Assembly: GCA_964353555.1 (NCBI GenBank)
Contig: CAYGWM010000001.1
Coordinates: 3,659-67,658 of the forward strand
Origin: an uncultured Spirochaetales bacterium
GTDB taxonomy: Bacteria; Myxococcota_A; UBA9160; PR03
Reading direction: 5' to 3'
Length of the DNA stretch: 64,000 bases
Part shown: piece by piece, positions 1-64,000 of the stretch
How the letters are laid out: each line of letters opens with the position of its first letter
Position numbering within the stretch: position 1 is the first letter of the stretch
Made by a program: the position numbers and the translations under genes
The notes under the pieces: generated by a model
Told to the model about the DNA's origin: nothing
Seen by the model: only the letters and a program-made list of their open reading frames with translations
Database searches by the model: none

Positions 1-1155
1 GCGGTGGAGGCGCTGCGCGCGCGCGGCTTCGACGGCCGCATCGACTGGATCGGCGCCGAGTCGCACGAACCCTACGATCGCCCGCCGCTCTCGAAGCAGG
101 TGCTGCGCGGCGAATGGGATGCCGAGCGCATCGTGCTCGCGCGTAGCGGCCTTGCGAGTCTGGCGGCCGCGCAGCACTTCGGTCGCCGCGCGCTGCGGCT
201 CGACGTGGCCGCGCGCCGCATTGAAGTCGACGACGGAAGCTCCGTCGCATTCGACGGCCTCGTGATCGCGACGGGCGCGACGCCGAGCCGGCTCCCGGGC
301 CAGCCGAAACTCGACGGTGTGTTCGTGCTGCGCACGCTCGACGACGCGCTCGCGATCCGCCGCGCGCTCGACGCGCAGCCGCGCGTCGTCGTGGTCGGGG
401 GCGGTTTCATCGGCGCGGAGGTCGCGGCTTCGTGCCGGCAGCGCGGCGCCGCGGTGACGATGGTCGAAGCGCTCGGCAATCCGCTCGAGCAGGCGCTCGG
501 CCCCGAGCTCGGCGCGCTCTTTGCTGCGATCCACCGCGATCACGGCGTGGACGTGCGCACCGGCGTCGCAGTCGCCGCGATCGAAGGCGAGCGCCATGTC
601 GAGCGCGTGCGACTCGCCGACGGGGGCGTGCTGCCCGCAGACCTAGTCGTCGTCGGCATCGGCGTGCGACCGGAAACGGCGTGGCTCGAAGGTTCCGGCG
701 TCGCGCTGCAAGACGGTGTCGTGTGCGACGCAACTTGCGCAACGAACGTCCCCGCTGTCGTTGCCGCGGGTGACGTCGCGCGCTGGACGAACCCGCGCTA
801 CGGCGAGTCGATGCGCGTCGAGCACTGGACCAATGCGGTCGAGCAAGCGGGGGCCGCCGTCGCGCGGCTGCTGGATGGGCCCGAAGCGGCGCGGCCCTTC
901 GATCCGGTGCCCTACGTGTGGAGCGATCAGTACGACGCGAAGCTGGCGGTCGCCGGTCGCCCGCGCGCGGGAGATGACGTGCACGTCGTCGATGGTTCGT
1001 TCGCCGAGAGAAAGTTCGTCGCAATCTACGGCAGGGCGGGGCGGCTGGTCGGCGCAGTTGCGATGAATCGGATGCGGAAGCACATGGATTGGCGGAAAGC
1101 GCTGCACGAGGGCATCTCATGGGGCGAGGCGGTGAAGCGGGCCGTTGCGAAGTGA
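1..1155 (+). CDS. FAD-dependent pyridine nucleotide-disulfide oxidoreductase (ferredoxin/rubredoxin reductase-like), 5' end cut by window edge
   Basis: ORF 4..1155. The opening 'EPYDRPPLSKQVL' motif and second Rossmann 'VVVVGGGFIGAEVA' are typical of ferredoxin-NAD(P)+ reductases. The N-terminal FAD GxGxxG is missing, so the gene starts upstream of the window. Confidence 0.8.
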   Translation, partial: AVEALRARGFDGRIDWIGAESHEPYDRPPLSKQVLRGEWDAERIVLARSGLASLAAAQHFGRRALRLDVAARRIEVDDGSSVAFDGLVIATGATPSRLPGQPKLDGVFVLRTLDDALAIRRALDAQPRVVVVGGGFIGAEVAASCRQRGAAVTMVEALGNPLEQALGPELGALFAAIHRDHGVDVRTGVAVAAIEGERHVERVRLADGGVLPADLVVVGIGVRPETAWLEGSGVALQDGVVCDATCATNVPAVVAAGDVARWTNPRYGESMRVEHWTNAVEQAGAAVARLLDGPEAARPFDPVPYVWSDQYDAKLAVAGRPRAGDDVHVVDGSFAERKFVAIYGRAGRLVGAVAMNRMRKHMDWRKALHEGISWGEAVKRAVAK

Positions 1156-1165
1156 TCGAACGCGG

Positions 1166-2800
1166 TCACTCCCAATGGCCCATCGCGCAGCCGTCCTTGC
1201 GGCGATCGCTCGCTCCGACCAGCATCCCATCCGCTTCGATCGCGATCGCCTGCCCACCGCCGAACACGTCCGCCATCGCTTCGCCCGGTGCGATCACCGC
1301 GTGTCCGCGCGCACTGAGCGCTTCACCGAGCGTCGTGCCCTCGTCGACACGAAGCTGCGGCGCTTCGATCGCGACGTTGCGCTCCCCCTGGAAGCGGAAG
1401 CGCGGCCGGTCGATCGCTTCCTGGGGATTCAGTCCGTGGTCCACCAGATTCGCGACGAAGTTCAGGTGCGATTGCGGCTGCACGTCGCCGCCCATCAGAC
1501 CGAAGGCCATGCGCGGACGACCGGCGCTGCGCAGCAGGCCTGGGATGATCGTGTGGAACGGACGCTTGTTCGGCGCGAGGCAGTTCGGATGATCGGGGTC
1601 GAGCACGAAGCCAGCGCCCCGGCTTTGCAACACGATGCCGGTGTCGCCGCAGCCGATGCCCGAGCCGAAGCCGGTGAAGAGGCTCTGGATGAACGAGACC
1701 AGGTTGCCGTGCTCGTCGGCCGCGCACAGGTAGACGGTGTCGCTCGCGAGTCCGGCGGCAACGCCTGCCTGCGCGCGTTCGCCGATCAGCGCGGCGCGGC
1801 GTCGCGCGTAGCCCTTGTCGAGCAGCGCTTCGATCGGGAGCGTCGCATGCTCGGGATCGGCGATGTACGCGGCGCGATCTGCAAACGCGACCTTCACCGC
1901 TTCGATGCGGCGGTGCCAATCGAGCGCGCTCGTCGAGGGCGCCGGCTCGAAGCATTCGAGCAGGTTCAGCGCTTGCAGCGCGGCGAGGCCCTGTCCGTTC
2001 GGCGGTAGCTCCAGCACTTCGACGCCGCGATACGTCGTCGCGATCGGCTCTACCCACGTCGAAGTGTGACGCGCGAGATCGCCGGGTTCGAAGCAGCCGT
2101 CTTGTTCGCGCGACGCGGCAACGATCGCCCGCGCGGCGTCGCCTGCGTAGAACGCGGCGGCGCCGCCCTCGGCGATCTGGCGGAGCGTGCGCGCGAGGCC
2201 GGGCGCGCGGAACCACTCGCCCGCGCGCGGCGCGCGACCGGCCATGAGCCAACTCGCGCGCGCTGCGTCGTTGCGCAATGCGCCGAGGCGTTCGAGCAGA
2301 AACCAGACGTGCGCGACGAGTTCAGTCACCGGGAAGCCGAAGTCGGCCGCGCGGATCGCGGGTCCGAGCGTCGTCGCGAGCGGCAGCGCGCCGAAGCGGC
2401 GCGACAGCGTCTCCCAGGCATGGACGGCGCCCGGCACCGTCGCGGAGAGGATGCCGACCGGCGCGATCGAAGTGAGCCCGCGCGCGCGATAGGCGTCGAG
2501 GCTGGCGCCGGCTGGCGCACGGCCGCTGCCGTTCAGACCGACGACGCGCCCTTCCGCGGCGGACGCGAGCAGCACGAACGCATCGCCGCCGACGCCCGTC
2601 ATCATCGGCTCGACGACGCAGAGCACGGCCGCGGTGGCGATCGCGGCGTCGATCGCGTTGCCACCGAGCCGCAGCATCTCGACGCCGGCGGCCGACGCGA
2701 TCGGCACGCTCGAGCAGACCATGCCGCGGCGCGCCAGCACGCACGAGCGCTCGCTGCGCCACGGATCGAGCGCGCGTCCGCGCCGAGTCGCGAGTGTCAT
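1166..2800 (-). CDS. ggt: gamma-glutamyltransferase
   Basis: C-terminal 544 aa of ORF 1166..3481. GGT hallmarks are present: 'GGNAIDAAIATAAVLCVVEPMMTGVGGD', the autoprocessing-Thr context 'SDTVYLCAADEHGNLVSF', and 'GLMGGDVQPQ'. ATG at 2800 read as CAT at 2798-2800. The upstream 227 codons are Arg/Pro-rich junk overlapping the real membrane gene. Confidence 0.85.
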   Translation of the reverse strand: MTLATRRGRALDPWRSERSCVLARRGMVCSSVPIASAAGVEMLRLGGNAIDAAIATAAVLCVVEPMMTGVGGDAFVLLASAAEGRVVGLNGSGRAPAGASLDAYRARGLTSIAPVGILSATVPGAVHAWETLSRRFGALPLATTLGPAIRAADFGFPVTELVAHVWFLLERLGALRNDAARASWLMAGRAPRAGEWFRAPGLARTLRQIAEGGAAAFYAGDAARAIVAASREQDGCFEPGDLARHTSTWVEPIATTYRGVEVLELPPNGQGLAALQALNLLECFEPAPSTSALDWHRRIEAVKVAFADRAAYIADPEHATLPIEALLDKGYARRRAALIGERAQAGVAAGLASDTVYLCAADEHGNLVSFIQSLFTGFGSGIGCGDTGIVLQSRGAGFVLDPDHPNCLAPNKRPFHTIIPGLLRSAGRPRMAFGLMGGDVQPQSHLNFVANLVDHGLNPQEAIDRPRFRFQGERNVAIEAPQLRVDEGTTLGEALSARGHAVIAPGEAMADVFGGGQAIAIEADGMLVGASDRRKDGCAMGHWE

Positions 2801-2829
2801 GCCGACACCGTAGCGCGCGGCCGGTGGGA

Positions 2830-3420
2830 TCAGGCGGCTCCGCGGCTCGGCGCGTCGGCGCGGCCCCAGATCCGGTGCGCCGCGAATAGCGCGGCGATCG
2901 CGAGCGCTCCAGCTACGAAGAGCAGCCACAGGTACTGATCTGCCTTGGCCACAACGACCAGCGTCAGTGTGAGCAGCAGTCCGACGAATACGAACGACCA
3001 ATCGAGATGGACGCCGGCCAGCAGACAGCCCAACGCCAGCAGCATCAGCGAGTTCAGGCCGGCCGAGACCTGCGTCTCGACGCCCGTGGCGCGGATATAG
3101 AAGTCCAGCGCGACGAAGCCGGCAATCGCGAGCCAGTGCAGGACCTGGCGCAGCACCAGGCGCTCGCCGCTCTGCTGCGAGCGCCGCCAGGCCGTGGCGA
3201 TGCAGAGCGCACCATAGATCGGGACCATCGACACCCAGTAGTTGCGCGCAAGAAGCGGCTTGGCGGTTGCGAGGCCGACGCCCAGCAGTGCCAGCACGAC
3301 CATGATCAGCGCTACCGCGGCGGTGATCTTCCAGGCGGGGGTGCCGGTCGGCGTCTGAGTCTGAGGTTGGTCGCTCAAGGGGTGGCCGATCCAGCGGAGG
3401 CCCGGGCCTCGGCGACCCAC
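2830..3420 (-). CDS. hypothetical polytopic membrane protein
   Basis: 196-aa ORF with about 6 clear hydrophobic helices and non-junk composition. No family recognised. Confidence 0.6.
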   Translation of the reverse strand: MGRRGPGLRWIGHPLSDQPQTQTPTGTPAWKITAAVALIMVVLALLGVGLATAKPLLARNYWVSMVPIYGALCIATAWRRSQQSGERLVLRQVLHWLAIAGFVALDFYIRATGVETQVSAGLNSLMLLALGCLLAGVHLDWSFVFVGLLLTLTLVVVAKADQYLWLLFVAGALAIAALFAAHRIWGRADAPSRGAA

Positions 3421-3686
3421 GTCCTCCAGTCCGTGTGGATCCCAGGCCGTCGCGCTTGCTCGTGTCCGTGATGATGTTCATTCATTCGGGTGTCCTCCGA
3501 CTGGCGACGCCGGGAGCAGCGAGCATTGCTACGACCGCGAGTTTGCGAGCCGGCGAAGCTCGCACGCGCTCCACCGATTGTCGAGCAACGCGAAGCGGTC
3601 CCGTTGGGCTCGCCGCCAGCCGAGAATCAAGCGAGCACCCGGGGCGACCGATCCCAGAGCGGAGTTGCGGTCACAAAGGGAGCGTG

Positions 3687-4091
3687 ATGGGCGATTCCGA
3701 AGACGGAGCCTCTCCGTACCGCGTTGAGGTTCTGCCGTGGGCCGAGGTCGGTTCCGGCGGGATCGTGTACCGCGAGGGGCCGGAGCCGGCGACGCTGCCG
3801 TGGAGCCGGGTCCTGCACGCTCTCGCAGCCTACGTGGGCGAGCCCGAAGGCGTCTGCACGATCGTCTTCGATCTGGTGGTCGAGCGGAAGGAGGCCGAGT
3901 GTCTCGTTTGCCGCTTCGACGCCGACCCGGGTGCGTCCGCCCAGACAGTCGCGCGCACGCTGCTCGATCGTCTTGGCCGCGGGCGCTGCTCACGATCGCT
4001 TGCCGACCTCGCCGCGGAAGGCGTCCCCACCCGCAGCTACGCCGACCTCGATTCTCTGGCCGAGGCCTCGCTCGAAGAACTCGGCTTCTAG
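3687..4091 (+). CDS. hypothetical protein
   Basis: In-frame ATG at 3687 preceded by 'aaagggag'. The acidic, balanced composition (MGDSEDGASPYRVEVLPWAE...) contrasts with the junk 5' part of ORF 3435..4091. No family recognised. Confidence 0.45.
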   Translation: MGDSEDGASPYRVEVLPWAEVGSGGIVYREGPEPATLPWSRVLHALAAYVGEPEGVCTIVFDLVVERKEAECLVCRFDADPGASAQTVARTLLDRLGRGRCSRSLADLAAEGVPTRSYADLDSLAEASLEELGF

Positions 4092-4092
4092 C

Positions 4093-4728
4093 TCACTCGC
4101 TCCAGCGCAACGAAGCCCGTTCGATGCGGCCGACGAGACCCGGCCAGCCGGCGAGCACGCGACCGGCGGATTGCGCCGCGCCGCGTACCGGTGCCAGCGC
4201 GGCGGCCGGCGTCGCGCCGAGGGCCGCGAGGGCCGAGCGCGCCCGGCCCTCGCGCTCGTAGAGATCCCCTGCGCGCGTGATGGCAGCGGCGTCGCCGGCG
4301 CGGTGCTGGGCGAGCGCGAAGCCGGTCGCGGCCAGCGCGGCGGCGCGTCGCCGCTCGAGGTGGCGAACGTCGCGCAGCCACGGACCTGCGCCGCCCGCGT
4401 GCATCCGCAGCCGCAGCAAGCCGATCGCGATCAGGCCCAGCGCTGCCCCGAGGCTCCACGTCGCAGGCGCGATCACTGCGGCGAGCAGCGTCCCCGCGGC
4501 AGCCACTGCGCGCGGCGCGACTCCGAGCAGCGACAGCGTCGCGCAGATCGCGAGCGCCTTCGCTCCAAGCTGCGGATGCGCCTGCTGCGCGAGCGCGAGC
4601 CACGCGAGTCCGAGCACGATGCGAAGCGCCGCGTCGGCGCTTCGCAACGCCGCGCCGGTCTCGGCGGGCGGCCTTCCGGCCGGCGGATCGATGGCAGAGT
4701 GCGCGTCTTCGATCGGGCTGGTCGACAT
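4093..4728 (-). CDS. hypothetical membrane protein
   Basis: 211-aa ORF with several Ala/Leu/Gly-rich hydrophobic segments. Convergent with the previous gene. No family recognised, and composition is partly like high-GC noise. Confidence 0.4.
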   Translation of the reverse strand: MSTSPIEDAHSAIDPPAGRPPAETGAALRSADAALRIVLGLAWLALAQQAHPQLGAKALAICATLSLLGVAPRAVAAAGTLLAAVIAPATWSLGAALGLIAIGLLRLRMHAGGAGPWLRDVRHLERRRAAALAATGFALAQHRAGDAAAITRAGDLYEREGRARSALAALGATPAAALAPVRGAAQSAGRVLAGWPGLVGRIERASLRWSE

Positions 4729-4846
4729 CGAGCCTCTCGAGCTGCCGCAGCAGCGCTACGTAGCCTTGCGCCAATCCCGTGAAATCTCCACACTCCCGCT
4801 GCTCAAATGAGGGTCCTGATGGACCTTGCGAGGGGTGAGGAGAGTG

Positions 4847-5386
4847 ATGAAACGAGCAGCGATCTCGCAGATCGCGGTTCTTGGCGTTGCCATCGCAGTC
4901 GTCACGGCCGGCGTGGTCGGCTGCAGCAAGAAGAAGGCGGACGAGGAAAGCCTCGAAGGAGGCACCGGCGACAGCGAGTTCAGCGCTGGCAGCAGCACCG
5001 GCGGCGGGCGCGACGGCGACTCGGCGATGACCGAGCCCGAGCGCGTGCGCGAACTGGGCTCCGTCTACTTCGACTTCGACAGCGCGTCGATCCGCGACGA
5101 CGCGCGCACCACGCTGAAGGCGAATGGCCAGGCGATCACCGGCCGCTCGGAGTGGAAGACGATCACGCTCGAAGGTCATACCGACGAGCGTGGCAGCGAC
5201 GAGTACAACCTCGCGCTCGGCGAACGTCGCGCGAACGCGGCGATGCAGTATCTGGTCGATCTCGGTGTTCCGCGGGCGCGCATGATCACGGTCAGCTTCG
5301 GCGAAGGCTCACCGGCCGTGCAGGGCAACGACGAGTCGGCATGGCGCTGGAATCGCCGCGTCGATTTCAAGGTTTCGCGCCGCTGA
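4847..5386 (+). CDS. pal: peptidoglycan-associated lipoprotein (OmpA-family C-terminal domain)
   Basis: Signal peptide with lipobox 'VVGC'. OmpA-C motifs 'VYFDFDSASIRDDAR', 'LEGHTDERGSDEYNLALGERRANAA' and 'NRRVDF'. ATG at 4847 follows 'ggtgaggagag'. Confidence 0.85.
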   Translation: MKRAAISQIAVLGVAIAVVTAGVVGCSKKKADEESLEGGTGDSEFSAGSSTGGGRDGDSAMTEPERVRELGSVYFDFDSASIRDDARTTLKANGQAITGRSEWKTITLEGHTDERGSDEYNLALGERRANAAMQYLVDLGVPRARMITVSFGEGSPAVQGNDESAWRWNRRVDFKVSRR

Positions 5387-5464
5387 TCACGCGTCTCGCT
5401 CGTTCGGTGGCTCCCCCGACGGCGGATTGATACCGTCGGCTTCCACCTCCGAGGGAGACCCCCC

Positions 5465-7111
5465 ATGCCCGTACACGGCGGCAAGATCCTTGCCCGCGCG
5501 CTGAAGAACGCAGGCGTCGAATGCATCTTCACCCTCTCGGGCGGCCACATCATGCCGCTCTACGACGGCTGCATCGACGAGGGCATCAAGATCGTCGACG
5601 TGCGCCACGAGCAGGCCGCCGTGCACGCCGCCGACGCGTGGGCGCGCTGCAACCCGGGCAAGATCGGCGTCGCCGCGATCACCGCGGGCCCGGGCGTGAC
5701 GGACGGCGTCACCGGCGTCGCCAATGCATGGCGCGCGAACTCGCCGATCCTGGTGATCGGCGGCCAGGGTCCGTTCGCGAACCTGCGCCGCGGCTCGCTG
5801 CAGGAGATGGACCACGTCAACCTGATGCGGCCGATCACCAAGTGGGCCGACTCCTGCTACCAGACCCACCGCATCGCCGAGTACGCCGAACTGGGTATCC
5901 GCCACGCGGTGTCGGGCATCCCGGGTCCGGCGTTCCTCGAGATTCCGATGGACGTGTTCATGGGCCAATGCGAATGGGCCGACGCGATGTTGCCGCCGAT
6001 CCGCACCAATCCGCCGCGGCTCGCGCCCGATCGCGTCGAGGTGCGCGAGGCGCTCGAACTGCTGCGCCATTGCCAGCGCCCGATGTTGATGGCCGGCACC
6101 AGCGTGAAGTGGTCGATGGCGAGCCCGGCGATGAACGCGTTCCTCACCGAGACCCAGATGCCTGGCTACACGAACGGCATGGGCCGCGGCACGATCCCGC
6201 CGAACTCGCCGCAATTCCTGAACCGCTCGCGTCGCGACGCGATGAAGAAGATCGATCTGATCATCCTCGCCGGTGCACTGCTCGACTTCCGGCTCGCGTT
6301 CGGGAAGACGATTCCGGCCGATGCAAAGGTCGTACAGCTCGACATGGACGCGACGCTGATCGGCCAGAACCGCTACTCGGACGTCGGCCTCGTCGGCAAT
6401 CTCGCCTGCACCTTCGAGTTGCTGCTCGAAGAGATGAAGAATGCCGGCACGAAGCTCGACTTCAGCGGCTGGCGCGACGAGCTGCGCAAGATCGAGGTCG
6501 AGGAAGAGAAGAAGGTCGAAGCCGCGCTGAACTCGAACGAGACGCCGGTGGATCCGCAGCGGATGTGCCGCGAAACGCGCGACTGGCTCGCGACGCTCGG
6601 CGACTCGATCGTGATCGGCGACGGCGGCGACATCGTCGCCACCGCCGCGAAGATCCTCCCGGTGCCGCGCGAAGGCGCGTGGATGGATCCCGGTCCGCTC
6701 GGCACGCTCGGCGTCGGCATGCCGTTCGCGCTGGCCGCGCAGCTCGCGCATCCCGACAAGCGCGTCGTGATCGTCTACGGCGACGGCTCGTTCGGCCTGA
6801 ACGGCATGGAGTACGACACCGCCGTGCGTTTCAAGCTGCCGATCATTGGCGTGATGGGCAATGACGGTGCGTGGGGCCAGATGATGCGGCCGCAGGGCGC
6901 CGTTTATGGCTGGGATCGCCTGCAGGCGACACTGCTCGAGTACACGCGCTACGACAAGGTCGTCGAAGCGCTCGGCGGCCATGGCGAGTACTGCGAGAAG
7001 CCCGAGGAGATCCGCCCCGCGCTCGATCGCGCCGCCGCATCGGGCAAGCCGGCGCTGGTGAACATCAAGATCCGCCAGGATCGCCAGTACAAGGGCGGCA
7101 TCTACGTCTGA
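5465..7111 (+). CDS. thiamine-diphosphate-dependent enzyme (acetolactate synthase / oxalyl-CoA decarboxylase / 2-hydroxyacyl-CoA lyase family)
   Basis: 548 aa. N-terminal pyrimidine-binding 'RHEQAAVHAADAWAR...GPGVTDGVTGVANA' and C-terminal ThDP motif 'GDGSFGLNGMEYDTAVRFKLPIIGVMGNDGAWG'. Confidence 0.85.
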   Translation: MPVHGGKILARALKNAGVECIFTLSGGHIMPLYDGCIDEGIKIVDVRHEQAAVHAADAWARCNPGKIGVAAITAGPGVTDGVTGVANAWRANSPILVIGGQGPFANLRRGSLQEMDHVNLMRPITKWADSCYQTHRIAEYAELGIRHAVSGIPGPAFLEIPMDVFMGQCEWADAMLPPIRTNPPRLAPDRVEVREALELLRHCQRPMLMAGTSVKWSMASPAMNAFLTETQMPGYTNGMGRGTIPPNSPQFLNRSRRDAMKKIDLIILAGALLDFRLAFGKTIPADAKVVQLDMDATLIGQNRYSDVGLVGNLACTFELLLEEMKNAGTKLDFSGWRDELRKIEVEEEKKVEAALNSNETPVDPQRMCRETRDWLATLGDSIVIGDGGDIVATAAKILPVPREGAWMDPGPLGTLGVGMPFALAAQLAHPDKRVVIVYGDGSFGLNGMEYDTAVRFKLPIIGVMGNDGAWGQMMRPQGAVYGWDRLQATLLEYTRYDKVVEALGGHGEYCEKPEEIRPALDRAAASGKPALVNIKIRQDRQYKGGIYV

Positions 7112-7170
7112 GCAAGCCTGCGGAGCAGGCGCGCAGCGAGCCGCAGGCGAGCGAAGTGCATGAGGACGCA

Positions 7171-9954
7171 ATGAAGATGGCGACGCCGGCGATCGACGTC
7201 GCTCAGCTGGCGTCGTGGCTCGCGCGCGTTGGGCCGGTCGCGATCGTCGATCTCGAGACGACCGGACTGCCGAACGATCCGGGCGCGCGCATCCTCGAGT
7301 TCGCGGCGCTGCTACTCGATCCCGGCGATGCGAAGCTGCGCGCCGTCGCGACGCTGATCCATCCCGAAGCACCGATCCCGCCCGCGATCCAGCGCCTCAC
7401 CGGCATCAGCGACGCGCTGGTGTCGGACGCGCCGCCGCTGGAAACGGTGCGCGACGCGCTGCGCGAACAGCTCCGCGGCCGCACGATCGTCGCGCACAAC
7501 GCGGATTTCGAGCGCCACTTCCTCGCGCGCTGGATCGGCGGTGAGCTCGCGAACGCCATCTATCTCGACACGCAAGACCTGCTCGCCGTCGCGCATCCCG
7601 ACGCGCCGGACCTGCGCCTCGAGGGCTTCACGCGTTCGATGTTCGGCACCGAGGAGCGTCACCGCGCACTCGACGACGCTTCGGACACGCTGCGCGTGAT
7701 GGCGCGCATCGCGTTCGGCGCCCGCGCGGGCGAACCGCGCTATGCCGCCGCGCGCGCCGCGCTCTCGAAGTACGCGCCCGATTCGCCGTGGCTCGCGCTG
7801 CTGGAGAGCGAAAGCGACGCGCGCAACGCGCCCGAATCGCGCGCCTTCGTCGAGATCGGCGCGAGCGACGAGCCGGTGGTCGAGTTCGACGAAGCGGCGA
7901 TTGCCGCTTCGCTGCGCGACGCCGCGCGCGGCGCGCGTCACTTCCCGGGCTACCGCGTGCGCGAAGCACAGGTCGAGCTGGCGCTGCGCTTCGCCCGCGT
8001 AATGGAACACGGTGGCCGCGTGCTCGTCGAAGGCGGAACCGGCGTCGGGAAGTCGCTCGCGTATCTGGCCGCGGCGATTCCCTTTGCGATGCGGGAAGCG
8101 GAACGCGCGAAGGAAGCGGGAGTGCGCGCGCGCCCGGTCGTAGTCTCGACGCGTACCAAGCTGCTGCAGGATCAACTGCTTTCGAAGGACATCCCCGCCG
8201 CCGCGCGCTTCCTCGGCTACCCGTCGCTGCGCGCGGTGTCGATCAAAGGCCGCGCGAACTACGCATGCGAGCGTCGCCTGGCTGCAGTGTTGGCCGAGGC
8301 GCGCGAGGCGCAGCTCTTTCCGGAGCAGCGGCAGGCCTACGCGGTGCTCGCCGCGTGCGCGTCGATCCGTCCGCATGGCGAACTCGGCTCGGTGCCGGCC
8401 GCCTGGTTGCGGCGCCACCCGCCGCTGCTCGATCTGCTGCGCCGCTCGGTCGCGACGCGCGCCGAGCAGTGCACGCGCGAACAGTGCGCGATGCACCCGC
8501 ACTGCGCGTTCGGTCGGCGCCGCGCAGCGCTGGCGCAGGCGCACCTGGTCGTCGCGAATCACGATCTGCTGCTGCGCTGGCCGCCCGATTACCCGGCGTT
8601 CGCGCACGCGATCGTCGATGAAGCGCACGAACTCTCCGACGTCGCCGACGAAGTGTATGCGCTCACCGTGCGTCCCGATGAAGTGCTCGAACGCATCGAC
8701 GACGTCTTCGGAAGGCCCGATCAAGCCGCGCGGCGCGAAGGCAGCGACGGCATGCTGCCCGCCTCGAAGCGACGCGCGCTGCGCAAGGACGCAGTCGCGT
8801 GGCGGCGCGCCGTGCAGCAAGAACTCGTCGCGCTCGGCCGCTCGCTCGAACCGCTCGCGAGCGAGTTCGGCGAGGTGCAGGTGCCCGAACACGCAGGGCC
8901 GCACTTCGAGGCTGCGGCGCACTGCGCCGAGATTGCCGCGCTGCGCATCGACGAGGTGTCGCGCGAGATGGAGGCGGCCGTCGATCCCGAAGAGTCGAAC
9001 GGCGGCATCGCGCGCAACGCGACCGAACTGCGCGGCGCCGCGAGCGCGTTGCGGCTCGCGTTCCAGGGCGCCGAAGACTCGGTCGCGTCGTTCGACGGCA
9101 TCGACGCGCCGTGGGATCGCTGGCGGCTCGCGGTGCGGCTGGTCTCGCCGGCGTCCGCATTCCGCGAAAACTTCCTCGAACGCCTCGAGTCCTTCGCCGG
9201 CGTCTCGGCGAGCCTCTTCGTCGGCGGCGACGCGTTCGCGGCGCTCGGCGAGATCGGCGTGACCGGCGGCGGCACGGAAGTGGAAACGCTGTCGGTCCCG
9301 AGCCCGTTCCCGTACGAGAAACACATGCGCGTCGCGGCGCTTTCCGGCGGCGCCGACCTGGTGCGCGAAACGGTGGACGTGCTCGCAACGCTCGCGCGTC
9401 ACCTCGGCGGTCGCACGCTCGGCCTCTTCACCAGCTTGCGGCGCATGAACGACGTCGCCGCTCTGCTCGCCGAGCGGCTGCGCGACGACGGCATCGAAGT
9501 GCTCGCACCGCGCCGCGCCTCGGACGACCCGAGCGCGCTGGTCGAACGCTTCCGCCAGGGTGGCGCGGTACTGCTCGGCGCGCGCAAGTTCTGGCAAGGG
9601 CTCGACCTGCCGGGCGAGCAGCTCCAGGCCGTCGTGATCGAGAAGCTGCCGTTCGAAGTACCCACAGAATTGCGGCGCCGCCGCGAGCTGCGCTTGAAGC
9701 GCGAGGGCATCGACGCCTTCGAGCGTTTCGCGCTCGGCAAGATGCTGCTGAACCTGAAGCAGATGGTGGGGCGCTTGATCCGCAGCGAAGACGATCGCGG
9801 GATCGTCGTGCTGGTCGAGTCGCGGCCGGAGAAGCGCTACTTCCGCCGCCTCGGCGACGCGCTGCCGCCGGGCTCGCGCGTGGTGCTGGCGGAGCCCGAA
9901 GACCTCGTCGCGCTGCTCACCGAAGTGGGAATCGGCGCTGCGGACGGCTGCTAG
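7171..9954 (+). CDS. dinG: DinG-family ATP-dependent DNA helicase with N-terminal DnaQ-like 3'-5' exonuclease domain
   Basis: Exo motifs 'IVDLETTGL', 'AHNADFERHFL' and 'HRALDDA'. Walker A 'GTGVGKS', DEAH box 'VDEAHEL', and four Cys ('YACERR', 'EQCTREQCAMHPHC') typical of the XPD/DinG Fe-S domain. ATG at 7171; the ORF-track 5' extension from 6871 overlaps the previous gene. Confidence 0.85.
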   Translation: MKMATPAIDVAQLASWLARVGPVAIVDLETTGLPNDPGARILEFAALLLDPGDAKLRAVATLIHPEAPIPPAIQRLTGISDALVSDAPPLETVRDALREQLRGRTIVAHNADFERHFLARWIGGELANAIYLDTQDLLAVAHPDAPDLRLEGFTRSMFGTEERHRALDDASDTLRVMARIAFGARAGEPRYAAARAALSKYAPDSPWLALLESESDARNAPESRAFVEIGASDEPVVEFDEAAIAASLRDAARGARHFPGYRVREAQVELALRFARVMEHGGRVLVEGGTGVGKSLAYLAAAIPFAMREAERAKEAGVRARPVVVSTRTKLLQDQLLSKDIPAAARFLGYPSLRAVSIKGRANYACERRLAAVLAEAREAQLFPEQRQAYAVLAACASIRPHGELGSVPAAWLRRHPPLLDLLRRSVATRAEQCTREQCAMHPHCAFGRRRAALAQAHLVVANHDLLLRWPPDYPAFAHAIVDEAHELSDVADEVYALTVRPDEVLERIDDVFGRPDQAARREGSDGMLPASKRRALRKDAVAWRRAVQQELVALGRSLEPLASEFGEVQVPEHAGPHFEAAAHCAEIAALRIDEVSREMEAAVDPEESNGGIARNATELRGAASALRLAFQGAEDSVASFDGIDAPWDRWRLAVRLVSPASAFRENFLERLESFAGVSASLFVGGDAFAALGEIGVTGGGTEVETLSVPSPFPYEKHMRVAALSGGADLVRETVDVLATLARHLGGRTLGLFTSLRRMNDVAALLAERLRDDGIEVLAPRRASDDPSALVERFRQGGAVLLGARKFWQGLDLPGEQLQAVVIEKLPFEVPTELRRRRELRLKREGIDAFERFALGKMLLNLKQMVGRLIRSEDDRGIVVLVESRPEKRYFRRLGDALPPGSRVVLAEPEDLVALLTEVGIGAADGC

Positions 9955-9963
9955 GCTGCGCGC

Positions 9964-10692
9964 GTGATCGACAACCCCGTCGCCCTCGTGACCGGCGCCG
10001 CGCGCGGAATCGGCGCGGCCTGCGCGCGCGCGCTCGCTGCCGAGGGCTTCTGCGTCGCGATCCACTACAACGGCAGCGCCGACGCCGCGGCGAAGCTCGC
10101 GGGCGAGTTGCCCGACGCCTTCGCGCTGCGCGCGGACCTCGCCGATCCCGCGGCGATCGACGCGCTGCTCGCGGAACTCGCCGAGCGCGCCGGCCGCATC
10201 GACGTGCTCGTCAACAATGCCGGTCTCACGCGCAATGCGCCGACGCCGGTGATGAAACTCGACGACTACGACGCGGTGGCGGCGCTGTCGCGCGGTACCT
10301 GGTACTTGACCAAGCTCGTGCTGCGCAAGTTCATGATGAAGCAGAAGTCCGGGCGCATCATCCAGATCTCGAGCGTGGTGGGACACATCGGGAACCGCGG
10401 GCAATCGCCGTACACGATGGCGAAGGCGGGGCTCGACGCGCTGACGCGCTCGCTCGCGCTGGAACTCGCCGATCGCAACATCCTGGTGAACTCGGTGGCG
10501 CCCGGTTTCATCGAGACCGACATGACGGCCGCGCTGCCCGAGCAGGCGAAGCAGCAGATCCTCGCGCGCATCCCGCTCGGGCGGATGGGCACGCCCGAAG
10601 AGGTGGCCGAGGTGGTGGCGTTCCTCGCGACGCGCGGCGGCTACATCCAGGGCTCCGTGATCCATGTGAACGGGGGCCTTTACGGCGGCTGA
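9964..10692 (+). CDS. fabG: 3-oxoacyl-[ACP] reductase-like short-chain dehydrogenase
   Basis: 'TGAARGIGAA' cofactor motif, 'NNAG', catalytic 'SSVVGHIGNRGQSPYTMAKAG' and C-terminal 'GSVIHVNGGLY'. GTG start. Confidence 0.8.
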   Translation: MIDNPVALVTGAARGIGAACARALAAEGFCVAIHYNGSADAAAKLAGELPDAFALRADLADPAAIDALLAELAERAGRIDVLVNNAGLTRNAPTPVMKLDDYDAVAALSRGTWYLTKLVLRKFMMKQKSGRIIQISSVVGHIGNRGQSPYTMAKAGLDALTRSLALELADRNILVNSVAPGFIETDMTAALPEQAKQQILARIPLGRMGTPEEVAEVVAFLATRGGYIQGSVIHVNGGLYGG

Positions 10693-10750
10693 ACGCGCGC
10701 GATGTCTCGTCGCGGGCTGCGGCTACGTCGGAGCGGCGCTGGCTGCGCAG

Positions 10751-11590
10751 TTGCGCGATGCAGGCCACGAGGTATTCGGGCTGAAGCGCCAGCCTGCGGG
10801 TCTGCCCGATGGTGTGACGCCCATCCAGGCCGATCTGGCCGACGCGCATTCGCTCGCTGCCGCACTCGCCCGCATCGGCGAATCGCTCGACGTCGTGGTC
10901 TACGCCGCCGCGGCGGATCGCGGCGACGATGAGTCGTATCGGCGCTCGTACGTCGACGGACTGCGCAATGTGATCGGCGCGCTGCATGCGCGCTCCGCGA
11001 AGCCTGCGGCGGTGCTGTTCACGTCGAGCACCGCAGTCTATGCGCAGGCCGACGGCTCGTGGGTCGACGAATCGACTGCGACGGCGCCGCACGACTTTCG
11101 CGGGCTGCGCATGCTGGAAGCCGAAGCGGTGCTCGCGACGAGCGGTTTCCTGGCTGCGTCGCTGCGACTCGGCGGCATCTACGGTCCCGGTCGCACGCGA
11201 CTCGTCGAAAGCGTGCGCAGCGGCCGCGCGACGATCCGGCCGGGCCCTCCGCGCTATGGCAATCGCATCCACCGCGACGACGCCGCCGGCGCGCTTGCGC
11301 ATCTCGCGGCGCTGGCGCTCGGGGGTCGCGTGCTCGATCCGATCTACCTCGGCGTCGACGACGAGCCGAGCGACGAGGCGGTGGTGCTGCGCTGGATCGC
11401 GTCGCAACTAGGTGTCGCGGAGCCGCCGGTTCGCGACGACGAGCCGGCCGCGAGCGTGCGCGACGGCGATCGACCCACTTCGAACAAGCGCTGCTCGAAC
11501 GCGCGGCTGCGCGCGACTGGCTATCGCTTCCGGTTCCCGACCTTCCGCGAGGGCTACGCCGCGGCGATCGCGCTCGCTACTTCACCGTGA
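10751..11590 (+). CDS. NAD-dependent epimerase/dehydratase-family (atypical SDR) protein; start unresolved
   Basis: ORF-track start is TTG at 10751. However, the same frame upstream (10703-10750) encodes 'CLVAGCGYVGAALAAQL', the Rossmann GxGxxG, with no ATG/GTG/TTG. An ATG at 10702 is one base out of frame (see finding). Confidence 0.7.
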   Translation: MRDAGHEVFGLKRQPAGLPDGVTPIQADLADAHSLAAALARIGESLDVVVYAAAADRGDDESYRRSYVDGLRNVIGALHARSAKPAAVLFTSSTAVYAQADGSWVDESTATAPHDFRGLRMLEAEAVLATSGFLAASLRLGGIYGPGRTRLVESVRSGRATIRPGPPRYGNRIHRDDAAGALAHLAALALGGRVLDPIYLGVDDEPSDEAVVLRWIASQLGVAEPPVRDDEPAASVRDGDRPTSNKRCSNARLRATGYRFRFPTFREGYAAAIALATSP

Positions 11591-12056
11591 TCGTAATCGG
11601 CTCCGAGACCAGCGGTGGCTCGTGCGGCACGTGGTCCTTGTCGCCGAGCACAAGCTGGAGCGTGTGCTTGCCGGGCGTCAGTGCGGCGTTGGTCTCGGTC
11701 TGACCGCCGCCGAAATGAAGGTGCTTGTCGTCCTTCGGGAGCGGCACATCGAGGGCCGGCAGCTCGGAGTCGATGATCAGGTGGTGGTGACCGGTGTTCG
11801 GCGTCGCGACGCCCGCCGGCGCGACGCCCATGCCGATGAGTCCGAAGCGCACCGTCACCGGACTCGAAACCGTTTCGCCGTTTGCGGGCGAGATGAGGTA
11901 AAGCTTCGCGTCGGCGGGACGCGGCGTGCGCACGATCGCGTTGGCGGCCGCGGCTCTTGGTGCGGCCTCCTCCGCGCGTGCAGCAGGCAGCGCGGCGAAC
12001 GCGACGAGCACGACGGCGAGCGCCGAGACCGAGACGAGGCGGACGTGAAGGCTCAT
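11577..12056 (-). CDS. secreted DUF4399-like protein
   Basis: C-terminal 159 aa of ORF 11577..12635. Signal peptide 'LVSVSALAVVLVAFAALPAARA', then the 'NTGHHHLIID' and 'HLHFGGGQTE' motifs I associate with DUF4399. ATG at 12056. Confidence 0.6.
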   Translation of the reverse strand: MSLHVRLVSVSALAVVLVAFAALPAARAEEAAPRAAAANAIVRTPRPADAKLYLISPANGETVSSPVTVRFGLIGMGVAPAGVATPNTGHHHLIIDSELPALDVPLPKDDKHLHFGGGQTETNAALTPGKHTLQLVLGDKDHVPHEPPLVSEPITITVK

Positions 12057-14022
12057 GGCATCTCCCTTCGATGACGACAGCGATCCTACGCGATCACCGG
12101 TCGTGCTGAAAGCACGACGCGGGAACGCCGTCGCGATCGCGGCCGCGCTGCTGCTGCTCTTTGCGACGCTCGTCGCGTTGCGGCTGCACGGATTCTCGCT
12201 GGCGGCCTGGCACGAGGTGATCGACGGCAGCGCACCCAGCGAGGTGCTTCTCGGCGAGCCGCGGATGATCCGCTCCGACGACTGGAAGGTGCATCTGCCG
12301 CTGCTACTCGCGCAGACCGCGCAGACGCCGCGCTTCCCGGTGGTGAATCCGAGCGTCGGTCTCGGACAGAGCATGCTGCTGCCGGTCGACGCACTGGTCG
12401 CGCATTGGGTTGCGCTGTTCCGCCCGACGATGTGGGGATTCCTGCTCGGGCCCGACACGGGGATCGCGTGGCTGTGGTGGAGTCGCGTGCTCGGGCTCTT
12501 CGGGGTCTGGTTCGCGGTGTTGGCGGTGGTGACGCGCGGGCGTTTCGCACCTGCGGCGACCGGTGCTGCGCTTCTCGCGTGCGCGCCGTTCTTCCAGTTC
12601 TGGGCGTTCAACAGCGCGCCGCAGGTGACCAGCATGGGCGCGGCGTTCCTCGCGACGGTCGCGCTTGCGCGCGCGAAAGAATGGCGCTCGATCGTCGCGG
12701 CTGCGCTCGCGCTCGCGCTGTCGGGCGCATGGTTCGCGCTGTCGATCTATCCGCCGTATCAGGTGACGCTCGGCTGGCTCTACGTCGCGCTAGTAACGGG
12801 CTGGCTGCTCGATGCACGAGACGAGTTGCCGCTGCGCAATCACGTTGCGCTGCGTGCGCTCGCGCTCGCTGCGGCCGGTGTCAGCGTCGTCGCCGTGGTC
12901 GCCGCGTTTGCGTCCGATGCGAGTGATGCGATCGCGCTGATGCGCGACACCGCGTACCCCGGCCGCCGGATGTCGACCGGTGCCGAGCGCAACCTCGCGG
13001 AGCTGTGGAACACCAACCTCGGCGCACCGCTGTGGGCCGAGAAGTGGGGCCCGCTCTTCAACATCTGCGAGGCCGCGTCGTTCTGGATGCTATCGCCAGT
13101 GCCGATCACGTTGTTGCTGTGGCGCCGCACGCGCGGCGAGCGCATCGATGCGCTGACGGCGACCATCGCTCTCTACGCAGTTGTGATGACGCTCTACGCG
13201 CTGATCGGAGTTCCAACGTTCCTCGCGCGCGTGACGGCGCTGGGTTTCGTGCCTGGCAGGCGGGCCGTGATCGGGATCGGCATCGCCGATGCGATTCTGC
13301 TGGTGCGTTTCGCCGCGTGCAGCGCTGCTGCGCGACGCGAAGAGCGCGGGCGCGTGTTGGCAATCGCGCTCGCGTGGTTCGCGGTGCTGGCGGGCTGCTC
13401 GTTTTGGCTCGCGCGCGAGCTGCCCGATGCGCGGCTTCCGGTGCTGCTCGCGTTCGCGTTCGGGAACGCCGTGCTCGCAGCGTTCGTGCTGTGGATGCCG
13501 CGCAGCGCACTATTGGCGCTCGTCGCGCTGTCAGCGATCAGCACGCTGTGGTTCAACCCGCTTGCGGTGGGCGGCGCCGCCTATCTGCGCGACAACGCGC
13601 TCGCCCAGAAGATCACCGAGATCGATCGCGCGGAAGGCGGCGACACCACCTGGGTTTCGTTCGGTCGCGACGACCTGCCGAACTTGTTCCGCGCGATCGG
13701 CGTGCGCGCGCTGAACGGCGTCCACCCGATCCCGCAGCTCGCGCTGTGGAAGCGCATCGACCCCGCCGGCCGCTTTCGCAACGTCTACAACCGCTACGCG
13801 CACATCGCATTTGCCGCCGTGTCGTCGGGCGAGCCGCGCTTCCAACTCCATTCGCAGGACTACGTGATCGTGCAGATCCGCCCGAACTCCGACGAGTTCC
13901 GCGCGCTCGGCGTCACCCACGTGCTCGTCCGCGACGACGCAGCCGCCGCCTTCGAGCGCCTGAGCGGCTTCGAGCCCCTCGCGACGATCGGCCCAAACCA
14001 CCTATACCACGTCCCGAAGTAG
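12055..14022 (+). CDS. large polytopic membrane protein (655 aa), candidate GT-C-like glycosyltransferase/polymerase
   Basis: More than 10 hydrophobic helices followed by a soluble roughly 170-aa C-terminal domain. Sits in a glycosylation neighbourhood. Family not recognised, and the start is uncertain because it overlaps the divergent gene's start codon. Confidence 0.6.
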   Translation: MASPFDDDSDPTRSPVVLKARRGNAVAIAAALLLLFATLVALRLHGFSLAAWHEVIDGSAPSEVLLGEPRMIRSDDWKVHLPLLLAQTAQTPRFPVVNPSVGLGQSMLLPVDALVAHWVALFRPTMWGFLLGPDTGIAWLWWSRVLGLFGVWFAVLAVVTRGRFAPAATGAALLACAPFFQFWAFNSAPQVTSMGAAFLATVALARAKEWRSIVAAALALALSGAWFALSIYPPYQVTLGWLYVALVTGWLLDARDELPLRNHVALRALALAAAGVSVVAVVAAFASDASDAIALMRDTAYPGRRMSTGAERNLAELWNTNLGAPLWAEKWGPLFNICEAASFWMLSPVPITLLLWRRTRGERIDALTATIALYAVVMTLYALIGVPTFLARVTALGFVPGRRAVIGIGIADAILLVRFAACSAAARREERGRVLAIALAWFAVLAGCSFWLARELPDARLPVLLAFAFGNAVLAAFVLWMPRSALLALVALSAISTLWFNPLAVGGAAYLRDNALAQKITEIDRAEGGDTTWVSFGRDDLPNLFRAIGVRALNGVHPIPQLALWKRIDPAGRFRNVYNRYAHIAFAAVSSGEPRFQLHSQDYVIVQIRPNSDEFRALGVTHVLVRDDAAAAFERLSGFEPLATIGPNHLYHVPK

Positions 14023-14040
14023 CAGAATGGAGGAGAAAGG

Positions 14041-14152
14041 GAGAAAGGGGACGGTCCTGGGCGAGGACGGGCTGAGGACTGGAGGGACACACCTCGGCAA
14101 GTGTGTCCCTCCAGTCCTCAGCCAGGTCACTTCGAGGACCGTCCCCTTTCTC
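14041..14152. terminator. nested perfect inverted repeats (about 112 nt) between convergent genes; putative bidirectional terminator
   Basis: The inner stem 14074-14092 'gaggactggagggacacac' pairs perfectly with 14101-14119 (19 bp, 8-nt loop). It is extended by ggct/agcc. The outer stem 14041-14058 'gagaaaggggacggtcct' pairs perfectly with 14135-14152 (18 bp). No clear U-tract. Confidence 0.55.
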
Positions 14153-15047
14153 CTCCGATGCTGGCGAGGAAGTGCAGCTTGCGGAGAGCGGCGCGACCGC
14201 GCAGCGAGACGAGGTCGGTGGCGATTCGGGCGGCGAGGTGCAGGCGCACGATCGCTTTGCCTTCGGCGACGCGCGCGGCGTCGCGAAAGCCGCGTTCGCG
14301 CGCGCGCGCGGCGATCCAGTCCATCACTGCGACTTCTTCTTGGAAGCGCGAGAGATCTTCGGTCTGCACGGCGGTCGCGCTCTCGGCGTGACGCCGGTAG
14401 GCGTAGGCACGGCGCCGCGTGCCGGCGATCGACTCGCCGTCTAGCAGCAGGCGCGCGAGCATCTCGAGGTCTTGCGCCTGCTTCAGGCCGGCTTCGAAGC
14501 GGCGCGCGCCGAGACGCTCGCGCCGCCACGCGAGCGTTGGACACATCACGAAGTCGGCGCGCGCGAGTGCGCGCAGGCCCGATTCGCCTTCGATCTGCCA
14601 CGGTTCACCGCGCGGGACGAGGCGGCGCTTCACCGCGTCGGCGAGCGAAAAGCGCGGGCGGCCCTGCGCATCGATGATCTCCGCGTCGCAGCACAGCGCG
14701 ACCGCGCGCGGGTGGGCGTCGGCCAGCGCGAAGATCACGTCGCAGTAGTCCGGCAGCAGCCGGTCGTCGGCGTGCAGCAGCGTGACCCACTCGGTCGTGG
14801 CGAGGTCGAGGCCGCGGTTCCAGTTTCCGACGATCCCGAGCGTCGTCTGGTTGTCGTGGTACGTGATGCGCGCATCGCCGAAGCGAGCGACGAGATCTGC
14901 GACGCCGCCCGGCTCGCCGCGGTCGTCGAGCACGATGCAGCGCCACCTGATGACGCGCTGGTCTCGCACGCTCTCGATCGTTTCGCGCAGATAGCCGAGG
15001 CCGCGGTGGAACGGAATCGCGAAGGTGATGCGCGCGGCGGTGCTCAT
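14127..15047 (-). CDS. family-2 glycosyltransferase (soluble)
   Basis: C-terminal 306 aa of ORF 14127..15926: 'ITFAIPFHRGLGYLRETIESVRDQ', 'IVLDDRG' and 'LLHADDRLLPDY' (GT2 DxD region). ATG at 15047. Confidence 0.8.
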   Translation of the reverse strand: MSTAARITFAIPFHRGLGYLRETIESVRDQRVIRWRCIVLDDRGEPGGVADLVARFGDARITYHDNQTTLGIVGNWNRGLDLATTEWVTLLHADDRLLPDYCDVIFALADAHPRAVALCCDAEIIDAQGRPRFSLADAVKRRLVPRGEPWQIEGESGLRALARADFVMCPTLAWRRERLGARRFEAGLKQAQDLEMLARLLLDGESIAGTRRRAYAYRRHAESATAVQTEDLSRFQEEVAVMDWIAARARERGFRDAARVAEGKAIVRLHLAARIATDLVSLRGRAALRKLHFLASIGGERGRSSK

Positions 15048-15074
15048 CGCGGCGCGGAGACTACAATCGCCCGC

Positions 15075-15671
15075 GTGGAGCCGCCGCGCGATACCCGGGA
15101 AGCCGCCTACGCCGAGCGCCTCGAGCGCCTCGCGGGCGCGCGCTGGAAGCGCTGGTTCGACGTGCAGCGGCCCTATCGCTGGAACCTGCGGCGCCTCGCG
15201 CTCGGCCGCACACTGGAGATCGGCTGCGGAATCGGGCGCAATCTCGCCTCGCTCGCCCCCGCTGCCGTCGGAATCGACCACAACGCGCACGCGGTCGAGA
15301 TCGCGCGCGCGCGCGGCTTTCGCGCCTTCTTGCCCGATGCGTTTTGCGCGTCGGCCGACGCGGCGCTGCCCTTCGACGCGCTGCTGTTCGCGCACGTGCT
15401 CGAACACATGACGCGCGCCGATGCGGCCGCACTGGTAGCGCAGTGGCTCCGCCATCTGCGCCCGGGCGGAAAGGTACTGCTGATCACGCCGCAGGAGGCC
15501 GGTTTTCGCTCGGACCCGAGCCACGTCGAGTTCATGGACTTCGACGCGCTGCGCGCGCTTCTCGAGGATGTGGGATGCGAGACGCTGGGCGCGTACTCGT
15601 TCCCGTTCCCGCGACTCGCCGGCCGCGTGTTCCCGCACAACGAGTTCGTGGTGCTGGGGCGGCGCCGCTAG
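15075..15671 (+). CDS. class I SAM-dependent methyltransferase
   Basis: C-terminal 198 aa of ORF 14472..15671. Motif I 'LEIGCGIGRN', plus 'LLFAHVLEHM' and 'LRPGGKVLLITP'. GTG at 15075 is the first start that does not overlap the divergent GT2. Confidence 0.7.
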   Translation: MEPPRDTREAAYAERLERLAGARWKRWFDVQRPYRWNLRRLALGRTLEIGCGIGRNLASLAPAAVGIDHNAHAVEIARARGFRAFLPDAFCASADAALPFDALLFAHVLEHMTRADAAALVAQWLRHLRPGGKVLLITPQEAGFRSDPSHVEFMDFDALRALLEDVGCETLGAYSFPFPRLAGRVFPHNEFVVLGRRR

Positions 15672-17902
15672 AAACGCCGGCGCCGCCGCAGGGAGTCGGC
15701 GCCGCTCGCGACGGCCACAACCGCGAGCGTGCTCCAACTGATTGCCGTGAGCAGCAGATAGCTGGAGGGTTCGTATCTGAAGCGCACGTGGTTCACGCCC
15801 GCGTGCACGCGCACGGCCCGGAACAGGAAGTCGCCGCCTAAGACGGGAACCTCCGCGCCGTCCACCGTCGCACGCCACGAGCGCGCCCAGCGGTCGGTGA
15901 CGAGGATCCATCCCGCCCTCGGGCAATCCACGTCGATCGCGAGCTCTTCGGGCGTGTAGCGCTCGACGACCGCGGCGATCGGCTGCGCGGCGGGGAAGGT
16001 GGACGGATCGGGGAGTACGGCGTCTTCGGAAGTCGCGCCGAGCATGGTCTCACGGCGGTGTAATACGAGAGGAAGTGACTGGATCTGCTCCGCACGCGCG
16101 ACGAAGCGCCGCCAGGCCTCGTCGTTCAGCGGGATCTCGGGTGCTTCGCTCGCGAACCAGGTGCGCGGTCGCCCGCGCTCTTGCTGGAGAGCGGCCGACA
16201 GCAGTACCGGGATGTCGAGCCAGCGCTCGTGGAAGCTGTTGCGGAGCGAATCGTAGCCGCGAAACGTCGCGATCTTGAGGGCGACGTTCATGCCGCTCGG
16301 CTCGCCACCGAATTGCGTTTCGAGCATGCGCGTGAGCCCGTTCGGGGTGAGATCCAGGCTCGGCGAGCGTAGCCCCTCGAGGCCGCTCCACGCGAAGAGC
16401 AGTCCCCGGTGCGTGCTGTAGAGGGTGGGCGAGAGAGTGTGGGTCACGACTGCGTCGATCGACACCATAAAAAGTAGAGCGAGCGCAGCCAGCCCATGGC
16501 GCCGTCGTTCGAGCGCGGGGCCCACCAGCGGAAAAGCCGCGATGCCGAGCCAGACGCTCACGACGTGAAGGCGCGCCAAGCGGGCATTCGCGCCGGAATA
16601 CGAGGCTTCTCGCACGACCCAGGCAAATGCCGCGATCGCGACGAGTGCCGCTCCGGCCGAGACCACCGCGAAGCGTCGCCACGGCGCACGGTCGCCGTTC
16701 GCGAGCGCGCGCCACAGATCGGTCGTTCCGCACGCCGCGAGCACGACCACTGCGAACATCGTGTAGACGCGGAAGAGCGCCGCGTGGCGAAAGAAGCGCG
16801 AGGGCGGGAAGAGGTCGTAGAGCCAGCCGCGCAACGGAGTCGCGTCGCCGACGGCGAGCGCCGCAGAGAGTGCGGCGAGCGCGACGAGTCCGACGCGGAA
16901 ACGACTCCGTGTGCCGCTCGCGACTGCGAAGAGCGCGAGACACAGAACGGCCGCGCCGCAGTAGAGGCTGCACATCGTCACGTCCGTGCGCGGCCACAGT
17001 CGCGGGTTCGCGAGTTTCACCGCGAGTAGATGCGGACTCGCGAACGTCGCGAACGCCCCAGGGTCCAGCGCGTCCGATCCGATCGCGACCTCGCGCGTCT
17101 TCGGGCCGCTGGAGCCGCTGTAGCCGGTGGTCTCGTGCAGGATCGCCGTGTAGGCCGGCGCGAGAACGATCCCGCCGACGATCCCGAACGTCAGCGCGAT
17201 CGCTCCGGCACGCATCGGGGAGCTACCACGCCATCGCAGCGCCACCCAACTCGCTGCGAAGGCCGGATTCAAGATCGTCATCGCCGGATAGCCAGACAGC
17301 GCGGAGAGCCCCCAGAGCGCGCCCGCCTGCGCCGCCGGCAACAGCCATCGCTCCTCTCGCGCGGCGACGTCGAGTCGCAGCAGGATCAGCGGAAGATAGC
17401 TGAACGAGATCAGGATCGGCACGTGCTGCGCCTGTCCCACGTAGAGTCCGCAGTAGAGCCAGCCGATCGCCGGAACGAGGGCGCCCCACGGCGGAGCGCC
17501 GAGTCGCGCTGCGAGCGCGAGGATGCCGAGTCCGCCCAGCAGCCAGTGCGAGAGCCAGAGAATCGTGAAGCCGCGTGCCGATCCGCCGGTCCACGCGCCG
17601 AGGGCAACCGACACCGGCGAGAAGGTGCCCGACTGCGGATCTGCGAAGGAGGGCGAGCCTGCCTGCGTCCACGGATTCCAGAAGAGCAAGCGACCGGCTC
17701 GCGCGTGATCGGCCAACAGGATCTGGTTCGGCGCATGCAAGTCACGCGCGTCCCACGCCGGCACCCCGGCGCCCGCGACGAGACGATTCTCGATTGCAAA
17801 GAACAACGCGCAGAGCCACAGAACCGCGAGCAGCCACGCGCCGCGGCGCGTCCGACGGTTGGTTGCTCCGTTCGCCTCGCCTTGCACAGATCCAGAATGC
17901 AC
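15668..17902 (-). CDS. YfhO-family polytopic membrane protein (putative lipid-carrier-dependent glycosyltransferase)
   Basis: 744 aa with many TM helices. The C-terminal beta-rich domain ends in a last TM ('WRATVDGAEVPVLGGDFLFRAVRVHAGVNHVRFRYEPSSYLLLTAISW'), the architecture I associate with YfhO. GTG start lies 3 nt after the upstream GT2 stop. Confidence 0.7.
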   Translation of the reverse strand: MHSGSVQGEANGATNRRTRRGAWLLAVLWLCALFFAIENRLVAGAGVPAWDARDLHAPNQILLADHARAGRLLFWNPWTQAGSPSFADPQSGTFSPVSVALGAWTGGSARGFTILWLSHWLLGGLGILALAARLGAPPWGALVPAIGWLYCGLYVGQAQHVPILISFSYLPLILLRLDVAAREERWLLPAAQAGALWGLSALSGYPAMTILNPAFAASWVALRWRGSSPMRAGAIALTFGIVGGIVLAPAYTAILHETTGYSGSSGPKTREVAIGSDALDPGAFATFASPHLLAVKLANPRLWPRTDVTMCSLYCGAAVLCLALFAVASGTRSRFRVGLVALAALSAALAVGDATPLRGWLYDLFPPSRFFRHAALFRVYTMFAVVVLAACGTTDLWRALANGDRAPWRRFAVVSAGAALVAIAAFAWVVREASYSGANARLARLHVVSVWLGIAAFPLVGPALERRRHGLAALALLFMVSIDAVVTHTLSPTLYSTHRGLLFAWSGLEGLRSPSLDLTPNGLTRMLETQFGGEPSGMNVALKIATFRGYDSLRNSFHERWLDIPVLLSAALQQERGRPRTWFASEAPEIPLNDEAWRRFVARAEQIQSLPLVLHRRETMLGATSEDAVLPDPSTFPAAQPIAAVVERYTPEELAIDVDCPRAGWILVTDRWARSWRATVDGAEVPVLGGDFLFRAVRVHAGVNHVRFRYEPSSYLLLTAISWSTLAVVAVASGADSLRRRRRF

Positions 17903-17905
17903 TCG

Positions 17906-18865
<960 letters not shown>

Positions 18866-18949
18866 GCCGGCCAAGGATACATCCTCCGTTGCACGCGCCG
18901 ACCTACGGCCAAATTGCCCAGCGGTTGCTCGTCGCAATCAATGTCGCGG

Positions 18950-20416
18950 TCAGCCGCGCACGAAGCGGTAGTCGTGCCAGTTCGGGTGGCGCGTGCGCCG
19001 CCAGTAGTCGGTCGTGAAGCCGGACCAGTTGTTGACGACCTTGCCGGAAGCGGTCTTGTACCAACTCGCGCATCCGGCGGTCCAAGCGGTCTTCGCGAGC
19101 GCCGCTTGGAGATCGCGGTTGTAGCGGTCCATCACGTCGCGACGCACGTCGAGCCACGAGACATGGCGCCTCTGCAGTTCCTGGATGCACTGCACCGCGT
19201 AGCCGACCTGGCACTCGATCATGAAGATGATGGAGTTGTGGCCGAGGTTGGTATTCGGGCCGTAGAGCATGAACAGGTTGGGGAAGCCTGCGACCGTCAC
19301 GCCCAGGTACGCCTCGGCGCCGCCGCGCCATATTTCGTCGAGCTTCGCGCCGCCGAGACCTTCGATCGCGAGCGGCGCCAGGAACGTGGTGGTCTCGAAG
19401 CCGGTGCCGAAAACGATCGTGTCGGCCGGTCGCGCGACGCCGTCCTTCGTGACCACCGCGTCGCGCGTCACCTGCACGATCGGCTCGTCGACGACTTCGA
19501 CGCTCTGCCGCACCAACGCCTGGTAGTAGTCGTCGGAGATCAGGATACGCTTGCAGCCGATCGGATAGTCGGGCGTGAGCTTCGCGCGCAGCACCGGGTC
19601 GCTCACTTGCGCATGCAGGTACTCGGTCGCGATGCGGGTCATCCGGCGCGAGAACCAGCTATCGCGCAGGAACGCCAGGAAGCGGATCTCGAGCATCGAC
19701 CAGATGAACGCGCGCACTGTGCGCAGCAGCAGCGGATGGCGCCGGAAGCGCGCCTTGTCGGCTTCGCTGAACTTGCGGTCGTTGCGAGGGATCACCCAGT
19801 TGGCCGAGCGCTGGAAGACCGTCACCCGCTCCGCGGTCTTCGCGATTTCCGGGATGAACTGCAGCGCGCTCGCGCCGTTGCCGATCACCGCGACGCGCTC
19901 GCCGCTCGTATCGTGCTCGTGGTTCCAGCGCGCCGAGTGGAAGCTCGTGCCCTCGAACGACGACAGACCCGGAATCTCCGGGAAGTGCGGGCGGTTCAGT
20001 TGTCCGAGTCCGGAGACCAGCGCCTTCGCGGTGATCTCTTCGTCGGCGCTGGTGCGGATGCGCCATACGCCCGCGTGCTCGTCGAAGCTCGCGCCCGCGA
20101 TCTCGGTGCCGAAGCGGATCTGCGCGAGGATCTGGTACTTCTCCGCGCAGTGGCGCAGATAGCGCTGGATCTCCGGTTGCGGCGAAAATGCGCGACTCCA
20201 CTCCGGATTCGGCTCGAACGAGAACGAGTAGAGATGCGAGGGAACGTCGCAGCCGGAGCCCGGATACGAGTTGTCGAGCCAGGTGCCGCCGACGTCTTGC
20301 GACTTCTCGAAGATCTCGAACGACGGGATGCCTGCCTTGCGGAGCTGAATCGCCATACAGAGGCCCGACACGCCCGCGCCGAGAATCGCGACTTCCAAAT
20401 GCTGCCGGTTCGCCAT
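18950..20416 (-). CDS. type I Baeyer-Villiger / flavin-containing monooxygenase
   Basis: FAD Rossmann 'ILGAGVSGL', NADPH Rossmann 'VIGNGASA' and BVMO fingerprint FxGxxxHxxxW present as 'FEGTSFHSARW'. Confidence 0.85.
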   Translation of the reverse strand: MANRQHLEVAILGAGVSGLCMAIQLRKAGIPSFEIFEKSQDVGGTWLDNSYPGSGCDVPSHLYSFSFEPNPEWSRAFSPQPEIQRYLRHCAEKYQILAQIRFGTEIAGASFDEHAGVWRIRTSADEEITAKALVSGLGQLNRPHFPEIPGLSSFEGTSFHSARWNHEHDTSGERVAVIGNGASALQFIPEIAKTAERVTVFQRSANWVIPRNDRKFSEADKARFRRHPLLLRTVRAFIWSMLEIRFLAFLRDSWFSRRMTRIATEYLHAQVSDPVLRAKLTPDYPIGCKRILISDDYYQALVRQSVEVVDEPIVQVTRDAVVTKDGVARPADTIVFGTGFETTTFLAPLAIEGLGGAKLDEIWRGGAEAYLGVTVAGFPNLFMLYGPNTNLGHNSIIFMIECQVGYAVQCIQELQRRHVSWLDVRRDVMDRYNRDLQAALAKTAWTAGCASWYKTASGKVVNNWSGFTTDYWRRTRHPNWHDYRFVRG

Positions 20417-20426
20417 CAGGGCGACG

Positions 20427-21173
20427 CTAACTCATGGTGAGGCCGCCGCTCACCGAGAGCGTCTGGCCGGTGATGTACGCCGCTTCGTTCGAAGCGAGGA
20501 ATGCCACCGCGGGCGCGATGTCGTCTGGCCGGCCGAGGCGCCGCATCGGGATCGCGCGTTCGAGTGCCTGGGTGATGCGGTCGCCGTCGTCGGTGGACTC
20601 GGCGAGCCCGCGGAACAGCGGCGTATCGGTGGGACCCGGGCACACGCAGTTCGCGGTGATGCCGTGGCGCACGACTTCGCGCGCGATCGACTTCGCGAGC
20701 GCGAGGAGGCCTCCCTTCGCCGCCGCGTAGATCGCTTCGCCGGAAGACCCGACGCGTCCCGCGTCCGACGACACCAACACGATGCGGCCAAAGTTCGCGT
20801 CGATCATGTCGGGCAACACCGCGCGCGCAACGCGGATCGGCCCGCCCAGATTGATCTCCAGCACGCGCGACTGGAACGGCTCGTCAGTCTCGATGAACGG
20901 GCGCATCAGGTCCCAGCCGGCGCACGAGACCAGCACGGTCACCGGGCCGAGGCGATCGCGTACCGCGGCGAGCGCAAGGTCGACCGAATCGGGGTCGGCG
21001 ACGTCGATCGGCACGCCGAGCCCGCCGAGTTCCGCCGCGAGCAGTGCGGCGCCCTCGCCGTCGAGATCGGCGACCGCCACCGTGCGACCTTGTGCGGCGA
21101 GCGCGCGACACACCGCCGCGCCGATCGCGCCGGCCCCGCCGGTGACGAGTGCAACGCGCGGGCTTCCGGTCAT
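20427..21173 (-). CDS. short-chain dehydrogenase/reductase (BadH/FabG-like)
   Basis: 'VTGGAGAIGAA' and the catalytic 'SSDAGRVGSSGEAIYAAAKGG' Ser...YxxxK arrangement, 248 aa. Confidence 0.85.
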   Translation of the reverse strand: MTGSPRVALVTGGAGAIGAAVCRALAAQGRTVAVADLDGEGAALLAAELGGLGVPIDVADPDSVDLALAAVRDRLGPVTVLVSCAGWDLMRPFIETDEPFQSRVLEINLGGPIRVARAVLPDMIDANFGRIVLVSSDAGRVGSSGEAIYAAAKGGLLALAKSIAREVVRHGITANCVCPGPTDTPLFRGLAESTDDGDRITQALERAIPMRRLGRPDDIAPAVAFLASNEAAYITGQTLSVSGGLTMS

Positions 21174-21177
21174 CGCG

Positions 21178-21975
21178 TCACTTCCTGTGTTTGGAGAAGT
21201 CTGGCTTTCGCTTCGCGGCGAACGCTTCGACGCCTTCGCGCGCCTCGGGCGTGTCCACGAACAGATCGAGGCCCGCGAACGCGAGCGTGCCGATGCCGGC
21301 GATCGATTCGGTGTCGGCGTTGAACGAGTGCTTCAGGAAGCGCAGCGCGGTGGGACTCTTCTCGAGGATCTCGTCTGCCCAGCGACGCACTTCGGCGCGC
21401 AGCTCTGCGCTGGGTACGACCACGTTCACGAGGCCCCAGTTCAGCATCGTCGCGGCGTCGTATTGGCGGCACAGGTACCAGACCTCGCGCGCGCGTTTGT
21501 CGCCGAGGATGCGGGCGAGGTACGCGGAGCCGAAGCCCGCATCGAACGACCCGACGCGCGGACCGGCCTGTCCGAAGCGCGCGTGCTCGGCGGCGATCGT
21601 CAGATCGCAGAGGACGTGCAGCACGTGACCGCCGCCGATTGCGATGCCGTTCACTGCGGCGATGACCGGCTTCGGAATGTCGCGGATCACGCGGTGCAGT
21701 GTCTCGATCTCGAAGAGGCCCGACTCGGACGGCCCGTAGTCGCCCGTTTCTTCGCGCTGCTTCTGATCGCCGCCCGCGCAGAATGCCTTGTCGCCCGCGC
21801 CGGTCAGCACGACGACGCCGACGCTCGCGTCCGCCCACGCCGCCTTGAAGCAGGCGATCAGTTCATCGACGGTGTGCGCGCGGAATGCGTTGTAGCGTTC
21901 GGGCCGGTTGATGGTGATCCACGCGAGTCCGCGCTCGACTTCGTAGGCGACGTCGGTGAGCGCGGCCGGGTTCAC
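21178..21975 (-). CDS. crotonase-superfamily enzyme of the MenB / BadI (Dieckmann / retro-Dieckmann) subfamily
   Basis: C-terminal 265 aa of ORF 21178..22920. 'AFCAGGDQK', 'NGIAIGGGHVLHVLCDLTIAAEHARFGQAGPRVGSFDAGFGSAYLAR' and 'KRKPDF' are near-canonical MenB-family blocks. GTG at 21975 overlaps the upstream stop (GTGA). Confidence 0.85.
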   Translation of the reverse strand: MNPAALTDVAYEVERGLAWITINRPERYNAFRAHTVDELIACFKAAWADASVGVVVLTGAGDKAFCAGGDQKQREETGDYGPSESGLFEIETLHRVIRDIPKPVIAAVNGIAIGGGHVLHVLCDLTIAAEHARFGQAGPRVGSFDAGFGSAYLARILGDKRAREVWYLCRQYDAATMLNWGLVNVVVPSAELRAEVRRWADEILEKSPTALRFLKHSFNADTESIAGIGTLAFAGLDLFVDTPEAREGVEAFAAKRKPDFSKHRK

Positions 21976-23183
21976 GCGAGCGTCAGCTCCAGCACCGCAT
22001 CGAGCGCGGGCCACAGGTCTTCTTCCGGAATGTTCAGCGCCGGAAAGAGTCGCAATACGGTGCCAGCCGTGACGTTCACCAGCACGCCGCGATCGATCGC
22101 GCGGCGCGAGAGCGTGGCGGCGGCGTCCGCATCGAGCAGGTCCATGCCGAGCAGCAGGCCGCGACCGCGCGCGCGCGCCGCGACCTTCGGATGCGACGCC
22201 GCGAAGCGTTCGAGGTGGGCGAGCACGCGCGCGCCGAGTTCCGCGGTGCGCTCGACGAGGCCATCTTCTTCGATCACGCGCAGCACCGTGTTCGCCGCCG
22301 CGCACGCGAGCGGGTTGCCCGCGTAGGTGCCGCCGTGATCGCCGAGCGACACCGTCTTCGACACATCCTCGGTGCACAAGAAGCCCGCGATCGGGAAGCC
22401 GCCGCCGAGTCCCTTGCCGAGCGTGATCGCGTCGGGAACACACTCCAATGCTCCGGAGGCCTTCGCGTCGTGTTCGAGCGCGAGCCACTTGCCGGTGCGG
22501 CCGATGCCGGTCTGGATCTCGTCGAGCACCAGCAGCGCGCCGGCGTTGCGGGTCAGCTCGCGCAGGCCGGCGAGGTAGCCGGGCGGCGCGACGTTGACGC
22601 CGCCTTCGCCCTGCACCGGTTCCACCACGAATGCGGCGGTGTTCTCGCCGATCGCGCGGCGCGCGGCGTCGAGATCGCCGAACGGAACGAAGCAGCCCTG
22701 CTGCACGATGCGCTGGTACGGCGAGCGGTGTTTCTGCTGCCCGATGATCGACAGCGCACCGAGCGTGCGGCCGTGGAACGACTGCGTGGTCGAGACGAAG
22801 AGCGTCCGGCCCGTCGCGCGGTGCGCGAGCTTCAACGCGCCGTCCATCGCCTCGGCTCCCGACGAGACGAAGAAACAGCGCGTCAGCGCATCGGGCACCA
22901 CGCCGAGCAGCCGCTCGCACAGATCGAGCTGCGGCAGCGTGTAGAAGAGATTGGTGGTCTGCATCAGCCGGCCGGCTTGCTCGGCGATCGCCTCGACCAG
23001 CGCCGGGTGCGAGTGGCCGATCGCGGTGACGCCCCAGCCGCCGGTGAGGTCGACGTACTCATGCCCGTCGGCGTCCTGCACGCGCGAGCCACGGCCCGAT
23101 GCGATCGCGACCGGCAGGCGCTTCACGACCGGCAGGAAGCTGCGCGCCTCGCGCGCCACGATGTCGTCGAAATGCGTGCCCAA
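21972..23183 (-). CDS. class-III PLP aminotransferase (acetylornithine/GABA aminotransferase family)
   Basis: 403 aa. 'FVSSGAEAMDGALKLA', 'DEIQTGIGRTGKW' and the Schiff-base Lys context 'DAITLGKGLGGGFP'. Confidence 0.85.
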   Translation of the reverse strand: MGTHFDDIVAREARSFLPVVKRLPVAIASGRGSRVQDADGHEYVDLTGGWGVTAIGHSHPALVEAIAEQAGRLMQTTNLFYTLPQLDLCERLLGVVPDALTRCFFVSSGAEAMDGALKLAHRATGRTLFVSTTQSFHGRTLGALSIIGQQKHRSPYQRIVQQGCFVPFGDLDAARRAIGENTAAFVVEPVQGEGGVNVAPPGYLAGLRELTRNAGALLVLDEIQTGIGRTGKWLALEHDAKASGALECVPDAITLGKGLGGGFPIAGFLCTEDVSKTVSLGDHGGTYAGNPLACAAANTVLRVIEEDGLVERTAELGARVLAHLERFAASHPKVAARARGRGLLLGMDLLDADAAATLSRRAIDRGVLVNVTAGTVLRLFPALNIPEEDLWPALDAVLELTLA

Positions 23184-23269
23184 TCATCCTCCGCGCCGAT
23201 CCGGGTCGAGCGTCGGTCGAGATTCGAGGCTCGCGCCGGCTGCGTCAACCCCGCTACGCTGGGAATGCG

Positions 23270-24283
23270 ATGAATCCCCCCGCTACGATCGACCCCCTGC
23301 TCACCGACGGCTGGAACCGCTCGATCACGAATCTCCGCATCTCGGTGACGGATCGCTGCAACTTCCGCTGCGTCTACTGCATTCCCGACGAGAACATCGA
23401 GTGGTTGCCGCGCGGGCAGATCGCGTCGCTCGAAGAGCTGGGACGCATCGCGCGAATCGCCGTCGGGCTCGGCGTGCGCAAGCTGCGCATCACCGGCGGC
23501 GAGCCGCTGCTGCGCAAGAACCTGCCGAGTTTGATCGCCGAGCTGGCGGCATTGCCGGGTCTCGACGACATCGCGCTGACGACGAACGGCACCGAGCTGC
23601 CGCGCCTCGCACGCGATCTCGCCGAAGCGGGGCTCGAACGCGTCAACGTCAGTCTCGACTCGCTCGATCGCGCCACCTTCGTGAAGCTCGCGCAGCGAGA
23701 CATGCTGCCGGACGTGCTGGCCGGCATCGACGCCGCGGTCGATGCCGGCCTGACGCCGCTCAGCATCAACTGCGTCGCGATCCGCGGCACCAACGACCAC
23801 GAAGCGGTGGCGTTCGCGCGTTTCGCCCGCGAGCGCGGCTTCGAAGTGCGCTTCATCGAGTTCATGCCGCTCGAACACGGTCAGCGCTGGGGCGAACACG
23901 CGCTGGTGCCGGGCCACGAACTGCGCGATCGCGTCGACGCGGTGTTCCCGCTGAAGCCCGCGCCCGACCAGGACCCGCACGCGCCGAGCAAGGACTGGAT
24001 CTTCGCCGATGGCGCGCCGGGTGTGATGGGTTTCATCGATTCCGTCAGCGCGCCGTTCTGCGAAACCTGCAACCGCATTCGCCTCACCGCCGACGGCAAG
24101 CTGCGCACGTGTCTGTTCTCGCTGAACGAGCACGACCTCCTCGGCCCGATCCGCGCTGGCGCTTCGGACGAGCAGGTCGCCGCGCTGCTGCGCGCCGCCG
24201 TCAGCACCAAGGAGCTCAAGCACAACATCACCGACGGCCTGTTCGTGAAGCCGCAGCGGACGATGTCCCAGATCGGGGGCTAG
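23270..24283 (+). CDS. moaA: GTP 3',8-cyclase (radical SAM)
   Basis: 'LRISVTDRCNFRCVYCIP' (CxxxCxxC), 'ITGGEPLLR' and the C-terminal second-cluster 'CETCNRIRLTADGKLRTCLF'. ATG at 23270 inside ORF 23099..24283. Confidence 0.9.
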   Translation: MNPPATIDPLLTDGWNRSITNLRISVTDRCNFRCVYCIPDENIEWLPRGQIASLEELGRIARIAVGLGVRKLRITGGEPLLRKNLPSLIAELAALPGLDDIALTTNGTELPRLARDLAEAGLERVNVSLDSLDRATFVKLAQRDMLPDVLAGIDAAVDAGLTPLSINCVAIRGTNDHEAVAFARFARERGFEVRFIEFMPLEHGQRWGEHALVPGHELRDRVDAVFPLKPAPDQDPHAPSKDWIFADGAPGVMGFIDSVSAPFCETCNRIRLTADGKLRTCLFSLNEHDLLGPIRAGASDEQVAALLRAAVSTKELKHNITDGLFVKPQRTMSQIGG

Positions 24284-24285
24284 TC

Positions 24286-24660
24286 GTGACCGACACCATC
24301 CTGCTCGAAGGCATCCAGGTTCCCGCCGCGCTCGGCGTCACCGCAGCCGAGCGGCGCATGCGCCGGCCGGTGCTGCTCGACATCGAAGTCGAATACGACC
24401 TGCGCGCCTCCGGCCGCAGCGACCGGATCGGCAACACGCTCCACTACAAGCGTATCTTCGAGGTGGTGGAAGACGTCGCCGCAAACCAGGAACACAAGCT
24501 GGTGGAGGCGCTCGGAGAGCGGATCGCGCGCGCGGTGCTCGAGAAGTTCGACGCGCCGGCGATCACCGTGACGGTGCGCAAGCCGAAGCCGATCAACGGA
24601 GTGCTCGAGCATGCGGGGGTACGGATACGGCGGACGCGGAAGGATCTCGGGTTGGGGTGA
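24286..24660 (+). CDS. folB: dihydroneopterin aldolase-family (T-fold) protein
   Basis: 124 aa. 'ILLEGIQVPAALGVTAAERRMRRPVLLDIEV', 'TLHYKRI' and 'VTVRKPKP' follow the FolB pattern. GTG lies 2 nt after the moaA stop. Confidence 0.7.
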   Translation: MTDTILLEGIQVPAALGVTAAERRMRRPVLLDIEVEYDLRASGRSDRIGNTLHYKRIFEVVEDVAANQEHKLVEALGERIARAVLEKFDAPAITVTVRKPKPINGVLEHAGVRIRRTRKDLGLG

Positions 24661-24760
24661 GCTTCGGCTCGTGGGTCGCTCGCAAGAGTTCCGGCTCCCC
24701 GCAGTGCCACGAGTGCTGGTACCTTCGGGAGGACTCCTTCCACTCGACGGAGGTTGAACC

Positions 24761-25132
24761 ATGAGTGAGCGAACGCTCTATGAACGTCTCGGCGGCTACG
24801 ACGCCATCGCTGCGGTGGCAGGTGACCTGTTGCCGCGATTGCAAGCGGATTCCGGATTGGCTCGATTCTGGCAGCATCGCGGCGAGGATGGAGTCGCGCG
24901 CGAGAAGCAGCTGCTGATCGACTTCCTCTGCTCGAACGCGGGAGGCCCGCTCTACTACACCGGGCGCGACATGAAGACGTCGCATCGAGGGATGAAGATC
25001 AGCGCGGGCGATTGGGCTGCATTCATTGGACACCTGAACGCGACGTTGGCGGCGTTTCAGGTACCGCCCACCGAACGCGATCAGGTCGTCGCGTTCGTGC
25101 AGAGCACGAAGGCCGACATCGTCGAGGCGTGA
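24761..25132 (+). CDS. glbN: group I truncated haemoglobin
   Basis: 123 aa. 'LYERLGGYDAIAAV', 'YTGRDMKTSHRGMKIS' (proximal His region) and 'FIGHL'. RBS 'ggaggt' upstream. Confidence 0.85.
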   Translation: MSERTLYERLGGYDAIAAVAGDLLPRLQADSGLARFWQHRGEDGVAREKQLLIDFLCSNAGGPLYYTGRDMKTSHRGMKISAGDWAAFIGHLNATLAAFQVPPTERDQVVAFVQSTKADIVEA

Positions 25133-25228
25133 GTTCGGCCGTTTGGACGGCACGAACCCCTCGGGGTCATCTCGCGAACCAGCGGGCGATCCCGCTACTC
25201 TGGCGAGTCCCGCGCCCCCGGAGCCTCG

Positions 25229-27001
25229 ATGACCTGGACCCCCTCCGACAAGCCCTCCGTGACGCTCGCCGACTCGAAGCTCGAGGAGATGTCGAAGAAC
25301 GAGCGGATCAAGGTGGCGAGCCAGGGGCTGTTCTTCGTTTCCGACGGCAAGACGACGCACACCTTCGCGGACGAGGTCGACGCGCTCTCGAGGGGCGAGG
25401 CCGAAACGATCGGCGGCGAGGCCAAGGAACTCTCGAAGTTCTTCGGGATCTACCGGCAGCAGATCCGCGGCGAGCGCGGTCGCAAGACCGGCGAGCACGT
25501 CTTCATGGTGCGCATCAAGTGCCCCGCCGGTGGCGAGCTGAGCGCGAAGCAGTGGGCCGCGCTCGACGACGCTTCCGAGCAATTCGCCGACGGCACGATC
25601 CGCATCACGTCGCGCCAGGGCGTCCAATATCACTACGTGCACGGTCCGAAGCTGGCGCCGCTGGTGCGCTTCCTGAACCGCCACTACCGCGAGGAAGCGA
25701 CGCTCAGCGCCTGCGGCGACGTGAACCGCAACGTGATGGCGTCGCCGGTGGACGGCCTGCTCGGTCCGGGCGATCCACGCGGCCGTGAGCTGGCGGTGAC
25801 GCTCGCGGGCGAACTCGCGCCGCGGTCGTCGTCGTACTTCCAGATCTTCCTCACCGACGCCGACGGCCGCACCGTCGCGCCGATGCACAGCGACGAGCCG
25901 CTCTACGGACCGCAGTACCTGCCGCGCAAATTCAAGATCGGCATCGCGCACCCGGACGACAACTCGATCGACGCGTTGACGCAGGACGTCGGTCTCATCC
26001 CCGTGCTCGTGAATCGGCCTGATGGGAAAGAGGGCTTCGCGAGCGACGGCTCGCTGTGGGATCTCTACTCGGGCGGCGGCCTCGGCCAGTCGCACAACAA
26101 TCCGCAGACCGCGCCGCTGCTCGGGATGTATCTCGGTCGCATCGCGCGCGATCAGGTGGTCGGCGCGGTGAAGGCGATCGTCACGCTGCAGAAGGAGCAG
26201 GGCGACCGTCGCGACCGCAAGCAGGCGCGCTGGAAGTACACGATCCGGCGTCTCGGTCTCGACTTCGTGAAGCGAACGCTCGTCGCGCGTTTCGGGATCC
26301 GCCTCGAAGACGCCGCGCCGCAGCCGATCGCGCCGGGTCTCTTGCACCTCGGTTTCAGCGACGCGCTCGACGGCTCGAGCTTCTACGGCATATCGATCGA
26401 GAACGGCCGCGTGAGGCCGCCGCAGCGCAAGGCGATCCGAGAAGCCGCTGTGACGCTCGGGCTCGGCGTGCGCATGACGGCGCACCAGGATGTGATTCTG
26501 ACCAACGTGCGCGATCGCGTCGCTCTGCTCGCGATTCTAGATCGCCACGGCATGGCGCGTCCCGAGGCGGTGTCGCGCGCACGCAGCCTCGGTATCGCGT
26601 GTCCCGCGAAGCCGACTTGCGGCCTCGCGATGACCGAAGCGGAGAACATCCTGCCGCACTACTTCGACGCGCTCGAAGCCGCCGGCCTAGGCGACGTCGA
26701 CCTCGAAGTCCGCATGACGGGCTGCCCGAACAACTGCGCCAGGCCGCCGTCCGCCGAGATCGGCATCTTCGGCTACGGCAAGAACGATCACGTGCTGCTC
26801 GCGGGCGGCTCGCGCCGCGGCACGCGCCTCGCGTCGGTGCTCTACCCGCGCATCTCCGAAGAACAGATGGTTCCCGCGCTGGTCGGCCTGTTCCGCGTCG
26901 TGAAGGAGCGCTGCCCCGCCGGCACGCCCCCCGGCGACTGGATCGCCGCCACCGACTTCGCCCAACTCCGCACCTGGATCGCCCTCGCCCCCCCCACCTG
27001 A
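25229..27001 (+). CDS. ferredoxin-type sulfite/nitrite reductase haemoprotein (NirA/Sir family)
   Basis: 590 aa with duplicated NiR/SiR ferredoxin-like halves. Siroheme-[4Fe-4S] Cys motifs 'ACPAKPTCGLA' and 'TGCPNNCARP'. Confidence 0.85.
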   Translation: MTWTPSDKPSVTLADSKLEEMSKNERIKVASQGLFFVSDGKTTHTFADEVDALSRGEAETIGGEAKELSKFFGIYRQQIRGERGRKTGEHVFMVRIKCPAGGELSAKQWAALDDASEQFADGTIRITSRQGVQYHYVHGPKLAPLVRFLNRHYREEATLSACGDVNRNVMASPVDGLLGPGDPRGRELAVTLAGELAPRSSSYFQIFLTDADGRTVAPMHSDEPLYGPQYLPRKFKIGIAHPDDNSIDALTQDVGLIPVLVNRPDGKEGFASDGSLWDLYSGGGLGQSHNNPQTAPLLGMYLGRIARDQVVGAVKAIVTLQKEQGDRRDRKQARWKYTIRRLGLDFVKRTLVARFGIRLEDAAPQPIAPGLLHLGFSDALDGSSFYGISIENGRVRPPQRKAIREAAVTLGLGVRMTAHQDVILTNVRDRVALLAILDRHGMARPEAVSRARSLGIACPAKPTCGLAMTEAENILPHYFDALEAAGLGDVDLEVRMTGCPNNCARPPSAEIGIFGYGKNDHVLLAGGSRRGTRLASVLYPRISEEQMVPALVGLFRVVKERCPAGTPPGDWIAATDFAQLRTWIALAPPT

Positions 27002-27004
27002 GTT

Positions 27005-27178
27005 GTTGACTCGTGTTGACTCGGGGACGCGTTGACTCGGGGACGTTCGTTGCGCCGGTTGACTTGGGGACGTTGGTTGCGCGAGTTGCGTCCAGGAACG
27101 TCCCCAACGCAAACGGCGCAACCAACGTCCCCAACGCAACTCGAGCAACGAACGTCCCCGACGCAACGGCGCGTGCTA
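27005..27178. repeat. palindromic array of 27-nt repeats (about 3.5 forward units, then 3 inverted units)
   Basis: Forward units are 27031-27057 GTTGACTCGGGGACGTTCGTTGCGCCG and 27058-27084 GTTGACTTGGGGACGTTGGTTGCGCGA, with partial units at 27005 and 27015. Inverted units are 27098-27124, 27125-27151 and 27152-27178 (ACGTCCCC[A/G]ACGCAAC...). A 17-bp perfect stem pairs 27066-27082 with 27116-27132, and a 15-bp stem pairs 27039-27053 with 27145-27159. Confidence 0.8.
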
Positions 27179-27198
27179 GGTTCCGGGGGGCGCGCAGT

Positions 27199-28461
27199 AT
27201 GCGAGGATGTTTGGTGGATCTGCCGTCGGCCGATGCTTCGCTTTCGGTCCGCGAGGTCGAGTCGATCACGCAGGGCGCCGTGGATGTCGGTCGTCTCGAG
27301 CGCGCGCCTGCGGAGCGACTTGGGCGCCAGCTGCTCGCCGATGCGCGCATTCTCGAAGCGGTCGCCGCGGCGGCTGCGGACGCGAAGCAGCGCTCGCGCG
27401 GCGCGGTCGTCACCGTCGCGCGCAATGTGTTCATCCCGCTGACGAACCTGTGCCGCGACCGCTGCACGTACTGCACCTTCGCGAAGCGACCCGGCGACGC
27501 CGGCGCGAAGTCGTACACGCTGGCGGAAGTGGCCGAGGTTTCGCGAAATGCTGCGAGCGCGGGTTGCACCGAGGCGCTCTTCTGTCTGGGCGACAAGCCC
27601 GAGCTCGCGTTCGAGAGCTATCGCGACTGGCTCGCGGCGCAGGGCTACCCGAGCACGGCCGCGTATCTGGTCGAGGCGTGTCGCGTGGCGGCTATGCAGG
27701 GGATGCTCCCACACACCAACGCGGGGCTGCTCACGCAGCAGCAGATGGACGCGCTGCGGCCGTGGAACGCGTCGATGGGACTGATGCTCGAGACCACCAG
27801 CGAGCGACTGTGCCAGAAGGGCGGGGCGCACCACGCCGCGCCCGACAAGAAGCCGGAGCTGCGGCTGCGCATGCACCGCGAAGCCGGCGAGCTTCGCGTC
27901 CCGTTCACGACTGGAATGCTGATGGGCATCGGCGAGACGACCGACGAGCGCGTCGACACGCTGTTCGCAATTCGCGAACTCTCGGATCGCTACGGCCACA
28001 TCCAGGAAGCGATCATCCAGCCGTTCCATCCCAAGACCGCGACCAAGATGAGCGAGCGCCCGACACCGGAAGAGGACGATGTGGTCGGCTGGGTCGCGCT
28101 GGCGCGGCTCGTGCTCGGCCCCGATGTGAGCGTGCAAGCGCCGCCGAACCTGGCGAACCTGTCCGGTGATCGATTGCTCGACCGCCTGCTCCGCGCCGGC
28201 GCCGACGACTTCGGCGGCGTCTCGCCGATGACGATCGATTTCATCAACCCGGAAGCGCCGTGGCCGAAGCTCGATACGCTGCGCCGTCGCACCGAAGCGG
28301 CCGGCCAGACGCTGCGCGAGCGGCTGCCGGTATATCCAGAATTTCTGACGAGCAAGCCCGACTACTTCGATGCTTCGATGCGCGAGCGCTGCGAAGCGCT
28401 CGCCGACAGGACCGGCTACGCACGCACGCGCGCCACCGCGCAAAGCGAGGAAGCGGCATGA
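27199..28461 (+). CDS. cofG: 7,8-didemethyl-8-hydroxy-5-deazariboflavin (FO) synthase subunit 1
   Basis: 'NVFIPLTNLCRDRCTYCTF' radical-SAM motif, 'EALFCLGDKPE', 'LPHTNAG' and 'GMLMGIGET'. The first ATG is at 27199, but the true start could be further downstream because the N-terminal region is about 60 aa longer than I expect. Confidence 0.8.
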   Translation: MRGCLVDLPSADASLSVREVESITQGAVDVGRLERAPAERLGRQLLADARILEAVAAAAADAKQRSRGAVVTVARNVFIPLTNLCRDRCTYCTFAKRPGDAGAKSYTLAEVAEVSRNAASAGCTEALFCLGDKPELAFESYRDWLAAQGYPSTAAYLVEACRVAAMQGMLPHTNAGLLTQQQMDALRPWNASMGLMLETTSERLCQKGGAHHAAPDKKPELRLRMHREAGELRVPFTTGMLMGIGETTDERVDTLFAIRELSDRYGHIQEAIIQPFHPKTATKMSERPTPEEDDVVGWVALARLVLGPDVSVQAPPNLANLSGDRLLDRLLRAGADDFGGVSPMTIDFINPEAPWPKLDTLRRRTEAAGQTLRERLPVYPEFLTSKPDYFDASMRERCEALADRTGYARTRATAQSEEAA

Positions 28462-29705
28462 GTCTCGAGAAACTCTACGGTGCCATCTCGAAGCCGATCG
28501 GCGACGTGCTCGATCGCGCGCTCGCCGGTCGCGAGCTGTCGGTCGCCGACGCGACATTGCTGCTCGGCGCGCAGGGCGCCGACCTGCTCGCGCTGATGCA
28601 GGCCGCCGACGTCGCGCGGCGCGAAGACAAGGGTGACCTCGTCACCTACGTCGTCTGCCGGAACATGAACTTCACCAACGTCTGTTACGTCGGCTGCTCC
28701 TACTGCGGCTTCTCGCGACACAAAGACGACGCCGACGCCTACGACCATCCGATGGAGGCGCTCGTCGCGAAGGGTCGCGACGCGGCCCTGCGCGGCGCCA
28801 CCGAGTTCTGCATCCAGGGCGGCATCCATCCCGAGAAGGATCACACCCACTACCGCGAGATCCTGACGTCGCTGAAGGCAGCCTTCCCGCAGATCCACAT
28901 CCATGCGTTCTCGCCCGAGGAGATCGATCACGGCCACAAGAAGAGTGGCATGGCGCTCGCCGATTATCTGACGTGGTTGAAAGACGCCGGCCTCGGGACC
29001 ATCCCCGGAACGGCTGCCGAAATCCTCGACGATGAGATCCGCCAGGTGATCGAGCCGCGCAAGCTCGGCAGCGCGCGCTGGATCGAGATCATCGAAGCCG
29101 CGCACCGCGTCGGCCTGCGCTCGACCGCGACCGTGATGTATGGACACATCGAGCAGGCGCGTCACGTCGCGGCGCATCTGGGCACGATCCGCGAGATCCA
29201 GAAGCGCACCGGCGGCTTCACCGAGTTCGTGCCGCTCGGTTTCATCCACGAGAAGAACCGGCTCTTCCAGCACCTGCACGCGCGGCCCGGTTCATCGGGA
29301 CCGGAAGACATGCGCGTCGTCGCCGTCGCGCGACTGTTCCTGCGGCCGTGGATCCCGAACATCCAGATGTCGTGGGTGAAGATGGGGACCAAGCTCGCGC
29401 AGTTCGCGCTGCTGTCGGGCGCGAACGATTTCGGCGGCACGCTGATGGAGGAGTCGATCTCGCGCGAGTCCGGCTCGCAGCACGGCGAGAACCTGCCGCC
29501 CGAGGAGTTCCGCCGGCTGATCCGCGAAATGGGTCGCACCCCCGCCGAGCGCAGCACCAAGTACGAGATCCTGCGCGTGTTCGCGGATCCCGCGGAGGAT
29601 CCGCCGAGCCTCGAACCGGAACGCAAGAAGGATCTCGCTGGGCCGGCGCGCTGGAAGAAACAGGGCGAGAAGAATCCGCTGCGCGTGGCGGGGACGGGCG
29701 CCTAG
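28458..29705 (+). CDS. cofH: FO synthase subunit 2
   Basis: 'NMNFTNVCYVGCSYCGF', 'EFCIQGGIHPE', 'IHIHAFSPEEI' and 'ANDFGGTLMEESISRESG'. The ATG overlaps the cofG stop (ATGA). Confidence 0.9.
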   Translation: MSLEKLYGAISKPIGDVLDRALAGRELSVADATLLLGAQGADLLALMQAADVARREDKGDLVTYVVCRNMNFTNVCYVGCSYCGFSRHKDDADAYDHPMEALVAKGRDAALRGATEFCIQGGIHPEKDHTHYREILTSLKAAFPQIHIHAFSPEEIDHGHKKSGMALADYLTWLKDAGLGTIPGTAAEILDDEIRQVIEPRKLGSARWIEIIEAAHRVGLRSTATVMYGHIEQARHVAAHLGTIREIQKRTGGFTEFVPLGFIHEKNRLFQHLHARPGSSGPEDMRVVAVARLFLRPWIPNIQMSWVKMGTKLAQFALLSGANDFGGTLMEESISRESGSQHGENLPPEEFRRLIREMGRTPAERSTKYEILRVFADPAEDPPSLEPERKKDLAGPARWKKQGEKNPLRVAGTGA

Positions 29706-29809
29706 CCACACTGCTGCGTTTCCGCACCGGCGCGCGGCTCGCTCGGTCTCGGATTCCTGGTGCACGCTATCGTTGCCGCCGAATCTCTGGGCGCAGCGGC
29801 GGAGCGAGT

Positions 29810-30835
29810 GTGGCGATCGACGACATCCCGGACCGGACCCAAACATGGGACGCCGGAGACGACGCTCCGATCGTCTCCGTGATTCTGCCGGTCTACAACG
29901 AGCGGGAGACCCTCCCGGCACTCGAGACCCGGCTCCTGCCCGTGCTGCGGGATTGCGCCGGCGACCGCTTCGAAGTGATCCTGGTCGATGACGGAAGTCT
30001 GGACGGCTCGGCGCAGATCCTCGACGCCTTCCATGCGCGGGACCCGCGTCTCAAGGTGATCCACTTCTCGCGCAACTTCGGCCATCAGTCCGCGCTGCAG
30101 GCGGGGCTCGACGTGGCGGTCGGAGCCGCGGTGATCCTGATGGACGCGGACATGCAGGATCCACCGGAGGTCGTGCGGCAGCTCGTCGATCAATGGAAGC
30201 GCGGCTACGAAGTCGTCTACGCCGTCCGGCGTCGGCGCATGGAAAGCAGACTGAAACGGGCCGCCTACGCCGTCTTCTATCGAACGCTCAGGACCATCGC
30301 CGAGATCGACGTGCCGCTGGATTCGGGAGACTTCTGTCTGATCGATCGACGCGTGGTGCGGGCGCTGAACGACCTGCCCGAGCGAAATCGGTTCCTGCGC
30401 GGCCTGCGGAGCTGGGTCGGGTTCCGCCAGATCGGCGTCGAGTACGATCGCGAGGCGCGCTACGGAGGCGATTCGAAATACACGCTCGGCAAGCTCATCC
30501 GTCTCGCGTTGTCCGGCTACATCGGATTCTCAGCCGTTCCGCTGCGCGCAGCCGTGTGGCTCGGAGTCTCGGCCGCGGCAACCGGGTTCCTGATCGCGAT
30601 CTGGGCGCTCGCGACGAAGCTCTGGGGCGTGTACACACCGCGCGGTTGGCTCTCTACCGTCGCCGTCATCCTGTTCATCGGCGGCGTGCAGCTCCTGATC
30701 CTGGGCGTGATCGGCGAGTATCTGAGTCGCGTCTACGACGAGGTTCGCCAGCGGCCTCTCTACATCGTTCGCTCGCGTCTGGGCTTTGGATCGCGCGAAG
30801 GCGCAGCCGATGCACGAGACATCGAGTCGCGATGA
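29810..30835 (+). CDS. polyprenyl-phosphate glycosyltransferase (GT2, ArnC/GtrB/DPM1-like)
   Basis: 'VSVILPVYNE', 'ILVDDGSLDGS', 'RNFGHQSA' and 'MDADMQDPPE', followed by two C-terminal TM helices and 'GEYLSRVYDEVRQRPLYIV'. GTG at 29810. Confidence 0.85.
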   Translation: MAIDDIPDRTQTWDAGDDAPIVSVILPVYNERETLPALETRLLPVLRDCAGDRFEVILVDDGSLDGSAQILDAFHARDPRLKVIHFSRNFGHQSALQAGLDVAVGAAVILMDADMQDPPEVVRQLVDQWKRGYEVVYAVRRRRMESRLKRAAYAVFYRTLRTIAEIDVPLDSGDFCLIDRRVVRALNDLPERNRFLRGLRSWVGFRQIGVEYDREARYGGDSKYTLGKLIRLALSGYIGFSAVPLRAAVWLGVSAAATGFLIAIWALATKLWGVYTPRGWLSTVAVILFIGGVQLLILGVIGEYLSRVYDEVRQRPLYIVRSRLGFGSREGAADARDIESR

Positions 30836-30881
30836 AGCCGGATTGCGCGGAAGAGCGTCGCGCCATTGAGGCTCGGCATCC

Positions 30882-33122
30882 GTGGTGCCGCGGAAGTGCG
30901 CGATGTCGCCGGTGAGTGACGACCCCTTCCGATCCCGATCTGCGCCGTCTCGGCGCACGGATTTGATCGTCCTGTCGGGCATCATCGCGTCGTCCGTGGC
31001 CGTGACCGCGCTCCCCATATTCTTGTCGGGGCATCTCCATCACGACACGCTCGGCGTCTTTCCATACTTCCTGGACAACTTCGTATCGCTGTACCGCTTC
31101 GGAGAACCAGCCTGGTGGTCTCCCAAGATCAGCTTCGGATTCCCGACGTACTTCTATGCCCTCGTCGGAATCGTCAACGCCGGCAAGCCGGCATTCATGT
31201 TCGTGGGGCTGCTGGTCTGGATGCTGGGACGGCTCGGCATCGACATTCCCGACATGGTTCCCGTGTACATCTTCTACTTCGCCGTGCTGCTTCCCGCGTT
31301 GTTCGTGGTCGGCGTGGGACTCGTCGCGCGACGACTGCTCCGTTCGCGGGTGGCGCTTCTCTATGTGATGATCGTCGCGGCGTTCTCGCCCGGTGTGATC
31401 CTGAATCTGACCGACCCGGGAATGCTCGAGTACATGGCCTATTGCCTGTTCTGCGTCGCGGCCTACTTCGACTTCGTCGCCAGACCGAGCGCGCGGTCGT
31501 TTGCGCTCTTGTGTCTCTGCGGTGGGCTGATCAGCCTCGCCTTCAGCCAGTACGCTCTGATGACTGCGATTCCGTGGCTTCCGCTCCTCGTGATCACTTC
31601 GGCGGCAGTCTCGAAGTCGGCGCGAGCGGCGCTTCGGAGTGTGCCCATCTGGCAATGGGCGGCGGCGGCGATGCTGATCGTCGTGACGGCTTTGCCGAGC
31701 CTGATCGCTTATGCGCAGCAGCGCGACGAGACGACCCAGTACTCGCTGGACGGTTTCGAGTATTCCTTCTCCCGCATCAAGCCGGGGAACCCGCTCGAGT
31801 TCCTGCTCGCTAGCGTGCCGGCGATCACGTTCGAATGGGACGACTACCATCAAGGTGAGGACGCGCCCATCTCGGAGTTCAGGGCGGACGGGCTCGAGCG
31901 AGGCCGGCCCGGCGGCTTCGACTATCTGGGTGTGCTCGCCATTCCACTCGCGGCGCTGGGATTGGTGTACGGCCGTCGCCGTCTGCGGGTTCCGCTGTTC
32001 ATCATGCTGGTAGCGGCGATGACCGTCCTCGCGCTGCCGGGCTTCAGCCCGCTGTTCTCGCTGCTCCTCGCCTTCCCCTCGCCCCTGCGGAGCATGAATC
32101 ACTACGGCGATCTGCTGTATCGCGGCGGTGGATTCCTGCTGCTGCTCTTTGCGGCAGGCATGGGTCTCGAAGCGGCGCTGCGGCGTCGCGCCGTTCTCGA
32201 GCGGCTCGCGCCGCTCCTTGCCGCCACCAGCGTCGTGTCGCTGGGTGTCTGGTTCCACTTCGGACGGCCGGCGCAGAGTCTAGTGGGATTCTGCATGGCG
32301 CTGACGGTCTGTTTCCTGGTGGTGTTGCTGTGGGCCGCTCGTCTGCCGCGAAGGAGCGGCTCTCGGCTGCTCGCTGCTGGCATCCTGGGGCTTACCGCGA
32401 TCGACGTCTCGACCGCCGCATTCTGGCACATCCGCCTCCTGGTCATCGGTGAGCGCCAGCACTACGGACTCGGAGCAGGGCAGGGTCGCGACGATCCCTA
32501 TCCCGAAACCCAGGTCGCGGTGCTGATGCGCGAGACCAAGAAGATGGGCGAACGCGGCCTGCCTCTGGAGCGGATTCCATCGGTGAGCGCGTTCTGCAGC
32601 GCGCACACCTACGAGGATCTGCCGTCCGCGAGCGATTTCGAGCGCGCTCTCGACGTACCCAAGGCGGAACGTTCCCTGCCGCTGCCTGCGACGCTGCGGG
32701 ACGACGAATCGCTGCGCGCCTTCTTCGACCGACCTCCGGGGCAACCCTGCAAGACCTGGCTCGAACACGGCGGAAGCTTCAACTCGAAGCACGTGGTCGT
32801 CACCGCGGACCAGCCGACTCTCGTGCTCTTCGGCGACGCCTACGCGAAAGAGTGGCGCGCTACCGTCGATGGGATCCCGACACCCGTTCATCGCGCATTC
32901 GGAGCCTTCAAGGCGGTGTCCGTGCCTGCCGGCAAGTCTGATCTGCGACTCCGCTTCGAGCCGCCGTTGGTCGGCAAGGCGCTCGGGGGCGCCTACCTGG
33001 TCATGGTGGTGCTGGGACTCGTCGTGCTGCGGATGCCGCCGGACCGCGGGCCCTCCGGAACATCGTTTGCATCCTCGTCGCGACGAGACCGCCGACCGGA
33101 AGAACACAGCCAGCTGCGATAG
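30882..33122 (+). CDS. YfhO-like polytopic membrane protein (second copy)
   Basis: 746 aa with many TM helices. The C-terminal domain 'WRATVDGIPTPVHRAFGAFKAVSVPAGKSDLRLRFEPP' plus a final TM parallels the 15668..17902 protein. An alternative ATG is at 30903. Confidence 0.7.
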   Translation: MVPRKCAMSPVSDDPFRSRSAPSRRTDLIVLSGIIASSVAVTALPIFLSGHLHHDTLGVFPYFLDNFVSLYRFGEPAWWSPKISFGFPTYFYALVGIVNAGKPAFMFVGLLVWMLGRLGIDIPDMVPVYIFYFAVLLPALFVVGVGLVARRLLRSRVALLYVMIVAAFSPGVILNLTDPGMLEYMAYCLFCVAAYFDFVARPSARSFALLCLCGGLISLAFSQYALMTAIPWLPLLVITSAAVSKSARAALRSVPIWQWAAAAMLIVVTALPSLIAYAQQRDETTQYSLDGFEYSFSRIKPGNPLEFLLASVPAITFEWDDYHQGEDAPISEFRADGLERGRPGGFDYLGVLAIPLAALGLVYGRRRLRVPLFIMLVAAMTVLALPGFSPLFSLLLAFPSPLRSMNHYGDLLYRGGGFLLLLFAAGMGLEAALRRRAVLERLAPLLAATSVVSLGVWFHFGRPAQSLVGFCMALTVCFLVVLLWAARLPRRSGSRLLAAGILGLTAIDVSTAAFWHIRLLVIGERQHYGLGAGQGRDDPYPETQVAVLMRETKKMGERGLPLERIPSVSAFCSAHTYEDLPSASDFERALDVPKAERSLPLPATLRDDESLRAFFDRPPGQPCKTWLEHGGSFNSKHVVVTADQPTLVLFGDAYAKEWRATVDGIPTPVHRAFGAFKAVSVPAGKSDLRLRFEPPLVGKALGGAYLVMVVLGLVVLRMPPDRGPSGTSFASSSRRDRRPEEHSQLR

Positions 33123-33156
33123 CGGCGTTCGCAGCTTCATCGTACGCGGAGACGAG

Positions 33157-33774
33157 ATGGCACTCACAGATCTGTTCCAGTCCCCGGCGCTCTACATCGC
33201 TTTCCAGCGTTTGATCGGCGGCGCGCGAATGCGCAGCGTCTGCCTCCGCAAGTTGGCACCGAAGGAGGGCGAGCGAATCCTCGACATCGGCTGCGGACCC
33301 GCTTACTACCTCCCCGAGATGCCGCGCGTCGATTATCACGGCTTCGACACCGATGCGCGCTACATCGAGTACGCGCGCTCGCGATTCGGCCGTCTGGGCA
33401 CGTTCCATTGCGAGACCTTCAGCGCCGAACACGCCGCCCCCCTCGGGCACTTCGATGGCGTTCTCTTGATGGGCCTCCTGCACCATCTGGACGACGAGGC
33501 CTGCAATACGGTGCTGCGGCTGGTGGCGAGCGTTCTGAAACCCGAGGGCCGTGCGATTGCACTCGACACCACACTGCACAAGGGTCAGAACAGATTGGAG
33601 CGCATGATGGCGGTACGGGACCGCGGCAAGTATGTGCGGCGCCCGGAAGAATTCGAGGCGCTCGCGAAGTCGTGGTTCGGCTCCGTGGAAGGGAGCGTCA
33701 GCTCGGAACGATTCTTCCCTGCGATCCACTGGTGGATGGAGATGCGGCGGCCGCGCAACCCGGAGCCGCGATGA
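33157..33774 (+). CDS. class I SAM-dependent methyltransferase
   Basis: 'ILDIGCGPAYY' motif I, plus 'VLLMGLLHHL' and 'LKPEGRAI'. ATG at 33157 inside ORF 32869..33774. Confidence 0.75.
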   Translation: MALTDLFQSPALYIAFQRLIGGARMRSVCLRKLAPKEGERILDIGCGPAYYLPEMPRVDYHGFDTDARYIEYARSRFGRLGTFHCETFSAEHAAPLGHFDGVLLMGLLHHLDDEACNTVLRLVASVLKPEGRAIALDTTLHKGQNRLERMMAVRDRGKYVRRPEEFEALAKSWFGSVEGSVSSERFFPAIHWWMEMRRPRNPEPR

Positions 33775-33841
33775 CACTCACCGGCGCGGACGAAGTTGCG
33801 CTTTCCCCTCTGCTCGGATTCGAGTGGCAGCAGGCCCGCTT

Positions 33842-35542
33842 TCAGCGCTTCGCCTCGTACACCAACTCCCCCTCGAAGAGCGTCATCAGCACCTTCGTCT
33901 TCGCGATCTCCGCGGGCGCGATCGCGAAGAGATCCTGATCTAGAACCACCAGGTCGGCCGACTTGCCGACCTCGATCGAACCCGTCTCCGCTTCTCGATG
34001 CATCAGCGTCGCTCCGCCGATCGTGTAGGCGCCGATCATCGTCGCGAGGTCGACGCTCTCGCCCGCACCGAGCTGCGCGCCGCCCGGTTTCTGCGGATCG
34101 CTGCGCGTGACCGCGACCTGCATCGCCGCGAGCGGATTCATCGACGACACCGGCCAGTCGCTGCCGGCCGCGAGCGGCGCGGAGGCGCGCGCGAGGCTGC
34201 CGATCGGATACATCCACTCGGTCCGTGCGCGGCCGAGCAGCGGCACGTCGAGTTCCATCGCGTAGTCGTCGGGGAACGCCCAGAGCGCCTGCACATTCGC
34301 GAAGACGCCGAGCGCGGCGAAGCGCGGCCAGTCGACCGGATCGACGAGCTGGAGGTGCGCAATGTGGTGGCGCGCGTCGCGCGGACCATTGCGTTCGCGC
34401 GCGGCGGCGATGGCGTCGAGCGCTTCGCGCACCGCGGCGTCGCCGATCGCGTGGAAGTGCAGCTGGAAGCCGTCGCGATCTAGCTGCGTTGCGAACTCGG
34501 CGAGCCGCTCTGGCGTGAAGTTGGGCGCGCCGCGGTCGCTGCCGCCTTCGTAGGGCTCGAGCAGGAACGCGGTGCGCGACTCGGCGACGCCGTCGACGAA
34601 GATCTTGATCGCATTGCCGCGCACGTGCTCGGTGAAGTCGTGGCTGCGACGGCTCACCAATTCGGCAATCTGCTCGTCGCCGCGCGCAGGGTCGAGCCAC
34701 AGCGATAGTGTGACGCGCGCGTGCAGCATCCCGGCGAGATCGAGCAGGCGATAGGCCCAGTCGTATTTGCTCGTCGTCGCGCGCGCTTCGACGAATGACG
34801 TGATGCCGAACTGGTTCGCCGTCGCGATGGCGCGTCGCAGGCCGCGCAGCGCGTCGAGCGGGCCGACGTCGAAGGCGAGCGCCTGCACCGGCTCCATCGC
34901 CGTTTCGCGCAGCGTACCGGATGGCTCGCCGCTCGCAGGATCGCGCTCGATGCGGCCGCGCGGCGGATCGGGCGTCTCGCGATCGATGCGCGCCGCCACG
35001 AGCGCGCGCGAGTTCACCCAGGCCGAGTGGCCGTCTCCGGCGATCAAGAAGACCGGGCGGTCCGGAACGATGCGATCGAGTTCTTCCTTGCGCGGATTCG
35101 CGTCCGGGAACGCCGCGAGCGACCAGCCGCTGCCTGCGATCCAGGCCGCCTCCGGATGCGCCGCGGCGTAGCGCCCGATCGCCGCGAAGATCGCTTCTGC
35201 GTTGCGTTCCTTCGAGAGATCGCACGCGTCCACTGAGACGCCGCCTTCGAGCATGTGAACGTGCGCATCGGTGAAGGAGGGCAGCAACACGCGACCGGCG
35301 AGGTCGACGCTGCGCGTGTCCGGTCCGACGAAGGCGGCGCCGCCCGCGGCGTCGCCGACGTAGACGATGCGGCCGTCGTCCACCGCGACGGCTTCGGCCA
35401 CGCGTCGCTGTGCGTCGGCCGTGTAGACGCGACCGCCGTGGAACACCCACTCGGCGCCGTCGCGGCTGCATGCGGTCGCCGCGAGCAACGGCGTGGCCAC
35501 CAGCAACACCGCCACTCGTCTTTTCCACCTGCGCATTCGCAT
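33842..35542 (-). CDS. amidohydrolase-family metallohydrolase (YtcJ-like), lipoprotein
   Basis: Signal plus lipobox 'LLAATAC'. 'LPSFTDAHVHMLEGG' (HxH metal site), 'HFHAIGDAA', 'HIAHLQL' and the C-terminal 'GSDWPV'. Confidence 0.85.
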   Translation of the reverse strand: MRMRRWKRRVAVLLVATPLLAATACSRDGAEWVFHGGRVYTADAQRRVAEAVAVDDGRIVYVGDAAGGAAFVGPDTRSVDLAGRVLLPSFTDAHVHMLEGGVSVDACDLSKERNAEAIFAAIGRYAAAHPEAAWIAGSGWSLAAFPDANPRKEELDRIVPDRPVFLIAGDGHSAWVNSRALVAARIDRETPDPPRGRIERDPASGEPSGTLRETAMEPVQALAFDVGPLDALRGLRRAIATANQFGITSFVEARATTSKYDWAYRLLDLAGMLHARVTLSLWLDPARGDEQIAELVSRRSHDFTEHVRGNAIKIFVDGVAESRTAFLLEPYEGGSDRGAPNFTPERLAEFATQLDRDGFQLHFHAIGDAAVREALDAIAAARERNGPRDARHHIAHLQLVDPVDWPRFAALGVFANVQALWAFPDDYAMELDVPLLGRARTEWMYPIGSLARASAPLAAGSDWPVSSMNPLAAMQVAVTRSDPQKPGGAQLGAGESVDLATMIGAYTIGGATLMHREAETGSIEVGKSADLVVLDQDLFAIAPAEIAKTKVLMTLFEGELVYEAKR

Positions 35543-35622
35543 TTGCGCGCAGCATGGCCCAGCCGGGGTGCAGGTGCCCGGCGACCGTGGAACAATGCGC
35601 TGCCCACCAACAGGAGGTCAGA

Positions 35623-36555
35623 TTGCGGGTTCTCGTCACGGGCGGCGCGGGGTATCTCGGCTCGATTCTCTGCGAGCATCTGCTCGCCGCGGGGCACCGC
35701 GTGACCGCGCTCGACGCGCTCCATCACAGCGTGCCGTCGCTGCTGCACCTGTGCGAAAATGCGCGCTTCGAGTTCGTTCGCGGCGACGCGCGCGACGAAG
35801 CGCTGCTCGCTCGGCTGGTGGCAGACGCCGACGCGATCATCCCGCTCGCGGCAGTGGTCGGCGCGCCGGCCTGTGATCGCGATCCGTGGCTCGCGACGTC
35901 CACCAACCTCGACGCGATCCGCCTGCTGCTGCGGCTGCGCTCGCCCGAGCAGCTGATCGTGTATCCGACGACGAACAGCGGTTACGGCACGCAATCGGGC
36001 GATGTCCTCTGCACCGAGGAGACGCCGCTCGAGCCGATCTCCTTGTACGGCCGCACCAAGGTGCAGGCGGAAGCCGACGTGCTGGCCAGCCCGAACGCGA
36101 TCACGCTGCGACTCGCGACGGTGTTCGGAACGTCGCCGCGGATGCGACTCGATCTGCTCGTCAACCACTTCGTCTACGCGGCCGTCACCGATGGCTATCT
36201 GGTGCTGTTCGAGCAGGAGTTCAAGCGCAACTTCATCCACATCCGCGATGTCGCCGACTGCTTCGTGCACTGCCTTGCGAACCCGCAGCGGATGCTCGGT
36301 CGGGCGCACAATGCGGGACTCGACAGCGCGAACATCTCGAAGGGCGAACTCGCCGCCGCGGTGCAGAAGCAGGTGCCGAACTTCCACGTCGTCGTCTCGG
36401 CGATCGGCTCGGATCCCGACAAGCGCAACTACATCGTCTCCAACCAGCGACTTCGAGAAGCCGGCTTCGAGGCGCGTCGCTCGCTCGAGGACGGCATCCG
36501 CGAGCTGCTGCGCGCCTATCGGATGCTCCCGCTCGGCAACTTTCGGAACGCGTGA
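35623..36555 (+). CDS. NAD-dependent sugar epimerase/dehydratase (extended SDR)
   Basis: TTG start 5 nt after 'aggagg'. 'VLVTGGAGYLGS' and catalytic 'SLYGRTK' (YxxxK). Confidence 0.8.
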   Translation: MRVLVTGGAGYLGSILCEHLLAAGHRVTALDALHHSVPSLLHLCENARFEFVRGDARDEALLARLVADADAIIPLAAVVGAPACDRDPWLATSTNLDAIRLLLRLRSPEQLIVYPTTNSGYGTQSGDVLCTEETPLEPISLYGRTKVQAEADVLASPNAITLRLATVFGTSPRMRLDLLVNHFVYAAVTDGYLVLFEQEFKRNFIHIRDVADCFVHCLANPQRMLGRAHNAGLDSANISKGELAAAVQKQVPNFHVVVSAIGSDPDKRNYIVSNQRLREAGFEARRSLEDGIRELLRAYRMLPLGNFRNA

Positions 36556-37298
36556 CGAAGTCGAACGCACTCGCCGAAATCCCGGTCGCGATCCTGGCCG
36601 GCGGACTCGGTACACGGCTGCGCCCATCGATCGGCGAACGGCCGAAGGTGGTCGCGGAAGTGAACGGCCGCCCGTTCCTTGCGTATCTGCTCGATCAGGT
36701 CGCGCGCTTCGGCTTCCGCGACGTGGTGCTCTGCGTGGGCTGGCAGGCGGACGCCGTCGAGGCGGCGCTCGGCGCGCGCCACGGACCGCTGCGACTGCGC
36801 TACTCGCGCGAGCCCGCGCCGCTCGGTACCGGCGGCGCACTGCGCCTCGCGCTGCCGCTGCTCGAAGGTCCCGCCGCGATGGTGATGAACGGCGATTCGT
36901 ACTGCGACGCCGATCTCGCCGCGGCCTGGGCATGGCACCGCGAAAAGCGCTCATCGGCGACGCTGGTACTGGTCGAGATGGCCGATACGTCCCGCTACGG
37001 CCGTGTCGAGCTCGACGAAAGCGATTCCAGCGGCTCGATCTGCCGCTTCCTGGAAAAGCAGCAAGGCAGCACACCAGGTTGGATCAATGCGGGAATCTAC
37101 CTGCTGGACCGCTCTCGCATCGAGTCGATCGCGGCGGACCGCGCGCTGTCGTTCGAGCTCGACGTGCTGCCGGGCTGGGTGGGCGCGGGGCTGATGGGCC
37201 ATCGCGTGGAAGCTCGTTTCATTGATATAGGAACGCCTCAATCGTATTCTACTGCGTCCCGATTCTTCGAGGGGGAAGCCTGGAGGAAGACCGAGTGA
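36552..37298 (+). CDS. sugar-1-phosphate nucleotidyltransferase (HddC-like, D-glycero-D-manno-heptose-1-P guanylyltransferase family)
   Basis: 'VAILAGGLGTRLRP...PKVVAEVNGRPFL', 'EPAPLGTGGAL', 'MNGDSY' and 'SRYGRV...FLEK'. The GTG overlaps the upstream stop (GTGA). Confidence 0.8.
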   Translation: MTKSNALAEIPVAILAGGLGTRLRPSIGERPKVVAEVNGRPFLAYLLDQVARFGFRDVVLCVGWQADAVEAALGARHGPLRLRYSREPAPLGTGGALRLALPLLEGPAAMVMNGDSYCDADLAAAWAWHREKRSSATLVLVEMADTSRYGRVELDESDSSGSICRFLEKQQGSTPGWINAGIYLLDRSRIESIAADRALSFELDVLPGWVGAGLMGHRVEARFIDIGTPQSYSTASRFFEGEAWRKTE

Positions 37299-38353
37299 TC
37301 ATCAGCCGCACGCCCTACCGCATCTCCTTCTTCGGAGGCGGCACTGATTATCCGGACTGGTACCGCGAGCATGGCGGCGCGGTGCTCGCGACCTCGATCG
37401 ACAAGTACTGCTATCTCTCCGCACGCTTCCTGCCGCCGTTCTTCGAGCACAAGATCCGCGTCGTCTACTCGAAGATCGAGGATTGCCACGACATCGACGA
37501 GATCCAGCACCCGGCGGTCCGCGAGATCCTGCGCTTCCTGCGCTTCGAGCGCGGCGTCGAGATCCACCATGACGGCGACCTGCCGGCGCGCAGCGGGATC
37601 GGCTCCTCCTCGTCGTTCTGCGTCGGCCTGCTGCACGCACTCTACGCGCTCACCGGCAAGATGCCGAGCAAGCACCAGCTCGCGACCGAGGGCATCCACA
37701 TCGAGCAGGAAGTGCTGAACGAAACGGTCGGCTCGCAAGACCAGGTGACGGCGGCCCACGGCGGCTTCAACCACCTGATGTTCCAGCCGAGCGGCGAGAT
37801 CTCGGTGCGGCCGATCACGATCGGCCCACAGCGGATGCACGAACTCGAGTCGCATCTGCTGCTCTTCTTCACCGGCGTGAGGCGCACCTCTTCGGATGTG
37901 GCGCAGAGCTACGTCCACAATTTCGACGGCAACAAGCGTCACTTGCGGATCATGAAGGACCTCGTCGACGAAGCCCTGGCGGTGCTGTCGAGCGATCGCC
38001 CGCTGGAGAACTTCGGCACGCTGCTGCACGAATCGTGGCTCGCGAAGCGCAGTCTCTCGAAAGAGGTCTCGACCTCCGAGATCGACGAGATCTATCAGAG
38101 CGCGCTCGGCGCGGGCGCGCTCGGTGGGAAACTGCTCGGCGCTGGCGGTGGCGGGTTCCTGCTGCTCTTCGCCAGTCCGGATCGCCACGAGATCCTGAAG
38201 CAGAAACTCGACGGTCTGATCCACGTCCCGTTCCGCTTCGAGTCCGGCGGCTCGCAGATCATCTTCTACGACCCCGAGGCGGACTACACTGCCGAGGAGC
38301 GCGTACGTGCCAATGGTCCGCCCAAGGTGTTCCGCGAGCGCGGCGGCTGCTGA
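37295..38353 (+). CDS. GHMP-family sugar kinase (HddA-like)
   Basis: 'IISRTPYRISFFGGGTDYPDWY', the GHMP ATP motif 'DLPARSGIGSSSSF', 'GSQDQVTAAHGGFN' and 'GGKLLGAGGGGFLLLF'. GTGA overlap with the upstream gene. Confidence 0.85.
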   Translation: MIISRTPYRISFFGGGTDYPDWYREHGGAVLATSIDKYCYLSARFLPPFFEHKIRVVYSKIEDCHDIDEIQHPAVREILRFLRFERGVEIHHDGDLPARSGIGSSSSFCVGLLHALYALTGKMPSKHQLATEGIHIEQEVLNETVGSQDQVTAAHGGFNHLMFQPSGEISVRPITIGPQRMHELESHLLLFFTGVRRTSSDVAQSYVHNFDGNKRHLRIMKDLVDEALAVLSSDRPLENFGTLLHESWLAKRSLSKEVSTSEIDEIYQSALGAGALGGKLLGAGGGGFLLLFASPDRHEILKQKLDGLIHVPFRFESGGSQIIFYDPEADYTAEERVRANGPPKVFRERGGC

Positions 38354-38363
38354 GCGGTGCCAG

Positions 38364-39311
38364 TTGGACACCGAGGCGCGGATCTTCGTCGCGGGCGGCG
38401 GTGCGCTGGTCGGCGACGCGCTGCTGCGGCGCCTGCGCGACGCCGGCTTCGTGAATCTTCTTGGCGTTGGCGACACCGAACCGGATCTGCGCGACGCCGA
38501 AGCCGTCGATGAGTTCTTCGCGAGCGAACGCCCCGAGTACGTGTTCCTGCTCGGTGGGCGCTCCGGCGGCATCGCGCGCAACCTGCGCGAACCCGCCGAG
38601 TTGATGCTCGACAACCTGCGCATCGAGACCGCGCTGATCCCAGCCGCGCACCGCCATGGCGTCCGCAAACTGCTCTATCTCGCCGCCGCCTGCATCTACC
38701 CGCGCGACTGCGAGCAGCCGATGCGGCCCGCGCAGCTCGGCAGCGGTCCGGTCGAGCCCAGCAGCGAGGCGTACGCGATGGCAAAATGGGCGGGTCTCGT
38801 GTTGTGCCGCGCCTACGCACGGCAGTACGGCGCGCGCTTCATCACCGCGATTCCGGCGAACCCATTTGGGCCGGGCGACGACACGCGCTCCGAAGATGCC
38901 CATGTCGTCGGCGCTCTGATCCGGCGGATGCACGAGGCGAAGCAGCGAGGCGACGCGGAAGTGATCGTGTGGGGCACCGGTCGCGCGCGCCGCGATTTCC
39001 TGTTCGCGCCCGATCTCGCCGACGCGCTGGTCTTCCTGATGCAGCGCTACGACGGCGAGCAACCGATCAACGTGTCGGGCGCATCGGATGTCGCGATCGG
39101 CGAGCTGGCTGAGTGCATCCAGAAGGTGGTCGGCTTCAGCGGCCGGCTGCGCTTCGACGCGAGCCGTCCCGACGGCGCGCCGCGCAAAACGCTCGACGGC
39201 GAGGCGCTCCACGCACTCGGCTGGTCGCCGCGTCACGCGCTCGAGGAAGCGCTCACTGCTACGGTTCGCTGGTTCGTCGAGTCCGAGTCGGGAGCGGCGA
39301 CGCATGGCTGA
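38364..39311 (+). CDS. GDP-L-fucose synthase-like NDP-4-keto-sugar epimerase/reductase
   Basis: 'IFVAGGGALVG', 'ACIYP', 'YAMAKWAG' (YxxxK), 'VWGTGRARRDFLF' and 'DASRPDGAPRKTLD'. TTG at 38364 is the first in-frame start after the kinase stop. Confidence 0.8.
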   Translation: MDTEARIFVAGGGALVGDALLRRLRDAGFVNLLGVGDTEPDLRDAEAVDEFFASERPEYVFLLGGRSGGIARNLREPAELMLDNLRIETALIPAAHRHGVRKLLYLAAACIYPRDCEQPMRPAQLGSGPVEPSSEAYAMAKWAGLVLCRAYARQYGARFITAIPANPFGPGDDTRSEDAHVVGALIRRMHEAKQRGDAEVIVWGTGRARRDFLFAPDLADALVFLMQRYDGEQPINVSGASDVAIGELAECIQKVVGFSGRLRFDASRPDGAPRKTLDGEALHALGWSPRHALEEALTATVRWFVESESGAATHG

Positions 39312-40254
39312 TCTCGATCGCATCTACCGCTCGCTGTTCCGGATCCGCCGCGTCGAGGAGGAGATCGCGCGCGTCTATCCGACCGACGTGATCAAGAGCC
39401 CGGTGCACCTTTCGATCGGTCAGGAATCCGTCTCGGTCGGACTCTGCGAAGCATTGCGACCGGATGACGCCGCGTTCGGCACCTACCGCAGCCATGCGCT
39501 CTATCTCGCGAAGGGCGGCGACCTGCGCGCGATGATCGCGGAGCTGTACGGCAAGGCGACCGGCTGTGCGGGTGGCAAGGGCGGCTCGATGCACATGATC
39601 GACGTCGCGGCCGGCGTGTTCGGTTCTTCCGCAGTGGTGGGAACGACGATCCCGCACGCGGTCGGCTACGCGTACGCGGTGAAGCTGCGCCGCGAGTCGC
39701 GCGTGGTGGCGTGCGTCTTCGGCGACGGCGCGGTCGACGAGGGCGTCTTCTACGAGAGCCTGAACTTCGCCGCATTGAAGCGCCTCCCGGTGATCTTCGT
39801 GTGCGAGAACAACAGCTACGCGATCCATACCCACCAACGGCTGCGGCAGCGCGTGGCGGACGTCTGCGCGCGCGTGACCGCGCTCGGCATCCCCGCGGAG
39901 CGCATCGACGACGGTGACGTGCTGCGGATCGCCACGCGCGCGCGTGCGGCGAGCGATGCGCTGCGCGGCGGCGACGCCGGTCCCGTCTTCATCGAGTGCA
40001 TGACGTATCGATGGAAGGAACACGTCGGCCCGGGCGAGGACTGGAACCTCGGCTATCGCGGGCGCGCCGAAGCCGAGCCCTGGATCCGCGGGGACCAGGT
40101 CGCGCGGCTCGCGACGACGATCGACCAGGTCGCGCGCAAGCGAATCGAGAGCGAGGTGGAGGCTGAGATCGCCGACGCCTTCGCGTTTGCCGAGGGCTCG
40201 CCGTTCCCGGATCCGACCGCGCTGCACACCCAGGTGTTCCGGGAGTCGCCGTGA
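39304..40254 (+). CDS. ThDP-dependent 2-oxoacid dehydrogenase E1 component, alpha subunit-like
   Basis: 'IKSPVHLSIGQE', 'YRSHA', 'GKGGSMH' and the ThDP motif 'GDGAVDEGVFYESLNFAALKRLPVIFVCENNSYA'. The ATG overlaps the upstream gene by 8 nt. Confidence 0.85.
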   Translation: MADLDRIYRSLFRIRRVEEEIARVYPTDVIKSPVHLSIGQESVSVGLCEALRPDDAAFGTYRSHALYLAKGGDLRAMIAELYGKATGCAGGKGGSMHMIDVAAGVFGSSAVVGTTIPHAVGYAYAVKLRRESRVVACVFGDGAVDEGVFYESLNFAALKRLPVIFVCENNSYAIHTHQRLRQRVADVCARVTALGIPAERIDDGDVLRIATRARAASDALRGGDAGPVFIECMTYRWKEHVGPGEDWNLGYRGRAEAEPWIRGDQVARLATTIDQVARKRIESEVEAEIADAFAFAEGSPFPDPTALHTQVFRESP

Positions 40255-41300
40255 GCGAGCGCGAGCAGAGCTACGTCGACGCGCTGCGCGAGGCCGCGTT
40301 CCAGGAGATGGAGCGCGATCCGTCGGTCGTCTGCTTCGGCCTCGATGTGGACGATCCGAAGGCGATCCAGGGCACTACGCGCGGGCTCGTCGATAAATTC
40401 GGCCCGGAGCGCGTGTTCGGCACGCCGCTCGCCGAAGACGCGATGACCGGCGTTGCGATCGGCATGGCGCTCGCCGGCCTGCGCCCGATCCACGTGCACA
40501 TCCGGATGGATTTCTTGCTGCTGGCGATGAACCAGCTGATCAACATCGCGGCGAAGAGCCATTACATGTATGGCGGTCACGTCCACGTGCCGATCGTCGT
40601 GCGCTCGATGATCGGCAAGAGCTGGGGGCAAGGTGCCCAGCATTCGCAGGGACTCTATTCGTTCTTCATGCACGTGCCGGGCATCAAGGTGGCGGCGCCC
40701 ACCAATCCCCACGACGCGAAGGGCTGTCTCATTGCAGCGATTCGCGACGACAACCCGGTGATGCTCGTCGAACACCGGCTGCTGTATCCACACGAGGGGC
40801 CCGTGCCGCAGGCGCTCTACGAAGTGCGGCCCGGGCGCGCCCGCGTCGCAGCGCCGGGCAGCGACGTCACGTTGGTGGGCATCTCGCACATGTTGGTGGA
40901 GTGCCTGCAAGCGCGCACGTATCTCGCCGAGAAGGGCGTTTCAGCCGAGGTGATCGACCCGATCTGGCTGGCGCCGCTCGACATCGACACGATCGTGGCG
41001 TCGGTTGCGAAGACCGGCCGGCTGGTCGCGGTGGACAATGGCTGGACGACTTGCGGCGCCTCGGCGGAGATCGTTGCCCGCGTGGTCGAGCGTTTGCAGG
41101 GCACGCGCGACATTCGCGTGCACCGGATGGGCTTCGCGCCCACCACCTGCCCGCCGACGCCGGGCCTCGAGAAGCTCTTCTACGCCGATGCGCGCACGAT
41201 TGCGGCCGCTGCCAACGATCTGGTCGAAGGTCGCAGCACGGGTTGGCTTCCTGCCGAGCGTCCGAGCTCCGGTGAGATCACGTTCCGGGGACCGTTCTGA
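40251..41300 (+). CDS. E1 component beta subunit-like (transketolase pyrimidine-binding and C-terminal domains)
   Basis: 'RVFGTPLAEDAMTGVAIGMALAGLRP', 'QHSQ' and 'APTNPHDAKGCL'. GTGA overlap with the alpha subunit. Confidence 0.85.
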   Translation: MSEREQSYVDALREAAFQEMERDPSVVCFGLDVDDPKAIQGTTRGLVDKFGPERVFGTPLAEDAMTGVAIGMALAGLRPIHVHIRMDFLLLAMNQLINIAAKSHYMYGGHVHVPIVVRSMIGKSWGQGAQHSQGLYSFFMHVPGIKVAAPTNPHDAKGCLIAAIRDDNPVMLVEHRLLYPHEGPVPQALYEVRPGRARVAAPGSDVTLVGISHMLVECLQARTYLAEKGVSAEVIDPIWLAPLDIDTIVASVAKTGRLVAVDNGWTTCGASAEIVARVVERLQGTRDIRVHRMGFAPTTCPPTPGLEKLFYADARTIAAAANDLVEGRSTGWLPAERPSSGEITFRGPF

Positions 41301-42478
41301 TGTCCTGGCCGCTGATGCGCAACAACATCTCACGTGAAGATTTGCAGGCGGTGATCCGGTTCCTGTCGGCCGACGATCCGATCCTCACGCAGTCGAAACA
41401 GGTGGAACTCTTCGAGCAGGAATGGTCGGAGTGGCTGGGCGTACAGCACTCGGTATTTGTGAACTCGGGTTCGTCGGCGAATCTGATCACGATGGCGGCG
41501 CTGCGCCACCGCTACGGCCCGGGCGAGGTGATCGTACCGACGCTCACCTGGGTCTCCGACATCACCGCGGTGCTGCATGCGGGTCTGACGCCGGTGTTCG
41601 TCGACATCGATCCGCGCACGCTCGGGATGGACAACGACGCGGTGATCGAGAAGCTGTCGCCGCGCACGCGCGCGGTCTTCCTGACGCACATCCTCGGCTA
41701 CAACGCGCTCGGCGACCGGCTGCTCGATACGCTGCGCGAGCGCCGCATTCCGCTGATCGAGGACGTCTGCGAGTCGCACGGTGCGACCTTCGCGGGCCGC
41801 AAGCTCGGCACCTTCGGACTCGCGTCGAATTTCTCGTTCTATTACGCGCATCACATGAGCACGATCGAAGGCGGCATGGTTTCGACCGACGACGCCGAGC
41901 TGTTTGCCATGCTCCGCATGTTGCGCGCCCACGGACTCGTGCGCGAAGCCGGCGATGATGCGGTGAAGAGCCGCTACGCCGAGGCGCACCCGGATCTCAC
42001 GCCTGACTTCATTTTTGCGCTGCCCGGCTTCAACGTGCGCTCGACCGAGATCAACGCGGTAATGGGTCGCTCGCAGCTGCGCCGTCTCGACGCGAACAAC
42101 GAACGCCGTCGCGCGAACCTCGCGGTGTTCCTGCGCCATCTCGATCCGAACAAGTACTTCACCGACTTCGCCACCGAGGGAAGCTGCAACTACGCCTTCA
42201 CGCTGGTGCTGCGCGATCCGGACGACGCGCTTCGCGATCGCGTGATGACCGCGCTCCGCGAGCGCGGCATCGAGTTTCGGCGCGGCACCTCGGGCGGCGG
42301 CAATCAGCTCCGCCAGCCCTACCTCCGAGGGATCGTCGCTGCGGAAGATCTCGGCCGCTTTCCGCGCGTCGATCACGTCCATTTCTACGGCTTCTACATC
42401 GGCAACTACCCCGATCTCGAGCCCGAACGGATCGCCCGCCTCTGCGATATGTTGAACGCAATCGACAGTGGGAAGTAG
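41300..42478 (+). CDS. DegT/DnrJ/EryC1-fold PMP-dependent NDP-4-keto-6-deoxysugar 3-dehydratase (ColD / E1 DdhC type)
   Basis: DegT-family fold ('NSGSSANL', 'IEDVCESHGA'). At the Schiff-base position the sequence reads 'FSFYYAHHMSTIEGGM', with His instead of Lys. This is the signature of ColD and CDP-hexulose 3-dehydrase E1. Confidence 0.75.
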   Translation: MSWPLMRNNISREDLQAVIRFLSADDPILTQSKQVELFEQEWSEWLGVQHSVFVNSGSSANLITMAALRHRYGPGEVIVPTLTWVSDITAVLHAGLTPVFVDIDPRTLGMDNDAVIEKLSPRTRAVFLTHILGYNALGDRLLDTLRERRIPLIEDVCESHGATFAGRKLGTFGLASNFSFYYAHHMSTIEGGMVSTDDAELFAMLRMLRAHGLVREAGDDAVKSRYAEAHPDLTPDFIFALPGFNVRSTEINAVMGRSQLRRLDANNERRRANLAVFLRHLDPNKYFTDFATEGSCNYAFTLVLRDPDDALRDRVMTALRERGIEFRRGTSGGGNQLRQPYLRGIVAAEDLGRFPRVDHVHFYGFYIGNYPDLEPERIARLCDMLNAIDSGK

Positions 42479-42483
42479 GCATC

Positions 42484-43989
42484 ATGGCGACCGACATCGA
42501 TCTGGTCCTCGTGAACCCGGGCGGTCGCGCCCGCATCTATCAGTCGCTTGCGACGGAGGTCACCGCCGTCGAACCGCCCGTATGGGCGGGACTGATGGCC
42601 AGTTTCGTCCGCGGGCGTGGTCACTCGGTTGCGATCATCGACTCGAACGCCGAAGAGCTGGGACCGGAAGAAGCAGCCGCACGCGCGATCGAGATGCGGC
42701 CGCGGATGGTCGCGGTGCCCGTCTACGGTCACCAGCCGTCCGCCTCGACGCAGGTGATGCCGGGTGCGAGCGCGGTCGTGACCGCGCTGAAGGACCTCGC
42801 GCCCGAGCTGCCCGTATTGATGGTCGGCGGTCACGTCGCATCGCTGCCGCAGCGCACGCTCGCCGAGGAGCGCTGCGACTTCGTCGCCGACGGCGAGGGC
42901 CTGCACACGATGGTGGAGCTGCTCGAAGCGCTCGCCGCGAGCAGCACACCCGAATTCTCGCGCGTGCGCGGCCTCTGGACACGTGATGGCGACGGCGCGA
43001 AATGCACTGCGACCGCGCCGCTGGTGATGAACGTGGACGTCGAGATGCCGGGCGTCGCGTGGGACCTGCTGCCGATGCAGAAGTACCGCGCGCACAACTG
43101 GCACTGCTTCGGCGAAGCGAGCCGCGAGCCCTACGTCGCGCTCTACACCACGCTCGGGTGTCCGTACCACTGCTCGTTCTGTTGCATCCAGGCGCCGTTC
43201 AAGAGCGGCGAGTCGCTGGCCGGCTACAAGGACAGCGTCAACTCGTACCGCTTCTGGAGTCCCGCGCGCGTGCTCGAGGATCTGACGCTGCTGGTCGAAC
43301 GCTACGGCGTTCGCAACATCAAAGTTGCCGACGAGATGTTCGTGCTGAACGCGCGCCACGTGAACGCGATCTGCGACGGCATCGTCGCGCGCGGCCTGCC
43401 GCTGAACATCTGGGCGTATGCACGCGTCGACACCGTGAAGGATTCGATGGTCGACAAGCTGGCGCGCGCCGGCGTACGTTGGCTCGCCTTCGGCATCGAG
43501 GCCGCCAGCGAACGCGTGCGCGCCGACGTCGACAAGGGCTTCGACGACGAACTGGTCTACCGCACGCTCGAGAAGGTGCGCGGCGCCGGCATCCGCGTGA
43601 TCGGCAACTACATCTTCGGCCTGCCGGAAGACGATCACGACACGATGCAAGAGACGCTCGACCTCGCGATCGAGCTCAACTGTGAGTTCGCAAACTTCTA
43701 CTGCGCGATGGCGTACCCCGGATCGCCGCTCTACGACCGCGCGATCGCCGAGGGCTGGCCGCTGCCCGAGACCTGGGGCGGCTACTCGCAGCACAGTGTC
43801 GACTCGCTGCCGCTGCCCACGCGCCACCTCTCGGCCGGCGAGGTGCTGCGCTTCCGCGATGAAGCCTTCCAGGCCTACTTCAAGAGCCCGCGGTACCTGT
43901 CGATGGTCGAAGCGAGGTTCGGCGCTGCGACGCTGCGCGAGATCGCCGCGATGTCCGCGCACCGGCTCGAGCGGCGGTTCGCCGCGTGA
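42484..43989 (+). CDS. B12-binding-domain radical SAM enzyme (class B)
   Basis: N-terminal Rossmann-like cobalamin-binding domain ('DLVLVNPG...', 'VGGHVASLP'), then 'TTLGCPYHCSFCC' (CxxxCxxC). 501 aa. Confidence 0.85.
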   Translation: MATDIDLVLVNPGGRARIYQSLATEVTAVEPPVWAGLMASFVRGRGHSVAIIDSNAEELGPEEAAARAIEMRPRMVAVPVYGHQPSASTQVMPGASAVVTALKDLAPELPVLMVGGHVASLPQRTLAEERCDFVADGEGLHTMVELLEALAASSTPEFSRVRGLWTRDGDGAKCTATAPLVMNVDVEMPGVAWDLLPMQKYRAHNWHCFGEASREPYVALYTTLGCPYHCSFCCIQAPFKSGESLAGYKDSVNSYRFWSPARVLEDLTLLVERYGVRNIKVADEMFVLNARHVNAICDGIVARGLPLNIWAYARVDTVKDSMVDKLARAGVRWLAFGIEAASERVRADVDKGFDDELVYRTLEKVRGAGIRVIGNYIFGLPEDDHDTMQETLDLAIELNCEFANFYCAMAYPGSPLYDRAIAEGWPLPETWGGYSQHSVDSLPLPTRHLSAGEVLRFRDEAFQAYFKSPRYLSMVEARFGAATLREIAAMSAHRLERRFAA

Positions 43990-44936
43990 GCGCGCCGGTG
44001 CTTTCGGTCGTGCTGTCGTTCCGCAACGAGGCGGACGTGATCCCGGAGTTGATCTCCCGGCTCGCAAAGTCGCTCGAAGGCGCCGGCATCGACTACGAGC
44101 TGATCTTCGTGAACGACGCCTCTACGGATGGCTCGCTCGCGCTACTCGAAGCACTGCGCGCTCGCGATCCGCGCGTGAAGATCCTGAACATGTCGCGTCG
44201 CTTCGGTGTGGCTCCCTGCGTGATGGCGGGTATGCAATTCGCGCGGGGCGACGCCGTCGTCTACATGGACACGGACCTGCAGGATCCGCCCGAGCTGATC
44301 CCGACGCTGGTTGCGCGCTGGCGCGAAGGTGCCGACGTCGTCTACACGGTGCGCACTTCGCGACAGGGCGAGTCGGTATGGAAGATGCGCGTGACGCGCG
44401 CCGCGTACCGCGCGATCCAGCTCGCGTCGGACATCGAACTGCCGATCGAGGCAGGCGACTTCAAGTTGCTTTCGCGACGCGTCGTCGACCAACTGATCGC
44501 GCTCGGCGAGCAGGATCTCTACGTGCGCGGGCTCGTCACGTGGATGGGATTCCGGCAGGTGGCGGTGCCGTACGAACGCCAGCCGCGCGGCGCGGGTGAG
44601 GCGCACTTCCCGCTGTTGCGGAGCTGGGGGCCGATTTCTTCATTTGTTGCCGGCGTGACGTCGTTCTCGCATGCGCCATTGATTGCTTTTCTGCTGCTCG
44701 GCCTCGCCGGTGGCGCGCTCTCGATGCTCGCGCTCGCGCTGCTGCTGCTCGCTGGTGTCGTCGGCGCAGCGGCCTCGAGCATCGCGTGGCTCGTCGCATT
44801 CGGCGTGCTGCTGTGGAGTACGCTGGCGCTCGGGATCGGCGTCATCGGTCTCTATCTCGCACGCATCCATCGCGAGGTGCTCGGACGGCCGCGCTACATC
44901 GTGGAGAGCGCCATCGGCTTCGATGAGCCGAGCTGA
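43986..44936 (+). CDS. polyprenyl-phosphate glycosyltransferase (GT2, ArnC/GtrB-like; third copy)
   Basis: 'LSVVLSFRNE', 'IFVNDASTDGS', 'RRFGVAPC' and 'MDTDLQDPPE', then two C-terminal TM helices and 'GLYLARIHREVLGRPRYIV'. GTGA overlap with the rSAM gene. Confidence 0.85.
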   Translation: MSAPVLSVVLSFRNEADVIPELISRLAKSLEGAGIDYELIFVNDASTDGSLALLEALRARDPRVKILNMSRRFGVAPCVMAGMQFARGDAVVYMDTDLQDPPELIPTLVARWREGADVVYTVRTSRQGESVWKMRVTRAAYRAIQLASDIELPIEAGDFKLLSRRVVDQLIALGEQDLYVRGLVTWMGFRQVAVPYERQPRGAGEAHFPLLRSWGPISSFVAGVTSFSHAPLIAFLLLGLAGGALSMLALALLLLAGVVGAAASSIAWLVAFGVLLWSTLALGIGVIGLYLARIHREVLGRPRYIVESAIGFDEPS

Positions 44937-46899
44937 GCAGCTGTCGTCGTCCGCAGTGTCGCCCTTCAGCGCCGGCCGTCCGCTCGCCGGCGTAGTGGCG
45001 ATCAGCGCCGCGGCGGGGTTCGTGGTCGGTCTGCTGTTCCCTGCCTGGCACGTCGCGCTCGAACCCGCGCAGGTGATCGCTGGGATCGTCGAGTACCCGA
45101 GCGGCAATCCATTCGGACTCTACGAAACACGGCTATGGACCGGCTGGCACCAGGTCCTCGCGCCGCTGCTCGCGGCTGGTGTTCCGGAGCGCGTGCTGAC
45201 CTTCGTGCTCTCTGGTCTCGTCGCCGCGATTTCGTTCACAGCACTCACCGCATTTGCATACGGACTCGGCGCCGACGCCGAGCTTGCGATCGCGACACCG
45301 TTCGTGCTCGGCGTGCTGAACCCCACCTCGTGGCAGTTTTGGTACCCGATCATTTTGCTCGGCCATGGCCACACCTACGGCATGGCGGGACTTGCGTGGC
45401 TGGTGCTTGCCTGCGGTGTGCTCGCGACGGAACGCTGGGCGGTGGCAGCGTTTCTGATCGGCATCGCGCCCGCAGTACACGCGTCGCTCGGCGCGTGGCT
45501 CGGTCTGCTCGCGCTGGTTTGCGGACTCGCGCACTGGCGCGAGGTGCGCCCCCATGTCGCCGCGATCGTGCGCGGTGGCACGCTCGGCGCTTCGATCGCC
45601 GCGCTGAGTCTCGCGACACATCTGCTCCGCCAGCCCGCCGGGCTGGCGGTCGATCCCGCCGTCGCGAGCCGCTACCTCGATGGCTTCGTCCAGCTCTGGG
45701 ATGCGCACCGCATCCCCGGCAACGTGACGGGTTTCGGCGGGCTCGTGGTGTGCATCGGCCTGATCGTCGCCGTCGCAATGCTGCGATGTGCACGACGGCA
45801 GATCGGCGCCGCCACTGCACTGGTGCTGAACGTCTATGTCAGTTGCGGCGTGCTAGGCATCGCGCTGGCGCTCGTGCAGCGATTCGTGCCACCCGAGCAG
45901 ATCCCGAACACGCTGCTGATCGCGATGCCGGCGAGGCTGCTCAATCTGCCGGCGCTCGCGTTCGTGCCGCTGCTGATCGGCGTGCTCGGGCGCTACCGGA
46001 GCGATGTGGTGGCGCGCGCGCTGCTGGTCGTTTTGGTGACGGTCGCCGCGCTGCGTCCACTCTTCGCGGATCTCGCACTCTACGGCTTGCCGATCGTTGG
46101 TGTGGCGACGGCCCTTGTGATCGACCGCCACGCCGATCGTCCCGGCGCAATCCGGATCGCGGTGATCGGCATGCTGGCGTTTGCCGGGCTGCGCGCGACG
46201 CAGTCCACGGTTCCCCTCTCGTGGCGGGATGCGGCGTCGTTCGCTGCGATGCTGACCGCGGCGGCGCTGGGGGTCGGCGCTTCGCTGCAGCGAACGCGCG
46301 CGACCAACCGCGATGGATCGCTAGCGCGACTCGCGCGTCGCCTCGCCGAGCAGCCGTTGCCGCTGCAGCTTCCGCTGCGCATCGCACTCGTCGCGACGGT
46401 ACTGATCACGGTCAACGCGGCGATTCGCGGCTTCGAGTACCGCTTGTCACGGCTGCACGATCGCAGCAACGATCGAGCGCTGGCCGCCGCGTCGCGCGGC
46501 GACGGTCTGTTGCTGGTGGCGCCGCGCATTTCGACGCCGCAGCTGATCACGCGTCGCCCGGTGGTGCTCGATCCGGGCGCGCTCGACATGCTGCCCTACG
46601 CGCTCGCGGGTGGACCCGAGTTGGAGCGCATGCTGCGCATCGGCTACGGAGTCGAATTCTTCGCGCCGCCGCCGAAGGCGCTGCACACCGCGCTGTTGCC
46701 CAGCGAAGTCGTGCAGCCGATCTGGGAGAAGCGCAGCGGCGCGGAATGGCGCGAAGTTGCGACGAGTCTCGGCGTCACCGACGTGCTGGTTCCGGCGACG
46801 TGGAAGCTATCCGGCGTGCCGGAAGTCGAGCGCAGCAGCGCGTACGTGCTCTATCACCTCGCGACGCCCGCTGGCGCAGGTCCGGCCGGCACCCGATAG
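44923..46899 (+). CDS. polytopic membrane protein (658 aa), candidate GT-C-type transferase for the operon's sugar
   Basis: C-terminal 658 aa of ORF 44683..46899. About 12 or more TM helices, then a soluble C-terminal domain. The ATG at 44923 overlaps the GT2 by 14 nt. Family not recognised. Confidence 0.6.
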   Translation: MSRAEQLSSSAVSPFSAGRPLAGVVAISAAAGFVVGLLFPAWHVALEPAQVIAGIVEYPSGNPFGLYETRLWTGWHQVLAPLLAAGVPERVLTFVLSGLVAAISFTALTAFAYGLGADAELAIATPFVLGVLNPTSWQFWYPIILLGHGHTYGMAGLAWLVLACGVLATERWAVAAFLIGIAPAVHASLGAWLGLLALVCGLAHWREVRPHVAAIVRGGTLGASIAALSLATHLLRQPAGLAVDPAVASRYLDGFVQLWDAHRIPGNVTGFGGLVVCIGLIVAVAMLRCARRQIGAATALVLNVYVSCGVLGIALALVQRFVPPEQIPNTLLIAMPARLLNLPALAFVPLLIGVLGRYRSDVVARALLVVLVTVAALRPLFADLALYGLPIVGVATALVIDRHADRPGAIRIAVIGMLAFAGLRATQSTVPLSWRDAASFAAMLTAAALGVGASLQRTRATNRDGSLARLARRLAEQPLPLQLPLRIALVATVLITVNAAIRGFEYRLSRLHDRSNDRALAAASRGDGLLLVAPRISTPQLITRRPVVLDPGALDMLPYALAGGPELERMLRIGYGVEFFAPPPKALHTALLPSEVVQPIWEKRSGAEWREVATSLGVTDVLVPATWKLSGVPEVERSSAYVLYHLATPAGAGPAGTR

Positions 46900-46914
46900 A
46901 TCCGGGAGAGCGAG

Positions 46915-47598
46915 TCAGCGCGGCGTTCTCTCGCGGTGTTGGCGTCGCATTGCCGAGGCACGCGGCCCGCGCGCCCACTCGGCGAGCGCGCTCCGATCGA
47001 GCGGATCCTCGCCGGCGAGCAAGCGCTCGAGGAACGGGAAGTCGTCGAAGCCGAAAAACAACTCGCCATCGACGACCATCGTCGGCACGCCGAACACGCC
47101 GGCGGCGATCGCATCGTCGGTCTGCTTGCGCAGCGCCGCCTTCGCTTCCGGTTGCTGCGCGGATGCAACGAGCGCGGCTCCATCGAGGCCCGCCTCGGTC
47201 GCGATCTGCGCGACGACGGCCGGGTCGCTCACGTGCCGGCGCTCGGCCCACACGCCGCGGAGCAGCCCGCCGACCAGCCGCGCGCGCGCCGCGTCGTCCA
47301 TCGGTAGCGAGGTCGTGCGCAGCGCCAGCAGCGGATTGAATGGATGGAACGCCGGCGGATACAGCGGCACACCGAGAAGTGCGGCCTTGCGCAGGTTGTT
47401 CTTCGCCATCCACCAGGCCTTCGGCAGCACCTCGGCGGGACCCATCTGCCCGTGCGCTTCGAGCAGGCCCGCGAACAGCACCGGCACCGGCTCGATCACG
47501 CGACCGAAGCGTTCGGCGAGGGCCGGCAGCTGTGTCCAGGCCAGGTAGACGTTCGAGGAGAGGTAGTCGAGGTAGATGCGGATCGGCGAGTCGTTCAT
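46915..47598 (-). CDS. 2-hydroxychromene-2-carboxylate isomerase / DsbA-like thioredoxin-fold protein
   Basis: 'IRIYLDYLSSNVYLAW' and the C-terminal 'GVFGVPTMVVDGELFFGFD', typical of the HCCA-isomerase family. ATG at 47598. Confidence 0.75.
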   Translation of the reverse strand: MNDSPIRIYLDYLSSNVYLAWTQLPALAERFGRVIEPVPVLFAGLLEAHGQMGPAEVLPKAWWMAKNNLRKAALLGVPLYPPAFHPFNPLLALRTTSLPMDDAARARLVGGLLRGVWAERRHVSDPAVVAQIATEAGLDGAALVASAQQPEAKAALRKQTDDAIAAGVFGVPTMVVDGELFFGFDDFPFLERLLAGEDPLDRSALAEWARGPRASAMRRQHRERTPR

Positions 47599-47663
47599 CG
47601 GGGCGATTCTAGGCGGCCAGTCGCTATGCTGCGCGCCCGTCAATTTCAGCCAAGGAGAAGACC

Positions 47664-47987
47664 ATGGTGCGCGCGTCCGGTTTCGTGATTGCCTTCGGGT
47701 TCATTCTGCTGGTTGCGGCAGCTCCGGCTCTCGCGGATGTGACCGTCGCAGTAGGCCACAGCAGCTTCGATCCGGCGCAGGTGACGATCAAAAAGGGCGA
47801 GTCGGTGATCTTCCACAACGTCCAGGAAATGCCCGGCGGTCATACCGTGGTTGCCGACGATGGCTCGTGGAAGAGCCCGCCGCTCGCGCTGAACGAGAAG
47901 TTCACCAAGCGCTTCGAGCAGAGCGGGACCGTCAAGATCCACATCGAGCAGCATCCGCACGCGACCGGCGAGATCGTCGTCGAGTAG
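47664..47987 (+). CDS. small secreted cupredoxin-like protein (no Cys ligand)
   Basis: RBS 'aaggag', signal peptide ending 'APALA', and a plastocyanin-like 'FDPAQVTIKKGESVIFHN...GHTV' beta-sandwich pattern. The C-terminal 'IHIEQHPHATGEIVV' replaces the usual C..H..M motif. Confidence 0.6.
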   Translation: MVRASGFVIAFGFILLVAAAPALADVTVAVGHSSFDPAQVTIKKGESVIFHNVQEMPGGHTVVADDGSWKSPPLALNEKFTKRFEQSGTVKIHIEQHPHATGEIVVE

Positions 47988-47991
47988 CGAA

Positions 47992-48750
47992 CTAGCGCGT
48001 GGCGCCGGCGAGCACTTGCTCGAACGCGCGCGCAAAGCTGTAGGCGTCGCCCGGCCAGCGCGCGGAGACGTAGTTGTCGTCGCGAACGACGAACGCGGGG
48101 CTCGCGTCGTGCTCCGAGTCGCGCTGCGTGAGTGACAACGGGCCGCGCTCGAAGAGCCGCTTCGCATCGCGCAGCGCGGCCTTCACCTCGTCCTCGACGT
48201 ACGCCGGATAAGTGCGGTAGTAGCGGCCGAGTTTCCAGCACGTCAACGCGTAGGCAGTGCGCTCCTGGTACTTCGTCAGGCAAGTCGTGCGGCGGTCGTA
48301 CAGCACACTCCTTCCGGTTGCCGGGTCGATGCTGCGCGCGAGCACCAGCACGCCGTGGCAGATCGCTCCGACCGGGCGCCCGCTCGCGAAGAACGCGGCG
48401 ACGCGACGCTGCAGCGAGTCCGAACCGAGGTACTGCCGCATGCCGGGCGCGTGCCCGCCGGGCAGCAGCAGCCCGTCGTAGTCGGCGAACTCCGTCGCGT
48501 CCCACGATCGAGGCGCGCGGAACGCCGGATCGGCCTCGAGTTCGCGGTAGAACGCACACGATTCCGGCTCGGCCCCCAGTTTCCCGAACAGCACGCCCGA
48601 GAGCAGCAGCGGATCGGCTGTGGGTGCGACGCCGCCCTTCTCGGTGCAGAACTCGACGCGATGCCCGGCACGCGTGAGCAATCGCCACGGCACTGCAACC
48701 TCGGTCACGTCGAAGTCGCGGTCGGGCAGCGGGATCAGTACGCGGGGCAT
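47992..48750 (-). CDS. DJ-1/PfpI-like class I glutamine amidotransferase-fold protein
   Basis: 'YDGLLLPGGHAPG' and the nucleophile elbow 'PVGAICHGVLVL'. 252 aa. Confidence 0.75.
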   Translation of the reverse strand: MPRVLIPLPDRDFDVTEVAVPWRLLTRAGHRVEFCTEKGGVAPTADPLLLSGVLFGKLGAEPESCAFYRELEADPAFRAPRSWDATEFADYDGLLLPGGHAPGMRQYLGSDSLQRRVAAFFASGRPVGAICHGVLVLARSIDPATGRSVLYDRRTTCLTKYQERTAYALTCWKLGRYYRTYPAYVEDEVKAALRDAKRLFERGPLSLTQRDSEHDASPAFVVRDDNYVSARWPGDAYSFARAFEQVLAGATR

Positions 48751-48842
48751 CGGGGGTCGAAGCTAGCAGCGACGACGGTACGGGGGCAGCTAGCGTCTCG
48801 TGTTGGGCGCCGGTCCAGCCGATGTCGGCGCAGGAGCAGAAG

Positions 48843-50102
48843 ATGACACTCGACTACGACCCGTTCTCGCCGCGTTTCCGTGATGACCCGTATCCGGTCT
48901 ATCGCGCGTTACGGGAACAGGCGCCGGTTCATTTTGCGCCCGAGTCGAAGATGTTCTGTGTGTCGCGCCACGACGACGTCAGCCAGGTGCTGCGGCGCGC
49001 GGACCTTTTCTCGTCGTCGGCGATGGCAACCGTGCTGATGAACGCCGACATGGGGCCGATGCGGCCGCGCTACGTCTTCGCGCTCGCGCGCTTCCTCTGG
49101 AAGACGCGGATCAACCCGGTGAAGATGCAGAAGCGCGGGAACCTGACGAGTATCGACCCGCCGCGCCACGACGTGATGCGCAAGATCGTGAATCGAGCCT
49201 TCACGCCGAAGCGCATCGACGCGTGGGAGGCTCGTGCGCGGGAGATCGTTGCGACGCAGCTCGCGAAGCTCAAGCGCGGCGATGCCTTCGACGTGGTCGA
49301 GGATCTCGCGATCCCGCTGCCCGTGACGATCATCGCGGAGATGCTCGGCGTCGCCCCCGAGCGACAGCGCGACTTCAAGCGCTGGAGCGATGCGATCATC
49401 TCCGTTGCCTCGGGTTCGGCGCGACAGAACCCGGTCGAGAGCGGGATGCTCGAAGGCTTTTCTGAACTTTACGCGTATCTGCGCGAAACGGTCCGACGGC
49501 GGCGTCGCACTCCGGCAGACGACCTGGTGAGCGTGCTCGTCGATCCGTCGCAGGACGGCGTGCTCGACGAACTCGACGTCGTGAACTTCGTGGTGCTGCT
49601 GCTGGTCGCGGGCAACGAGACGACGACGAACCTGATCGGCAATGCGGTGCATGCACTGCTCGAGCATCCGGAGCAGCTCGCGCGTGTCGCGAGCGACCCT
49701 TCGCTGGTTCCGAGCCTCATCGAAGAGACGCTGCGTTACGACGCGCCGATCCAGCTGCTATTCCGCACGGCAAGCTGCGATACGGAGCTCGCCGGCAAGC
49801 GCATTCCCAAGGGATCCGTCGTCGTACCGCTGCTCGGTTCGGCGAACCGCGACGAGCGCGTCTTCGACGCACCGGATCGTTTCGACGTGACTCGCGACGC
49901 AAAGGGACATCTCGCGTTCGGCCTCGGCGTGCACTTCTGCCTCGGCTCCGCGCTTGCGCGACTCGAAGCGCGCGTCGCGCTCGAAACGCTGGTGCCGCTG
50001 CTCTCGGAGTGCGAACCGAGCCAGATGGACGCCCCGTTCGTCGATTCGTTCTTGGTGCGCGGCCGCACGCACCTGCCGATCGCAGTCAGCGGCGCCGTCT
50101 AA
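48843..50102 (+). CDS. cytochrome P450
   Basis: I-helix 'LLLVAGNETT', 'ETLR' (ExxR) and haem-binding 'FGLGVHFCLGSALAR'. The ATG at 48843 has 'aggag' 6 nt upstream; an alternative ATG is at 48822. Confidence 0.9.
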   Translation: MTLDYDPFSPRFRDDPYPVYRALREQAPVHFAPESKMFCVSRHDDVSQVLRRADLFSSSAMATVLMNADMGPMRPRYVFALARFLWKTRINPVKMQKRGNLTSIDPPRHDVMRKIVNRAFTPKRIDAWEARAREIVATQLAKLKRGDAFDVVEDLAIPLPVTIIAEMLGVAPERQRDFKRWSDAIISVASGSARQNPVESGMLEGFSELYAYLRETVRRRRRTPADDLVSVLVDPSQDGVLDELDVVNFVVLLLVAGNETTTNLIGNAVHALLEHPEQLARVASDPSLVPSLIEETLRYDAPIQLLFRTASCDTELAGKRIPKGSVVVPLLGSANRDERVFDAPDRFDVTRDAKGHLAFGLGVHFCLGSALARLEARVALETLVPLLSECEPSQMDAPFVDSFLVRGRTHLPIAVSGAV

Positions 50103-50470
50103 CCGCCCGAGCGCTTCACCGTCCAGCCGAGCTTCGCGAGCTCCGCCACCAACAGATCGCGGTGGTCGCCCTGGATTTCGATCAAGCCATCCTTCACGGT
50201 GCCGCCCGATCCACAGCTGCGTTTCAGCTTCGAAGCGAGCTCACCCAGCGCGTCGGCGGCGAGCGGCACGCCGGTCACCACCGTCACGCCCTTGCCCTTG
50301 CGTCCCTTCGTCTCGCGACCGACGCGCACGACACCGTCACCGGTTTGGGGCGCCTTGGCCGCGCGCCGGCACTGGCAGTTCGCGACGGGCATCCGGCAGC
50401 CGGGGCAGATGCGTCCGTGCTGCGTCGAGTAGACGAGTCCGCCAGCGCTTGCCGAGTTCTTGGGTTTCAT
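50099..50470 (-). CDS. yciH: SUI1/eIF1-family translation initiation factor
   Basis: C-terminal 123 aa of ORF 50099..50605. 'CPGCRMPVANCQC', 'VRVGRETKGRKGKGVTVVTG' and 'CGSGGTVKDGLIEIQGDHR'. ATG at 50470. Confidence 0.8.
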   Translation of the reverse strand: MKPKNSASAGGLVYSTQHGRICPGCRMPVANCQCRRAAKAPQTGDGVVRVGRETKGRKGKGVTVVTGVPLAADALGELASKLKRSCGSGGTVKDGLIEIQGDHRDLLVAELAKLGWTVKRSGG

Positions 50471-50543
50471 CGTCCATGCCTCGCGCGGTCGCGCCGAACG
50501 GCCCCGTGCCGCTGTTGGGCAACGTCCCTGCTCCAGCGACAAG

Positions 50544-51482
50544 CTAAGGTGAGATCGGCCATGTCTCCACCGCGAATCGTTCGGGTGCAGGAAGCGTGAT
50601 GTCACTACGACCGGGCGGGAGGTCGCTCAAGTCGTGTCCGAAGACGATGACCAATCGAGGCAAGGCGGCCTTGATGGCTCGGATCTGGTTCCGAACCTTC
50701 GCGGCGCGACTCGGGTCGACGGCGATCCGTTGCACGTCATCCGACTCGAGCCAGTCGCCGTGAACGGCCGCATCGCCGGCCAGCAATACGGGGCCCTCGG
50801 GCAGGCTCAGCAGGGCCATCAAGTCTTCGTGCGTGTGACCTCCGCCTCGGATCAGCACGACGCTGCCGTCGTGAAATAGATCGAGCGTTCCTTCGAACGG
50901 CGGCATCGGTCGCGATGACTCCTGCTGCGTGATCTCGCGCCACCGACCCTTCACGCCGAGTGAGTCTGCGTGATTTCCAGATCCGGGTCCCCCGATGACG
51001 GTTGCAGCGGGGAATGCACCGATCCTCCCGACGTGGTCATCGTGCAGGTGCGATACGATCAGCCAGCGCACGCGTGCCGGGTCAAGGCTCGCTTCGCGCA
51101 TTTGTGCGTCGAGGACATGCTCAGGACGGCCTCGGCTTTCGAAGAGCCAACGCATTGGGATCGGCATTGCCGCTTCACCGTCCCGCGCAACGGCATCAGA
51201 CAGTCCCGTATCGAAGACGAGGAGCCCCTGCTGCGGATGCGAGATCACCAGCGCGGGGACCGGGCGCCACGGCCGCTGCGTGCCGACCAACAGCGATGAC
51301 ATCCGATTGGCGCCCGTGTTGAAGACGAACAAGCGGAGGCCGGGAACCGCAAGTGGAAGCGTGTACGGACCGGGAGCAGCAACCTCTGCTGCGACGAAAA
51401 TCGGCCGGTACGGGATGACCCAGCACAGGCTGATCGCCATTGCCAGCGTCAGCGCAATCAGCGCGTTCCGTTTTGTGATCAC
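50544..51482 (-). CDS. MBL-fold metallohydrolase (lactonase-like), membrane-anchored or secreted
   Basis: 'HLHDDHVG' (HxHxDH) and 'GGHTHED', with an N-terminal hydrophobic anchor 'ALIALTLAMAISL'. GTG at 51482 avoids overlap with lspA. Confidence 0.8.
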   Translation of the reverse strand: MITKRNALIALTLAMAISLCWVIPYRPIFVAAEVAAPGPYTLPLAVPGLRLFVFNTGANRMSSLLVGTQRPWRPVPALVISHPQQGLLVFDTGLSDAVARDGEAAMPIPMRWLFESRGRPEHVLDAQMREASLDPARVRWLIVSHLHDDHVGRIGAFPAATVIGGPGSGNHADSLGVKGRWREITQQESSRPMPPFEGTLDLFHDGSVVLIRGGGHTHEDLMALLSLPEGPVLLAGDAAVHGDWLESDDVQRIAVDPSRAAKVRNQIRAIKAALPRLVIVFGHDLSDLPPGRSDITLPAPERFAVETWPISP

Positions 51483-51495
51483 GCGTGGGTCCGGC

Positions 51496-51996
51496 TCATT
51501 GCAGCCCACGCTCCGCGCTCGCTGCCCCGCGACTCGCAATCAGCAGCGCGAGCATGCCACCGACCACCGCGACGTCCGCGAAGTTGAAGATGCCGGTGCG
51601 CAGCGGGCCGATGCCGAGACTGACGAAGTCCGTCACGTGACCGTCGTGAAGAATCCGGTCGATCCAGTTGCCGAAGCCACCCCCGGCGACGAGGCCGAGT
51701 GCGGCGATCTGGGTAAGTGTCGCCGTTGCGCTTCGCAGCATACCCGCGACGAGCACGAGCAGGCCCAGCGGCACGAGTCCCCCGAGCAGCACGGTGCGAA
51801 GTAGCGGCGAAAGACCCGCGCCGAGGCCGAGGAATGCGCCCGCGTTGTAGACCACCTCGAAGCGCAGCGCGCCCGACGCGAGCGAGATCACGCGAGCCGG
51901 CTCGATCAGCGCGGTCGCTGCGCACTTGCTCGCGTGGTCGCAGCCGACGCATGCGACCAGCACCGACACGAAGACGAGAGCGCGTGTGTGATTCAT
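51496..51996 (-). CDS. lspA: lipoprotein signal peptidase II
   Basis: 'VYNAGAFLG', 'GGGFGNWIDR' and 'VTDFV...IFNFADV' are canonical LspA blocks. ATG at 51996 has GGAGG 7 nt upstream. Confidence 0.85.
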   Translation of the reverse strand: MNHTRALVFVSVLVACVGCDHASKCAATALIEPARVISLASGALRFEVVYNAGAFLGLGAGLSPLLRTVLLGGLVPLGLLVLVAGMLRSATATLTQIAALGLVAGGGFGNWIDRILHDGHVTDFVSLGIGPLRTGIFNFADVAVVGGMLALLIASRGAASAERGLQ

Positions 51997-52027
51997 GGCT
52001 GCGCCTCCGTCGCAACGAGGTTCGAGA

Positions 52028-52240
52028 CTAGTGCTGCGGCACGCAGAGAAAACACGGCGGCGCGGCGCCGGTTGCACAGGTCGTGCGTTCGCAGACACCG
52101 AGCGGACCGTCCGGGAGCTGGCACTGAACGCCCATTTCTACGCAGCGCGCTGGCGCAGCGCCGGAGTGCGAGCCGGGATCGCAGGCCATCCAAATGACGA
52201 GCGCGGTGACCGCAATCGCGGAACGGATTCGAGTTTCCAT
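52028..52240 (-). CDS. hypothetical Cys-rich secreted microprotein (70 aa)
   Basis: Signal-like N-terminus 'AIAVTALVIWMAC' (lipobox-like), followed by 6 more Cys in 50 residues. Lies 31 nt upstream of lspA on the same strand. No clear RBS and no family recognised. Confidence 0.4.
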   Translation of the reverse strand: METRIRSAIAVTALVIWMACDPGSHSGAAPARCVEMGVQCQLPDGPLGVCERTTCATGAAPPCFLCVPQH

Positions 52241-52304
52241 TCGTTGGCCCGAGCCTACCGCGTTCCCGAAGCGCCGCGTGGTAGCGTCCTCGCGGGAGGC
52301 TCCC

Positions 52305-52709
52305 GTGGCGACCCAACTCGATCACATGATCCTTCGCGTGAACGATGCGCAGCAGAGCATCGACTTCTATACGCGCATTCTCGGTCTGCACTACGAGGGC
52401 GAACGCGGCCCGTTCGCGGTGATCCGCGTCACCGATGGACTGACGTTGCAGCTCGCGCCGTGGACGACACCCGGCGGCGAGCACCTGGCGTTCGCGATGA
52501 CTCGCAGCGAGTTCGAGGACGTCTTTCGCCGCGCGCGCGAAGCGGGCATCGAGTACGGCGACTCGTTCCACACGGTCGGGAACATGCAGGGTCCCGGCGA
52601 GGAAGATGGCGCGCGCGGTCCCGGCAAGGCGCTGTACTTGTTCGACCCGAACGAGCACCTGATCGAGATTCGCTACTACGAATTCCGAACCGCACCGGTC
52701 TCGGCCTGA
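52305..52709 (+). CDS. VOC-family (glyoxalase/bleomycin-resistance fold) protein
   Basis: 'LDHMILRVNDAQQSIDFYTRILGL' and 'EHLAFAM'. The GTG at 52305 follows 'gggagg'. Confidence 0.75.
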   Translation: MATQLDHMILRVNDAQQSIDFYTRILGLHYEGERGPFAVIRVTDGLTLQLAPWTTPGGEHLAFAMTRSEFEDVFRRAREAGIEYGDSFHTVGNMQGPGEEDGARGPGKALYLFDPNEHLIEIRYYEFRTAPVSA

Positions 52710-52791
52710 GCCGGATCCGTCCTCGCGCGCTGGCGATTGCTCGCTGCTCTCGCGAAGATCGAGCACGCACGCAGCAAAGTGCTGGGAAGCT

Positions 52792-53526
52792 TCAACGAGG
52801 TCTCTTCCGTGGCACGGGCAGCAGCATGGGGACTTCTCGCTTGTACTGTCGGTAGTCGTCACCGAGGAACTTCACCAGATCGCGCTCCTCCAAGAGGATG
52901 CCAACAAGCATGTAAGCGGTCGTGGCCACGCTGAACAGCAGATGGCCGTGCGTCATCTGCGGTGTGGCCCAGAAGGCAATCACGAAACCAAGCAGAAGGG
53001 GATGGCGCACGAACCGATAGAGCGCGGTTTCCCGAAATGGGATCGGCGAGTACTCCTCACCGCGGAGTCGAAGGAAGACTTGGCGAAGTCCGAAGAGGTC
53101 GAAGTGGTTGATCAGGAAGGAACTCAGCAGAACCTGGGCCCATCCGAGCCAGAAAGCCAGCTGTAGAACCAGACGGCCGAAGGGGTTCTCGACCGTCCAG
53201 ACCACGCCAGTCATCGGCTCCCACTTCCAGTAGAGAAGGAAGAGCAACAGGCTGGAGAGCAAGACGTAGGTACTTCGCTCTACCGACCCGGGTACGAACT
53301 TCGTCCACCAGATCTTGAACCCGTGCCGTGCCATGACGCTGTGTTGGATCGCGAAGACGCCGAGCAACACGACGTTGATCAAAAGCGCATGGCTCAGTGG
53401 TCCTTCGGATCCCGAGTCGATCGTCTTCGAAGCCACCAGGTTCCCGACGAAGCCGATCGCGTAGAGGAAGCTTCCCAAGAACGCCAGGTAGGCGACAATG
53501 CCGTACAAGAATGCCGCTACTCCCAT
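52792..53526 (-). CDS. membrane methyltransferase of the ICMT/PEMT superfamily (MddA-like)
   Basis: 244 aa, 4-5 TM. 'FAIQHSVMAR' and 'YRFVRHPLLLGFVIAFWATP...EERDL...FGDDYRQY' match the ICMT-type SAM-binding C-terminus. Strong RBS 'aaggag'. Confidence 0.7.
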   Translation of the reverse strand: MGVAAFLYGIVAYLAFLGSFLYAIGFVGNLVASKTIDSGSEGPLSHALLINVVLLGVFAIQHSVMARHGFKIWWTKFVPGSVERSTYVLLSSLLLFLLYWKWEPMTGVVWTVENPFGRLVLQLAFWLGWAQVLLSSFLINHFDLFGLRQVFLRLRGEEYSPIPFRETALYRFVRHPLLLGFVIAFWATPQMTHGHLLFSVATTAYMLVGILLEERDLVKFLGDDYRQYKREVPMLLPVPRKRPR

Positions 53527-53595
53527 GACTGGTCTCCTTCTTTCCGATCGATTGCGCGTCGAATTGTTGCTCGATCAGGACCGCGCGCTGGGGTC

Positions 53596-54003
53596 CTAGC
53601 CAGGCGCGCGCTCGAACGTCATCACGCCGTCGGGCAGATGATGGAACGTCTGCTTGTCGATCGTGAAGATCACCATCTGCGGCGCGCCGTAGATGCTCGG
53701 ATCGTCGAGCGTGCCCACCTTCAGCATCACAGCGCCGGGAAGGCCGGACGACCGCGCCAGGATGTGCGTGCCGCATTGCGCGCAGAACTCGCGCGTGACG
53801 GGCTTGTCGAGATCGCTGCGGGTGAAAAGCTTCGGCTCCCCTTTGGTGTACGTGAAGCTCGCGGCCGGCATCCCCATCACGGAATTCGGATGCCCGCCTG
53901 AGATGTACTGGCACTCGCGACAGTGACACTGCGCCTTGAACAGCGGCGCACCGTCGGCCGCGAATCGCAACGCGCCGCAATAGCAACCACCTTCGATGCT
54001 CAT
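53596..54003 (-). CDS. GFA-family (glutathione-dependent formaldehyde-activating / CENP-V-like) zinc protein
   Basis: 'GGCYCGALRF', 'CHCRECQ' and 'FCAQCGTH' Cys clusters. RBS 'gaggagg'. Confidence 0.8.
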   Translation of the reverse strand: MSIEGGCYCGALRFAADGAPLFKAQCHCRECQYISGGHPNSVMGMPAASFTYTKGEPKLFTRSDLDKPVTREFCAQCGTHILARSSGLPGAVMLKVGTLDDPSIYGAPQMVIFTIDKQTFHHLPDGVMTFERAPG

Positions 54004-54178
54004 CGATTCCTCCTCGTTCCAACGGACAGCCGCGCAATTGCCGGCTGCCGTGGTGCGACGCTAACCCGAGAAGCAGGACGATGCGAAGCGGTCGATGCGA
54101 GCGCCTGGATCCAGCGCGGGGACCATTCGCGACGTGCGCGTCGTTGGCGACGAACTCGCCTTTGAGTAGCGTTTTCCG

Positions 54179-55431
54179 ATGCCCCACCGCGACGTCGCCA
54201 CCCGCTTCGTGCGGTGGACGTGCATGCGGGCGGTGTTCCACCGCGGCTACTGGCTCGTCACCAGTCTCTATCTCGTCGTCGACGCCGACCTGTCTGCGTT
54301 CCAGCTGGTGTTCCTCGGCACGGCACAGGGGCTAACGGCGCTGGCGTGCGAGGTGCCCACGGGGGTCATGGCGGACACGATCAGCCGCAAGTGGTCGATC
54401 GTGATCTCGCATCTCGTGATGGGTGTCGGCATGCTGGCAACCGGGCTCGTTACCGGGTTCCCGGCACTCGTGGTGACGCAGATGTTGTGGGGGCTGGGAT
54501 GGACGTTCGCAAGCGGTGCCGAAGTCGCGTGGGTCACCGATGAGCTCGATCGACCCGACCGCATCGCCGCTATGTTGACGGCGAGTGCTCGCTGGCAGCA
54601 GGTGGGAGCGGCTGGTGGCATGGTCGGGTTCGGCGCGCTCGCCTGGGCGACCGACTCGCCACTTCGATGGTGGCCTCTGGACTCGCCATGTTGGTGTTGG
54701 GGCTGTTCGTCGCGGCACGATTCACCGAACACCACTTCACCCCAACGCGCGAGCAGCGCTGGCGCGAGTCGGTGTCGATCTTCCGGCGCGGCGTCGACCT
54801 TGCGCGCCGCGATCCCGAGATCCTGATCGTCTTCGCTGCGACGATCCTGGTGAACGGCGCCGCGGAAGCGTTCGGGCGGTTGTTCCCCAAACAACTGGTC
54901 GAACTCGGCTTCCCTGCGCAACTCGATCCGATCGTGTGGCTCACGGCGCTCGGTCTCGTCACGCTGGCGGTCGGCGCGCTCGCGTTGCGCATCGTCGAGG
55001 CGCGCATCGATGGCGCAGGCGTCGCCCGACGCGTCTATGTGTCAGCGTGCTTCATCGGTGCGCTCGGCCTGATCGTGCTCGCGGGCGCGCCCGACGACGT
55101 CACCGGCATGGCGGGCGTGTTGCTCGTGAGTGGCATCGCGTTGACCGTGACCCGTTGCGTCAGCGTGATCTGGGTCAACCGCCGCGCCACCAGCGACGTG
55201 CGGGCGACGGTGCAGTCCTTCCTCGCCCAGGCGGAATACTGCGGCGAGATCTTCCTCGGACTCACGCTCGCCGTCATCGCCCAGACAACGAGCATCGCGA
55301 CCGCGATGATGGGCTCGTGCGCGCTCGTCACGTGCGCCGGAGTTCTTGTCGTTCGCTCACGCCAGCGCGGATCGCGCCGCGGTCGTCGCGCAGGAGAATC
55401 CCCAGCATGCGGCCGTCGTGATGGCCGGTGA
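54179..55431 (+). pseudogene. MFS transporter interrupted by a frameshift near 54645-54667
   Basis: ORF 54179..54826 encodes TM1-6 ('EVPTGVMADTISRK', 'LWGLGWTFASGAEVAWVTDE') and turns to junk after 'GALAWATD'. ORF 54667..55431 in the next frame encodes TM7-12. Neither half is a complete MFS. Confidence 0.65.
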
Positions 55432-55522
55432 CGTCGGCGTTGTGCTCGTTGATCTGATTCTCGAGGAACGCGATGTCGGCTGCGGCGGGATCCTCGAGGA
55501 CGCGGAGCGGTTCGCCGGGCAT
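55328..55522 (-). pseudogene. truncated GNAT N-acetyltransferase remnant (64 codons)
   Basis: 'MPGEPLRVLEDPAAADIAFLENQINEHNADVTGHHDGRMLGILLRDDRGAIRAG' matches the N-terminal third of small GNATs. It then terminates before the acetyl-CoA (R/QxxGxG/A) motif, and the 3' end overlaps the MFS tail. Confidence 0.5.
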
Positions 55523-55581
55523 GATGGATGATGCCACCCCGCGCGGCTGTCGCGCGAACGATCCAGGTCTAGAATGCCGCG

Positions 55582-58500
55582 ATGCCCCTAACCCCCGTCG
55601 GCCCCGCCGCGCGCGCGTGGTTCGAATCCTCGTTCGAACACGCGACGCCCGTGCAGGCGCAGGGTTGGGCGCGCATCGCCGCCGGCGAGCACGCGCTGCT
55701 GATCGCGCCGACCGGTAGTGGCAAGACGCTCGCGGCGTTCTTCTATTGCATCGATCGGCTCTCGCGCGCCGACGACGCCGAGCCGCCGCGGCCGCCCGGC
55801 GTGCGTGTGCTCTACATCTCGCCGCTGAAAGCGCTCGTCTACGACATCGAGCGCAATCTGCGCGCGCCGCTCGTCGGTGTGCGGCGCGCGGCCGAGAAGC
55901 TCGCGCTGCCGGTGCGGATGCCGCGCGTAGCGGTGCGCACCGGCGACACGCCCGCACGTGAGCGACAGGAGCAGGCGCGCGATCCCGCCGAGATCCTCGT
56001 CACGACGCCCGAGTCGCTGTACCTGATCCTCGGCTCCGCGCAGCGCGAGACGCTGCGCAGCGTCGAGTGGGTGATCGTCGACGAGATCCACGCGCTGGCG
56101 CCGACCAAGCGCGGCGCGCATCTCGCGCTGTCGCTGGAACGCGTCGCGATGCTGACCGCCAGCGATCCTCAACGCATCGGACTCTCCGCCACCGCCCGAC
56201 CGCTCGCGGAAGTCGCGCGCTTCCTCGGCGGTGATCGGCCCGTGGCGGTGGTCGATACCAGCGCGCGCCCGCGCCTCGACGTCGAGATCTGCGTGCCGGT
56301 TCCCGACATGACGCGCCCCGTCACGCCCGCGTCACAACAACCTGACAAAACCGCCGACACGAGCCCGGCACCATTCTCGAGTTTCTTGACGGAGTTGCCG
56401 GAGCCTTCGTTGGGGTTGTGGCCGGCGATCTATCCGGCGCTGCTCGAGCAGGTGCTGGCGCATCGGTCGACGATCCTGTTCGTGAATTCGCGGGGGCTTT
56501 GCGAGCGGCTCTGTCAGCGGCTGAACGAGCTTGCGGGCGAGGAGATTTTGCTCGCGCATCATGGGAGCATTGCGCACGAGCAGCGGCGCGAGATCGAGGA
56601 GGCGCTGAAGGCGGGGCGGATTCGCGGGATCGTTGCGACGTCGAGTCTGGAACTCGGTATCGACATGGGCGCGGTCGATCTGGTGTTGCTCGTGGAGTCG
56701 CCCGGCGCGGTCGCGCGCGGCTTGCAGCGGATCGGGCGTGCGGGGCACCAGGTCGGCGAGGTTTCGAAGGGCCGCGTCTATCCCAAACACCGCGGCGATC
56801 TACTCGAAGCCACCGTCGTGTGCCGCGGCATGGAAGAGGGCGCCGTCGAGGCGACGCAGCTCCCGCGCAATCCGCTCGATGTGCTGGCGCAGCAGATCGT
56901 TGCGATGTGCGGCGTTGCGCCGTGGCAGGTGGATGAGCTGGAGCGCGTGGTGCGCCGCGCGGCGAACTACCGCGATCTGTCGCGCGATGCGCTGGTCGCG
57001 GTGCTCGACATGCTCGCGGGTCGCTACCCGTCCACCGATTTCGCCGAGCTGCGGCCGCGCCTCGTCTGGGACCGCGAAGCCGACGTGCTGACGCCGACAC
57101 GCGGCGCCGCAAAGCTTTCTGTGCTGTCGGGTGGCACGATCCCCGATCGCGGCATGTACACCGTGCACGTCGGCGGCGAGGGTCCGCGCGTTGGCGAGCT
57201 CGACGAAGAGATGGTCTTCGAGTCGCGGCCGGGGCAGACGATCACGCTCGGCGCGTCGACCTGGCGCGTCATCGAGATCACACGCGATCGCGTACTCGTT
57301 GCGCCGGCGCCTGGCGAAGTCGGACGCCTGCCGTTCTGGCGCGGCGAAGGACCGGGGCGCCCGATCGAACTCGGCCGCGCGCTCGGCGCGTTCGTGCGCG
57401 AAGTCGCGGACAAACCACGCGAGGAGGCCGAGGCCTGGCTGCGCGAGACGCATCACCTCGACGCGTTCGCCGCGCGCAATCTGCTCGACCACTTGCACGA
57501 GCAGCGAGAAGCGACCGGCACGTTGCCCACCGATCGCGCCATCACGATCGAACGCTTCCGCGATGAACTCGGCGACTGGCGTGTCTGCATCCTCTCGCCG
57601 TTCGGTGCGCGCGTGCACACGCCGTGGGCGCTGGCGCTCGAAGCGCAGCTCGGCGCGGACGCCGGCTTCGAGGTGCAGGCGGTGTCGAGCGACGACGGCA
57701 TCGTGCTGCGTTTCGCCGATGCCGACGTGCTGCCGGACGTCGACGCGCTGCTGCCCGATCCTGAAATCGTCGAAGACCTGATCGTCTCGCAGCTCGGGAA
57801 CTCGGCGCTCTTTGCCGCGAACTTCCGGGAGAACGCGGCGCGCGCGCTGCTGCTGCCGCGCCGCCGGCCGGGCTCGCGTACACCGCTCTGGGTGCAGCGC
57901 CTCAAGTCGCAGAACCTGCTCGCAGTCGCGCGGCAGTTCCCGAGCTTCCCGATCATCCTCGAGACCTACCGCAGCTGCTTGCAAGACGTCTTCGATCTGC
58001 CGGGCCTCGTCGATCTGCTGCGCCGCATCCGCTCGCGCGAGGTGCGCGTCGATCAAGCCGAAACGCGCATCGCGTCGCCGTTCGCTCGCTCGTTGGTCTT
58101 CGCGTACACGGCTGCATACCTGTATCAAGGCGACTCGCCGGCGGCCGAGCGCCGCGCGCAGGCGCTGCAGCTCGATCGCAACATGCTGCGCGACCTGCTC
58201 GGCCAGGAGCAGCTGCGCGATCTGCTCGACGCCCGCGCACTCGAAGAAGTGGAAGACGAGCTGCAGGGACGCGCCGAGGTGATGCGCGTCTCGCACCTGG
58301 ACTCGCTGGTCGATCTGCTGCGCCGCGTCGGCGATCTCACCAGCGATGAGCTAGCCGCTCGCTGCGAAGAAGATCCCGCTGCGTGGCTCGCCGAGTTGTC
58401 GTCGCGACGGCGCATCGTCGCGATCCGGATCGCCGGCGAATCCCGCTTCATCGCCGCCGAGGACGCCGCGCTGTACCGCGACGCGCTGGGCTGCGTGCTG

Positions 58501-60039
58501 CCCGTGGGTCTCGCGAGCGCGCTGCTCGAACCGACAGTCGAGCCGATGGAGCAACTGTTGCTGCGCTACGCGCGAACGCACGCGCCGTTCGTGGCGGCGC
58601 AGCTCGCGCGTCGCTTCGATCTGTTGCCGGCGCAAGCGGAAGTGGCGCTCGGGCTGCTCGAAGCGCGCGGGCGGCTGCTCTCCGGCGAGTTCCGCCCGGG
58701 CGGTCGCGAGCACGAGTGGTGCGACGCCGAGGTGCTGCGCCGGATCCGCCGCCGCACGATGGCGAAGCTGCGGGGTGAGGTTGCTGCTGTCGAAGCGCGC
58801 GTGCTCGCGCGCTTCCTGCCGTCGTGGCACGGCATCGGCGCCGCACACGGCGGCGAGCGCCGACTCGACGACGCGCTCGCGCAGCTCGAGGGCGTGCCGC
58901 TGCCGTTTTCGGATCTGGAACGGATGATCCTGCCCGCGCGCGTGCGCGACTTCGATCCGCGCATGCTCGATGAACGCGGCGCGCTCGGGAAACTCGTCTG
59001 GGTCGGCTGCGGCGCGCTCGGCGAACGCGACGGCCGCGTCGCGCTCTACCGCCGCGAGCGCGCGGGCCTGCTGGTCGACGTTCTCGACGCCCCCGCGGAA
59101 CTCGGCGCGCTGCACCGCGCGATGCTCGAACACCTCGAGCTTCGTGGCGCTTCGTTCTTCGCCGGACTGCTCGCAATCGCGGGCGCTGCCAGCGAGCGAC
59201 AGGTCTTCGATGCGCTGTGGGATCTCGTCTGGGCGGGCCTCGTCACGAACGACACCTTCAATCCACTGCGCGCACTCGCGGCGCGCGCAGAGAAGCGACG
59301 ACCGGGTAGGAACGCGCCTTCACCGGCAGCGGGGCGCTGGTCGCTGGTCGCGCAACTGGTGACGGGGCCGGTCGACGTGACGCGCCGCGCGCATGCGCGC
59401 TCGCTGGTGTTGCTCGATCGTTGGGGCATCGTTGCGCGCGATGCGCTCGCCGCGGAGGCAATTGCCGGCGGCTTTTCCGCCGTCTACCCGGTGCTGCGCG
59501 CGATGGAAGAGGCGGGCAAGATCCGCCGGGGTCACTTCGTCGATGGACTCGGCGGCGCGCAGTTCGCGTTCGCCGGCGCGGTCGATCAGCTGCGCGCGGC
59601 GCGCGATCGCAGCGACCAGGCCGATTTCGTGTTGCTCGCCGCGACGGATCCCGCGAATGCATACGGCGCCGTGCTGCCGTGGCCCGCGCCGACGCAGCGC
59701 GCAGACGCGGAAGCGGCAAGGCCGCGCCGCGCCGCGGGCGCCGCGGTCGTGCTGGCGGACGGAGAACTCGCGCTCTACCTCGATCGTGGCGGGCGGCAGG
59801 TGCTGAGCTTCCCCACCGTCGGCGGTGGCGGAGCGTTCGCGAGCGCGGTGGGCGCGCTGCGCGGGCTACTCGCCGATCGCCGCCGTCGCGCGTTGCGCAT
59901 CGAACGCATCGACGGCGAAGTCGCGCTCGATTCGCCGCTGCGCAGAGCATTCGAACAGGCGGGCTTCCGCGCCGAGTACAAGGGCCTCGCGCTCGATCGC
60001 TTCGCTGCGGAGAGCGCGCCCGCTCGCACCAGTCCTTGA
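55582..60039 (+). CDS. lhr: Lhr-family large ATP-dependent DNA/RNA helicase
   Basis: 1485 aa. 'ATPVQAQGW', 'APTGSGKT', 'DEIH', 'SATA', 'HHGSIAHEQR' and 'ATSSLELGIDMG', followed by a long Lhr-type C-terminal extension. Confidence 0.9.
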   Translation: MPLTPVGPAARAWFESSFEHATPVQAQGWARIAAGEHALLIAPTGSGKTLAAFFYCIDRLSRADDAEPPRPPGVRVLYISPLKALVYDIERNLRAPLVGVRRAAEKLALPVRMPRVAVRTGDTPARERQEQARDPAEILVTTPESLYLILGSAQRETLRSVEWVIVDEIHALAPTKRGAHLALSLERVAMLTASDPQRIGLSATARPLAEVARFLGGDRPVAVVDTSARPRLDVEICVPVPDMTRPVTPASQQPDKTADTSPAPFSSFLTELPEPSLGLWPAIYPALLEQVLAHRSTILFVNSRGLCERLCQRLNELAGEEILLAHHGSIAHEQRREIEEALKAGRIRGIVATSSLELGIDMGAVDLVLLVESPGAVARGLQRIGRAGHQVGEVSKGRVYPKHRGDLLEATVVCRGMEEGAVEATQLPRNPLDVLAQQIVAMCGVAPWQVDELERVVRRAANYRDLSRDALVAVLDMLAGRYPSTDFAELRPRLVWDREADVLTPTRGAAKLSVLSGGTIPDRGMYTVHVGGEGPRVGELDEEMVFESRPGQTITLGASTWRVIEITRDRVLVAPAPGEVGRLPFWRGEGPGRPIELGRALGAFVREVADKPREEAEAWLRETHHLDAFAARNLLDHLHEQREATGTLPTDRAITIERFRDELGDWRVCILSPFGARVHTPWALALEAQLGADAGFEVQAVSSDDGIVLRFADADVLPDVDALLPDPEIVEDLIVSQLGNSALFAANFRENAARALLLPRRRPGSRTPLWVQRLKSQNLLAVARQFPSFPIILETYRSCLQDVFDLPGLVDLLRRIRSREVRVDQAETRIASPFARSLVFAYTAAYLYQGDSPAAERRAQALQLDRNMLRDLLGQEQLRDLLDARALEEVEDELQGRAEVMRVSHLDSLVDLLRRVGDLTSDELAARCEEDPAAWLAELSSRRRIVAIRIAGESRFIAAEDAALYRDALGCVLPVGLASALLEPTVEPMEQLLLRYARTHAPFVAAQLARRFDLLPAQAEVALGLLEARGRLLSGEFRPGGREHEWCDAEVLRRIRRRTMAKLRGEVAAVEARVLARFLPSWHGIGAAHGGERRLDDALAQLEGVPLPFSDLERMILPARVRDFDPRMLDERGALGKLVWVGCGALGERDGRVALYRRERAGLLVDVLDAPAELGALHRAMLEHLELRGASFFAGLLAIAGAASERQVFDALWDLVWAGLVTNDTFNPLRALAARAEKRRPGRNAPSPAAGRWSLVAQLVTGPVDVTRRAHARSLVLLDRWGIVARDALAAEAIAGGFSAVYPVLRAMEEAGKIRRGHFVDGLGGAQFAFAGAVDQLRAARDRSDQADFVLLAATDPANAYGAVLPWPAPTQRADAEAARPRRAAGAAVVLADGELALYLDRGGRQVLSFPTVGGGGAFASAVGALRGLLADRRRRALRIERIDGEVALDSPLRRAFEQAGFRAEYKGLALDRFAAESAPARTSP

Positions 60040-60061
60040 GGCTGCGATTGTCCGAAGCGGA

Positions 60062-60913
60062 TCAGTAGGCGATCGACGCGAGCCACGCGCCGCGCGGTTC
60101 CTGGTAGCGGCCCATGCTCATCAGCGTCAGCGGCTGCACGATGCGCAGGCCCTGCTCGAGGCACCAGCGCAGCAGCGCGGCGTTGCGCGTCGGGACGAGA
60201 AAGCCGGGTCCGTGGAAGATCGGTGCGGCGGCGATCAGCGCCTGCACGTCCTCGTTGGTCTCGCCGACCGCGTGGCTGAAGAACGCGATGCCGGTTGCGT
60301 AGCCGGTGATGCGACCCGCGCGCAGCGCCACTTGCGCGTTGCCGCTCCGGATCGCGTCGGCGACTTCGCCGCTGCGCGTATGATCGTGAACGCGGAGGCA
60401 GAGCGCATCGCAGCCGGCGAGGTCGTCGGCATTCGCGCGGCGCACGGTGAATCCCGGGAGCTGCTTCGCGAGCGGGGTTCCCTGCAAGCACGAAAGTGGT
60501 TCGCGCGGATCGAAGCCGAGCTTCGAGTACAGCGACAGCGAACGGTTGTGGAAGGCGGCCTGTACCAGTCGCACACCGGCGAACGACGACGCGCGCGCGA
60601 GGACGTGCCCCATCAGCAGTCGACCGACGCCCGCGTTCTGCAACTGTGGGTCGACGGTGATCGGACCGACGCCGGCGATCTCAGAACGTTCGTCGAGTAC
60701 GTTGCTGCCGAGCAGCACGCCGTCGCGCTCGGCCACCACCACGTGGAAGCCGGGGTGGGCGATCATCATGCGCAACAGGCCGATGCCCATCTCGGGGGTC
60801 GGGATGTCGGGCGGGAAGTTGTGCGCCTCGTTGATCGCGCGGAACGCTTCGTAGCAGATGCGCCCGCAGCGCTCGGCGTCCTCGGGTCGTCCCTCGCGCA
60901 GAGCGATCGACAT
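60062..60913 (-). CDS. GNAT-family N-acetyltransferase (two-domain)
   Basis: 'ITVDPQLQNAGVGRLLM' (acetyl-CoA motif), 283 aa. RBS 'aaggagg'. Confidence 0.75.
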   Translation of the reverse strand: MSIALREGRPEDAERCGRICYEAFRAINEAHNFPPDIPTPEMGIGLLRMMIAHPGFHVVVAERDGVLLGSNVLDERSEIAGVGPITVDPQLQNAGVGRLLMGHVLARASSFAGVRLVQAAFHNRSLSLYSKLGFDPREPLSCLQGTPLAKQLPGFTVRRANADDLAGCDALCLRVHDHTRSGEVADAIRSGNAQVALRAGRITGYATGIAFFSHAVGETNEDVQALIAAAPIFHGPGFLVPTRNAALLRWCLEQGLRIVQPLTLMSMGRYQEPRGAWLASIAY

Positions 60914-60987
60914 TGTGCCTCCTTCCGTTGGTCGCGCATGTTGCCACGACTACCGCACCGGAAGGAGGCCAATTGCGCACGAACAAA

Positions 60988-61326
60988 TCAGGCCGTTCGA
61001 ACCGCATGCGCCGCGACGACGCCGGACTCGGCGCGCTTGCTGCTCTCGCGCCGGATCAGGTACAGCAGCGGCCCCATCGAGCCGAGCGTCACGGTGAGCA
61101 GCAGGTACGGCCACAGCGTCGCGCCGCGCTCGCGCGCGTCGTTCCACATCCAGACGCTGAAGAGCGACAGCGCGATCAGCAGGTCCGCGACCACGAGCAG
61201 CGTCGGGTATCCCGCGCTGAGCAGGTTCTCGAAGAAACCGATGTAGCCGAAATGGACGATCGCATAGGCCGTCTCGAAACCGAAGGCGGCGAGTACGACG
61301 CCGAGCAGGATCTGGGTCTTGGTCAT
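60988..61326 (-). CDS. small membrane protein (DUF2834-like)
   Basis: 112 aa, 3-4 TM, 'WMWNDARERG...WPYLLLTVTLGSMGPLLYL'. The family assignment is from memory only. Confidence 0.5.
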   Translation of the reverse strand: MTKTQILLGVVLAAFGFETAYAIVHFGYIGFFENLLSAGYPTLLVVADLLIALSLFSVWMWNDARERGATLWPYLLLTVTLGSMGPLLYLIRRESSKRAESGVVAAHAVRTA

Positions 61327-61437
61327 CTCGTGTTCCTTTCGTGGGCTGGGCGCCGTCGCCCAGTAGTGATCGATCGCATCTGCAACCGACGTGCCCGCGT
61401 CACGGCGCTACCAGCGCGAGCTTCGCGGGCGGAAACG

Positions 61438-61479
61438 TTGCAGCGCTGCAACGTCGTGAGGAGCGCTTGCAACGCTGCC
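61438..61479. promoter_or_regulatory. TTGCA-type palindrome pair upstream of the two-component operon
   Basis: A perfect 14-bp palindrome TTGCAGCGCTGCAA lies at 61438-61451, and a related half-palindrome TTGCAACGCTGC at 61467-61478. A further TGCAAC is at 61381-61386. All lie in the 216-nt divergent intergenic region. Confidence 0.4.
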
Positions 61480-61542
61480 GACAGCGCGTGCATCGCAAGC
61501 GTTCGCGCGGATCCGGTATGCGCCTTGCTGTAGGCTCCGGCC

Positions 61543-62510
61543 GTGCCGCTGCTCGCATCACTCCGCAGACACTGGGACTGGATCGGCCTCGCCGCGGGCG
61601 TCGCGATGGGGTTCGCCGACTACGGTCTGTTCGTCTTCATGGGTTCGCCCGAGCTCTCGCCGCCGGATCCCGCGATCTTCGCGATCGGCCTCGCGGTGAC
61701 CTTCGGCGCGCTCGGCTTCGCAGTCGGGCGGCTCGCGATCCAGCGCCAGCGTGCGCGCCGCGACGCCGACACGATCGCGCGCCAGCTCCGCCAGCTCGAA
61801 GACGCGCAGCGCGCGCTGGTGCAGCATGAAAAGCTCGCCGCGATCGGCCGGATCGCCGCGGGCGTCGCGCACGAGGTGCGCAACCCGCTCGGCGTGATCC
61901 GCGCTTCGGCGGCGCTGATGCGCGAGGGCTTCGCGCCCGGCGACGACTCGTTCCGCGCCTGCCAGTTCATTTGCGACGAAAGCGATCGCCTGAACGGCTT
62001 GGTGACGACACTGCTCGACTTCTCGCGGCCGACGCAGCCGCGCATCGAAGCGATCGACGTCGAGAAGGTCCTCGATCACGCTCTCGAGTTGGCGGGCGAT
62101 GCGCTCCGCGCGATCGACGCGCGCGCAGTCCGCGAGATTGCGCCTCAGCAGGGCACGGTGCGCGCCGATCCGCACCTACTGGCGCAGGTGTTGCTCGATC
62201 TGCTGATCAATGCGGCGGAGGCGGTGGCGCCGCAAGGTCGCATCGCGGTGCGGGTTGCGAGCGACGCCGCAGCGCTGCGCATCGATGTCGCGGACGATGG
62301 TCCGGGTGTTGCGCCGTCGCTGCGCGCGCAACTCTTCGAGCCCTTCGTCACCACGAAACCGCGTGGTACCGGCCTCGGGCTCGCGATGGCGCTGCGCATC
62401 GCCGAGGCGCATGGCGGCACGCTGGTGTTCGTCGAGGGCGCGGGCGCCGGAGCAGATGGCGCCGGCGCGTGCTTCCGACTCGCCTTGCCGGCGCGGAGCG
62501 AGGTCGCCGC

Positions 62511-62514
<4 letters not shown>
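61543..62514 (+). CDS. sensor histidine kinase (2 TM, HisKA + HATPase)
   Basis: H-box 'AAGVAHEVRNPL', N-box 'LLINAAEA', 'DDGPGV' and 'GTGLGLAMA'. GTG start. Confidence 0.85.
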
Positions 62515-63878
<1,364 letters not shown>

Positions 63879-64000
63879 GAGGCGTTCGAGCCGGCTCGGC
63901 CGCGGGCGGGCCTGATGGAGCTCGCCGCTCGGATTCGCCTCGCTACGCGGGACGATGGGGCTTCGGAGTCATGTGCTGGGGTTTCTGCGGCGGCTGTAGT

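Follow-up and report, generated by a model that had tools for sequence, protein, structure and literature searches.

Predicted lipid-carrier glycosylation systems of the cell envelope in an uncultured Spirochaetales bacterium

The Arn pathway comprises ArnA, ArnB, ArnC, ArnD, ArnT, ArnE, and ArnF, and adds L-Ara4N to lipid A. PpgS (Rv3631) is the mycobacterial polyprenyl-phospho-GalNAc synthase and has a GT-C partner, and the archaeal and eukaryotic DPMS serves PMT or ALG enzymes. The Gtr systems (GtrA/GtrB/Gtr*) of Shigella and Salmonella carry out O-antigen glucosylation, and their Gram-positive counterparts are CsbB/GtcA/YfhO, Csd, and Gts (PMC8035078; PMC11127046). The general scheme is established, and includes several pairs per genome, GT-C proteins without a Pfam domain, and a shared, unlinked flippase (PMC8035078; PMC11127046). 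The flippases known from these systems are either small proteins (GtrA, SMR) or members of the Wzx/MATE type (PMC8035078; PMC11127046). In the GT136 pentofuranose systems, the GT-C enzyme is unlike any existing GT family in sequence, and was recognised by its predicted structure and gene context, which led to a new CAZy family (Kelly et al. 2024, PMC11127046). In the GT-C_A fold, seven TM helices make up a conserved N-terminal module, after which comes a variable one. The hallmark of the fold is that its first extracytoplasmic loop forms two helices, with the catalytic Asp/Glu on the first; basic residues coordinate the donor phosphate (PMC13503287). PDH-E1-like enzyme pairs add C2 branches to NDP-4-keto sugars, and those of antibiotic deoxysugar pathways include the two-carbon branching enzymes Plm8/Plm9 (paulomycose) and AviB1/AviB2 (eurekanate) (PMC4802897).

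The window, which is the whole stretch of 64,000 nucleotides analysed here, has about 68% GC and originates from an uncultured Spirochaetales bacterium (GCA_964353555.1, CAYGWM010000001.1:3659-67658). The initial annotation described three, possibly four, paralogous modules, each with a family-2 glycosyltransferase (GT2), a giant polytopic membrane protein (mem), and in part a SAM methyltransferase (MT). Its ten ORFs are all correctly placed and have a coding-type GC3 of 0.77-0.86, and Pfam upholds its GT2 (PF00535) and methyltransferase (class-I models) calls. Every public copy is annotated as a 'hypothetical protein'. Unrelated metabolism genes (radical-SAM, NIR_SIR, MoaA-like, globin) lie between the modules.

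The region probably encodes three multi-component ('three-component') transmembrane glycosylation systems of the cell envelope, a reading to which a probability of roughly 0.7 is given. In each system, a membrane-anchored GT2 at the cytoplasmic face would use a nucleotide sugar to load a single sugar on polyprenyl (undecaprenyl) phosphate. A flippase encoded outside the window would turn the lipid-linked sugar to the periplasmic face, and the adjoining large polytopic protein, a GT-C-type transferase, would move the sugar to an envelope acceptor. Teichoic acids are not expected in a diderm. The catalytic activities, sugars, acceptors, and flippase of the three systems are those that we infer from this scheme. 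The earlier proposal of several parallel lipid-carrier systems is supported in its core by GT2 homology, the memB model, and pairings conserved across genomes. The sugars are likely to be distinct, as was also proposed, because the three sets differ in their sugar-pathway context. Like the Gtr/CsbB systems, the region has a GtrB-type anchored GT2 beside a large polytopic transferase, several pairs in one genome, transferases that are poorly conserved or lack a Pfam domain, and a flippase that may be shared and encoded elsewhere. In contrast to them, the organism here is an uncultured diderm, the window lacks a GtrA-family gene, the YfhO-like proteins score sub-threshold, and methyltransferases belong to two of the modules.

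GT2-B (29810-30835, plus strand) and GT2-C (43986-44936, plus strand) contain PF00535 and are predicted by homology to be GtrB/ArnC-type polyprenyl-phosphate glycosyltransferases. Residues 22-324 of GT2-B match GtrB sll0501 (5EKP, E 1.5e-81), and further matches are PgfS (2e-72) and ArnC (3e-45); the protein has a DADMQDPPE motif and two C-terminal TM helices. GT2-C matches GtrB (E 3.6e-60) and ArnC (3e-39), both over the full length, and is 56-94% identical in syntenic loci. The alignments of both proteins with solved GtrB and ArnC include the TM hairpin. All the motifs quoted in the initial annotation are present, including MDADMQDPPE and MDTDLQDPPE in GT2-B and GT2-C, with the C-terminal tails GEYLSR...RPLYIV and GLYLAR...RPRYIV, respectively.

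GT2-A (17906-18865, minus strand; PF00535 6e-21) is a DPMS/AglJ/PpgS-like, membrane-anchored GT2, and is 80-96% identical among related loci. Its sole PDB match is the dolichyl-phosphate mannose synthase 5MLZ (E 2.2e-9), and its NCBIfam matches AglJ (5e-12) and PpgS (3e-11) are both far under cutoff. Hydrophobic helices occur at about 240-298 in its C-terminal part. The C-terminal hydrophobic helices that were to be checked are present in GT2-A, GT2-B, and GT2-C. Thus GT2-A also appears, by homology, to be an anchored polyprenyl-phosphate monosaccharide synthase. GT2-A resembles PpgS and DPMS rather than GtrB, and is followed by a polytopic candidate transferase. However, the similarity is weak (E 2e-9 to 5e-12, far under the NCBIfam cutoffs), and the partners differ in being YfhO-like and DUF7657 proteins. 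GT2-D (14127-15047, minus strand; PF00535 9e-18) is a soluble GT2, with no TM helix or hydrophobic segment in the protein and only weak generic GT matches in the PDB.

Module A and the 'fourth grouping' of the initial annotation are a single conserved locus, and the latter does not stand as an independent module. This A/D locus contains memD (DUF7657/7654), the soluble GT2-D, and the DPMS-like anchored GT2-A, which are found together in 13 related loci. GT2-D adjoins memD in every case, and memD is kept beside GT2-D and GT2-A in the related loci with flanks present. The polytopic memD (12055-14022, plus strand) comprises DUF7657 at residues 30-419 (Pfam, 1.3e-89) and a C-terminal DUF7654 at residues 511-653 (2.5e-27). 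By the positive-inside rule it has an N-in/loop-out topology, and the loop after TM1 carries a near-invariant D57 and RSDDWK motif (R73, D75, D76, W77). Its position and loop motif make memD a candidate extracytoplasmic glycosyltransferase.

The rest of the A/D locus is a variable slot, which is occupied by a YfhO-like protein or a second DUF7657 paralogue, or is empty. The conserved membrane partner of the locus is the DUF7657/7654 protein and not the YfhO-like one. In this genome the slot holds memA (15668-17902, minus strand), a divergent YfhO-family polytopic protein with an invariant D51 after TM1. In related loci memA is absent or replaced by the DUF7657 paralogue, which occupies exactly its place downstream of GT2-A. 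We describe memA as an accessory occupant of the slot and a predicted GT-C transferase. MT-A (15075-15671, plus strand) is a class-I SAM methyltransferase (Methyltransf_23/11/12/25, E 5e-13 to 5e-11). It is found in some related loci and missing from four, and is an accessory gene of the slot. In the proposed system, GT2-A would make the donor, memD would be the core transferase, and memA, in its swappable slot, would act as a second, accessory one, similar to the serotype-specific Gtr enzymes; GT2-D and the methyltransferase would be accessory.

In module B, GT2-B is followed by memB (30882-33122, plus strand; start at 30903 in public gene calls) and MT-B (33157-33774, plus strand). The latter is a class-I SAM methyltransferase (Methyltransf_25/23/11/12/31, E 4e-13 to 7e-10). 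The arrangement of memB with GT2 and methyltransferase neighbours is kept at 46% identity, and in one related locus a methyltransferase also adjoins a GT2 and a memB homologue. The AF2 model of memB (pLDDT 77, pTM 0.81) has ArnT as its best Foldseek match (5F15/5EZM, E 7.7e-4, prob 1.00, TMt 0.49), and the matches ranked next are all further GT-C enzymes (EmbB, STT3, AglB, Pmt). An invariant D55 lies directly after TM1, and is followed by helices 56-59 and 61-73, which have low local pLDDT. The C-terminus is modelled as a beta-sandwich and a final TM helix. A GT-C fold is thus predicted for memB by its model, and for memA by homology to memB. System B would combine the GtrB-like GT2-B with the YfhO-like memB, and its methyltransferase probably acts on the sugar.

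The 'YfhO-like' label of memA and memB holds at the level of families and not of single proteins. Against the Pfam model PF09586 (length 835, gathering threshold 28.5 bits), memA scores 17.5 bits and memB 23.9 bits, both below threshold, and the match is confined to the last ~50 positions (776-835 of 835). However, 34 of 36 memA-family members match YfhO, with a best E of 1.6e-10, and the memA and memB profiles are linked. The two proteins share WRATVDG (position 676 in memA, 658 in memB) and a C-terminal block in the variants RFRYEP and RLRFEP. They are best described, on sequence grounds, as a distant YfhO-like branch. No YfhO relationship was detected for memC. The role of YfhO proteins in diderms had been called undescribed. 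No characterised diderm member was found, but the family is widespread in the diderm phyla Acidobacteriota, Gemmatimonadota, and Myxococcota, and is not a peculiarity of this genome.

The surroundings of some relatives bear on a different function, in which the YfhO-like and DUF7657 proteins assemble a larger polysaccharide (EPS, O-antigen) by backbone addition or polymerisation, and the neighbouring GT2s are ordinary Leloir enzymes. The memA-family members in Thermoanaerobaculia and in one further locus lie inside GT2/GT4-rich loci, the former with a polysaccharide deacetylase, and a memB relative adjoins the heptose-pathway genes HldE and GmhA. The A/D locus itself holds a soluble GT2 without lipid-carrier features. 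We nevertheless consider this function improbable. GT2-B and GT2-C are full-length GtrB/ArnC homologues with the TM hairpin specific to polyprenyl-phosphate monosaccharide synthases, and GT2-A is DPMS-like with TM helices. In addition, no Wzx, Wzy, Wzz, ABC-transporter, or initiating phosphoglycosyltransferase genes are present beside the modules in the window.

The claim that the modules are paralogous is overstated and applies only in part. Among corresponding genes, GT2-B and GT2-C alone are clear paralogues, with 40% identity over their full length (E 8e-63), and memA/memB are remote homologues. For the latter pair, BLAST gives 30% identity over 115 aa, and profile alignment with hhalign gives a probability of 99.1% (E 4e-19) over 365 columns. 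GT2-A, GT2-D, memC, and memD do not fit, and the modules are mostly analogous. The match of GT2-A to GT2-B and GT2-C is limited to ~80-100 aa (E ~1e-5), and GT2-C is nearer to its Pirellulales orthologue (56%) than to GT2-B (40%). Sequence and profile comparison reveals no relationship of memC and memD to memA/memB or to each other, so that the four large membrane proteins represent three sequence-unrelated families.

Conserved acidic residues in a periplasmic loop had been named as a check on the membrane proteins. In the loop after TM1, such residues are invariant or near-invariant in all four (D51 in memA, D55 in memB, E47 in memC, and D57/D75/D76 in memD). By the positive-inside rule this loop lies outside the cytoplasm, and the acids may be catalytic. 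The GT-C-like fold, a second check, is found in the memB model through its match to ArnT, whereas the memC model is only weakly GT-C-like. Profiles of the memB and memC families matched nothing meaningful among PDB sequences.

The polytopic memC (44923-46899, plus strand) is a member of an unnamed family, which forms at least 1,543 clusters when grouped at 50% identity. No Pfam or NCBIfam match was obtained for memC and 86 relatives. Its AF2 model (pLDDT 89.8, pTM 0.91) has TM1 at 21-37, a following loop with helices 46-52 and 63-70, and a soluble C-terminal domain. E47 lies in the first loop helix, which corresponds to the GT-C_A hallmark, and is invariant across 40 sequences at 26-44% identity. 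H186, H262, and R338 are also invariant, and would be suited to phosphate binding. Where operon C is present, memC always adjoins GT2-C, and it is the predicted transferase of the operon C sugar. Like the GT136 enzyme, memC and the DUF7657 proteins could be GT-C enzymes recognised by structure and context. The GT136 donor, unlike the one here, is made by a PRPP-dependent polyprenyl phosphoribose synthase, and a linked MATE protein flips it; this region has a classical GT2 and no linked flippase.

In agreement with the initial annotation, no GtrA-like gene or other small multi-TM ORF is found at 12-47 kb, and no flippase gene occurs in the whole 64-kb window. The remaining TM ORFs in the window comprise an NnrU-like protein, a partial MFS, and an unannotated 4-TM stretch inside a gamma-glutamyltranspeptidase reading frame. 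Known systems often use a shared, unlinked flippase. Both the lack of a linked flippase and the presence of more than one GT-A/GT-C pair in a genome are on record for B. subtilis and L. lactis (PMC8035078). The missing linked flippase and the several pairs are therefore not unusual, and the flippase may be encoded elsewhere in the genome.

The missing gene would also be accounted for if memC, and possibly memD, were not a glycosyltransferase but handled the lipid-linked sugar as a flippase/transporter; a Wzy/ligase-like polymerase for polyprenyl-diphosphate glycans is a variant of this idea. In line with it, memC has no sequence or profile link to any known GT family, and its best Foldseek matches are weak (E 0.045-0.5, TM ~0.3), with transporters including MFS further down. 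However, the matches above 0.5 probability are all GT-C enzymes, and transporter matches reach at most 0.12. The soluble C-terminal domain, the two-helix loop with its invariant Glu, and the invariant His/Arg residues also argue for a transferase, and a 650-aa protein with a periplasmic domain would be unlike the known flippases, which are small or belong to the Wzx/MATE type. For memD, the DUF7657 paralogue takes the same position as a YfhO-like GT-C candidate. A non-glycosyltransferase role is thus unlikely, and the transferase reading is retained below.

Operon C contains ten genes on the plus strand, with GT2-C and memC at its end, and is conserved in Myxococcota MAGs and one Pirellulales MAG, where memC is only 25% identical. 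Gene 1 (35623-36555) encodes an SDR-type NDP-sugar epimerase/dehydratase (Pfam Epimerase 1.7e-30; NCBIfam GalE and dTDP-glucose 4,6-dehydratase, under cutoff) and is 52-95% identical in syntenic loci. Gene 2 (36552-37298) encodes a sugar-1-phosphate nucleotidyl, probably guanylyl, transferase (NTP_transferase 1e-25; ManC-like 1.5e-45 and HddC 5e-38, under cutoffs). Gene 3 (37295-38353) encodes a GHMP-family sugar kinase (GHMP_kinases_N and _C; HddA-like 4.7e-39 and fucokinase 1e-24, under cutoffs). Gene 4 (38364-39311; candidate starts 38307, 38313, or 38364) encodes a GDP-fucose-synthase-like 3,5-epimerase/4-reductase (Fcl E 4.6e-104; the score of 348 bits lies under the cutoff of 500). Genes 5 (39304-40254) and 6 (40251-41300) encode TPP-dependent PDH-E1-alpha-like (E1_dh 1e-58; PDH E1 alpha 3e-84, under cutoff) and PDH-E1-beta-like subunits (Transket_pyr and Transketolase_C; PDH E1 beta 7.5e-82). 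Gene 7 (41300-42478) encodes a DegT-family PLP/PMP sugar aminotransferase or dehydrase (DegT_DnrJ_EryC1 4e-69; RfbH 8.5e-59, PseC 1.6e-51, and ArnB 4.8e-45, all under cutoff). Gene 8 (42484-43989) encodes a B12-binding radical SAM enzyme (B12-binding and Radical_SAM; HpnJ-like 1.8e-44, far under cutoff).

These first eight enzymes would build an unusual nucleotide sugar. The kinase and guanylyltransferase would activate it, and the SDR and Fcl-like enzymes would carry out oxidation, epimerisation, and reduction. The TPP-dependent pair would add a two-carbon branch, the DegT enzyme would aminate or deoxygenate the sugar, and the B12-radical-SAM enzyme would contribute a further step. The finished sugar would be loaded on the lipid by GT2-C and transferred by memC. 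The predicted product is a GDP-activated, C2-branched amino sugar; its identity is a guess, because the NCBIfam matches of the sugar-pathway enzymes all lie under curated cutoffs.

Operon C resembles the Arn pathway in having an SDR, an ArnB-similar DegT aminotransferase, an ArnC-like GT2, and a terminal polytopic transferase, and in module B the best structural match of memB is ArnT. Unlike Arn, operon C activates its sugar by a GHMP kinase and a guanylyltransferase-like enzyme, has extra TPP-dependent and B12-radical-SAM steps, and contains no homologues of the ArnA formyltransferase, ArnD, or ArnE/F; memC resembles ArnT weakly in fold and not at all in sequence. As with Plm8/Plm9 and AviB1/AviB2, the E1-alpha/E1-beta pair lies among NDP-sugar dehydratase, epimerase, and aminotransferase genes, without E2/E3 partners. 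In those pathways, soluble Leloir glycosyltransferases act on secondary metabolites, whereas here a polyprenyl-phosphate route to the envelope is predicted. The E1 pair is also replaced in the Pirellulales version by non-orthologous split-transketolase N/C subunits, so that a TPP enzyme pair is retained.

The gene spacing given in the initial annotation is correct: 3 nt separate GT2-A from memA, GT2-C and memC overlap by 14 nt, and MT-A is convergent with memA; the start of GT2-C also overlaps the stop of the radical SAM gene. That the pairs are chance neighbours in a gene-dense genome, without functional meaning, is highly improbable and disfavoured, even though some memB and memC homologues (in three loci) have no adjoining GT2 and unrelated genes separate the modules. 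Two of the three pairs show start/stop overlap or the 3-nt spacing. Across two phyla, GT2-C remains beside memC over a range of memC identities from 94% to 25%, and the conservation of GT2 with memB and of GT2-A, GT2-D, and memD adds to this. The adjacency is beyond chance because each pairing recurs in relatives down to 25-46% identity.

A wider proposal is tentative and falls somewhat short of an even chance. It states that memC founds a large new GT-C family, and that its ten-gene cassette in Myxococcota and Planctomycetota supplies the envelope, via polyprenyl phosphate, with an undescribed GDP-derived sugar, which is C2-branched, aminated, and possibly C-methylated. On this proposal, DUF7657/DUF7654 would be another GT-C-type family that has gone unrecognised, and its members would change places with YfhO-like enzymes at a slot that diversifies a surface glycan. 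To our knowledge, the polyprenyl-phosphate carrier route has not been described for branched-chain sugars.

The general mechanism is textbook knowledge and would be no surprise to a specialist. Should the model prove correct, at least three lipid-carrier routes serve to decorate the envelope of this uncultured diderm. The analysis gives functional hypotheses for three unannotated families, namely the divergent YfhO branch, DUF7657/7654, and the unnamed memC family. For the discovery of a new envelope sugar and, comparable to GT136, of a possible new CAZy GT-C family, the operon C cassette offers a unit that is compact and open to testing.

The window has a GC content of about 68%, and a third-position GC of 0.77-0.92 marks its real genes. 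Every open reading frame named in the initial annotation is present where it was placed, all motifs quoted there are found in the sequences, and Pfam bears out the four GT2 glycosyltransferase and two methyltransferase calls. The glycosyltransferases are GT2-A (17906-18865, minus strand), GT2-B (29810-30835, plus), GT2-C (43986-44936, plus) and GT2-D (14127-15047, minus), and class-I SAM methyltransferases are encoded in module A (15075-15671, plus) and module B (33157-33774, plus). The four large polytopic membrane proteins are lettered in the same way. The label "YfhO-like" for memA (15668-17902, minus) and memB (30882-33122, plus) stands in part: both match YfhO in the last 50 residues only, at 17.5 and 23.9 bits, respectively, below the Pfam cutoff of 28.5. 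A strong match to DUF7657 and DUF7654 is found in memD (12055-14022, plus), and memC (44923-46899, plus) has no matches in Pfam or NCBIfam.

The description of these genes as three, possibly four, paralogous modules is mostly not sustained. GT2-B and GT2-C share 40% identity from end to end (E 8e-63), the match of GT2-A to either spans just 80-100 residues (E about 1e-5), and GT2-D has no significant match to GT2-B or GT2-C. By BLAST, memA and memB have a 115-residue C-terminal block in common; their profile comparison (hhalign) gives 99.1% probability and E 4e-19 over 365 columns, and at this level they are remote homologues. Distant paralogy of all four membrane proteins was considered and dropped, since profiles of the memC and memD families show no match to one another or to the YfhO-like families (hhalign probability ≤4%). 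The four giant proteins thus fall into three sequence-unrelated families. GT2-C is 56% identical to a Pirellulales orthologue and so nearer to it than to GT2-B; therefore, any duplication is old, or else the modules came in by separate acquisitions.

Over their whole length, GT2-B and GT2-C align with the solved polyprenyl-phosphate glucosyltransferase GtrB (sll0501, PDB 5EKP; E 1.5e-81 and 3.6e-60, respectively) and also with ArnC, and their best NCBIfam match is PgfS. The sole solved relative of GT2-A is an archaeal dolichyl-phosphate mannose synthase (5MLZ, E 2.2e-9), and its best NCBIfam matches, AglJ and PpgS, are far under the cutoffs. These matches make GT2-A, GT2-B and GT2-C credible as predicted polyprenyl-phosphate monosaccharide synthases. 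C-terminal hydrophobic helices are present in these three and absent from GT2-D, an ordinary soluble GT2.

The memB model, built from a 17-sequence alignment (pLDDT 77, pTM 0.81), comprises a polytopic core, a beta-sandwich at the C-terminus, and a last TM helix. Its first Foldseek neighbour is ArnT (E 7.7e-4, probability 1.00, TM 0.49 on the target), followed by EmbB, STT3, AglB, Pmt and AftD, which are GT-C enzymes throughout. Neither the memB sequence nor its family profile has a meaningful match among PDB sequences, and permissive Pfam scans (E up to 10) connect none of the membrane proteins to PMT_2, ArnT-like or any other family of the GT-C clan. A memB homologue in another genome (L004, 46% identical) adjoins a GT2 and a methyltransferase as in module B, and a 32%-identical relative adjoins the heptose-pathway genes HldE and GmhA. 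The memA family has at least 147 members, from Thermoanaerobaculia and Pyrinomonadaceae (Acidobacteriota), one Thermoguttaceae (Planctomycetota) MAG, and soil metagenomes. YfhO is matched by 34 of 36 aligned members. From its sequence, memA is best described as a distant YfhO-like branch. In two distant genomes, a memA-family protein adjoins a GSDH-type (soluble glucose/sorbosone dehydrogenase-like) protein with an APH-family kinase nearby (L038 8253-9992 and 2194-3816; L040 4153-5973 and 8537-9406); L040 also has a DSBA-domain protein about 3 kb from the memA-family gene.

The memC model, from 47 sequences, is confident (pLDDT 89.8, pTM 0.91). Its best PDB neighbours are weak, namely EmbA/B, ALG9, AglB, DPY19, STT3 and PglB (E 0.045-0.5, probability 0.6-0.98, TM about 0.3), and transporters come below the GT-C enzymes at probability ≤0.12. 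The assignment of the modelled memC to a GT-C fold is weak. The family profile has no meaningful match to PDB sequences, and a scan of 86 relatives yields no meaningful Pfam match, whether to PMT_2, ArnT-like proteins, the rest of the GT-C clan or any other family. An exhaustive profile search recovers 1,543 related clusters at 50% identity, of which 759 reach E 1e-30 or better, and every public copy is named "hypothetical protein". Some protein-glycosylating GT-C enzymes of the TMTC/PMT_2 type carry TPR domains. TPR repeats are found in one divergent memC-family member (alignment A4), which hints that some members may have protein acceptors. Two memC-family genes each are present in the MAGs SOY_38_metabat_69 (L010/L016; 85% and 44% identical to the memC of the window) and Prado149 (L015/L017; 43% and 45%). 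The L015 and L016 copies stand alone, with neither GT2-C nor the sugar operon detected in the flanks covered. A DsbA-family thiol-disulfide oxidoreductase gene (46915-47643, minus) is convergent to memC and stays beside memC homologues in L010, L011 and L017, the last being the 45%-identical homologue on a truncated contig.

The GT-C_A class has a conserved seven-TM module, and its first luminal loop consists of two helices, the first with the catalytic Asp/Glu (PMC13503287). The memC model places helices at 46-52 and 63-70 after TM1 (21-37), and E47, H186, H262 and R338 are invariant in 40 relatives that are 26-44% identical to memC. The loop after TM1 has an invariant D55 in memB and an invariant D51 in memA, and the corresponding loop of memD contains a near-invariant D57 and an RSDDWK motif. 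Lys/Arg density places the N-termini inside and the acidic loop outside the cytoplasm.

The "fourth grouping" of GT2-D, a methyltransferase and memD, initially taken as a possible separate module, forms one locus with module A. A 66%-identical relative has the order GT2-A, memA, GT2-D, then convergent memD, and lacks the methyltransferase. Among 19 metagenome loci, memD, GT2-D and GT2-A recur in all whose contig reaches far enough, and the slot between GT2-D and GT2-A varies. It is empty in L021, L024 and L037, and contains the methyltransferase alone in L025, L027, L029 and L032. In L019, L020 and L034 it has the methyltransferase and a second DUF7657/7654 paralogue (37-43% identical), and in the window and L009 it is occupied by memA, alone or accompanied by the methyltransferase. 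The position immediately after the donor-making GT2 is thus taken by either a DUF7657 or a YfhO-like protein. This alternation is the strongest argument at present for a YfhO-like kind of role of DUF7657 proteins. The variable slot resembles serotype-converting Gtr genes. The next genes after GT2-A on its strand (18950-21173, minus) encode a flavin monooxygenase of the FMO/Baeyer-Villiger type (PtlE-like, E 2e-57) and an SDR, and both recur near the locus in L009 and L024; they might be part of the A/D system, in sugar or lipid oxidation, or unrelated. A DinG-like helicase with a fused RNase T exonuclease domain (6871-9954, plus) shows synteny with the A/D locus in related genomes.

Module C is the last two genes of operon C, a tightly packed set of ten (35623-46899). 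In order, these encode an SDR epimerase/dehydratase, a ManC/HddC-like nucleotidyltransferase, an HddA-like GHMP kinase, an Fcl-like epimerase/reductase, PDH-E1-alpha-like and PDH-E1-beta-like subunits, a DegT enzyme (RfbH/PseC/ArnB-like), a B12-radical SAM enzyme, GT2-C and memC. The entire operon is found again in Myxococcota MAGs with a 49%-identical memC. A Pirellulales MAG (L018) has it as well, with 42-61% identity in the sugar enzymes and just 25% in memC. In L018, a split transketolase in two halves (4558-6340) stands in for the PDH-E1 pair, by sequence a non-orthologous TPP-enzyme swap, which argues that the pathway has a conserved need for a TPP enzyme of two subunits; the swap may alter the two-carbon unit transferred. 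PDH-E1-like pairs (Plm8/9, AviB1/2) attach a two-carbon branch that comes from pyruvate to NDP-4-keto-deoxysugars (PMC4802897). The heptose-type kinase and guanylyltransferase matches are all far under cutoffs, and neither GmhA nor GmhB is encoded in the operon. The predicted donor is a GDP-activated, C2-branched, aminated (or 3-deoxygenated), possibly C-methylated sugar. An HpnJ/hopanoid link of the B12-radical SAM enzyme was rejected, since the match scores 152 bits where the cutoff is 578 and the operon encodes nothing else of the hopanoid pathway. Literature searches on this enzyme combination, on DUF7657/DUF7654, and on diderm YfhO proteins yielded no usable result.

Module B and a convergent amidohydrolase (5.9 kb; 29810-35542) have a GC of 0.64-0.65, against about 0.68-0.70 nearby. 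In a Myxococcota MAG (L008 3-1614), a CofH-like radical SAM gene directly precedes gene 1 of operon C, and in the window module B and the amidohydrolase separate the two, so this segment looks inserted. The amidohydrolase also adjoins operon C in L010, a closer relative. Between modules A and B (23099-29705, plus) lie cofactor-type genes, which encode a MoaA-like radical SAM protein, a bacterial globin, a nitrite/sulfite-reductase-like protein, and two further radical SAM proteins, of which one has a CofH/MqnC region at its C-terminus; the second of these two frames probably starts later, because they overlap by about 200 nt as listed. An OmpA/Pal-type protein (4820-5386, plus) is consistent with a diderm, and a 1,488-aa Lhr helicase (55573-60039, plus) has a counterpart near memC in L008.

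The initial annotation saw no flippase gene, and between 12 and 47 kb there is indeed no further ORF of ≥80 aa with ≥3 hydrophobic segments. The remaining membrane ORFs of the window comprise an NnrU-like protein, a weak partial MFS, and a 4-TM stretch (2830-3420) inside a gamma-glutamyltranspeptidase reading frame. A plus-strand "ORF" upstream of memD (11412-12074) was rejected as a flippase; its tblastn conservation notwithstanding, it is the antisense shadow of the real gene at 11577-12056 (minus), a 159-aa protein with a clear signal peptide (MSLHVRLVSVSALAVVLVAFAALPAARA...). This gene is called DUF4399 at the same position in L009 and is divergent from memD, the start codons of both overlapping in CATG. 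An unlinked, shared flippase is normal in multi-component transmembrane glycosylation systems (PMC8035078).

In the proposed mechanism, each anchored GT2 would load one sugar on polyprenyl phosphate, and an unlinked flippase would turn the lipid-linked sugar to the periplasmic side. The polytopic protein encoded next to the GT2 would then pass it on to an acceptor in the envelope (possibly LPS, EPS or proteins) by an inverting GT-C mechanism, with the conserved loop carboxylate as base. What the analysis shows of this scheme is the domain identities, the fold of memB, the invariant acidic loop residues and the conserved synteny, and from these the activities, sugars, acceptors and flippase are inferred. 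Operon C's own sugar donor would feed system C, and the methyltransferases of modules A and B probably O-methylate the sugar. This scheme is that of established three-component or multi-component transmembrane glycosylation (PMC8035078; PMC11127046). Several GT-A/GT-C pairs per genome, GT-C partners without a recognisable Pfam domain, and a shared flippase encoded elsewhere are already documented in B. subtilis and L. lactis (PMC8035078). Two points merit attention: the memC family, whose ten-gene cassette is shared across phyla, and the way in which DUF7657 and YfhO-like proteins interchange. By analogy with GT136, a new GT-C family defined in 2024 (PMC11127046), either the memC family or DUF7657 could define a new GT-C family.

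Follow-up and report, generated by a model that had tools for sequence, protein, structure and literature searches.

Six co-directional genes lie on the minus strand between positions 15668 and 23183 of the 64-kb stretch of DNA analysed here (the window): a class-III aminotransferase (AT), a crotonase (ECH), a short-chain dehydrogenase (SDR), a type I Baeyer-Villiger monooxygenase (BVMO), a GT2 glycosyltransferase and a 744-aa membrane protein. This arrangement raises the question of whether all six serve one pathway. A preliminary description had proposed a functional fusion of alicyclic and CoA-ester chemistry with a GT2-YfhO pair, giving a modified aglycone or lipid head group, and had named two adjacent operons, split at an 84-nt gap, as a hedged alternative. 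All six ORFs were found at the coordinates given, the inter-gene distances (−4, 4, 10, 84 and 3 nt) matched exactly, and profile matches agreed with the naming of the first five genes. The run is probably two independent units, a metabolic cassette (18950-23183) and an envelope-glycan pair, placed head-to-tail on one strand by chance, and we regard it as an ordinary case of two modules lying side by side. What the sequences show are gene identities, folds, signature residues and patterns of synteny; the substrates, the order of reactions and transcription are inferred.

The first gene of the cassette (21972-23183, minus strand; Pfam Aminotran_3, E 3.6e-103) starts at a TTG with GGAGGA 5 nt upstream and encodes an ArgD/LysJ-like class-III aminotransferase. 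Its top NCBIfam match was acetylornithine transaminase, at 395.8 bits (cutoff 457, not reached), and its nearest PDB chain was 1vef (AcOAT/LysJ, E 2e-86). The crotonase gene (21178-21975, minus strand) overlaps the AT stop by 4 nt. Its product matched Pfam ECH_1 (E 1.8e-69), and its top NCBIfam matches, MenB at 353 bits (cutoff 380) and BadI at 343 bits (cutoff 468), were both below cutoff. The placing between MenB and BadI that the preliminary description had asked for was obtained from residue columns and a neighbour-joining tree. At 17 of the 18 columns that separate homologs in men operons from those in bad-ali contexts the crotonase has the bad-context residue, and at none the men residue, while the tree groups it with homologs from SDR/ACAD/ligase contexts. 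Judged by its sequence, the crotonase is BadI-type (2-ketocyclohexanecarboxyl-CoA hydrolase-like), not MenB.

It is extremely improbable that the enzyme is instead the organism's MenB (1,4-dihydroxy-2-naphthoyl-CoA synthase), acting in menaquinone biosynthesis with the SDR and other neighbours as incidental company. The resemblance is considerable: MenB NCBIfam models rank top and fall only 10-27 bits short of their cutoffs, MenB structures are the best PDB matches (E 4e-97), identity to Bacillota MenB is about 60%, and the fold, the oxyanion glycines, Ser161, Asp163 and the bicarbonate-site Gly156 are all kept. However, the catalytic Tyr258 of Ec-MenB, which is conserved (PMC3637252) and present in 16/16 homologs from men operons, is replaced by Val240, and the discriminating columns point the same way. 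Furthermore, menA, C, D, E, F and H were not found in the window, and the crotonase has a conserved BadH-like partner.

That partner is the SDR (20427-21173, minus strand; adh_short), which follows the crotonase after 4 nt. Its top profile was BadH (TIGR03206) at 287 bits, below the cutoff of 431 and ~97 bits above the next family at 190 bits. Of 80 genome loci, 36, representing several phyla, have an SDR homolog (45-67% identity) no more than ~3.5 kb from the crotonase homolog. Across phyla, conservation in these gene neighbourhoods is limited to the crotonase-SDR pair, which there occurs in bad-ali cyclohexanecarboxyl-CoA clusters. The bad-ali pathway (AliA, AliB, BadK, BadH, BadI) has been described in Rhodopseudomonas palustris, Aromatoleum sp. 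CIB and many aerobes, including Gram-positive clusters (PMC9795900); the TetR-regulated ECH-ACAD-SDR-ligase clusters of Actinomycetota, whose crotonases are 65-72% identical to that of the window, agree with the latter. The window resembles this pathway in pairing a BadH-type SDR with a BadI-type crotonase. It differs in that the CoA ligase, acyl-CoA dehydrogenase and BadK-type hydratase are absent from both the cassette and the 64-kb window, the cassette instead carrying the ArgD-like AT and the BVMO, and in that both SDR and crotonase fall under the BadH and BadI NCBIfam equivalog cutoffs. A search across the whole 64-kb window for aliA, aliB and badK homologs found none, which leaves the supply of substrate to the BadH/BadI pair without explanation and, like the two scores under the cutoffs, counts against the reading preferred here.

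The fourth gene (18950-20416, minus strand), 10 nt after the SDR, encodes a short-form type I BVMO of 488 aa with an FMO-like Pfam match. It contains the BVMO fingerprint FEGTSFHSARWN at residue 154, a second BVMO motif, GGTWLDNSYPGSGCD, at residue 43, and GxGxxG. Steroid monooxygenase, PAMO, CHMO and OTEMO were its PDB matches (E 1e-68 to 1e-72). In both motifs and in this strong homology it is like the type I BVMOs of alicyclic ketone catabolism, but it is ~50 residues shorter than the crystallised enzymes, has Asn rather than Pro or Asp after the fingerprint Trp, and has no esterase or lactonase partner nearby. The BadH/BadI pair is the deeply conserved core of the cassette. By analogy with bad-ali, the SDR would convert a 2-hydroxy-cycloalkane-1-carboxyl-CoA to a beta-keto thioester, from which the crotonase would form a dicarboxylyl-CoA by hydrolytic (retro-Dieckmann) ring opening. 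The BVMO and AT would be lineage-specific additions, presumably broadening the range of alicyclic ketone and amine substrates. As a variant of known chemistry the four-gene cassette is, in our view, unremarkable though undescribed.

The gene order was compared with relatives, defined as contigs from the same uncultured Myxococcota clade. The AT-ECH-SDR-BVMO order is intact in the window, L086, L091, L166, L168 and L169, and partial in L087, L088, L103 and L121; the BVMO directly follows the SDR in all nine of these relatives. The block recurs in the clade down to 61-64% BVMO identity, with variation on both flanks; in L166 and L169, for example, it is preceded by an ACAD and an ABC transporter and followed by a DSBA gene. 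From these neighbourhoods the BVMO is taken as the last gene of a clade-conserved cassette. Interruptions occur in some relatives: reversed genes separate the BVMO from the SDR in L001, as they do in an unnumbered contig with GH130-like and sulfatase genes, the AT is apart from the ECH in L121 and in that same unnumbered contig, and L006 and L167 have the AT-ECH-SDR trio with the BVMO missing.

All cassette-bearing contigs belong to one clade and have a common housekeeping backbone (CofGH-CysI-FolB-MoaA ... Epim-SDR2-DinG), so the four-gene synteny could reflect simple inheritance and not selection. Taken to its end, this would mean that there is no four-gene pathway: only the BadI/BadH pair would cooperate, the AT would be an ordinary ArgD and the BVMO an unrelated neighbour, all inherited vertically within a slowly rearranging backbone. 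The affinity of the AT to acetylornithine transaminases (396 bits against the 457 cutoff, with ArgD/LysJ top in the PDB) fits such an account, as does its conservation across relatives, which is like that of MoaA (79-80% vs 75-80%); the MoaA-AT adjacency is conserved about as well as the SDR-BVMO adjacency. The breaks in AT-ECH and SDR-BVMO and the two BVMO-less loci point the same way. Outside the clade the additions are not linked to the core: the AT adjoins the crotonase only within the Myxococcota clade, none of 80 ECH loci outside it adjoins an AT or BVMO save L006 (AT), and BVMO homologs at 54-70% identity occur mostly in unrelated contexts, with an SDR upstream in just 1 of 59 assessable homologs below 71% identity. 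We nevertheless consider this account unlikely, given that tight spacing survives replacement of the flanks (the 4-nt AT/ECH overlap is seen in the window, L001 and L168, and SDR and BVMO are 6-50 nt apart) and that the BVMO adjoins the SDR down to 61-64% identity.

The second unit (15668-18874) would form the leading part of a variable island of envelope-glycan genes. Its GT2 (17906-18874, minus strand; Glycos_transf_2, E 6e-21) is of the polyprenyl-phosphate sugar synthase type, like GtrB, CsbB and ArnC, and has two C-terminal membrane helices (hydrophobic segments at residues 242-263 and 275-302); weak NCBIfam matches to AglJ, PpgS and dolichyl-P hexose transferase were all below cutoff. 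The 744-aa protein (15668-17902, minus strand), encoded 3 nt further on, has ~10 N-terminal transmembrane segments and one at the C-terminus. Its AlphaFold model (pLDDT 91.2, pTM 0.91) gave Foldseek matches to ArnT (5f15, E 6e-5), AftD, AftA, ALG3, PglB and STT3, and this confident model predicts a GT-C glycosyltransferase fold. At the level of sequence, the YfhO-like label proposed earlier is weak and concerns a YfhO-type C-terminal domain: PF09586 scored 17.5 bits (E 0.0015; cutoff 28.5), its match being confined to the final 50 residues, and homologs at 40-45% identity exceed the cutoff only over profile positions 755-835.

In the CsbB/YfhO model of extracytoplasmic glycosylation, three components act together: CsbB/GtlA (GT2), GtcA and YfhO/GtlB (GT-C) for teichoic acids, with GtrA/B/C and ArnC/ArnT in Gram-negatives (PMC5836110, PMC8035078). 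By analogy with CsbB/YfhO and GtrB/GtrC, the membrane-anchored GT2 would place a sugar on polyprenyl phosphate at the cytoplasmic face and the GT-C enzyme would pass it to an acceptor outside the membrane. The window is similar in having a GT2 directly upstream of a polytopic GT-C-fold protein whose C-terminus matches the end of the YfhO profile. It is unlike these systems in that the transmembrane core lacks a YfhO Pfam match, the whole protein scoring below cutoff, and no GtrA/GtcA-type flippase was identified. The host is a Gram-negative Myxococcota, so teichoic acid is not the acceptor.

The boundary between the units is the BVMO-GT2 spacer (18875-18949, minus strand). TTG 18874 is the most probable start of the GT2: GGAGGA precedes it by 7 nt, and it lines up with the TTG start in L001. 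Counted from there the spacer is 75 nt long, against 84 nt from ATG 18865. Inspection of the 84-nt gap (18866-18949) revealed neither a sigma-70-like promoter nor a terminator-like hairpin, the fold of the spacer was ordinary (z −1.45) with no U tract, and an Rfam search of it gave no match. Co-transcription in this genome is thus possible, and one transcript across both units is plausible. The window itself shows no separator between the units within these 75-84 nt.

It is highly unlikely, however, that the six genes make up a single pathway whose aminated or ring-opened alicyclic product modifies a GT2/GT-C envelope glycoconjugate or becomes attached to it. The common strand, the short spacers and the undetected promoter or terminator are compatible with it, and BVMO-GT2 adjacency (9-88 nt) is found in the closest relatives L001, L087, L089 and L139, with spacers whose length is not conserved: 84-88 nt (window, L087), ~28 nt (L001) and ~9-12 nt (L139, L089). 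Only in the window, however, is the BVMO followed by GT2-GT-C. In L001 and L139 the GT2 comes without a GT-C gene, and the L087 and L089 contigs end within the GT2. The pair is otherwise kept in L083 (~4-nt spacing), where the BVMO is 6 kb off with four genes between. A reversed methyltransferase gene splits BVMO and GT2 in L088, GH130-like and sulfatase genes follow the BVMO in L083, L168 and the unnumbered contig, a reversed DSBA gene in L166 and L169, the backbone epimerase in L092, and nothing in some relatives. The junction is thus broken or replaced in six relatives (L088, L083, L092, L166, L168, L169); L092, L166, L168 and L169 carry the BVMO or the full cassette without glycosylation genes, which L006 and L167 also lack. 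Among the BVMO homologs below 71% identity, 52 could be assessed for a downstream GT2, and not one had it. A literature search gave no precedent and no chemical logic was found for the six-gene set. The preliminary description had named an independent promoter or terminator in the gap, together with loss of synteny between the halves, as grounds for abandoning the fusion: the second was found and the first was not detected. Relatives keep the four-gene cassette and swap the sugar-transfer pair, so the run is not a new fused pathway; linkage of the halves is confined to the closest relatives, no evidence supports the modified aglycone or head group, and comparative genomics backs the two-operon alternative.

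Beyond the pair, a small class-I methyltransferase gene (15072-15671, plus strand) terminates the minus-strand run, converging on the GT-C gene and sharing 4 nt with it at the GT-C stop. Its Methyltransf_23/12/11/25 domains fall in the 15072-15671 part of a long plus-strand ORF (14472-15671), and its NCBIfam match was weak and DVU_1556-type. A second GT2 of the variable island, GT2b (14127-15050, minus strand), has NCBIfam glycosyltransferase matches; its translation, from MSTAARITFAIPFHRG, is homologous to the 334-aa GT2 after the GT-C gene in L083, and copies 76-84% identical occur in L001, L083, L088 and L139. A constant member of the island is a polytopic DUF7657/DUF7654 membrane protein (12055-14022, plus strand; Pfam DUF7657 E 1e-89, DUF7654 E 2.5e-27), absent from L006, L092, L166, L167 and L169 and present in L001, L083 and L088.

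The minus strand of the window (G+C content ~68–70%) carried all six open reading frames of the run at 15668–23183, and both their shared orientation and their spacings of −4, 4, 10, 84 and 3 nt agreed with the preliminary description. Family searches bore out five of the six labels given there: a class-III aminotransferase (AT, 21972–23183), a crotonase (ECH, 21178–21975), an SDR (20427–21173), an FMO-like protein (BVMO, 18950–20416) and a GT2 (17906–18874). The sixth, YfhO-like, is taken up with its gene below. The GT2 probably starts at a TTG at 18874, which shortens the BVMO-GT2 spacer to 75 nt.

Gene order was compared in relatives gathered by BVMO-, GT-C- and AT-anchored look-ups and by a metagenome scan with the BVMO; the proteins closest to those of the window came from uncultured Myxococcota. 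The clade had a common backbone, consisting of CofG-CofH-CysI-FolB-MoaA, AT-ECH-SDR(-BVMO), a variable segment and (DUF4399)-epimerase-SDR2-DinG-TPP enzyme. The cassette AT-ECH-SDR-BVMO was whole in the window and on the relatives' contigs L086, L091, L166, L168 and L169, and was visible in part on the short contigs L087, L088, L103 and L121. Its spacers remained at 6–69 nt while BVMO identity dropped to 61–64%. The trio AT-ECH-SDR occurred without BVMO in L006 and L167, AT lay apart from ECH in a JGI contig and L121, and a reversed gene separated SDR from BVMO in L001 and the JGI contig. In L001, the closest genome assembly, this gene (8197–9849) encodes a 550-aa cNMP-binding and pyridine-nucleotide-disulfide oxidoreductase protein; the JGI contig has a different one at this spot, of 458 aa and no family. 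An early reading from L001, L006 and L083, which put the break at SDR|BVMO, was abandoned, since the metagenome and AT-anchored contigs show SDR-BVMO to be the commonest arrangement. Because only 1.5 kb is visible upstream of BVMO in L083, the trio may lie just beyond.

Downstream of BVMO the occupants varied on nearly every contig. The GT2 and the GT-C gene follow in the window, and GT2 and then a reversed acyltransferase in L001. In L139, GT2 is followed by a second GT2 gene (GT2b). Two short contigs, L087 and L089, break off inside GT2, and L088 has a reversed methyltransferase before GT2 and GT2b. Elsewhere BVMO was followed by a GH130-like gene and sulfatases (L083, L168 and the JGI contig), by a reversed DSBA gene (L166 and L169, where the other flank has changed as well, the cassette being preceded by ACAD and a molybdate-type ABC operon) or directly by the backbone epimerase (L092). 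The GH130-like gene, another way in which the variable segment is filled, encodes a ~467-aa protein with faint GH130, GH43 and GH32 matches (L083 3138–4541, L168 13236–14639); it lies directly after BVMO in three relatives, with sulfatases usually next. In L083 the GT2/GT-C pair kept a spacing of ~4 nt, and four genes (6 kb) lay between the pair and BVMO. For BVMO homologs of less than 71% identity, GT2 was found downstream in none of the 52 that could be assessed and SDR upstream in 1 of 59, and no BVMO, GT2 or GT-C gene was found near ECH outside the clade among the loci of an 80-locus ECH scan. The complete six-gene set occurred at no other locus, and every junction bar ECH-SDR was interrupted in one or more members of the clade.

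Because of these comparisons of gene order, a division of the run into two predicted units at the BVMO|GT2 boundary is supported, and of the two possibilities raised in the preliminary description it is the hedged one, two adjacent operons, that survives. The first unit would be a clade-conserved cassette in which AT and BVMO were added to a BadH/BadI-type pair; the second would be the leading edge of a variable glycan island made up of GT2, the GT-C gene, a methyltransferase, GT2b and a DUF7657/DUF7654 protein. The apparent link between alicyclic-CoA chemistry and glycosylation comes from the insertion of this variable island beside the conserved cassette, and the window as a whole abounds in envelope-sugar genes. 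A single fused pathway had been proposed, and relatives do not keep the order of its two halves. That all six genes might nevertheless form one pathway in the window genome itself is highly improbable in our view, as this reading is without comparative, chemical or literature support. The main value of the result is the removal of a false lead.

The BVMO-GT2 adjacency recurred in five close contigs with spacers of 9–88 nt, the length varying from 84–88 nt in the window and L087 to ~28 nt in L001 and ~9 nt in L139. A crude scan of the window's spacer, not tuned to Myxococcota, found neither a sigma-70-like promoter nor a terminator-like hairpin. Its predicted fold was unremarkable (z −1.45, no U tract), and an Rfam search of the spacer returned no family match. 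A promoter or terminator here, combined with loss of synteny between the halves, had been named as what would speak against a single unit; the synteny is indeed not conserved, but no such signal was found. Since the six-gene spacings are compatible with one operon and the spacer yielded neither promoter nor terminator, it is possible that all six genes lie on one transcript in the window genome. For the same absence of signals in the window, and for the adjacency in the five close contigs, we keep a further reading to which we give very little chance: in this sub-lineage the envelope-glycan island may have co-opted BVMO, and perhaps the entire cassette, for its own function. The polyprenyl-linked sugar, or the acceptor, of the GT2/GT-C pair would in that case receive, or be modified by, an acyl product that had been oxygenated or ring-opened.

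Within the conserved cassette of the two-unit reading, the top family models for the crotonase were MenB (DHNA-CoA synthase) and BadI (2-ketocyclohexanecarboxyl-CoA hydrolase). It fell below the cutoffs of the MenB models NF005637 (an NCBIfam equivalog; 353.1 bits, cutoff 380) and TIGR01929 (333.3 bits, cutoff 342.7), and of the BadI model TIGR03210 (343 bits, cutoff 467.6). Crotonase relatives at 80 loci, from a scan with one genome per species, were sorted by tblastn with the window proteins and ORF clustering into three contexts. The first was a menF-menD-menH-menB-menE-menC operon in Bacillota and Chloroflexi (crotonase identity 58–60%). The second, in many Actinomycetota, some Proteobacteria, Gemmatimonadota and others (57–74%), held a CoA ligase and acyl-CoA dehydrogenases besides a BadH-like SDR, in many cases with a TetR gene in front; it is the bad-ali cyclohexanecarboxylate cluster in its Gram-positive version (PMC9795900). 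In the third, from Myxococcota and Nitrospirales (78–88%), the SDR was often the only gene beside the crotonase. A neighbor-joining (NJ) tree grouped the window crotonase with sequences from SDR/ACAD/ligase contexts and outside the men-operon clade. Eighteen alignment columns cleanly divided 16 men-operon from 26 bad-context sequences, groups that were set by gene context in a set without any experimentally characterised BadI; the window crotonase had the bad-context residue at 17 of these columns and the men residue at none.

Positions were mapped onto E. coli MenB, with residue roles from PMC3637252. Like MenB, the window crotonase keeps the oxyanion glycines, Ser161, Asp163 and Gly156, but it differs at Tyr258, a conserved residue contributed by the opposing subunit (PMC3637252), which is replaced by Val240. 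All 16 men-operon homologs have Tyr at this position, and bad-context homologs have Val, Thr or Gly. It also differs from MenB in its surroundings, with no MenA, C, D, E, F or H homolog found within the 64-kb window. Because of the tree, the 17 columns and the Tyr258 replacement, the crotonase is, as far as its sequence can tell, BadI-type rather than MenB, which settles a placement that the preliminary description had left between the two. It combines the bad-context signature and a BadH-type neighbour with a score that is yet under the BadI equivalog cutoff.

That neighbour, the SDR, lies 4 nt downstream of the crotonase. Its best model was BadH, at 287 bits (cutoff 431, so below) and ~97 bits over the next family, and in 36 of the 80 loci a BadH-like SDR lay within ~3.5 kb of the crotonase homolog. 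Judged by family and context, the deep core of the cassette would be a BadH/BadI-type pair, in which the SDR would oxidise a 2-hydroxy-cycloalkanecarboxyl-CoA and the crotonase would open the ring by a hydrolytic retro-Dieckmann reaction. Unlike the bad-ali cluster, the window has this pair without the AliA ligase, AliB dehydrogenase or BadK hydratase: queries from related loci for ligase, acyl-CoA dehydrogenase, BadK-like, CoA-transferase and TetR proteins had no matches in the 64 kb.

The closest model for AT was acetylornithine transaminase (NF002874; 395.8 bits, cutoff 457), and against ArgD (TIGR00707) it scored 378.2 bits (cutoff 410). As the shortfall from these cutoffs is narrow, AT may be a divergent ArgD. 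BioA, and with it a route from pimeloyl-CoA to biotin, was rejected (238 bits against a bioA cutoff of 405), and no other biotin-synthesis genes were found among the scanned window genes. Since all cassette-bearing contigs share the housekeeping backbone, the four-gene order could be inherited synteny only, with AT an ordinary ArgD; we judge this account unlikely, though well short of negligible. We favour AT as a putative enzyme added to the cassette in this lineage.

The BVMO carries the fingerprint FxGxxxHxxxW[P/D] as FEGTSFHSARWN at residue 154, with Asn after the Trp, the motif [A/G]GxWxxxx[F/Y]P[G/M]xxxD as GGTWLDNSYPGSGCD at residue 43, and the dinucleotide-binding motif GAGVSG at residue 13. 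It matched solved BVMOs in the PDB at E ~1e-70, and by these motifs the FMO-like protein belongs to the type I BVMOs. It too appears to be a lineage-specific addition to the cassette and a putative enzyme. In an NJ tree without support values, built from short contigs, cassette-linked BVMOs were split between two clades and intermingled with unlinked BVMOs; independent recruitment is not argued from such a tree. No AT-BadI-BadH-BVMO cluster was found described in the literature searched. A BadI/BadH-type pair without its usual activating enzymes, joined to AT and BVMO, is conserved in an uncultured Myxococcota clade, and possibly signals a route, not yet described, that acts on alicyclic acids, ketones or amines.

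In the second unit, PF00535 spans residues 5–167 of GT2, with hydrophobic segments at 242–263 and 275–302 on the C-terminal side. All its weak matches were polyprenyl- or dolichyl-phosphate sugar synthases, and it scored far under the cutoffs of the named equivalogs AglJ and PpgS. A GT2 domain followed by two C-terminal TM helices points to the polyprenyl-phosphate type (GtrB/CsbB/ArnC/DPM1). The 744-aa membrane protein (15668–17902) had no family match until the default thresholds were relaxed. YfhO (PF09586) then gave 17.5 bits against 28.5, over residues 673–722 and only the last 50 profile positions; with a score below the gathering threshold and the membrane core not covered, the protein is not demonstrably a member of PF09586, and the YfhO-like label was not borne out. 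Full-length homologs of 40–66% identity are common in metagenomes, and several, at 40–45%, reached 33–37 bits on YfhO, above its gathering threshold, at profile positions 752–835 only, the C-terminal domain. A model from a 32-sequence alignment (pLDDT 91.2, pTM 0.91) gave ArnT as the best Foldseek match (E 6e-5), then AftD, AftA, ALG3, PglB and STT3, with TM-scores of 0.33–0.45 and probability 1.0 for ArnT, AftD, AftA, ALG3 and STT3. Asp51 in the first loop was invariant across the 32 aligned sequences. On these structural matches we read the protein, as modelled, as a GT-C fold enzyme, built of a polytopic N-terminal module and an extracytoplasmic domain, that carries a YfhO-type C-terminal domain and comes from a branch of GT-C proteins that has only this domain in common with YfhO. 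The pair, an anchored GT2 and then a GT-C enzyme, has an order like that known in extracytoplasmic glycosylation by CsbB/YfhO and GtrB/GtrC (PMC5836110, PMC8035078). The cassette is at most a modest novelty, a new version of known chemistry, and neither it nor the GT-C branch would surprise specialists.

Several other window genes were characterised. A large polytopic 750-aa protein (30870–33122), whose sequence likewise gives a weak match to the end of the YfhO profile, shares only the C-terminal domain with the 744-aa protein (~115 residues, 30% identity, E 5e-10). The 744-aa protein showed no similarity to the DUF7657 protein or to a 738-aa polytopic membrane protein (44683–46899), the latter having no family match and no similarity to the 750-aa protein. 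The DUF7657/DUF7654 polytopic membrane protein (12055–14022) is the most constant island member (L001, L083 and L088) and could be another lipid-linked-sugar transferase. In L083, the GT2 encoded after the GT-C gene is a homolog of GT2b (14127–15050, minus strand). The 399-aa plus-strand ORF 14472–15671 is composite, with a 5′ portion that runs antisense to GT2b; the methyltransferase domain is confined to the 3′ portion (~15072–15671), which overlaps the GT-C gene tail-to-tail by 4 nt. Co-directional genes at 37226–42478 encode a GHMP kinase, an NAD-dependent epimerase/dehydratase, TPP-dependent E1 alpha and beta subunits and a DegT/DnrJ/EryC1 aminotransferase, a sugar-modification cluster from which the many glycosyltransferases nearby may obtain an unusual amino sugar. 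The MoaA ORF as listed (23099–24283) overlaps the AT start by 85 nt; since the MoaA model matches from residue 68 only and orthologs are 333–361 aa long, its true start is near 23270, leaving a divergent intergenic region of ~86 nt. CofG and CofH (27013–29705) hold the same backbone position in L167, and since each scored above its NCBIfam cutoff, the window genome appears to make the F420 precursor FO.

Follow-up and report, generated by a model that had tools for sequence, protein, structure and literature searches.

In vitro, Cj1427 and the C3-dehydratase of C. jejuni HS:5 convert GDP-heptose into GDP-D-glycero-3-deoxy-4-keto-heptose (PMC10680097). Two E1 alpha/beta pairs, AviB1/AviB2 and Pau11/Pau12, have been assigned the addition of two-carbon branches to keto sugars at C4 (PMC4425429). 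For caryose the structure is available and the biosynthesis is stated as unknown (PMC9092360); HpnJ is implicated in forming a five-membered carbocycle (PMC9092360). The locus analysed here combines a Cj1427-type dehydrogenase, a 3-dehydratase and an E1 alpha/beta pair in a single block. It lies in an uncultured Myxococcota genome, within a window (the whole stretch of DNA that was analysed) of 64,000 nt (assembly GCA_964353555.1, contig CAYGWM010000001.1, positions 3,659 to 67,658). Between 35623 and 46899 ten ORFs follow one another on the + strand without internal stops, at the coordinates given to them in the first-pass annotation, and their GC3 (0.80-0.89) and GC2 (0.41-0.52) are the coding signature for a 68% GC genome:

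Gene 1, 35623..36555, + strand, 310 aa: extended SDR of the Cj1427 type, predicted GDP-heptose C4-dehydrogenase
Gene 2, 36552..37298, + strand, 248 aa: sugar-1-phosphate nucleotidyl (probably guanylyl) transferase, HddC/ManC-like
Gene 3, 37295..38353, + strand, 352 aa: GHMP anomeric sugar kinase, HddA-like
Gene 4, 38364..39311, + strand, 315 aa: GDP-L-fucose synthase-like SDR (epimerase/reductase)
Gene 5, 39304..40254, + strand, 316 aa: ThDP-dependent E1 alpha subunit
Gene 6, 40251..41300, + strand, 349 aa: E1 beta subunit
Gene 7, 41300..42478, + strand, 392 aa: ColD-type PLP/PMP-dependent sugar 3-dehydratase, His for Lys
Gene 8, 42484..43989, + strand, 501 aa: radical SAM enzyme with B12-binding domain, from an unnamed very large family
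Gene 9, 43986..44936, + strand, 316 aa: GtrB/ArnC-type polyprenyl-phosphate glycosyltransferase (GT2 domain and C-terminal TM hairpin)
Gene 10, 44923..46899, + strand, 658 aa: polytopic membrane protein with C-terminal soluble domain, candidate GT-C-like transferase

On sequence evidence the ten genes form one operon. Their tight coupling, proposed earlier, is borne out at all nine junctions, which read exactly as then described: GTGA 4-nt overlaps at 36552, 37295, 40251 and 43986; an 8-nt overlap at 39304 (genes 4/5); a 1-nt overlap, TGATG, at 41300 (genes 6/7); a 14-nt overlap at 44923 (genes 9/10); and intergenic gaps of 10 nt (38354-38363, genes 3/4) and 5 nt (42479-42483, genes 7/8). Gene 1 begins with TTG, with AGGAGG-N5 ahead of the start, and the AGGAGG Shine-Dalgarno sequence, at 35607-35612, lies at the 5' end of the operon. 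The starts chosen for genes 1, 4 and 10 agree with the gene lengths called at the orthologous loci L003 and L005. For gene 4, the gene caller used on an identical contig picked a different start, a GTG lying 57 nt further upstream. A scan for sites resembling promoters or terminators, of low power for such a genome, gave none above shuffle expectation inside the operon. The identical ten-gene order recurs in L003, L005, L006 and L019, with different flanking genes, and the gene-10 product of relatives with this order is only 49-66% identical; because the order is kept in divergent relatives between different flanks, the block is a conserved unit and not a chance run of ORFs. The domain assignments of the first-pass annotation were reproduced with Pfam and NCBIfam, the NCBIfam scores lying below the equivalog cut-offs for all genes except genes 1 and 9.

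We consider it reasonably probable that the product of the operon is a heavily modified, nucleotide-activated heptose that reaches the envelope on a lipid carrier. The pathway would run from GDP-heptose to a 4-keto and then a 3-deoxy-4-keto intermediate; next would come a two-carbon branch added by the ThDP enzyme, a radical step, loading onto polyprenyl phosphate and transfer in the periplasm. Sequence does not reveal the order of these steps or which carbon the ThDP enzyme attacks. The product appears to be an undescribed 3-deoxy, carbon-branched, seven-carbon-derived sugar. The original proposal of a 3-deoxy, C-branched higher sugar on a lipid carrier is supported, while both the product and the radical SAM chemistry are inferred, without any enzyme assay or experiment on the product.

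The first two modifications are attributed to genes 1 and 7. Gene 1 (Pfam Epimerase, 9e-31) matches PDB 6VO6, which we take to be the GDP-heptose C4-dehydrogenase Cj1427, with 343 bits (E 1e-101, 51% identity over 308 residues). Gene 1, 6VO6 and all cassette orthologues have in common the motifs TNSGYG, YGxxK and RLATVFGxSPRMRLDLLVN, and the T-D-E dehydratase motif was not found in gene 1. The generic label of extended SDR thus holds for the family and can be narrowed to a C4-dehydrogenase, a type that also explains why a 4,6-dehydratase is missing. It follows that the intermediate keeps its 6-OH and is not a 4-keto-6-deoxy sugar; gene 1 would oxidise C4 without removing the 6-OH. Gene 7 (Pfam DegT_DnrJ_EryC1, 4e-69) finds ColD 2GMS as its top PDB match (172 bits), with E1/AscC 3BCX at 132 bits. 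Its YYAHHMST aligns with FYSHHIAT of ColD, a site marked by the H188N and H188K mutant entries, and carries His, not Lys, at the position of ColD His188, as had been claimed. That His is present in the DegT proteins of all cassette orthologues (30 to 94% identity), and flanking DegT paralogues retain Lys. With only three Cys, gene 7 lacks the 4-Cys [2Fe-2S] motif. By inference, the gene 7 enzyme would take off the 3-OH to yield GDP-3-deoxy-4-keto-heptose.

The C2 branch is attributed to genes 5 and 6. Gene 5 (Pfam E1_dh, 5e-59) scores 283 bits against the NCBIfam PDH E1 alpha model (cut-off 394) and 164 bits against human PDH E1 alpha in the PDB, and its translation contains the ThDP motif GDG-X26-NN; gene 6 has Transket_pyr (1e-34) and Transketolase_C (1e-28) domains and scores 275 bits against PDH E1 beta (cut-off 321). 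No lipoyl or 2-oxoacid_dh domain of an E2/E3 partner occurs in any annotated gene of the window, in keeping with the suggestion that this E1 pair stands alone, outside central metabolism. The pair may decarboxylate pyruvate or another 2-oxo acid and add the resulting acyl-anion equivalent to a carbonyl of the sugar, with C4 as the simplest site, giving a two-carbon branch. A leftover keto group could be epimerised and/or reduced by the Fcl-like SDR of gene 4, which scores 348 bits against NCBIfam Fcl (cut-off 500) and 265-286 bits against GDP-fucose synthases in the PDB. It retains YxxxK and the Cys equivalent to Cys109 of E. coli GFS; only in the clade of the window is the Ser of the SSC motif replaced by Ala (AAAC).

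Gene 8 is presumed to carry out one more radical step, which may be C-methylation, carbocycle closure or diol dehydration. It combines B12-binding (1e-14) and Radical_SAM (6e-15) domains, with CxxxCxxC at C226/C230/C233, and its homologues number more than 7,000 and are 65-68% identical across phyla. The C-methylation put forward initially remains possible as just one of these roles. As a class B C-methyltransferase, gene 8 would lead to an open-chain 3-deoxy-4-C-(acetyl or 1-hydroxyethyl)-heptose with an extra C-methyl, a product analogous to yersiniose except for that methyl. The N-terminal B12-binding domain followed by a radical SAM core is an architecture whose characterised members are mostly methylases, and Foldseek searches with the AF2 model (pLDDT 81) return, after AprD4, the cobalamin-dependent methylases TsrM, MgmA, TokK and CysS (E 1e-16 to 1e-20), along with OxsB. 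The Fcl-like SDR could moreover act as YerF does, reducing the acetyl branch (PMC9306805). The top structural match, however, is the non-methylating AprD4, and the best NCBIfam models are HpnJ (152 bits, cut-off 578), ApyD and BchE (122 bits, cut-off 481), with the sugar and hopanoid methylase models below them (HpnR 71 bits). Nor does any sequence feature among those examined separate methylases from the other members. We keep C-methylation as a tentative but serious possibility.

Whatever its final form, the sugar in the lipid-carrier pathway that we favour would be loaded onto polyprenyl phosphate by gene 9 and, after flipping, moved by gene 10 to an unknown periplasmic acceptor; no flippase was identified within the operon. 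Gene 9 (Pfam Glycos_transf_2, 3e-31; NCBIfam PgfS, 210 bits) aligns over its full length with GtrB and ArnC (GtrB sll0501 5EKP, 207 bits, residues 6-312; ArnC, 138 bits; DPMS, 66 bits) and shows hydrophobic segments at 219-295 besides a DTD motif. This match supports the lipid-carrier route of the first-pass annotation, as do the GT2 and gene-10 homologues found by the cassette in independent arrangements: a GtrB-like GT2 adjoins the radical SAM gene in several arrangements, and gene-10 homologues lie by the cassette at 11 further loci, one of them on pDMC1 of Solidesulfovibrio magneticus. Gene 10 itself has no Pfam or NCBIfam match, and ten diverse members of its family (1,489 representatives at E<=1e-3; 1,212 at E<=1e-10) contain no real Pfam domain, one having a sub-threshold TPR match. 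Only weakly, and from its AF2 model (pLDDT 87.7, pTM 0.89), is gene 10 a candidate GT-C-like transferase. It may instead be another envelope component (flippase, polymerase or acceptor-specific accessory), transfer being left to a separate GT-C such as the YfhO-like protein (30882-33119), whose gene lies 2.5 kb upstream of gene 1. In S. magneticus a PMT-type GT-C adjoins the gene-10 homologue, so gene 10 could have another role; the fold matches are weak (best E 9e-3, TM about 0.3), and no profile-level similarity to PDB, YfhO or PMT was detected. Yet the YfhO-like gene is missing in L003 and lies outside the conserved block, whereas translation of gene 10 is coupled to that of the GT2 gene; nine of the ten top PDB fold matches are GT-C enzymes (EmbA/B/C, ALG9, AglB), with DPY19 at rank 13 and PglB at rank 15; and the conserved first extracytoplasmic loop with invariant Glu47, the many TM helices and the C-terminal soluble domain fit a GT-C. 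We therefore hold a non-transferase role for gene 10 to be rather unlikely.

The sugar-making core (kinase, Fcl-like SDR, E1α, E1β, His-DegT, C4-dehydrogenase and B12-domain radical SAM enzyme) recurs, unstudied, across many phyla of bacteria; it is present in Cyanobacteria, Rhodospirillales and Desulfovibrionales and is frequent in metagenome contigs. At the 33 metagenome loci where 6 kb or more of sequence precedes the radical SAM gene, its neighbours are E1 alpha (31), E1 beta (31), DegT (31), the kinase (29), the SDR (24) and the Fcl-like gene (24). At L048, L061 and L102 (the last from Magnetospirillum moscoviense) the E1 alpha/beta genes are not near the radical SAM gene, and A. argentinense has a split transketolase in their place, so the C2 branch may not be required for the radical SAM step. 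This bears on a reading of gene 8 as an AprD4-like diol dehydratase acting on the C6-C7 diol in the side chain of the heptose, where the new carbonyl would be reduced by the Fcl-like SDR or extended by the ThDP enzyme, the C2 unit lengthening the chain without a C4 branch. AprD4 is the top PDB match by both sequence and fold, and itself relies on a partner reductase; the most constant neighbours of the radical SAM gene are the heptose kinase and, often, an Fcl-like gene and NUDIX (A. lipoferum, L048, L061, M. moscoviense), which fits a heptose-specific step independent of the branch. We nevertheless doubt this reading: identity to AprD4 is only about 20%, E1 alpha/beta accompany the radical SAM gene at 31 of the 33 loci, and the E1, DegT and SDR genes of A. 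lipoferum lie 22 kb off on the same plasmid, so that such 'minimal' loci may be split clusters.

That the starting sugar of the favoured pathway is a heptose is inferred, only the family level being shown for the activation genes. Gene 3 (Pfam GHMP_kinases_N and GHMP_kinases_C) has HddA as its top NCBIfam model (135 bits, cut-off 600) and 3K85, 4USK and 4N3O as top PDB matches (116-126 bits); 4N3O is named a putative heptose 7-phosphate kinase, and 4USK, a 'putative sugar kinase' to its depositors, we take to be WcbL. Gene 2 (Pfam NTP_transferase, 2e-26) scores higher as mannose-1-P guanylyltransferase (156 bits) than as HddC (131 bits), both under the curated cut-offs. This score, the absence of gmhA and gmhB from the window, and ManC-type genes near the cassette in L102 and L104 would suit a hexose start from GDP-mannose or a salvaged free sugar, giving a 3-deoxy C-branched hexose. 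But GDP-mannose requires no GHMP kinase, and the kinase is among the most constant genes (29 of 33 loci), its top matches being heptose kinases. In addition, gmhA or gmhB is embedded in the cassette at 11 or more loci: the cyanobacterial cassette L012 contains GmhB, GmhA and NUDIX, and GmhA or GmhB is also found in L013, L021, L034, L040, L056, L066, L068, L072, L086 and L104. The closest solved relative of gene 1, too, uses GDP-heptose (PMC10680097). A hexose start is accordingly improbable, and the heptose-type sugar first suggested finds support in the kinase, the 6VO6 match and the embedded gmhA/gmhB genes; GmhA and GmhB of this genome would be encoded elsewhere.

The same cassette could also be read as making a caryose-type carbocyclic higher sugar (4,8-cyclo-3,9-dideoxy-nonose), in which the heptose provides C1-C7, the E1 pair puts a pyruvate-derived acetyl (C8-C9) on the C4 keto group, and the radical SAM enzyme takes H from C7 and joins C7 to C8 to close a cyclopentane. 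The enzyme set fits that structure point by point (3-deoxy, quaternary C4-OH, tertiary C8-OH, methyl C9, 6-OH and 7-OH kept, the former as expected of a C4-dehydrogenase and not of a 4,6-dehydratase), and the closest named radical SAM families, HpnJ and BchE, are both linked to five-membered carbocycles, BchE being implicated in forming one. We regard it as very unlikely all the same, since the likeness is one of chemical logic only, HpnJ and BchE score far under their cut-offs, the structural neighbours include a diol dehydratase (AprD4) just as much as methylases, some radical SAM loci have no E1 alpha/beta nearby and the Fcl-like reductase is not obviously needed.

A modified heptose carried to the envelope on a lipid thus remains our preferred reading. 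In the searchable literature neither a characterised equivalent nor an identical cluster with a known glycan as its product came up; the latter is one of the findings that the first-pass annotation had said would refute it. Two others, an E2/E3 near the E1 pair and a catalytic Lys in gene 7, likewise failed to appear in the sequence. The combination is not unique to the window, which holds one arrangement of a broader theme: the core is a widespread, uncharacterised cassette, and the ending with a GT2 and gene 10 is one of several lineage uses of the core product.

The ten open reading frames on the + strand between 35623 and 46899 encode, in this order, an SDR (gene 1), a nucleotidyltransferase (gene 2), a GHMP kinase (gene 3), an Fcl-like SDR (gene 4), E1 alpha and E1 beta (genes 5 and 6), a ColD-type DegT protein (gene 7), a B12-binding radical SAM (rSAM) enzyme (gene 8), a GT2 glycosyltransferase (gene 9) and a polytopic membrane protein (gene 10). 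Their GC3 ranges from 0.80 to 0.89 and their GC2 from 0.41 to 0.52, at a G+C content of about 68% across the whole window. The first-pass annotation had proposed here a single operon for an NDP-heptose-type sugar; its family calls are reproduced with Pfam and NCBIfam, and the close junctions that it described match on re-reading the sequence: GTGA overlaps at 36552, 37295, 40251 and 43986; overlaps of 8 nt at 39304 and of 14 nt at 44923; TGATG at 41300; and two gaps, of 10 and 5 nt. The start codon of gene 1 is a TTG, five bases 3' of AGGAGG. A consensus scan of the ten-gene block gave no internal promoter- or terminator-like sites above shuffle expectation and is uninformative. The same ten genes stand in the same order at the orthologous loci L003, L005 and L006 (gene-10 identity 49%, 66% and 85%, respectively), and L019 holds nine of the ten before its contig ends. 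The flanks vary by lineage: close relatives have a divergent amidohydrolase gene upstream and DsbA, ThiJ and P450 genes downstream, while in L003 a CofH-like radical SAM gene lies directly upstream of the block and different genes follow it. By these comparisons the ten-gene block is a conserved unit. The gene-7 protein was found only on a Logan contig, the gene-10 protein on an NCBI MAG contig, with relatives labelled Myxococcota or 'Deltaproteobacteria' MAGs. The sugar-making core of the block (kinase, Fcl-like SDR, E1 alpha, E1 beta, DegT protein, gene-1 SDR and rSAM enzyme) is called the cassette here.

Gene 1 aligns over its whole length with PDB entry 6VO6 (343 bits, 51% identity) and has in common with it the motifs TNSGYG, YGxxK and RLATVFGxSPRMRLDLLVN. 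We take 6VO6 to be Cj1427; its depositors name it only a 'putative sugar-nucleotide epimerase/dehydratase'. Where 4,6-dehydratases have a T-D-E acid/base pair gene 1 reads TNSGYG, and this, with the 6VO6 match, rules it out as the missing 4,6-dehydratase in favour of a C4-dehydrogenase. On this alignment gene 1 is predicted to encode a GDP-heptose C4-dehydrogenase of the Cj1427 type, the ping-pong oxidation itself being inferred; this type accounts for the absence of a classical 4,6-dehydratase. Cj1427 oxidizes C4, alpha-ketoglutarate recycles its tightly bound NADH, and the 6-OH is left in place (PMC10680097). Gene 7 encodes a DegT protein of the aspartate-aminotransferase fold in which His replaces the Schiff-base Lys. 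Among PDB entries it scores 172 bits with ColD (2GMS) against 132 bits with the [2Fe-2S] enzyme E1/AscC; it has three Cys only, and no AscD-type reductase partner is encoded within the operon. Its AHHM aligns with SHHI of ColD, the first His being position 188, the site changed in the mutant structures H188N and H188K. A His occupies this position in every cassette DegT protein, at identities from 30% to 94%; DegT paralogues flanking cassettes in the same loci have Lys there. In vitro, Cj1427 and a ColD-type C3-dehydratase turn GDP-heptose into GDP-D-glycero-3-deoxy-4-keto-heptose, a compound for which that study observed a mass value of 616.08, with 616.07 expected (PMC10680097), and the operon's counterparts would likewise oxidize GDP-heptose at C4 and then deoxygenate C3. 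For the first-pass interpretation this is a correction: with gene 1 of the C4-dehydrogenase type, the 6-OH is kept and no 6-deoxygenation takes place in the proposed route.

That the starting sugar is a heptose is at most hinted at by genes 2 and 3, whose scores are low. For the kinase the top NCBIfam model is HddA, but the 135 bits fall short of its cut-off (600), and the best PDB matches are heptose-type kinases (116-126 bits); the nucleotidyltransferase reaches 131 bits with HddC against a cut-off of 300, and the mannose-1-P guanylyltransferase model scores higher (156 bits, NCBIfam). Neither the operon nor the annotated parts of the window contain a SIS or HAD gene for GmhA or GmhB. The best evidence for heptose is the arrangement of L012, an orthologous cassette in a cyanobacterial isolate, which contains both: the order there is SDR, nucleotidyltransferase, GmhB, GmhA, NUDIX, kinase, Fcl-like, E1 alpha, E1 beta, DegT, rSAM, and the whole sits within a GT1/GT2/rml polysaccharide cluster. 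One of the two genes is present in ten further cassettes (L013, L021, L034, L040, L056, L066, L068, L072, L086 and L104).

Genes 5 and 6 carry the E1_dh, Transket_pyr and Transketolase_C domains and an intact GDG-X26-NN ThDP motif. We reject a role in central metabolism, as no lipoyl, E2 or E3 domain occurs in any annotated gene of the window; the pyridine-nucleotide oxidoreductase at 1-1152, 34 kb away, has a Reductase_C domain and no E3 dimerization domain. At family level genes 5 and 6 are a stand-alone E1 pair within a sugar cluster; that the pair donates a C2 unit to a keto sugar is inferred by analogy. An E1 alpha/beta match on a Streptomyces plasmid lies in a condensation-domain/ACP context without a sugar cluster and is not counted as support. 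Gene 4 is closely related to true GDP-fucose synthases, those in the PDB matching it at 265-286 bits. At residues about 104-110 of its product (38364-39311) the window's clade reads LYLAAACIYP, where almost all other cassette orthologues and the true GDP-fucose synthases have SSC; the equivalent of Ser107 of the E. coli enzyme is thus Ala, with the Cys and YxxxK retained, and the reductase activity may be altered.

The gene combination is not unique to this operon: the cassette is widespread. We scored 80 metagenome loci by tblastn with the window's proteins, and counted cassette genes in those 33 whose sequence reaches 6 kb or more beyond the rSAM gene on its upstream side; the E1 pair adjoins the His-type DegT gene in 31 of these.

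Occurrence of cassette-associated genes among these 33 loci
E1 alpha: 31/33
E1 beta: 31/33
DegT: 31/33
Kinase: 29/33
Cj1427-like SDR: 24/33
Fcl-like gene: 24/33
Nucleotidyltransferase: 14/33
GtrB-like GT2: 9/33
GmhB: 5/33
Gene-10 homologue: 4/33
GmhA: 2/33

Among cultured strains, Solidesulfovibrio magneticus RS-1 has on plasmid pDMC1 (L015) the order GT2, GT2, rSAM, NUDIX, kinase, E1 alpha, E1 beta, Fcl, DegT, SDR, nucleotidyltransferase, PMT-type GT-C, gene-10 homologue and then lhgO. In Azospirillum lipoferum 4B the cassette lies on p6 in two parts, 22 kb apart; it is also plasmid-borne in A. ramasamyi and A. thermophilum, and in the variant on a plasmid of A. argentinense Az39 a split transketolase takes the place of E1. 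Draft chromosomal contigs of A. halopraeferens, Ferrovibrio and Magnetospirillum moscoviense contain it as well. Three observations concern individual loci. The lhgO gene of S. magneticus (L015, 25450 onward) encodes an L-2-hydroxyglutarate oxidase, and Cj1427-type enzymes yield L-2-hydroxyglutarate; the neighbour is a circumstantial hint of an alpha-ketoglutarate-coupled C4-dehydrogenase, whose oxidation is itself inferred. On p6 of A. lipoferum (L099, 3745-6010) mtnA and an MTA phosphorylase gene adjoin the SDR-E1-DegT operon; their products might salvage what radical SAM reactions leave behind. In the MAG contig_9106 (3.0 Mb; L002/L008) the cassette appears broken into many short reading frames and gene 10 is divergent; since the assembly is a long-read one, these are probably frameshift errors rather than pseudogenes.

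At the family level, then, the sequences show activation enzymes of heptose type (at low scores), a C4-dehydrogenase, a ColD-type dehydratase and an Fcl-type SDR, together with a stand-alone E1 pair dependent on ThDP, an rSAM enzyme with a B12 domain and a polyprenyl-phosphate GT2. After the C4 oxidation and C3 deoxygenation proposed for GDP-heptose, the E1 pair would add a C2 unit to a sugar carbonyl, an inference from AviB1/B2 and Pau11/12, which set the precedent for C2 branching by E1 pairs (PMC4425429), with YerE-type ThDP chemistry as a further analogy (PMC9306805). The Fcl-like enzyme is inferred to epimerize and/or reduce, and the rSAM enzyme to carry out a radical step of unresolved chemistry. 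As far as sequence and comparative evidence reach, the first-pass interpretation is supported; the order of steps, the site of the C2 unit and the rSAM chemistry are not resolved, and the product is not known, its structure being inferred only.

Gene 8 combines PF02310 (54.7 bits) and PF04055 (56.2 bits), and C226, C230 and C233 of its CxxxCxxC motif are invariant. It stays below the cut-off of every named NCBIfam family, the best being HpnJ with 152 against 578 bits. Its homologues number more than 7,000; proteins labelled Cyanobacteria, Pirellulales, Gemmataceae, Vicinamibacterales and Omnitrophica are 65-68% identical to it, and a second clade, in Rhodospirillales, is about 53% identical to gene 8 and 70-75% within itself. 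The family has at least two clades, is highly conserved, with 65-75% identity inside clades, and is tied to the heptose kinase, E1 and DegT genes. The notion that the rSAM enzyme is independent of the E1 pair was suggested by L048, L061 and A. lipoferum; it is weakened, though not discarded, because A. lipoferum has SDR-E1 alpha-E1 beta-DegT 22 kb away on the same plasmid. At L102, in M. moscoviense, the rSAM gene still has no E1 gene nearby.

Three chemistries can be considered for this enzyme. C-methylation of the sugar, which the first-pass annotation had allowed for, is not established, and we hold it only as a tentative possibility. The AlphaFold model of gene 8 (pLDDT 81) has AprD4 as its nearest fold, followed by TsrM, MgmA, TokK, CysS and OxsB (Foldseek, E down to 5e-21). 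AprD4 is not known to use cobalamin; it has the architecture of gene 8, yet is a diol dehydratase and not a methylase, and for this reason sequence alone cannot decide whether gene 8 binds cobalamin and transfers methyl groups. An AprD4-like dehydration of the C6-C7 diol is conceivable, and we consider it unlikely. Carbocyclization to a caryose-like skeleton, which rests on chemical reasoning only, is improbable in our judgement. Its attraction is the close fit between caryose and the enzyme set: the skeleton of caryose corresponds exactly to heptose C1-C7 plus acetyl C8-C9, 3-deoxy and with the 6-OH kept. On this reading GDP-heptose would be oxidized at C4 and deoxygenated at C3, a pyruvate-derived C2 unit would be placed on C4 by the E1 pair, and the HpnJ/BchE-like rSAM enzyme would close the ring between C7 and C8. 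That the cassette is such a route to caryose-type carbocyclic sugars is correspondingly a long shot.

The cassette recurs, in independent arrangements, with a GtrB-like GT2 and a member of the gene-10 family, and this supports a lipid-carrier route. Gene 9 aligns with GtrB (5EKP) at 207 bits over residues 6-312 of 316, the membrane hairpin included, and with ArnC and DPMS at 138 and 66 bits; it has the DTD motif and hydrophobic segments at 219-295. At family level it is a polyprenyl-phosphate GT2 of the GtrB/ArnC/DPM1 type, as the first-pass annotation had it; a GT-C call for gene 10 is weak. Neither Pfam nor NCBIfam offers a match to gene 10. The protein is modelled with confidence (pLDDT 87.7, pTM 0.89), and of the ten PDB structures that resemble it most in fold nine are GT-C enzymes, at weak scores (E at best 9e-3, TM about 0.3). 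A profile search of PDB sequences found nothing; hhalign against the window's YfhO-like protein and the PMT-like protein of S. magneticus gave probabilities below 1%; ten members of the family are without a real Pfam domain, one sub-threshold TPR match apart; and blastp among the window's four large membrane proteins did not place gene 10 in a known family. All attempts to make it a member of a named GT-C family (PMT, YfhO, ArnT, STT3, Emb) failed, and its transferase role remains an inference. Glu47, in the loop that follows TM1, is invariant, and the last TM helix is succeeded by an alpha/beta domain (residues about 513-645); topology and catalytic role are inferred only. A profile search of 1.84 billion representatives gave 1,489 relatives when the limit was E<=1e-3; with E<=1e-10 there are 1,212. 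Homologues with 28-47% identity adjoin the cassette in 11 further loci, in differing arrangements such as membrane protein-kinase-E1-DegT-SDR-GT2-rSAM, rSAM-GT2-membrane protein-membrane protein, and that of S. magneticus, where a recognizable PMT-type GT-C adjoins the homologue; they have in common the motifs P(A/D)WxVAxExAQV, HTYG, APxxHxSLG, WDxHR, MPxRxxN and TRRPVxLD. VTT/DedA genes stand beside a GtrB-like GT2 gene in S. magneticus (L015, 9610-10092) and Ferrovibrio (L103, 3935-4546), and may serve in handling the polyprenyl-phosphate carrier; the window's operon has no such gene.

Several other genes of the window stand out:
5387-7108, + strand: single-chain ThDP enzyme of 574 aa, AHAS/YerE class (TPP_enzyme N/M/C)
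12049-14019, + strand: 657-aa membrane protein with DUF7657 and DUF7654
15671-17905, - strand: 745-aa polytopic protein without Pfam match
17909-18937, - strand: GtrB-like GT2 with C-terminal hydrophobic segments
25133-29705, + strand: nitrite/sulfite reductase-like gene, then a pair of radical SAM genes, of which the second has a CofH/MqnC domain at its C-terminus
30882-33119, + strand: polytopic protein of 746 aa that matches YfhO weakly (1.6e-5, below cut-off)
55573-60036, + strand: 1,488-aa Lhr-type helicase

The genes of 15671-18937, the GT2 gene directly followed by that of the polytopic protein, make a second pair of GtrB-like GT2 and big membrane protein. SDR, methyltransferase and FMO genes lie near the genes at 5387-7108 and 12049-14019; the first 20 kb of the window look like another envelope-glycan region. 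The C-terminus of the 745-aa protein is related to the YfhO-like protein (blastp 2e-9), and the YfhO-like protein might also make use of the lipid-linked sugar. Its gene lies between the CofH-like gene and the divergent amidohydrolase gene upstream of the operon. L003 lacks it at this position: there the CofH-like gene, which is the operon's conserved upstream neighbour in that locus, abuts gene 1. The set at 25133-29705 could be of the F420 (FO synthase) or futalosine type. Because an Lhr gene follows the operon in L003 and L004 as well, a longer-range synteny is suggested.

None of the nearest characterized systems combines these elements; all parts belong to known enzyme superfamilies. One of these systems is the capsular heptose pathway of Campylobacter jejuni (HddA, HddC, GmhA/B, Cj1427, the HS:5 C3-dehydratase and Cj1428-type C4-reductases), with which the operon has in common the HddA-like kinase and the HddC-like transferase (both assigned at low scores), the C4-dehydrogenase, the His-type PLP C3-dehydratase and an Fcl-family SDR. 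There, however, the 3-dehydratase acts after a 4,6-dehydratase, and its pairing with the C4-dehydrogenase is artificial, whereas it is native in the operon; in addition, C. jejuni has separate cupin epimerases, no E1 alpha/beta and no radical SAM enzyme, and installs its sugar by cytoplasmic capsule glycosyltransferases instead of a GT2 and polytopic membrane protein. The GDP-L-colitose pathway (Gmd, ColD, ColC) has the closest solved relative of gene 7, with His for Lys in both, an epimerase-reductase of the Fcl/ColC family to which gene 4 belongs, and GDP-linked substrates; the operon differs by the absence of a Gmd-type 4,6-dehydratase with the 6-OH kept, by an inferred C7 instead of a C6 sugar, and by two added activities on the carbon skeleton, the ThDP E1 pair and the rSAM enzyme. 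AviB1/AviB2 of avilamycin and Pau11/Pau12 of paulomycin are likewise stand-alone E1 alpha and beta proteins without E2/E3 in sugar-tailoring clusters, and in these and the YerE-type systems (yersiniose, erwiniose) neighbouring enzymes make the 4-keto (3-deoxy) sugar and a reductase is available for the branch. These precedents are actinomycete antibiotic pathways, or AHAS-like single-chain O-antigen enzymes acting on 3,6-dideoxy-4-keto hexoses, while the operon's acceptor would be a GDP-heptose derivative, in envelope glycan clusters of Gram-negatives from many phyla; direct homology to AviB1/B2 is unestablished. As in GtrB/GtrC, ArnC/ArnT, CsbB/YfhO and PgfS/PgfM1, a GT2 (gene 9 aligning full-length with GtrB and ArnC, TM hairpin included) precedes the gene of a large polytopic protein whose C-terminal domain is soluble and which is nearest, if weakly, to GT-C enzymes in fold, but gene 10 belongs to no named GT-C family, and the operon has no GtrA- or ArnE/F-like flippase. 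Gene 8 has the domain architecture, CxxxCxxC motif and overall fold of HpnJ, BchE, AprD4, TsrM, TokK and GenK, and differs in forming its own very large conserved family, below all cut-offs. The literature searched contained no matching cluster, either as a characterized equivalent of the cassette or as gene-level data for caryose, bradyrhizose or caryophyllose; for bradyrhizose, a cluster of 11 genes is described of which the paper names a single one, a dTDP-glucose 4,6-dehydratase. For caryose, a carbocyclic and branched LPS sugar, the biosynthesis is stated to be unknown (PMC9092360).

The cassette is a concrete candidate for the biosynthesis of such carbocyclic or branched LPS sugars; should the caryose reading be true, thousands of environmental bacteria from many phyla would make caryose-type sugars, and a new GT-C-like family of membrane transferases would serve to display them. 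Cultured strains that are open to genetics carry the cassette (S. magneticus RS-1, A. lipoferum 4B, A. halopraeferens and M. moscoviense), which makes the question directly testable without recourse to the uncultured organism of the window. If the proposed pathway is true, the pairing of a C4-dehydrogenase with a ColD-type dehydratase, so far only artificial and in vitro, would exist natively, and functions would follow for two unnamed, uncharacterized families: the B12-domain rSAM proteins, with thousands of members, and the polytopic membrane proteins of the gene-10 type, with about 1,200 representative clusters and no Pfam model. Carriers of the cassette are found in Myxococcota, Cyanobacteria, Rhodospirillales and Desulfovibrionales, and homologues of the rSAM protein alone are annotated also from Planctomycetes, Acidobacteria and Omnitrophica. 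If our reading is right, a large share of environmental Gram-negatives would make a never-described, higher-carbon, 3-deoxy C-branched heptose derivative.
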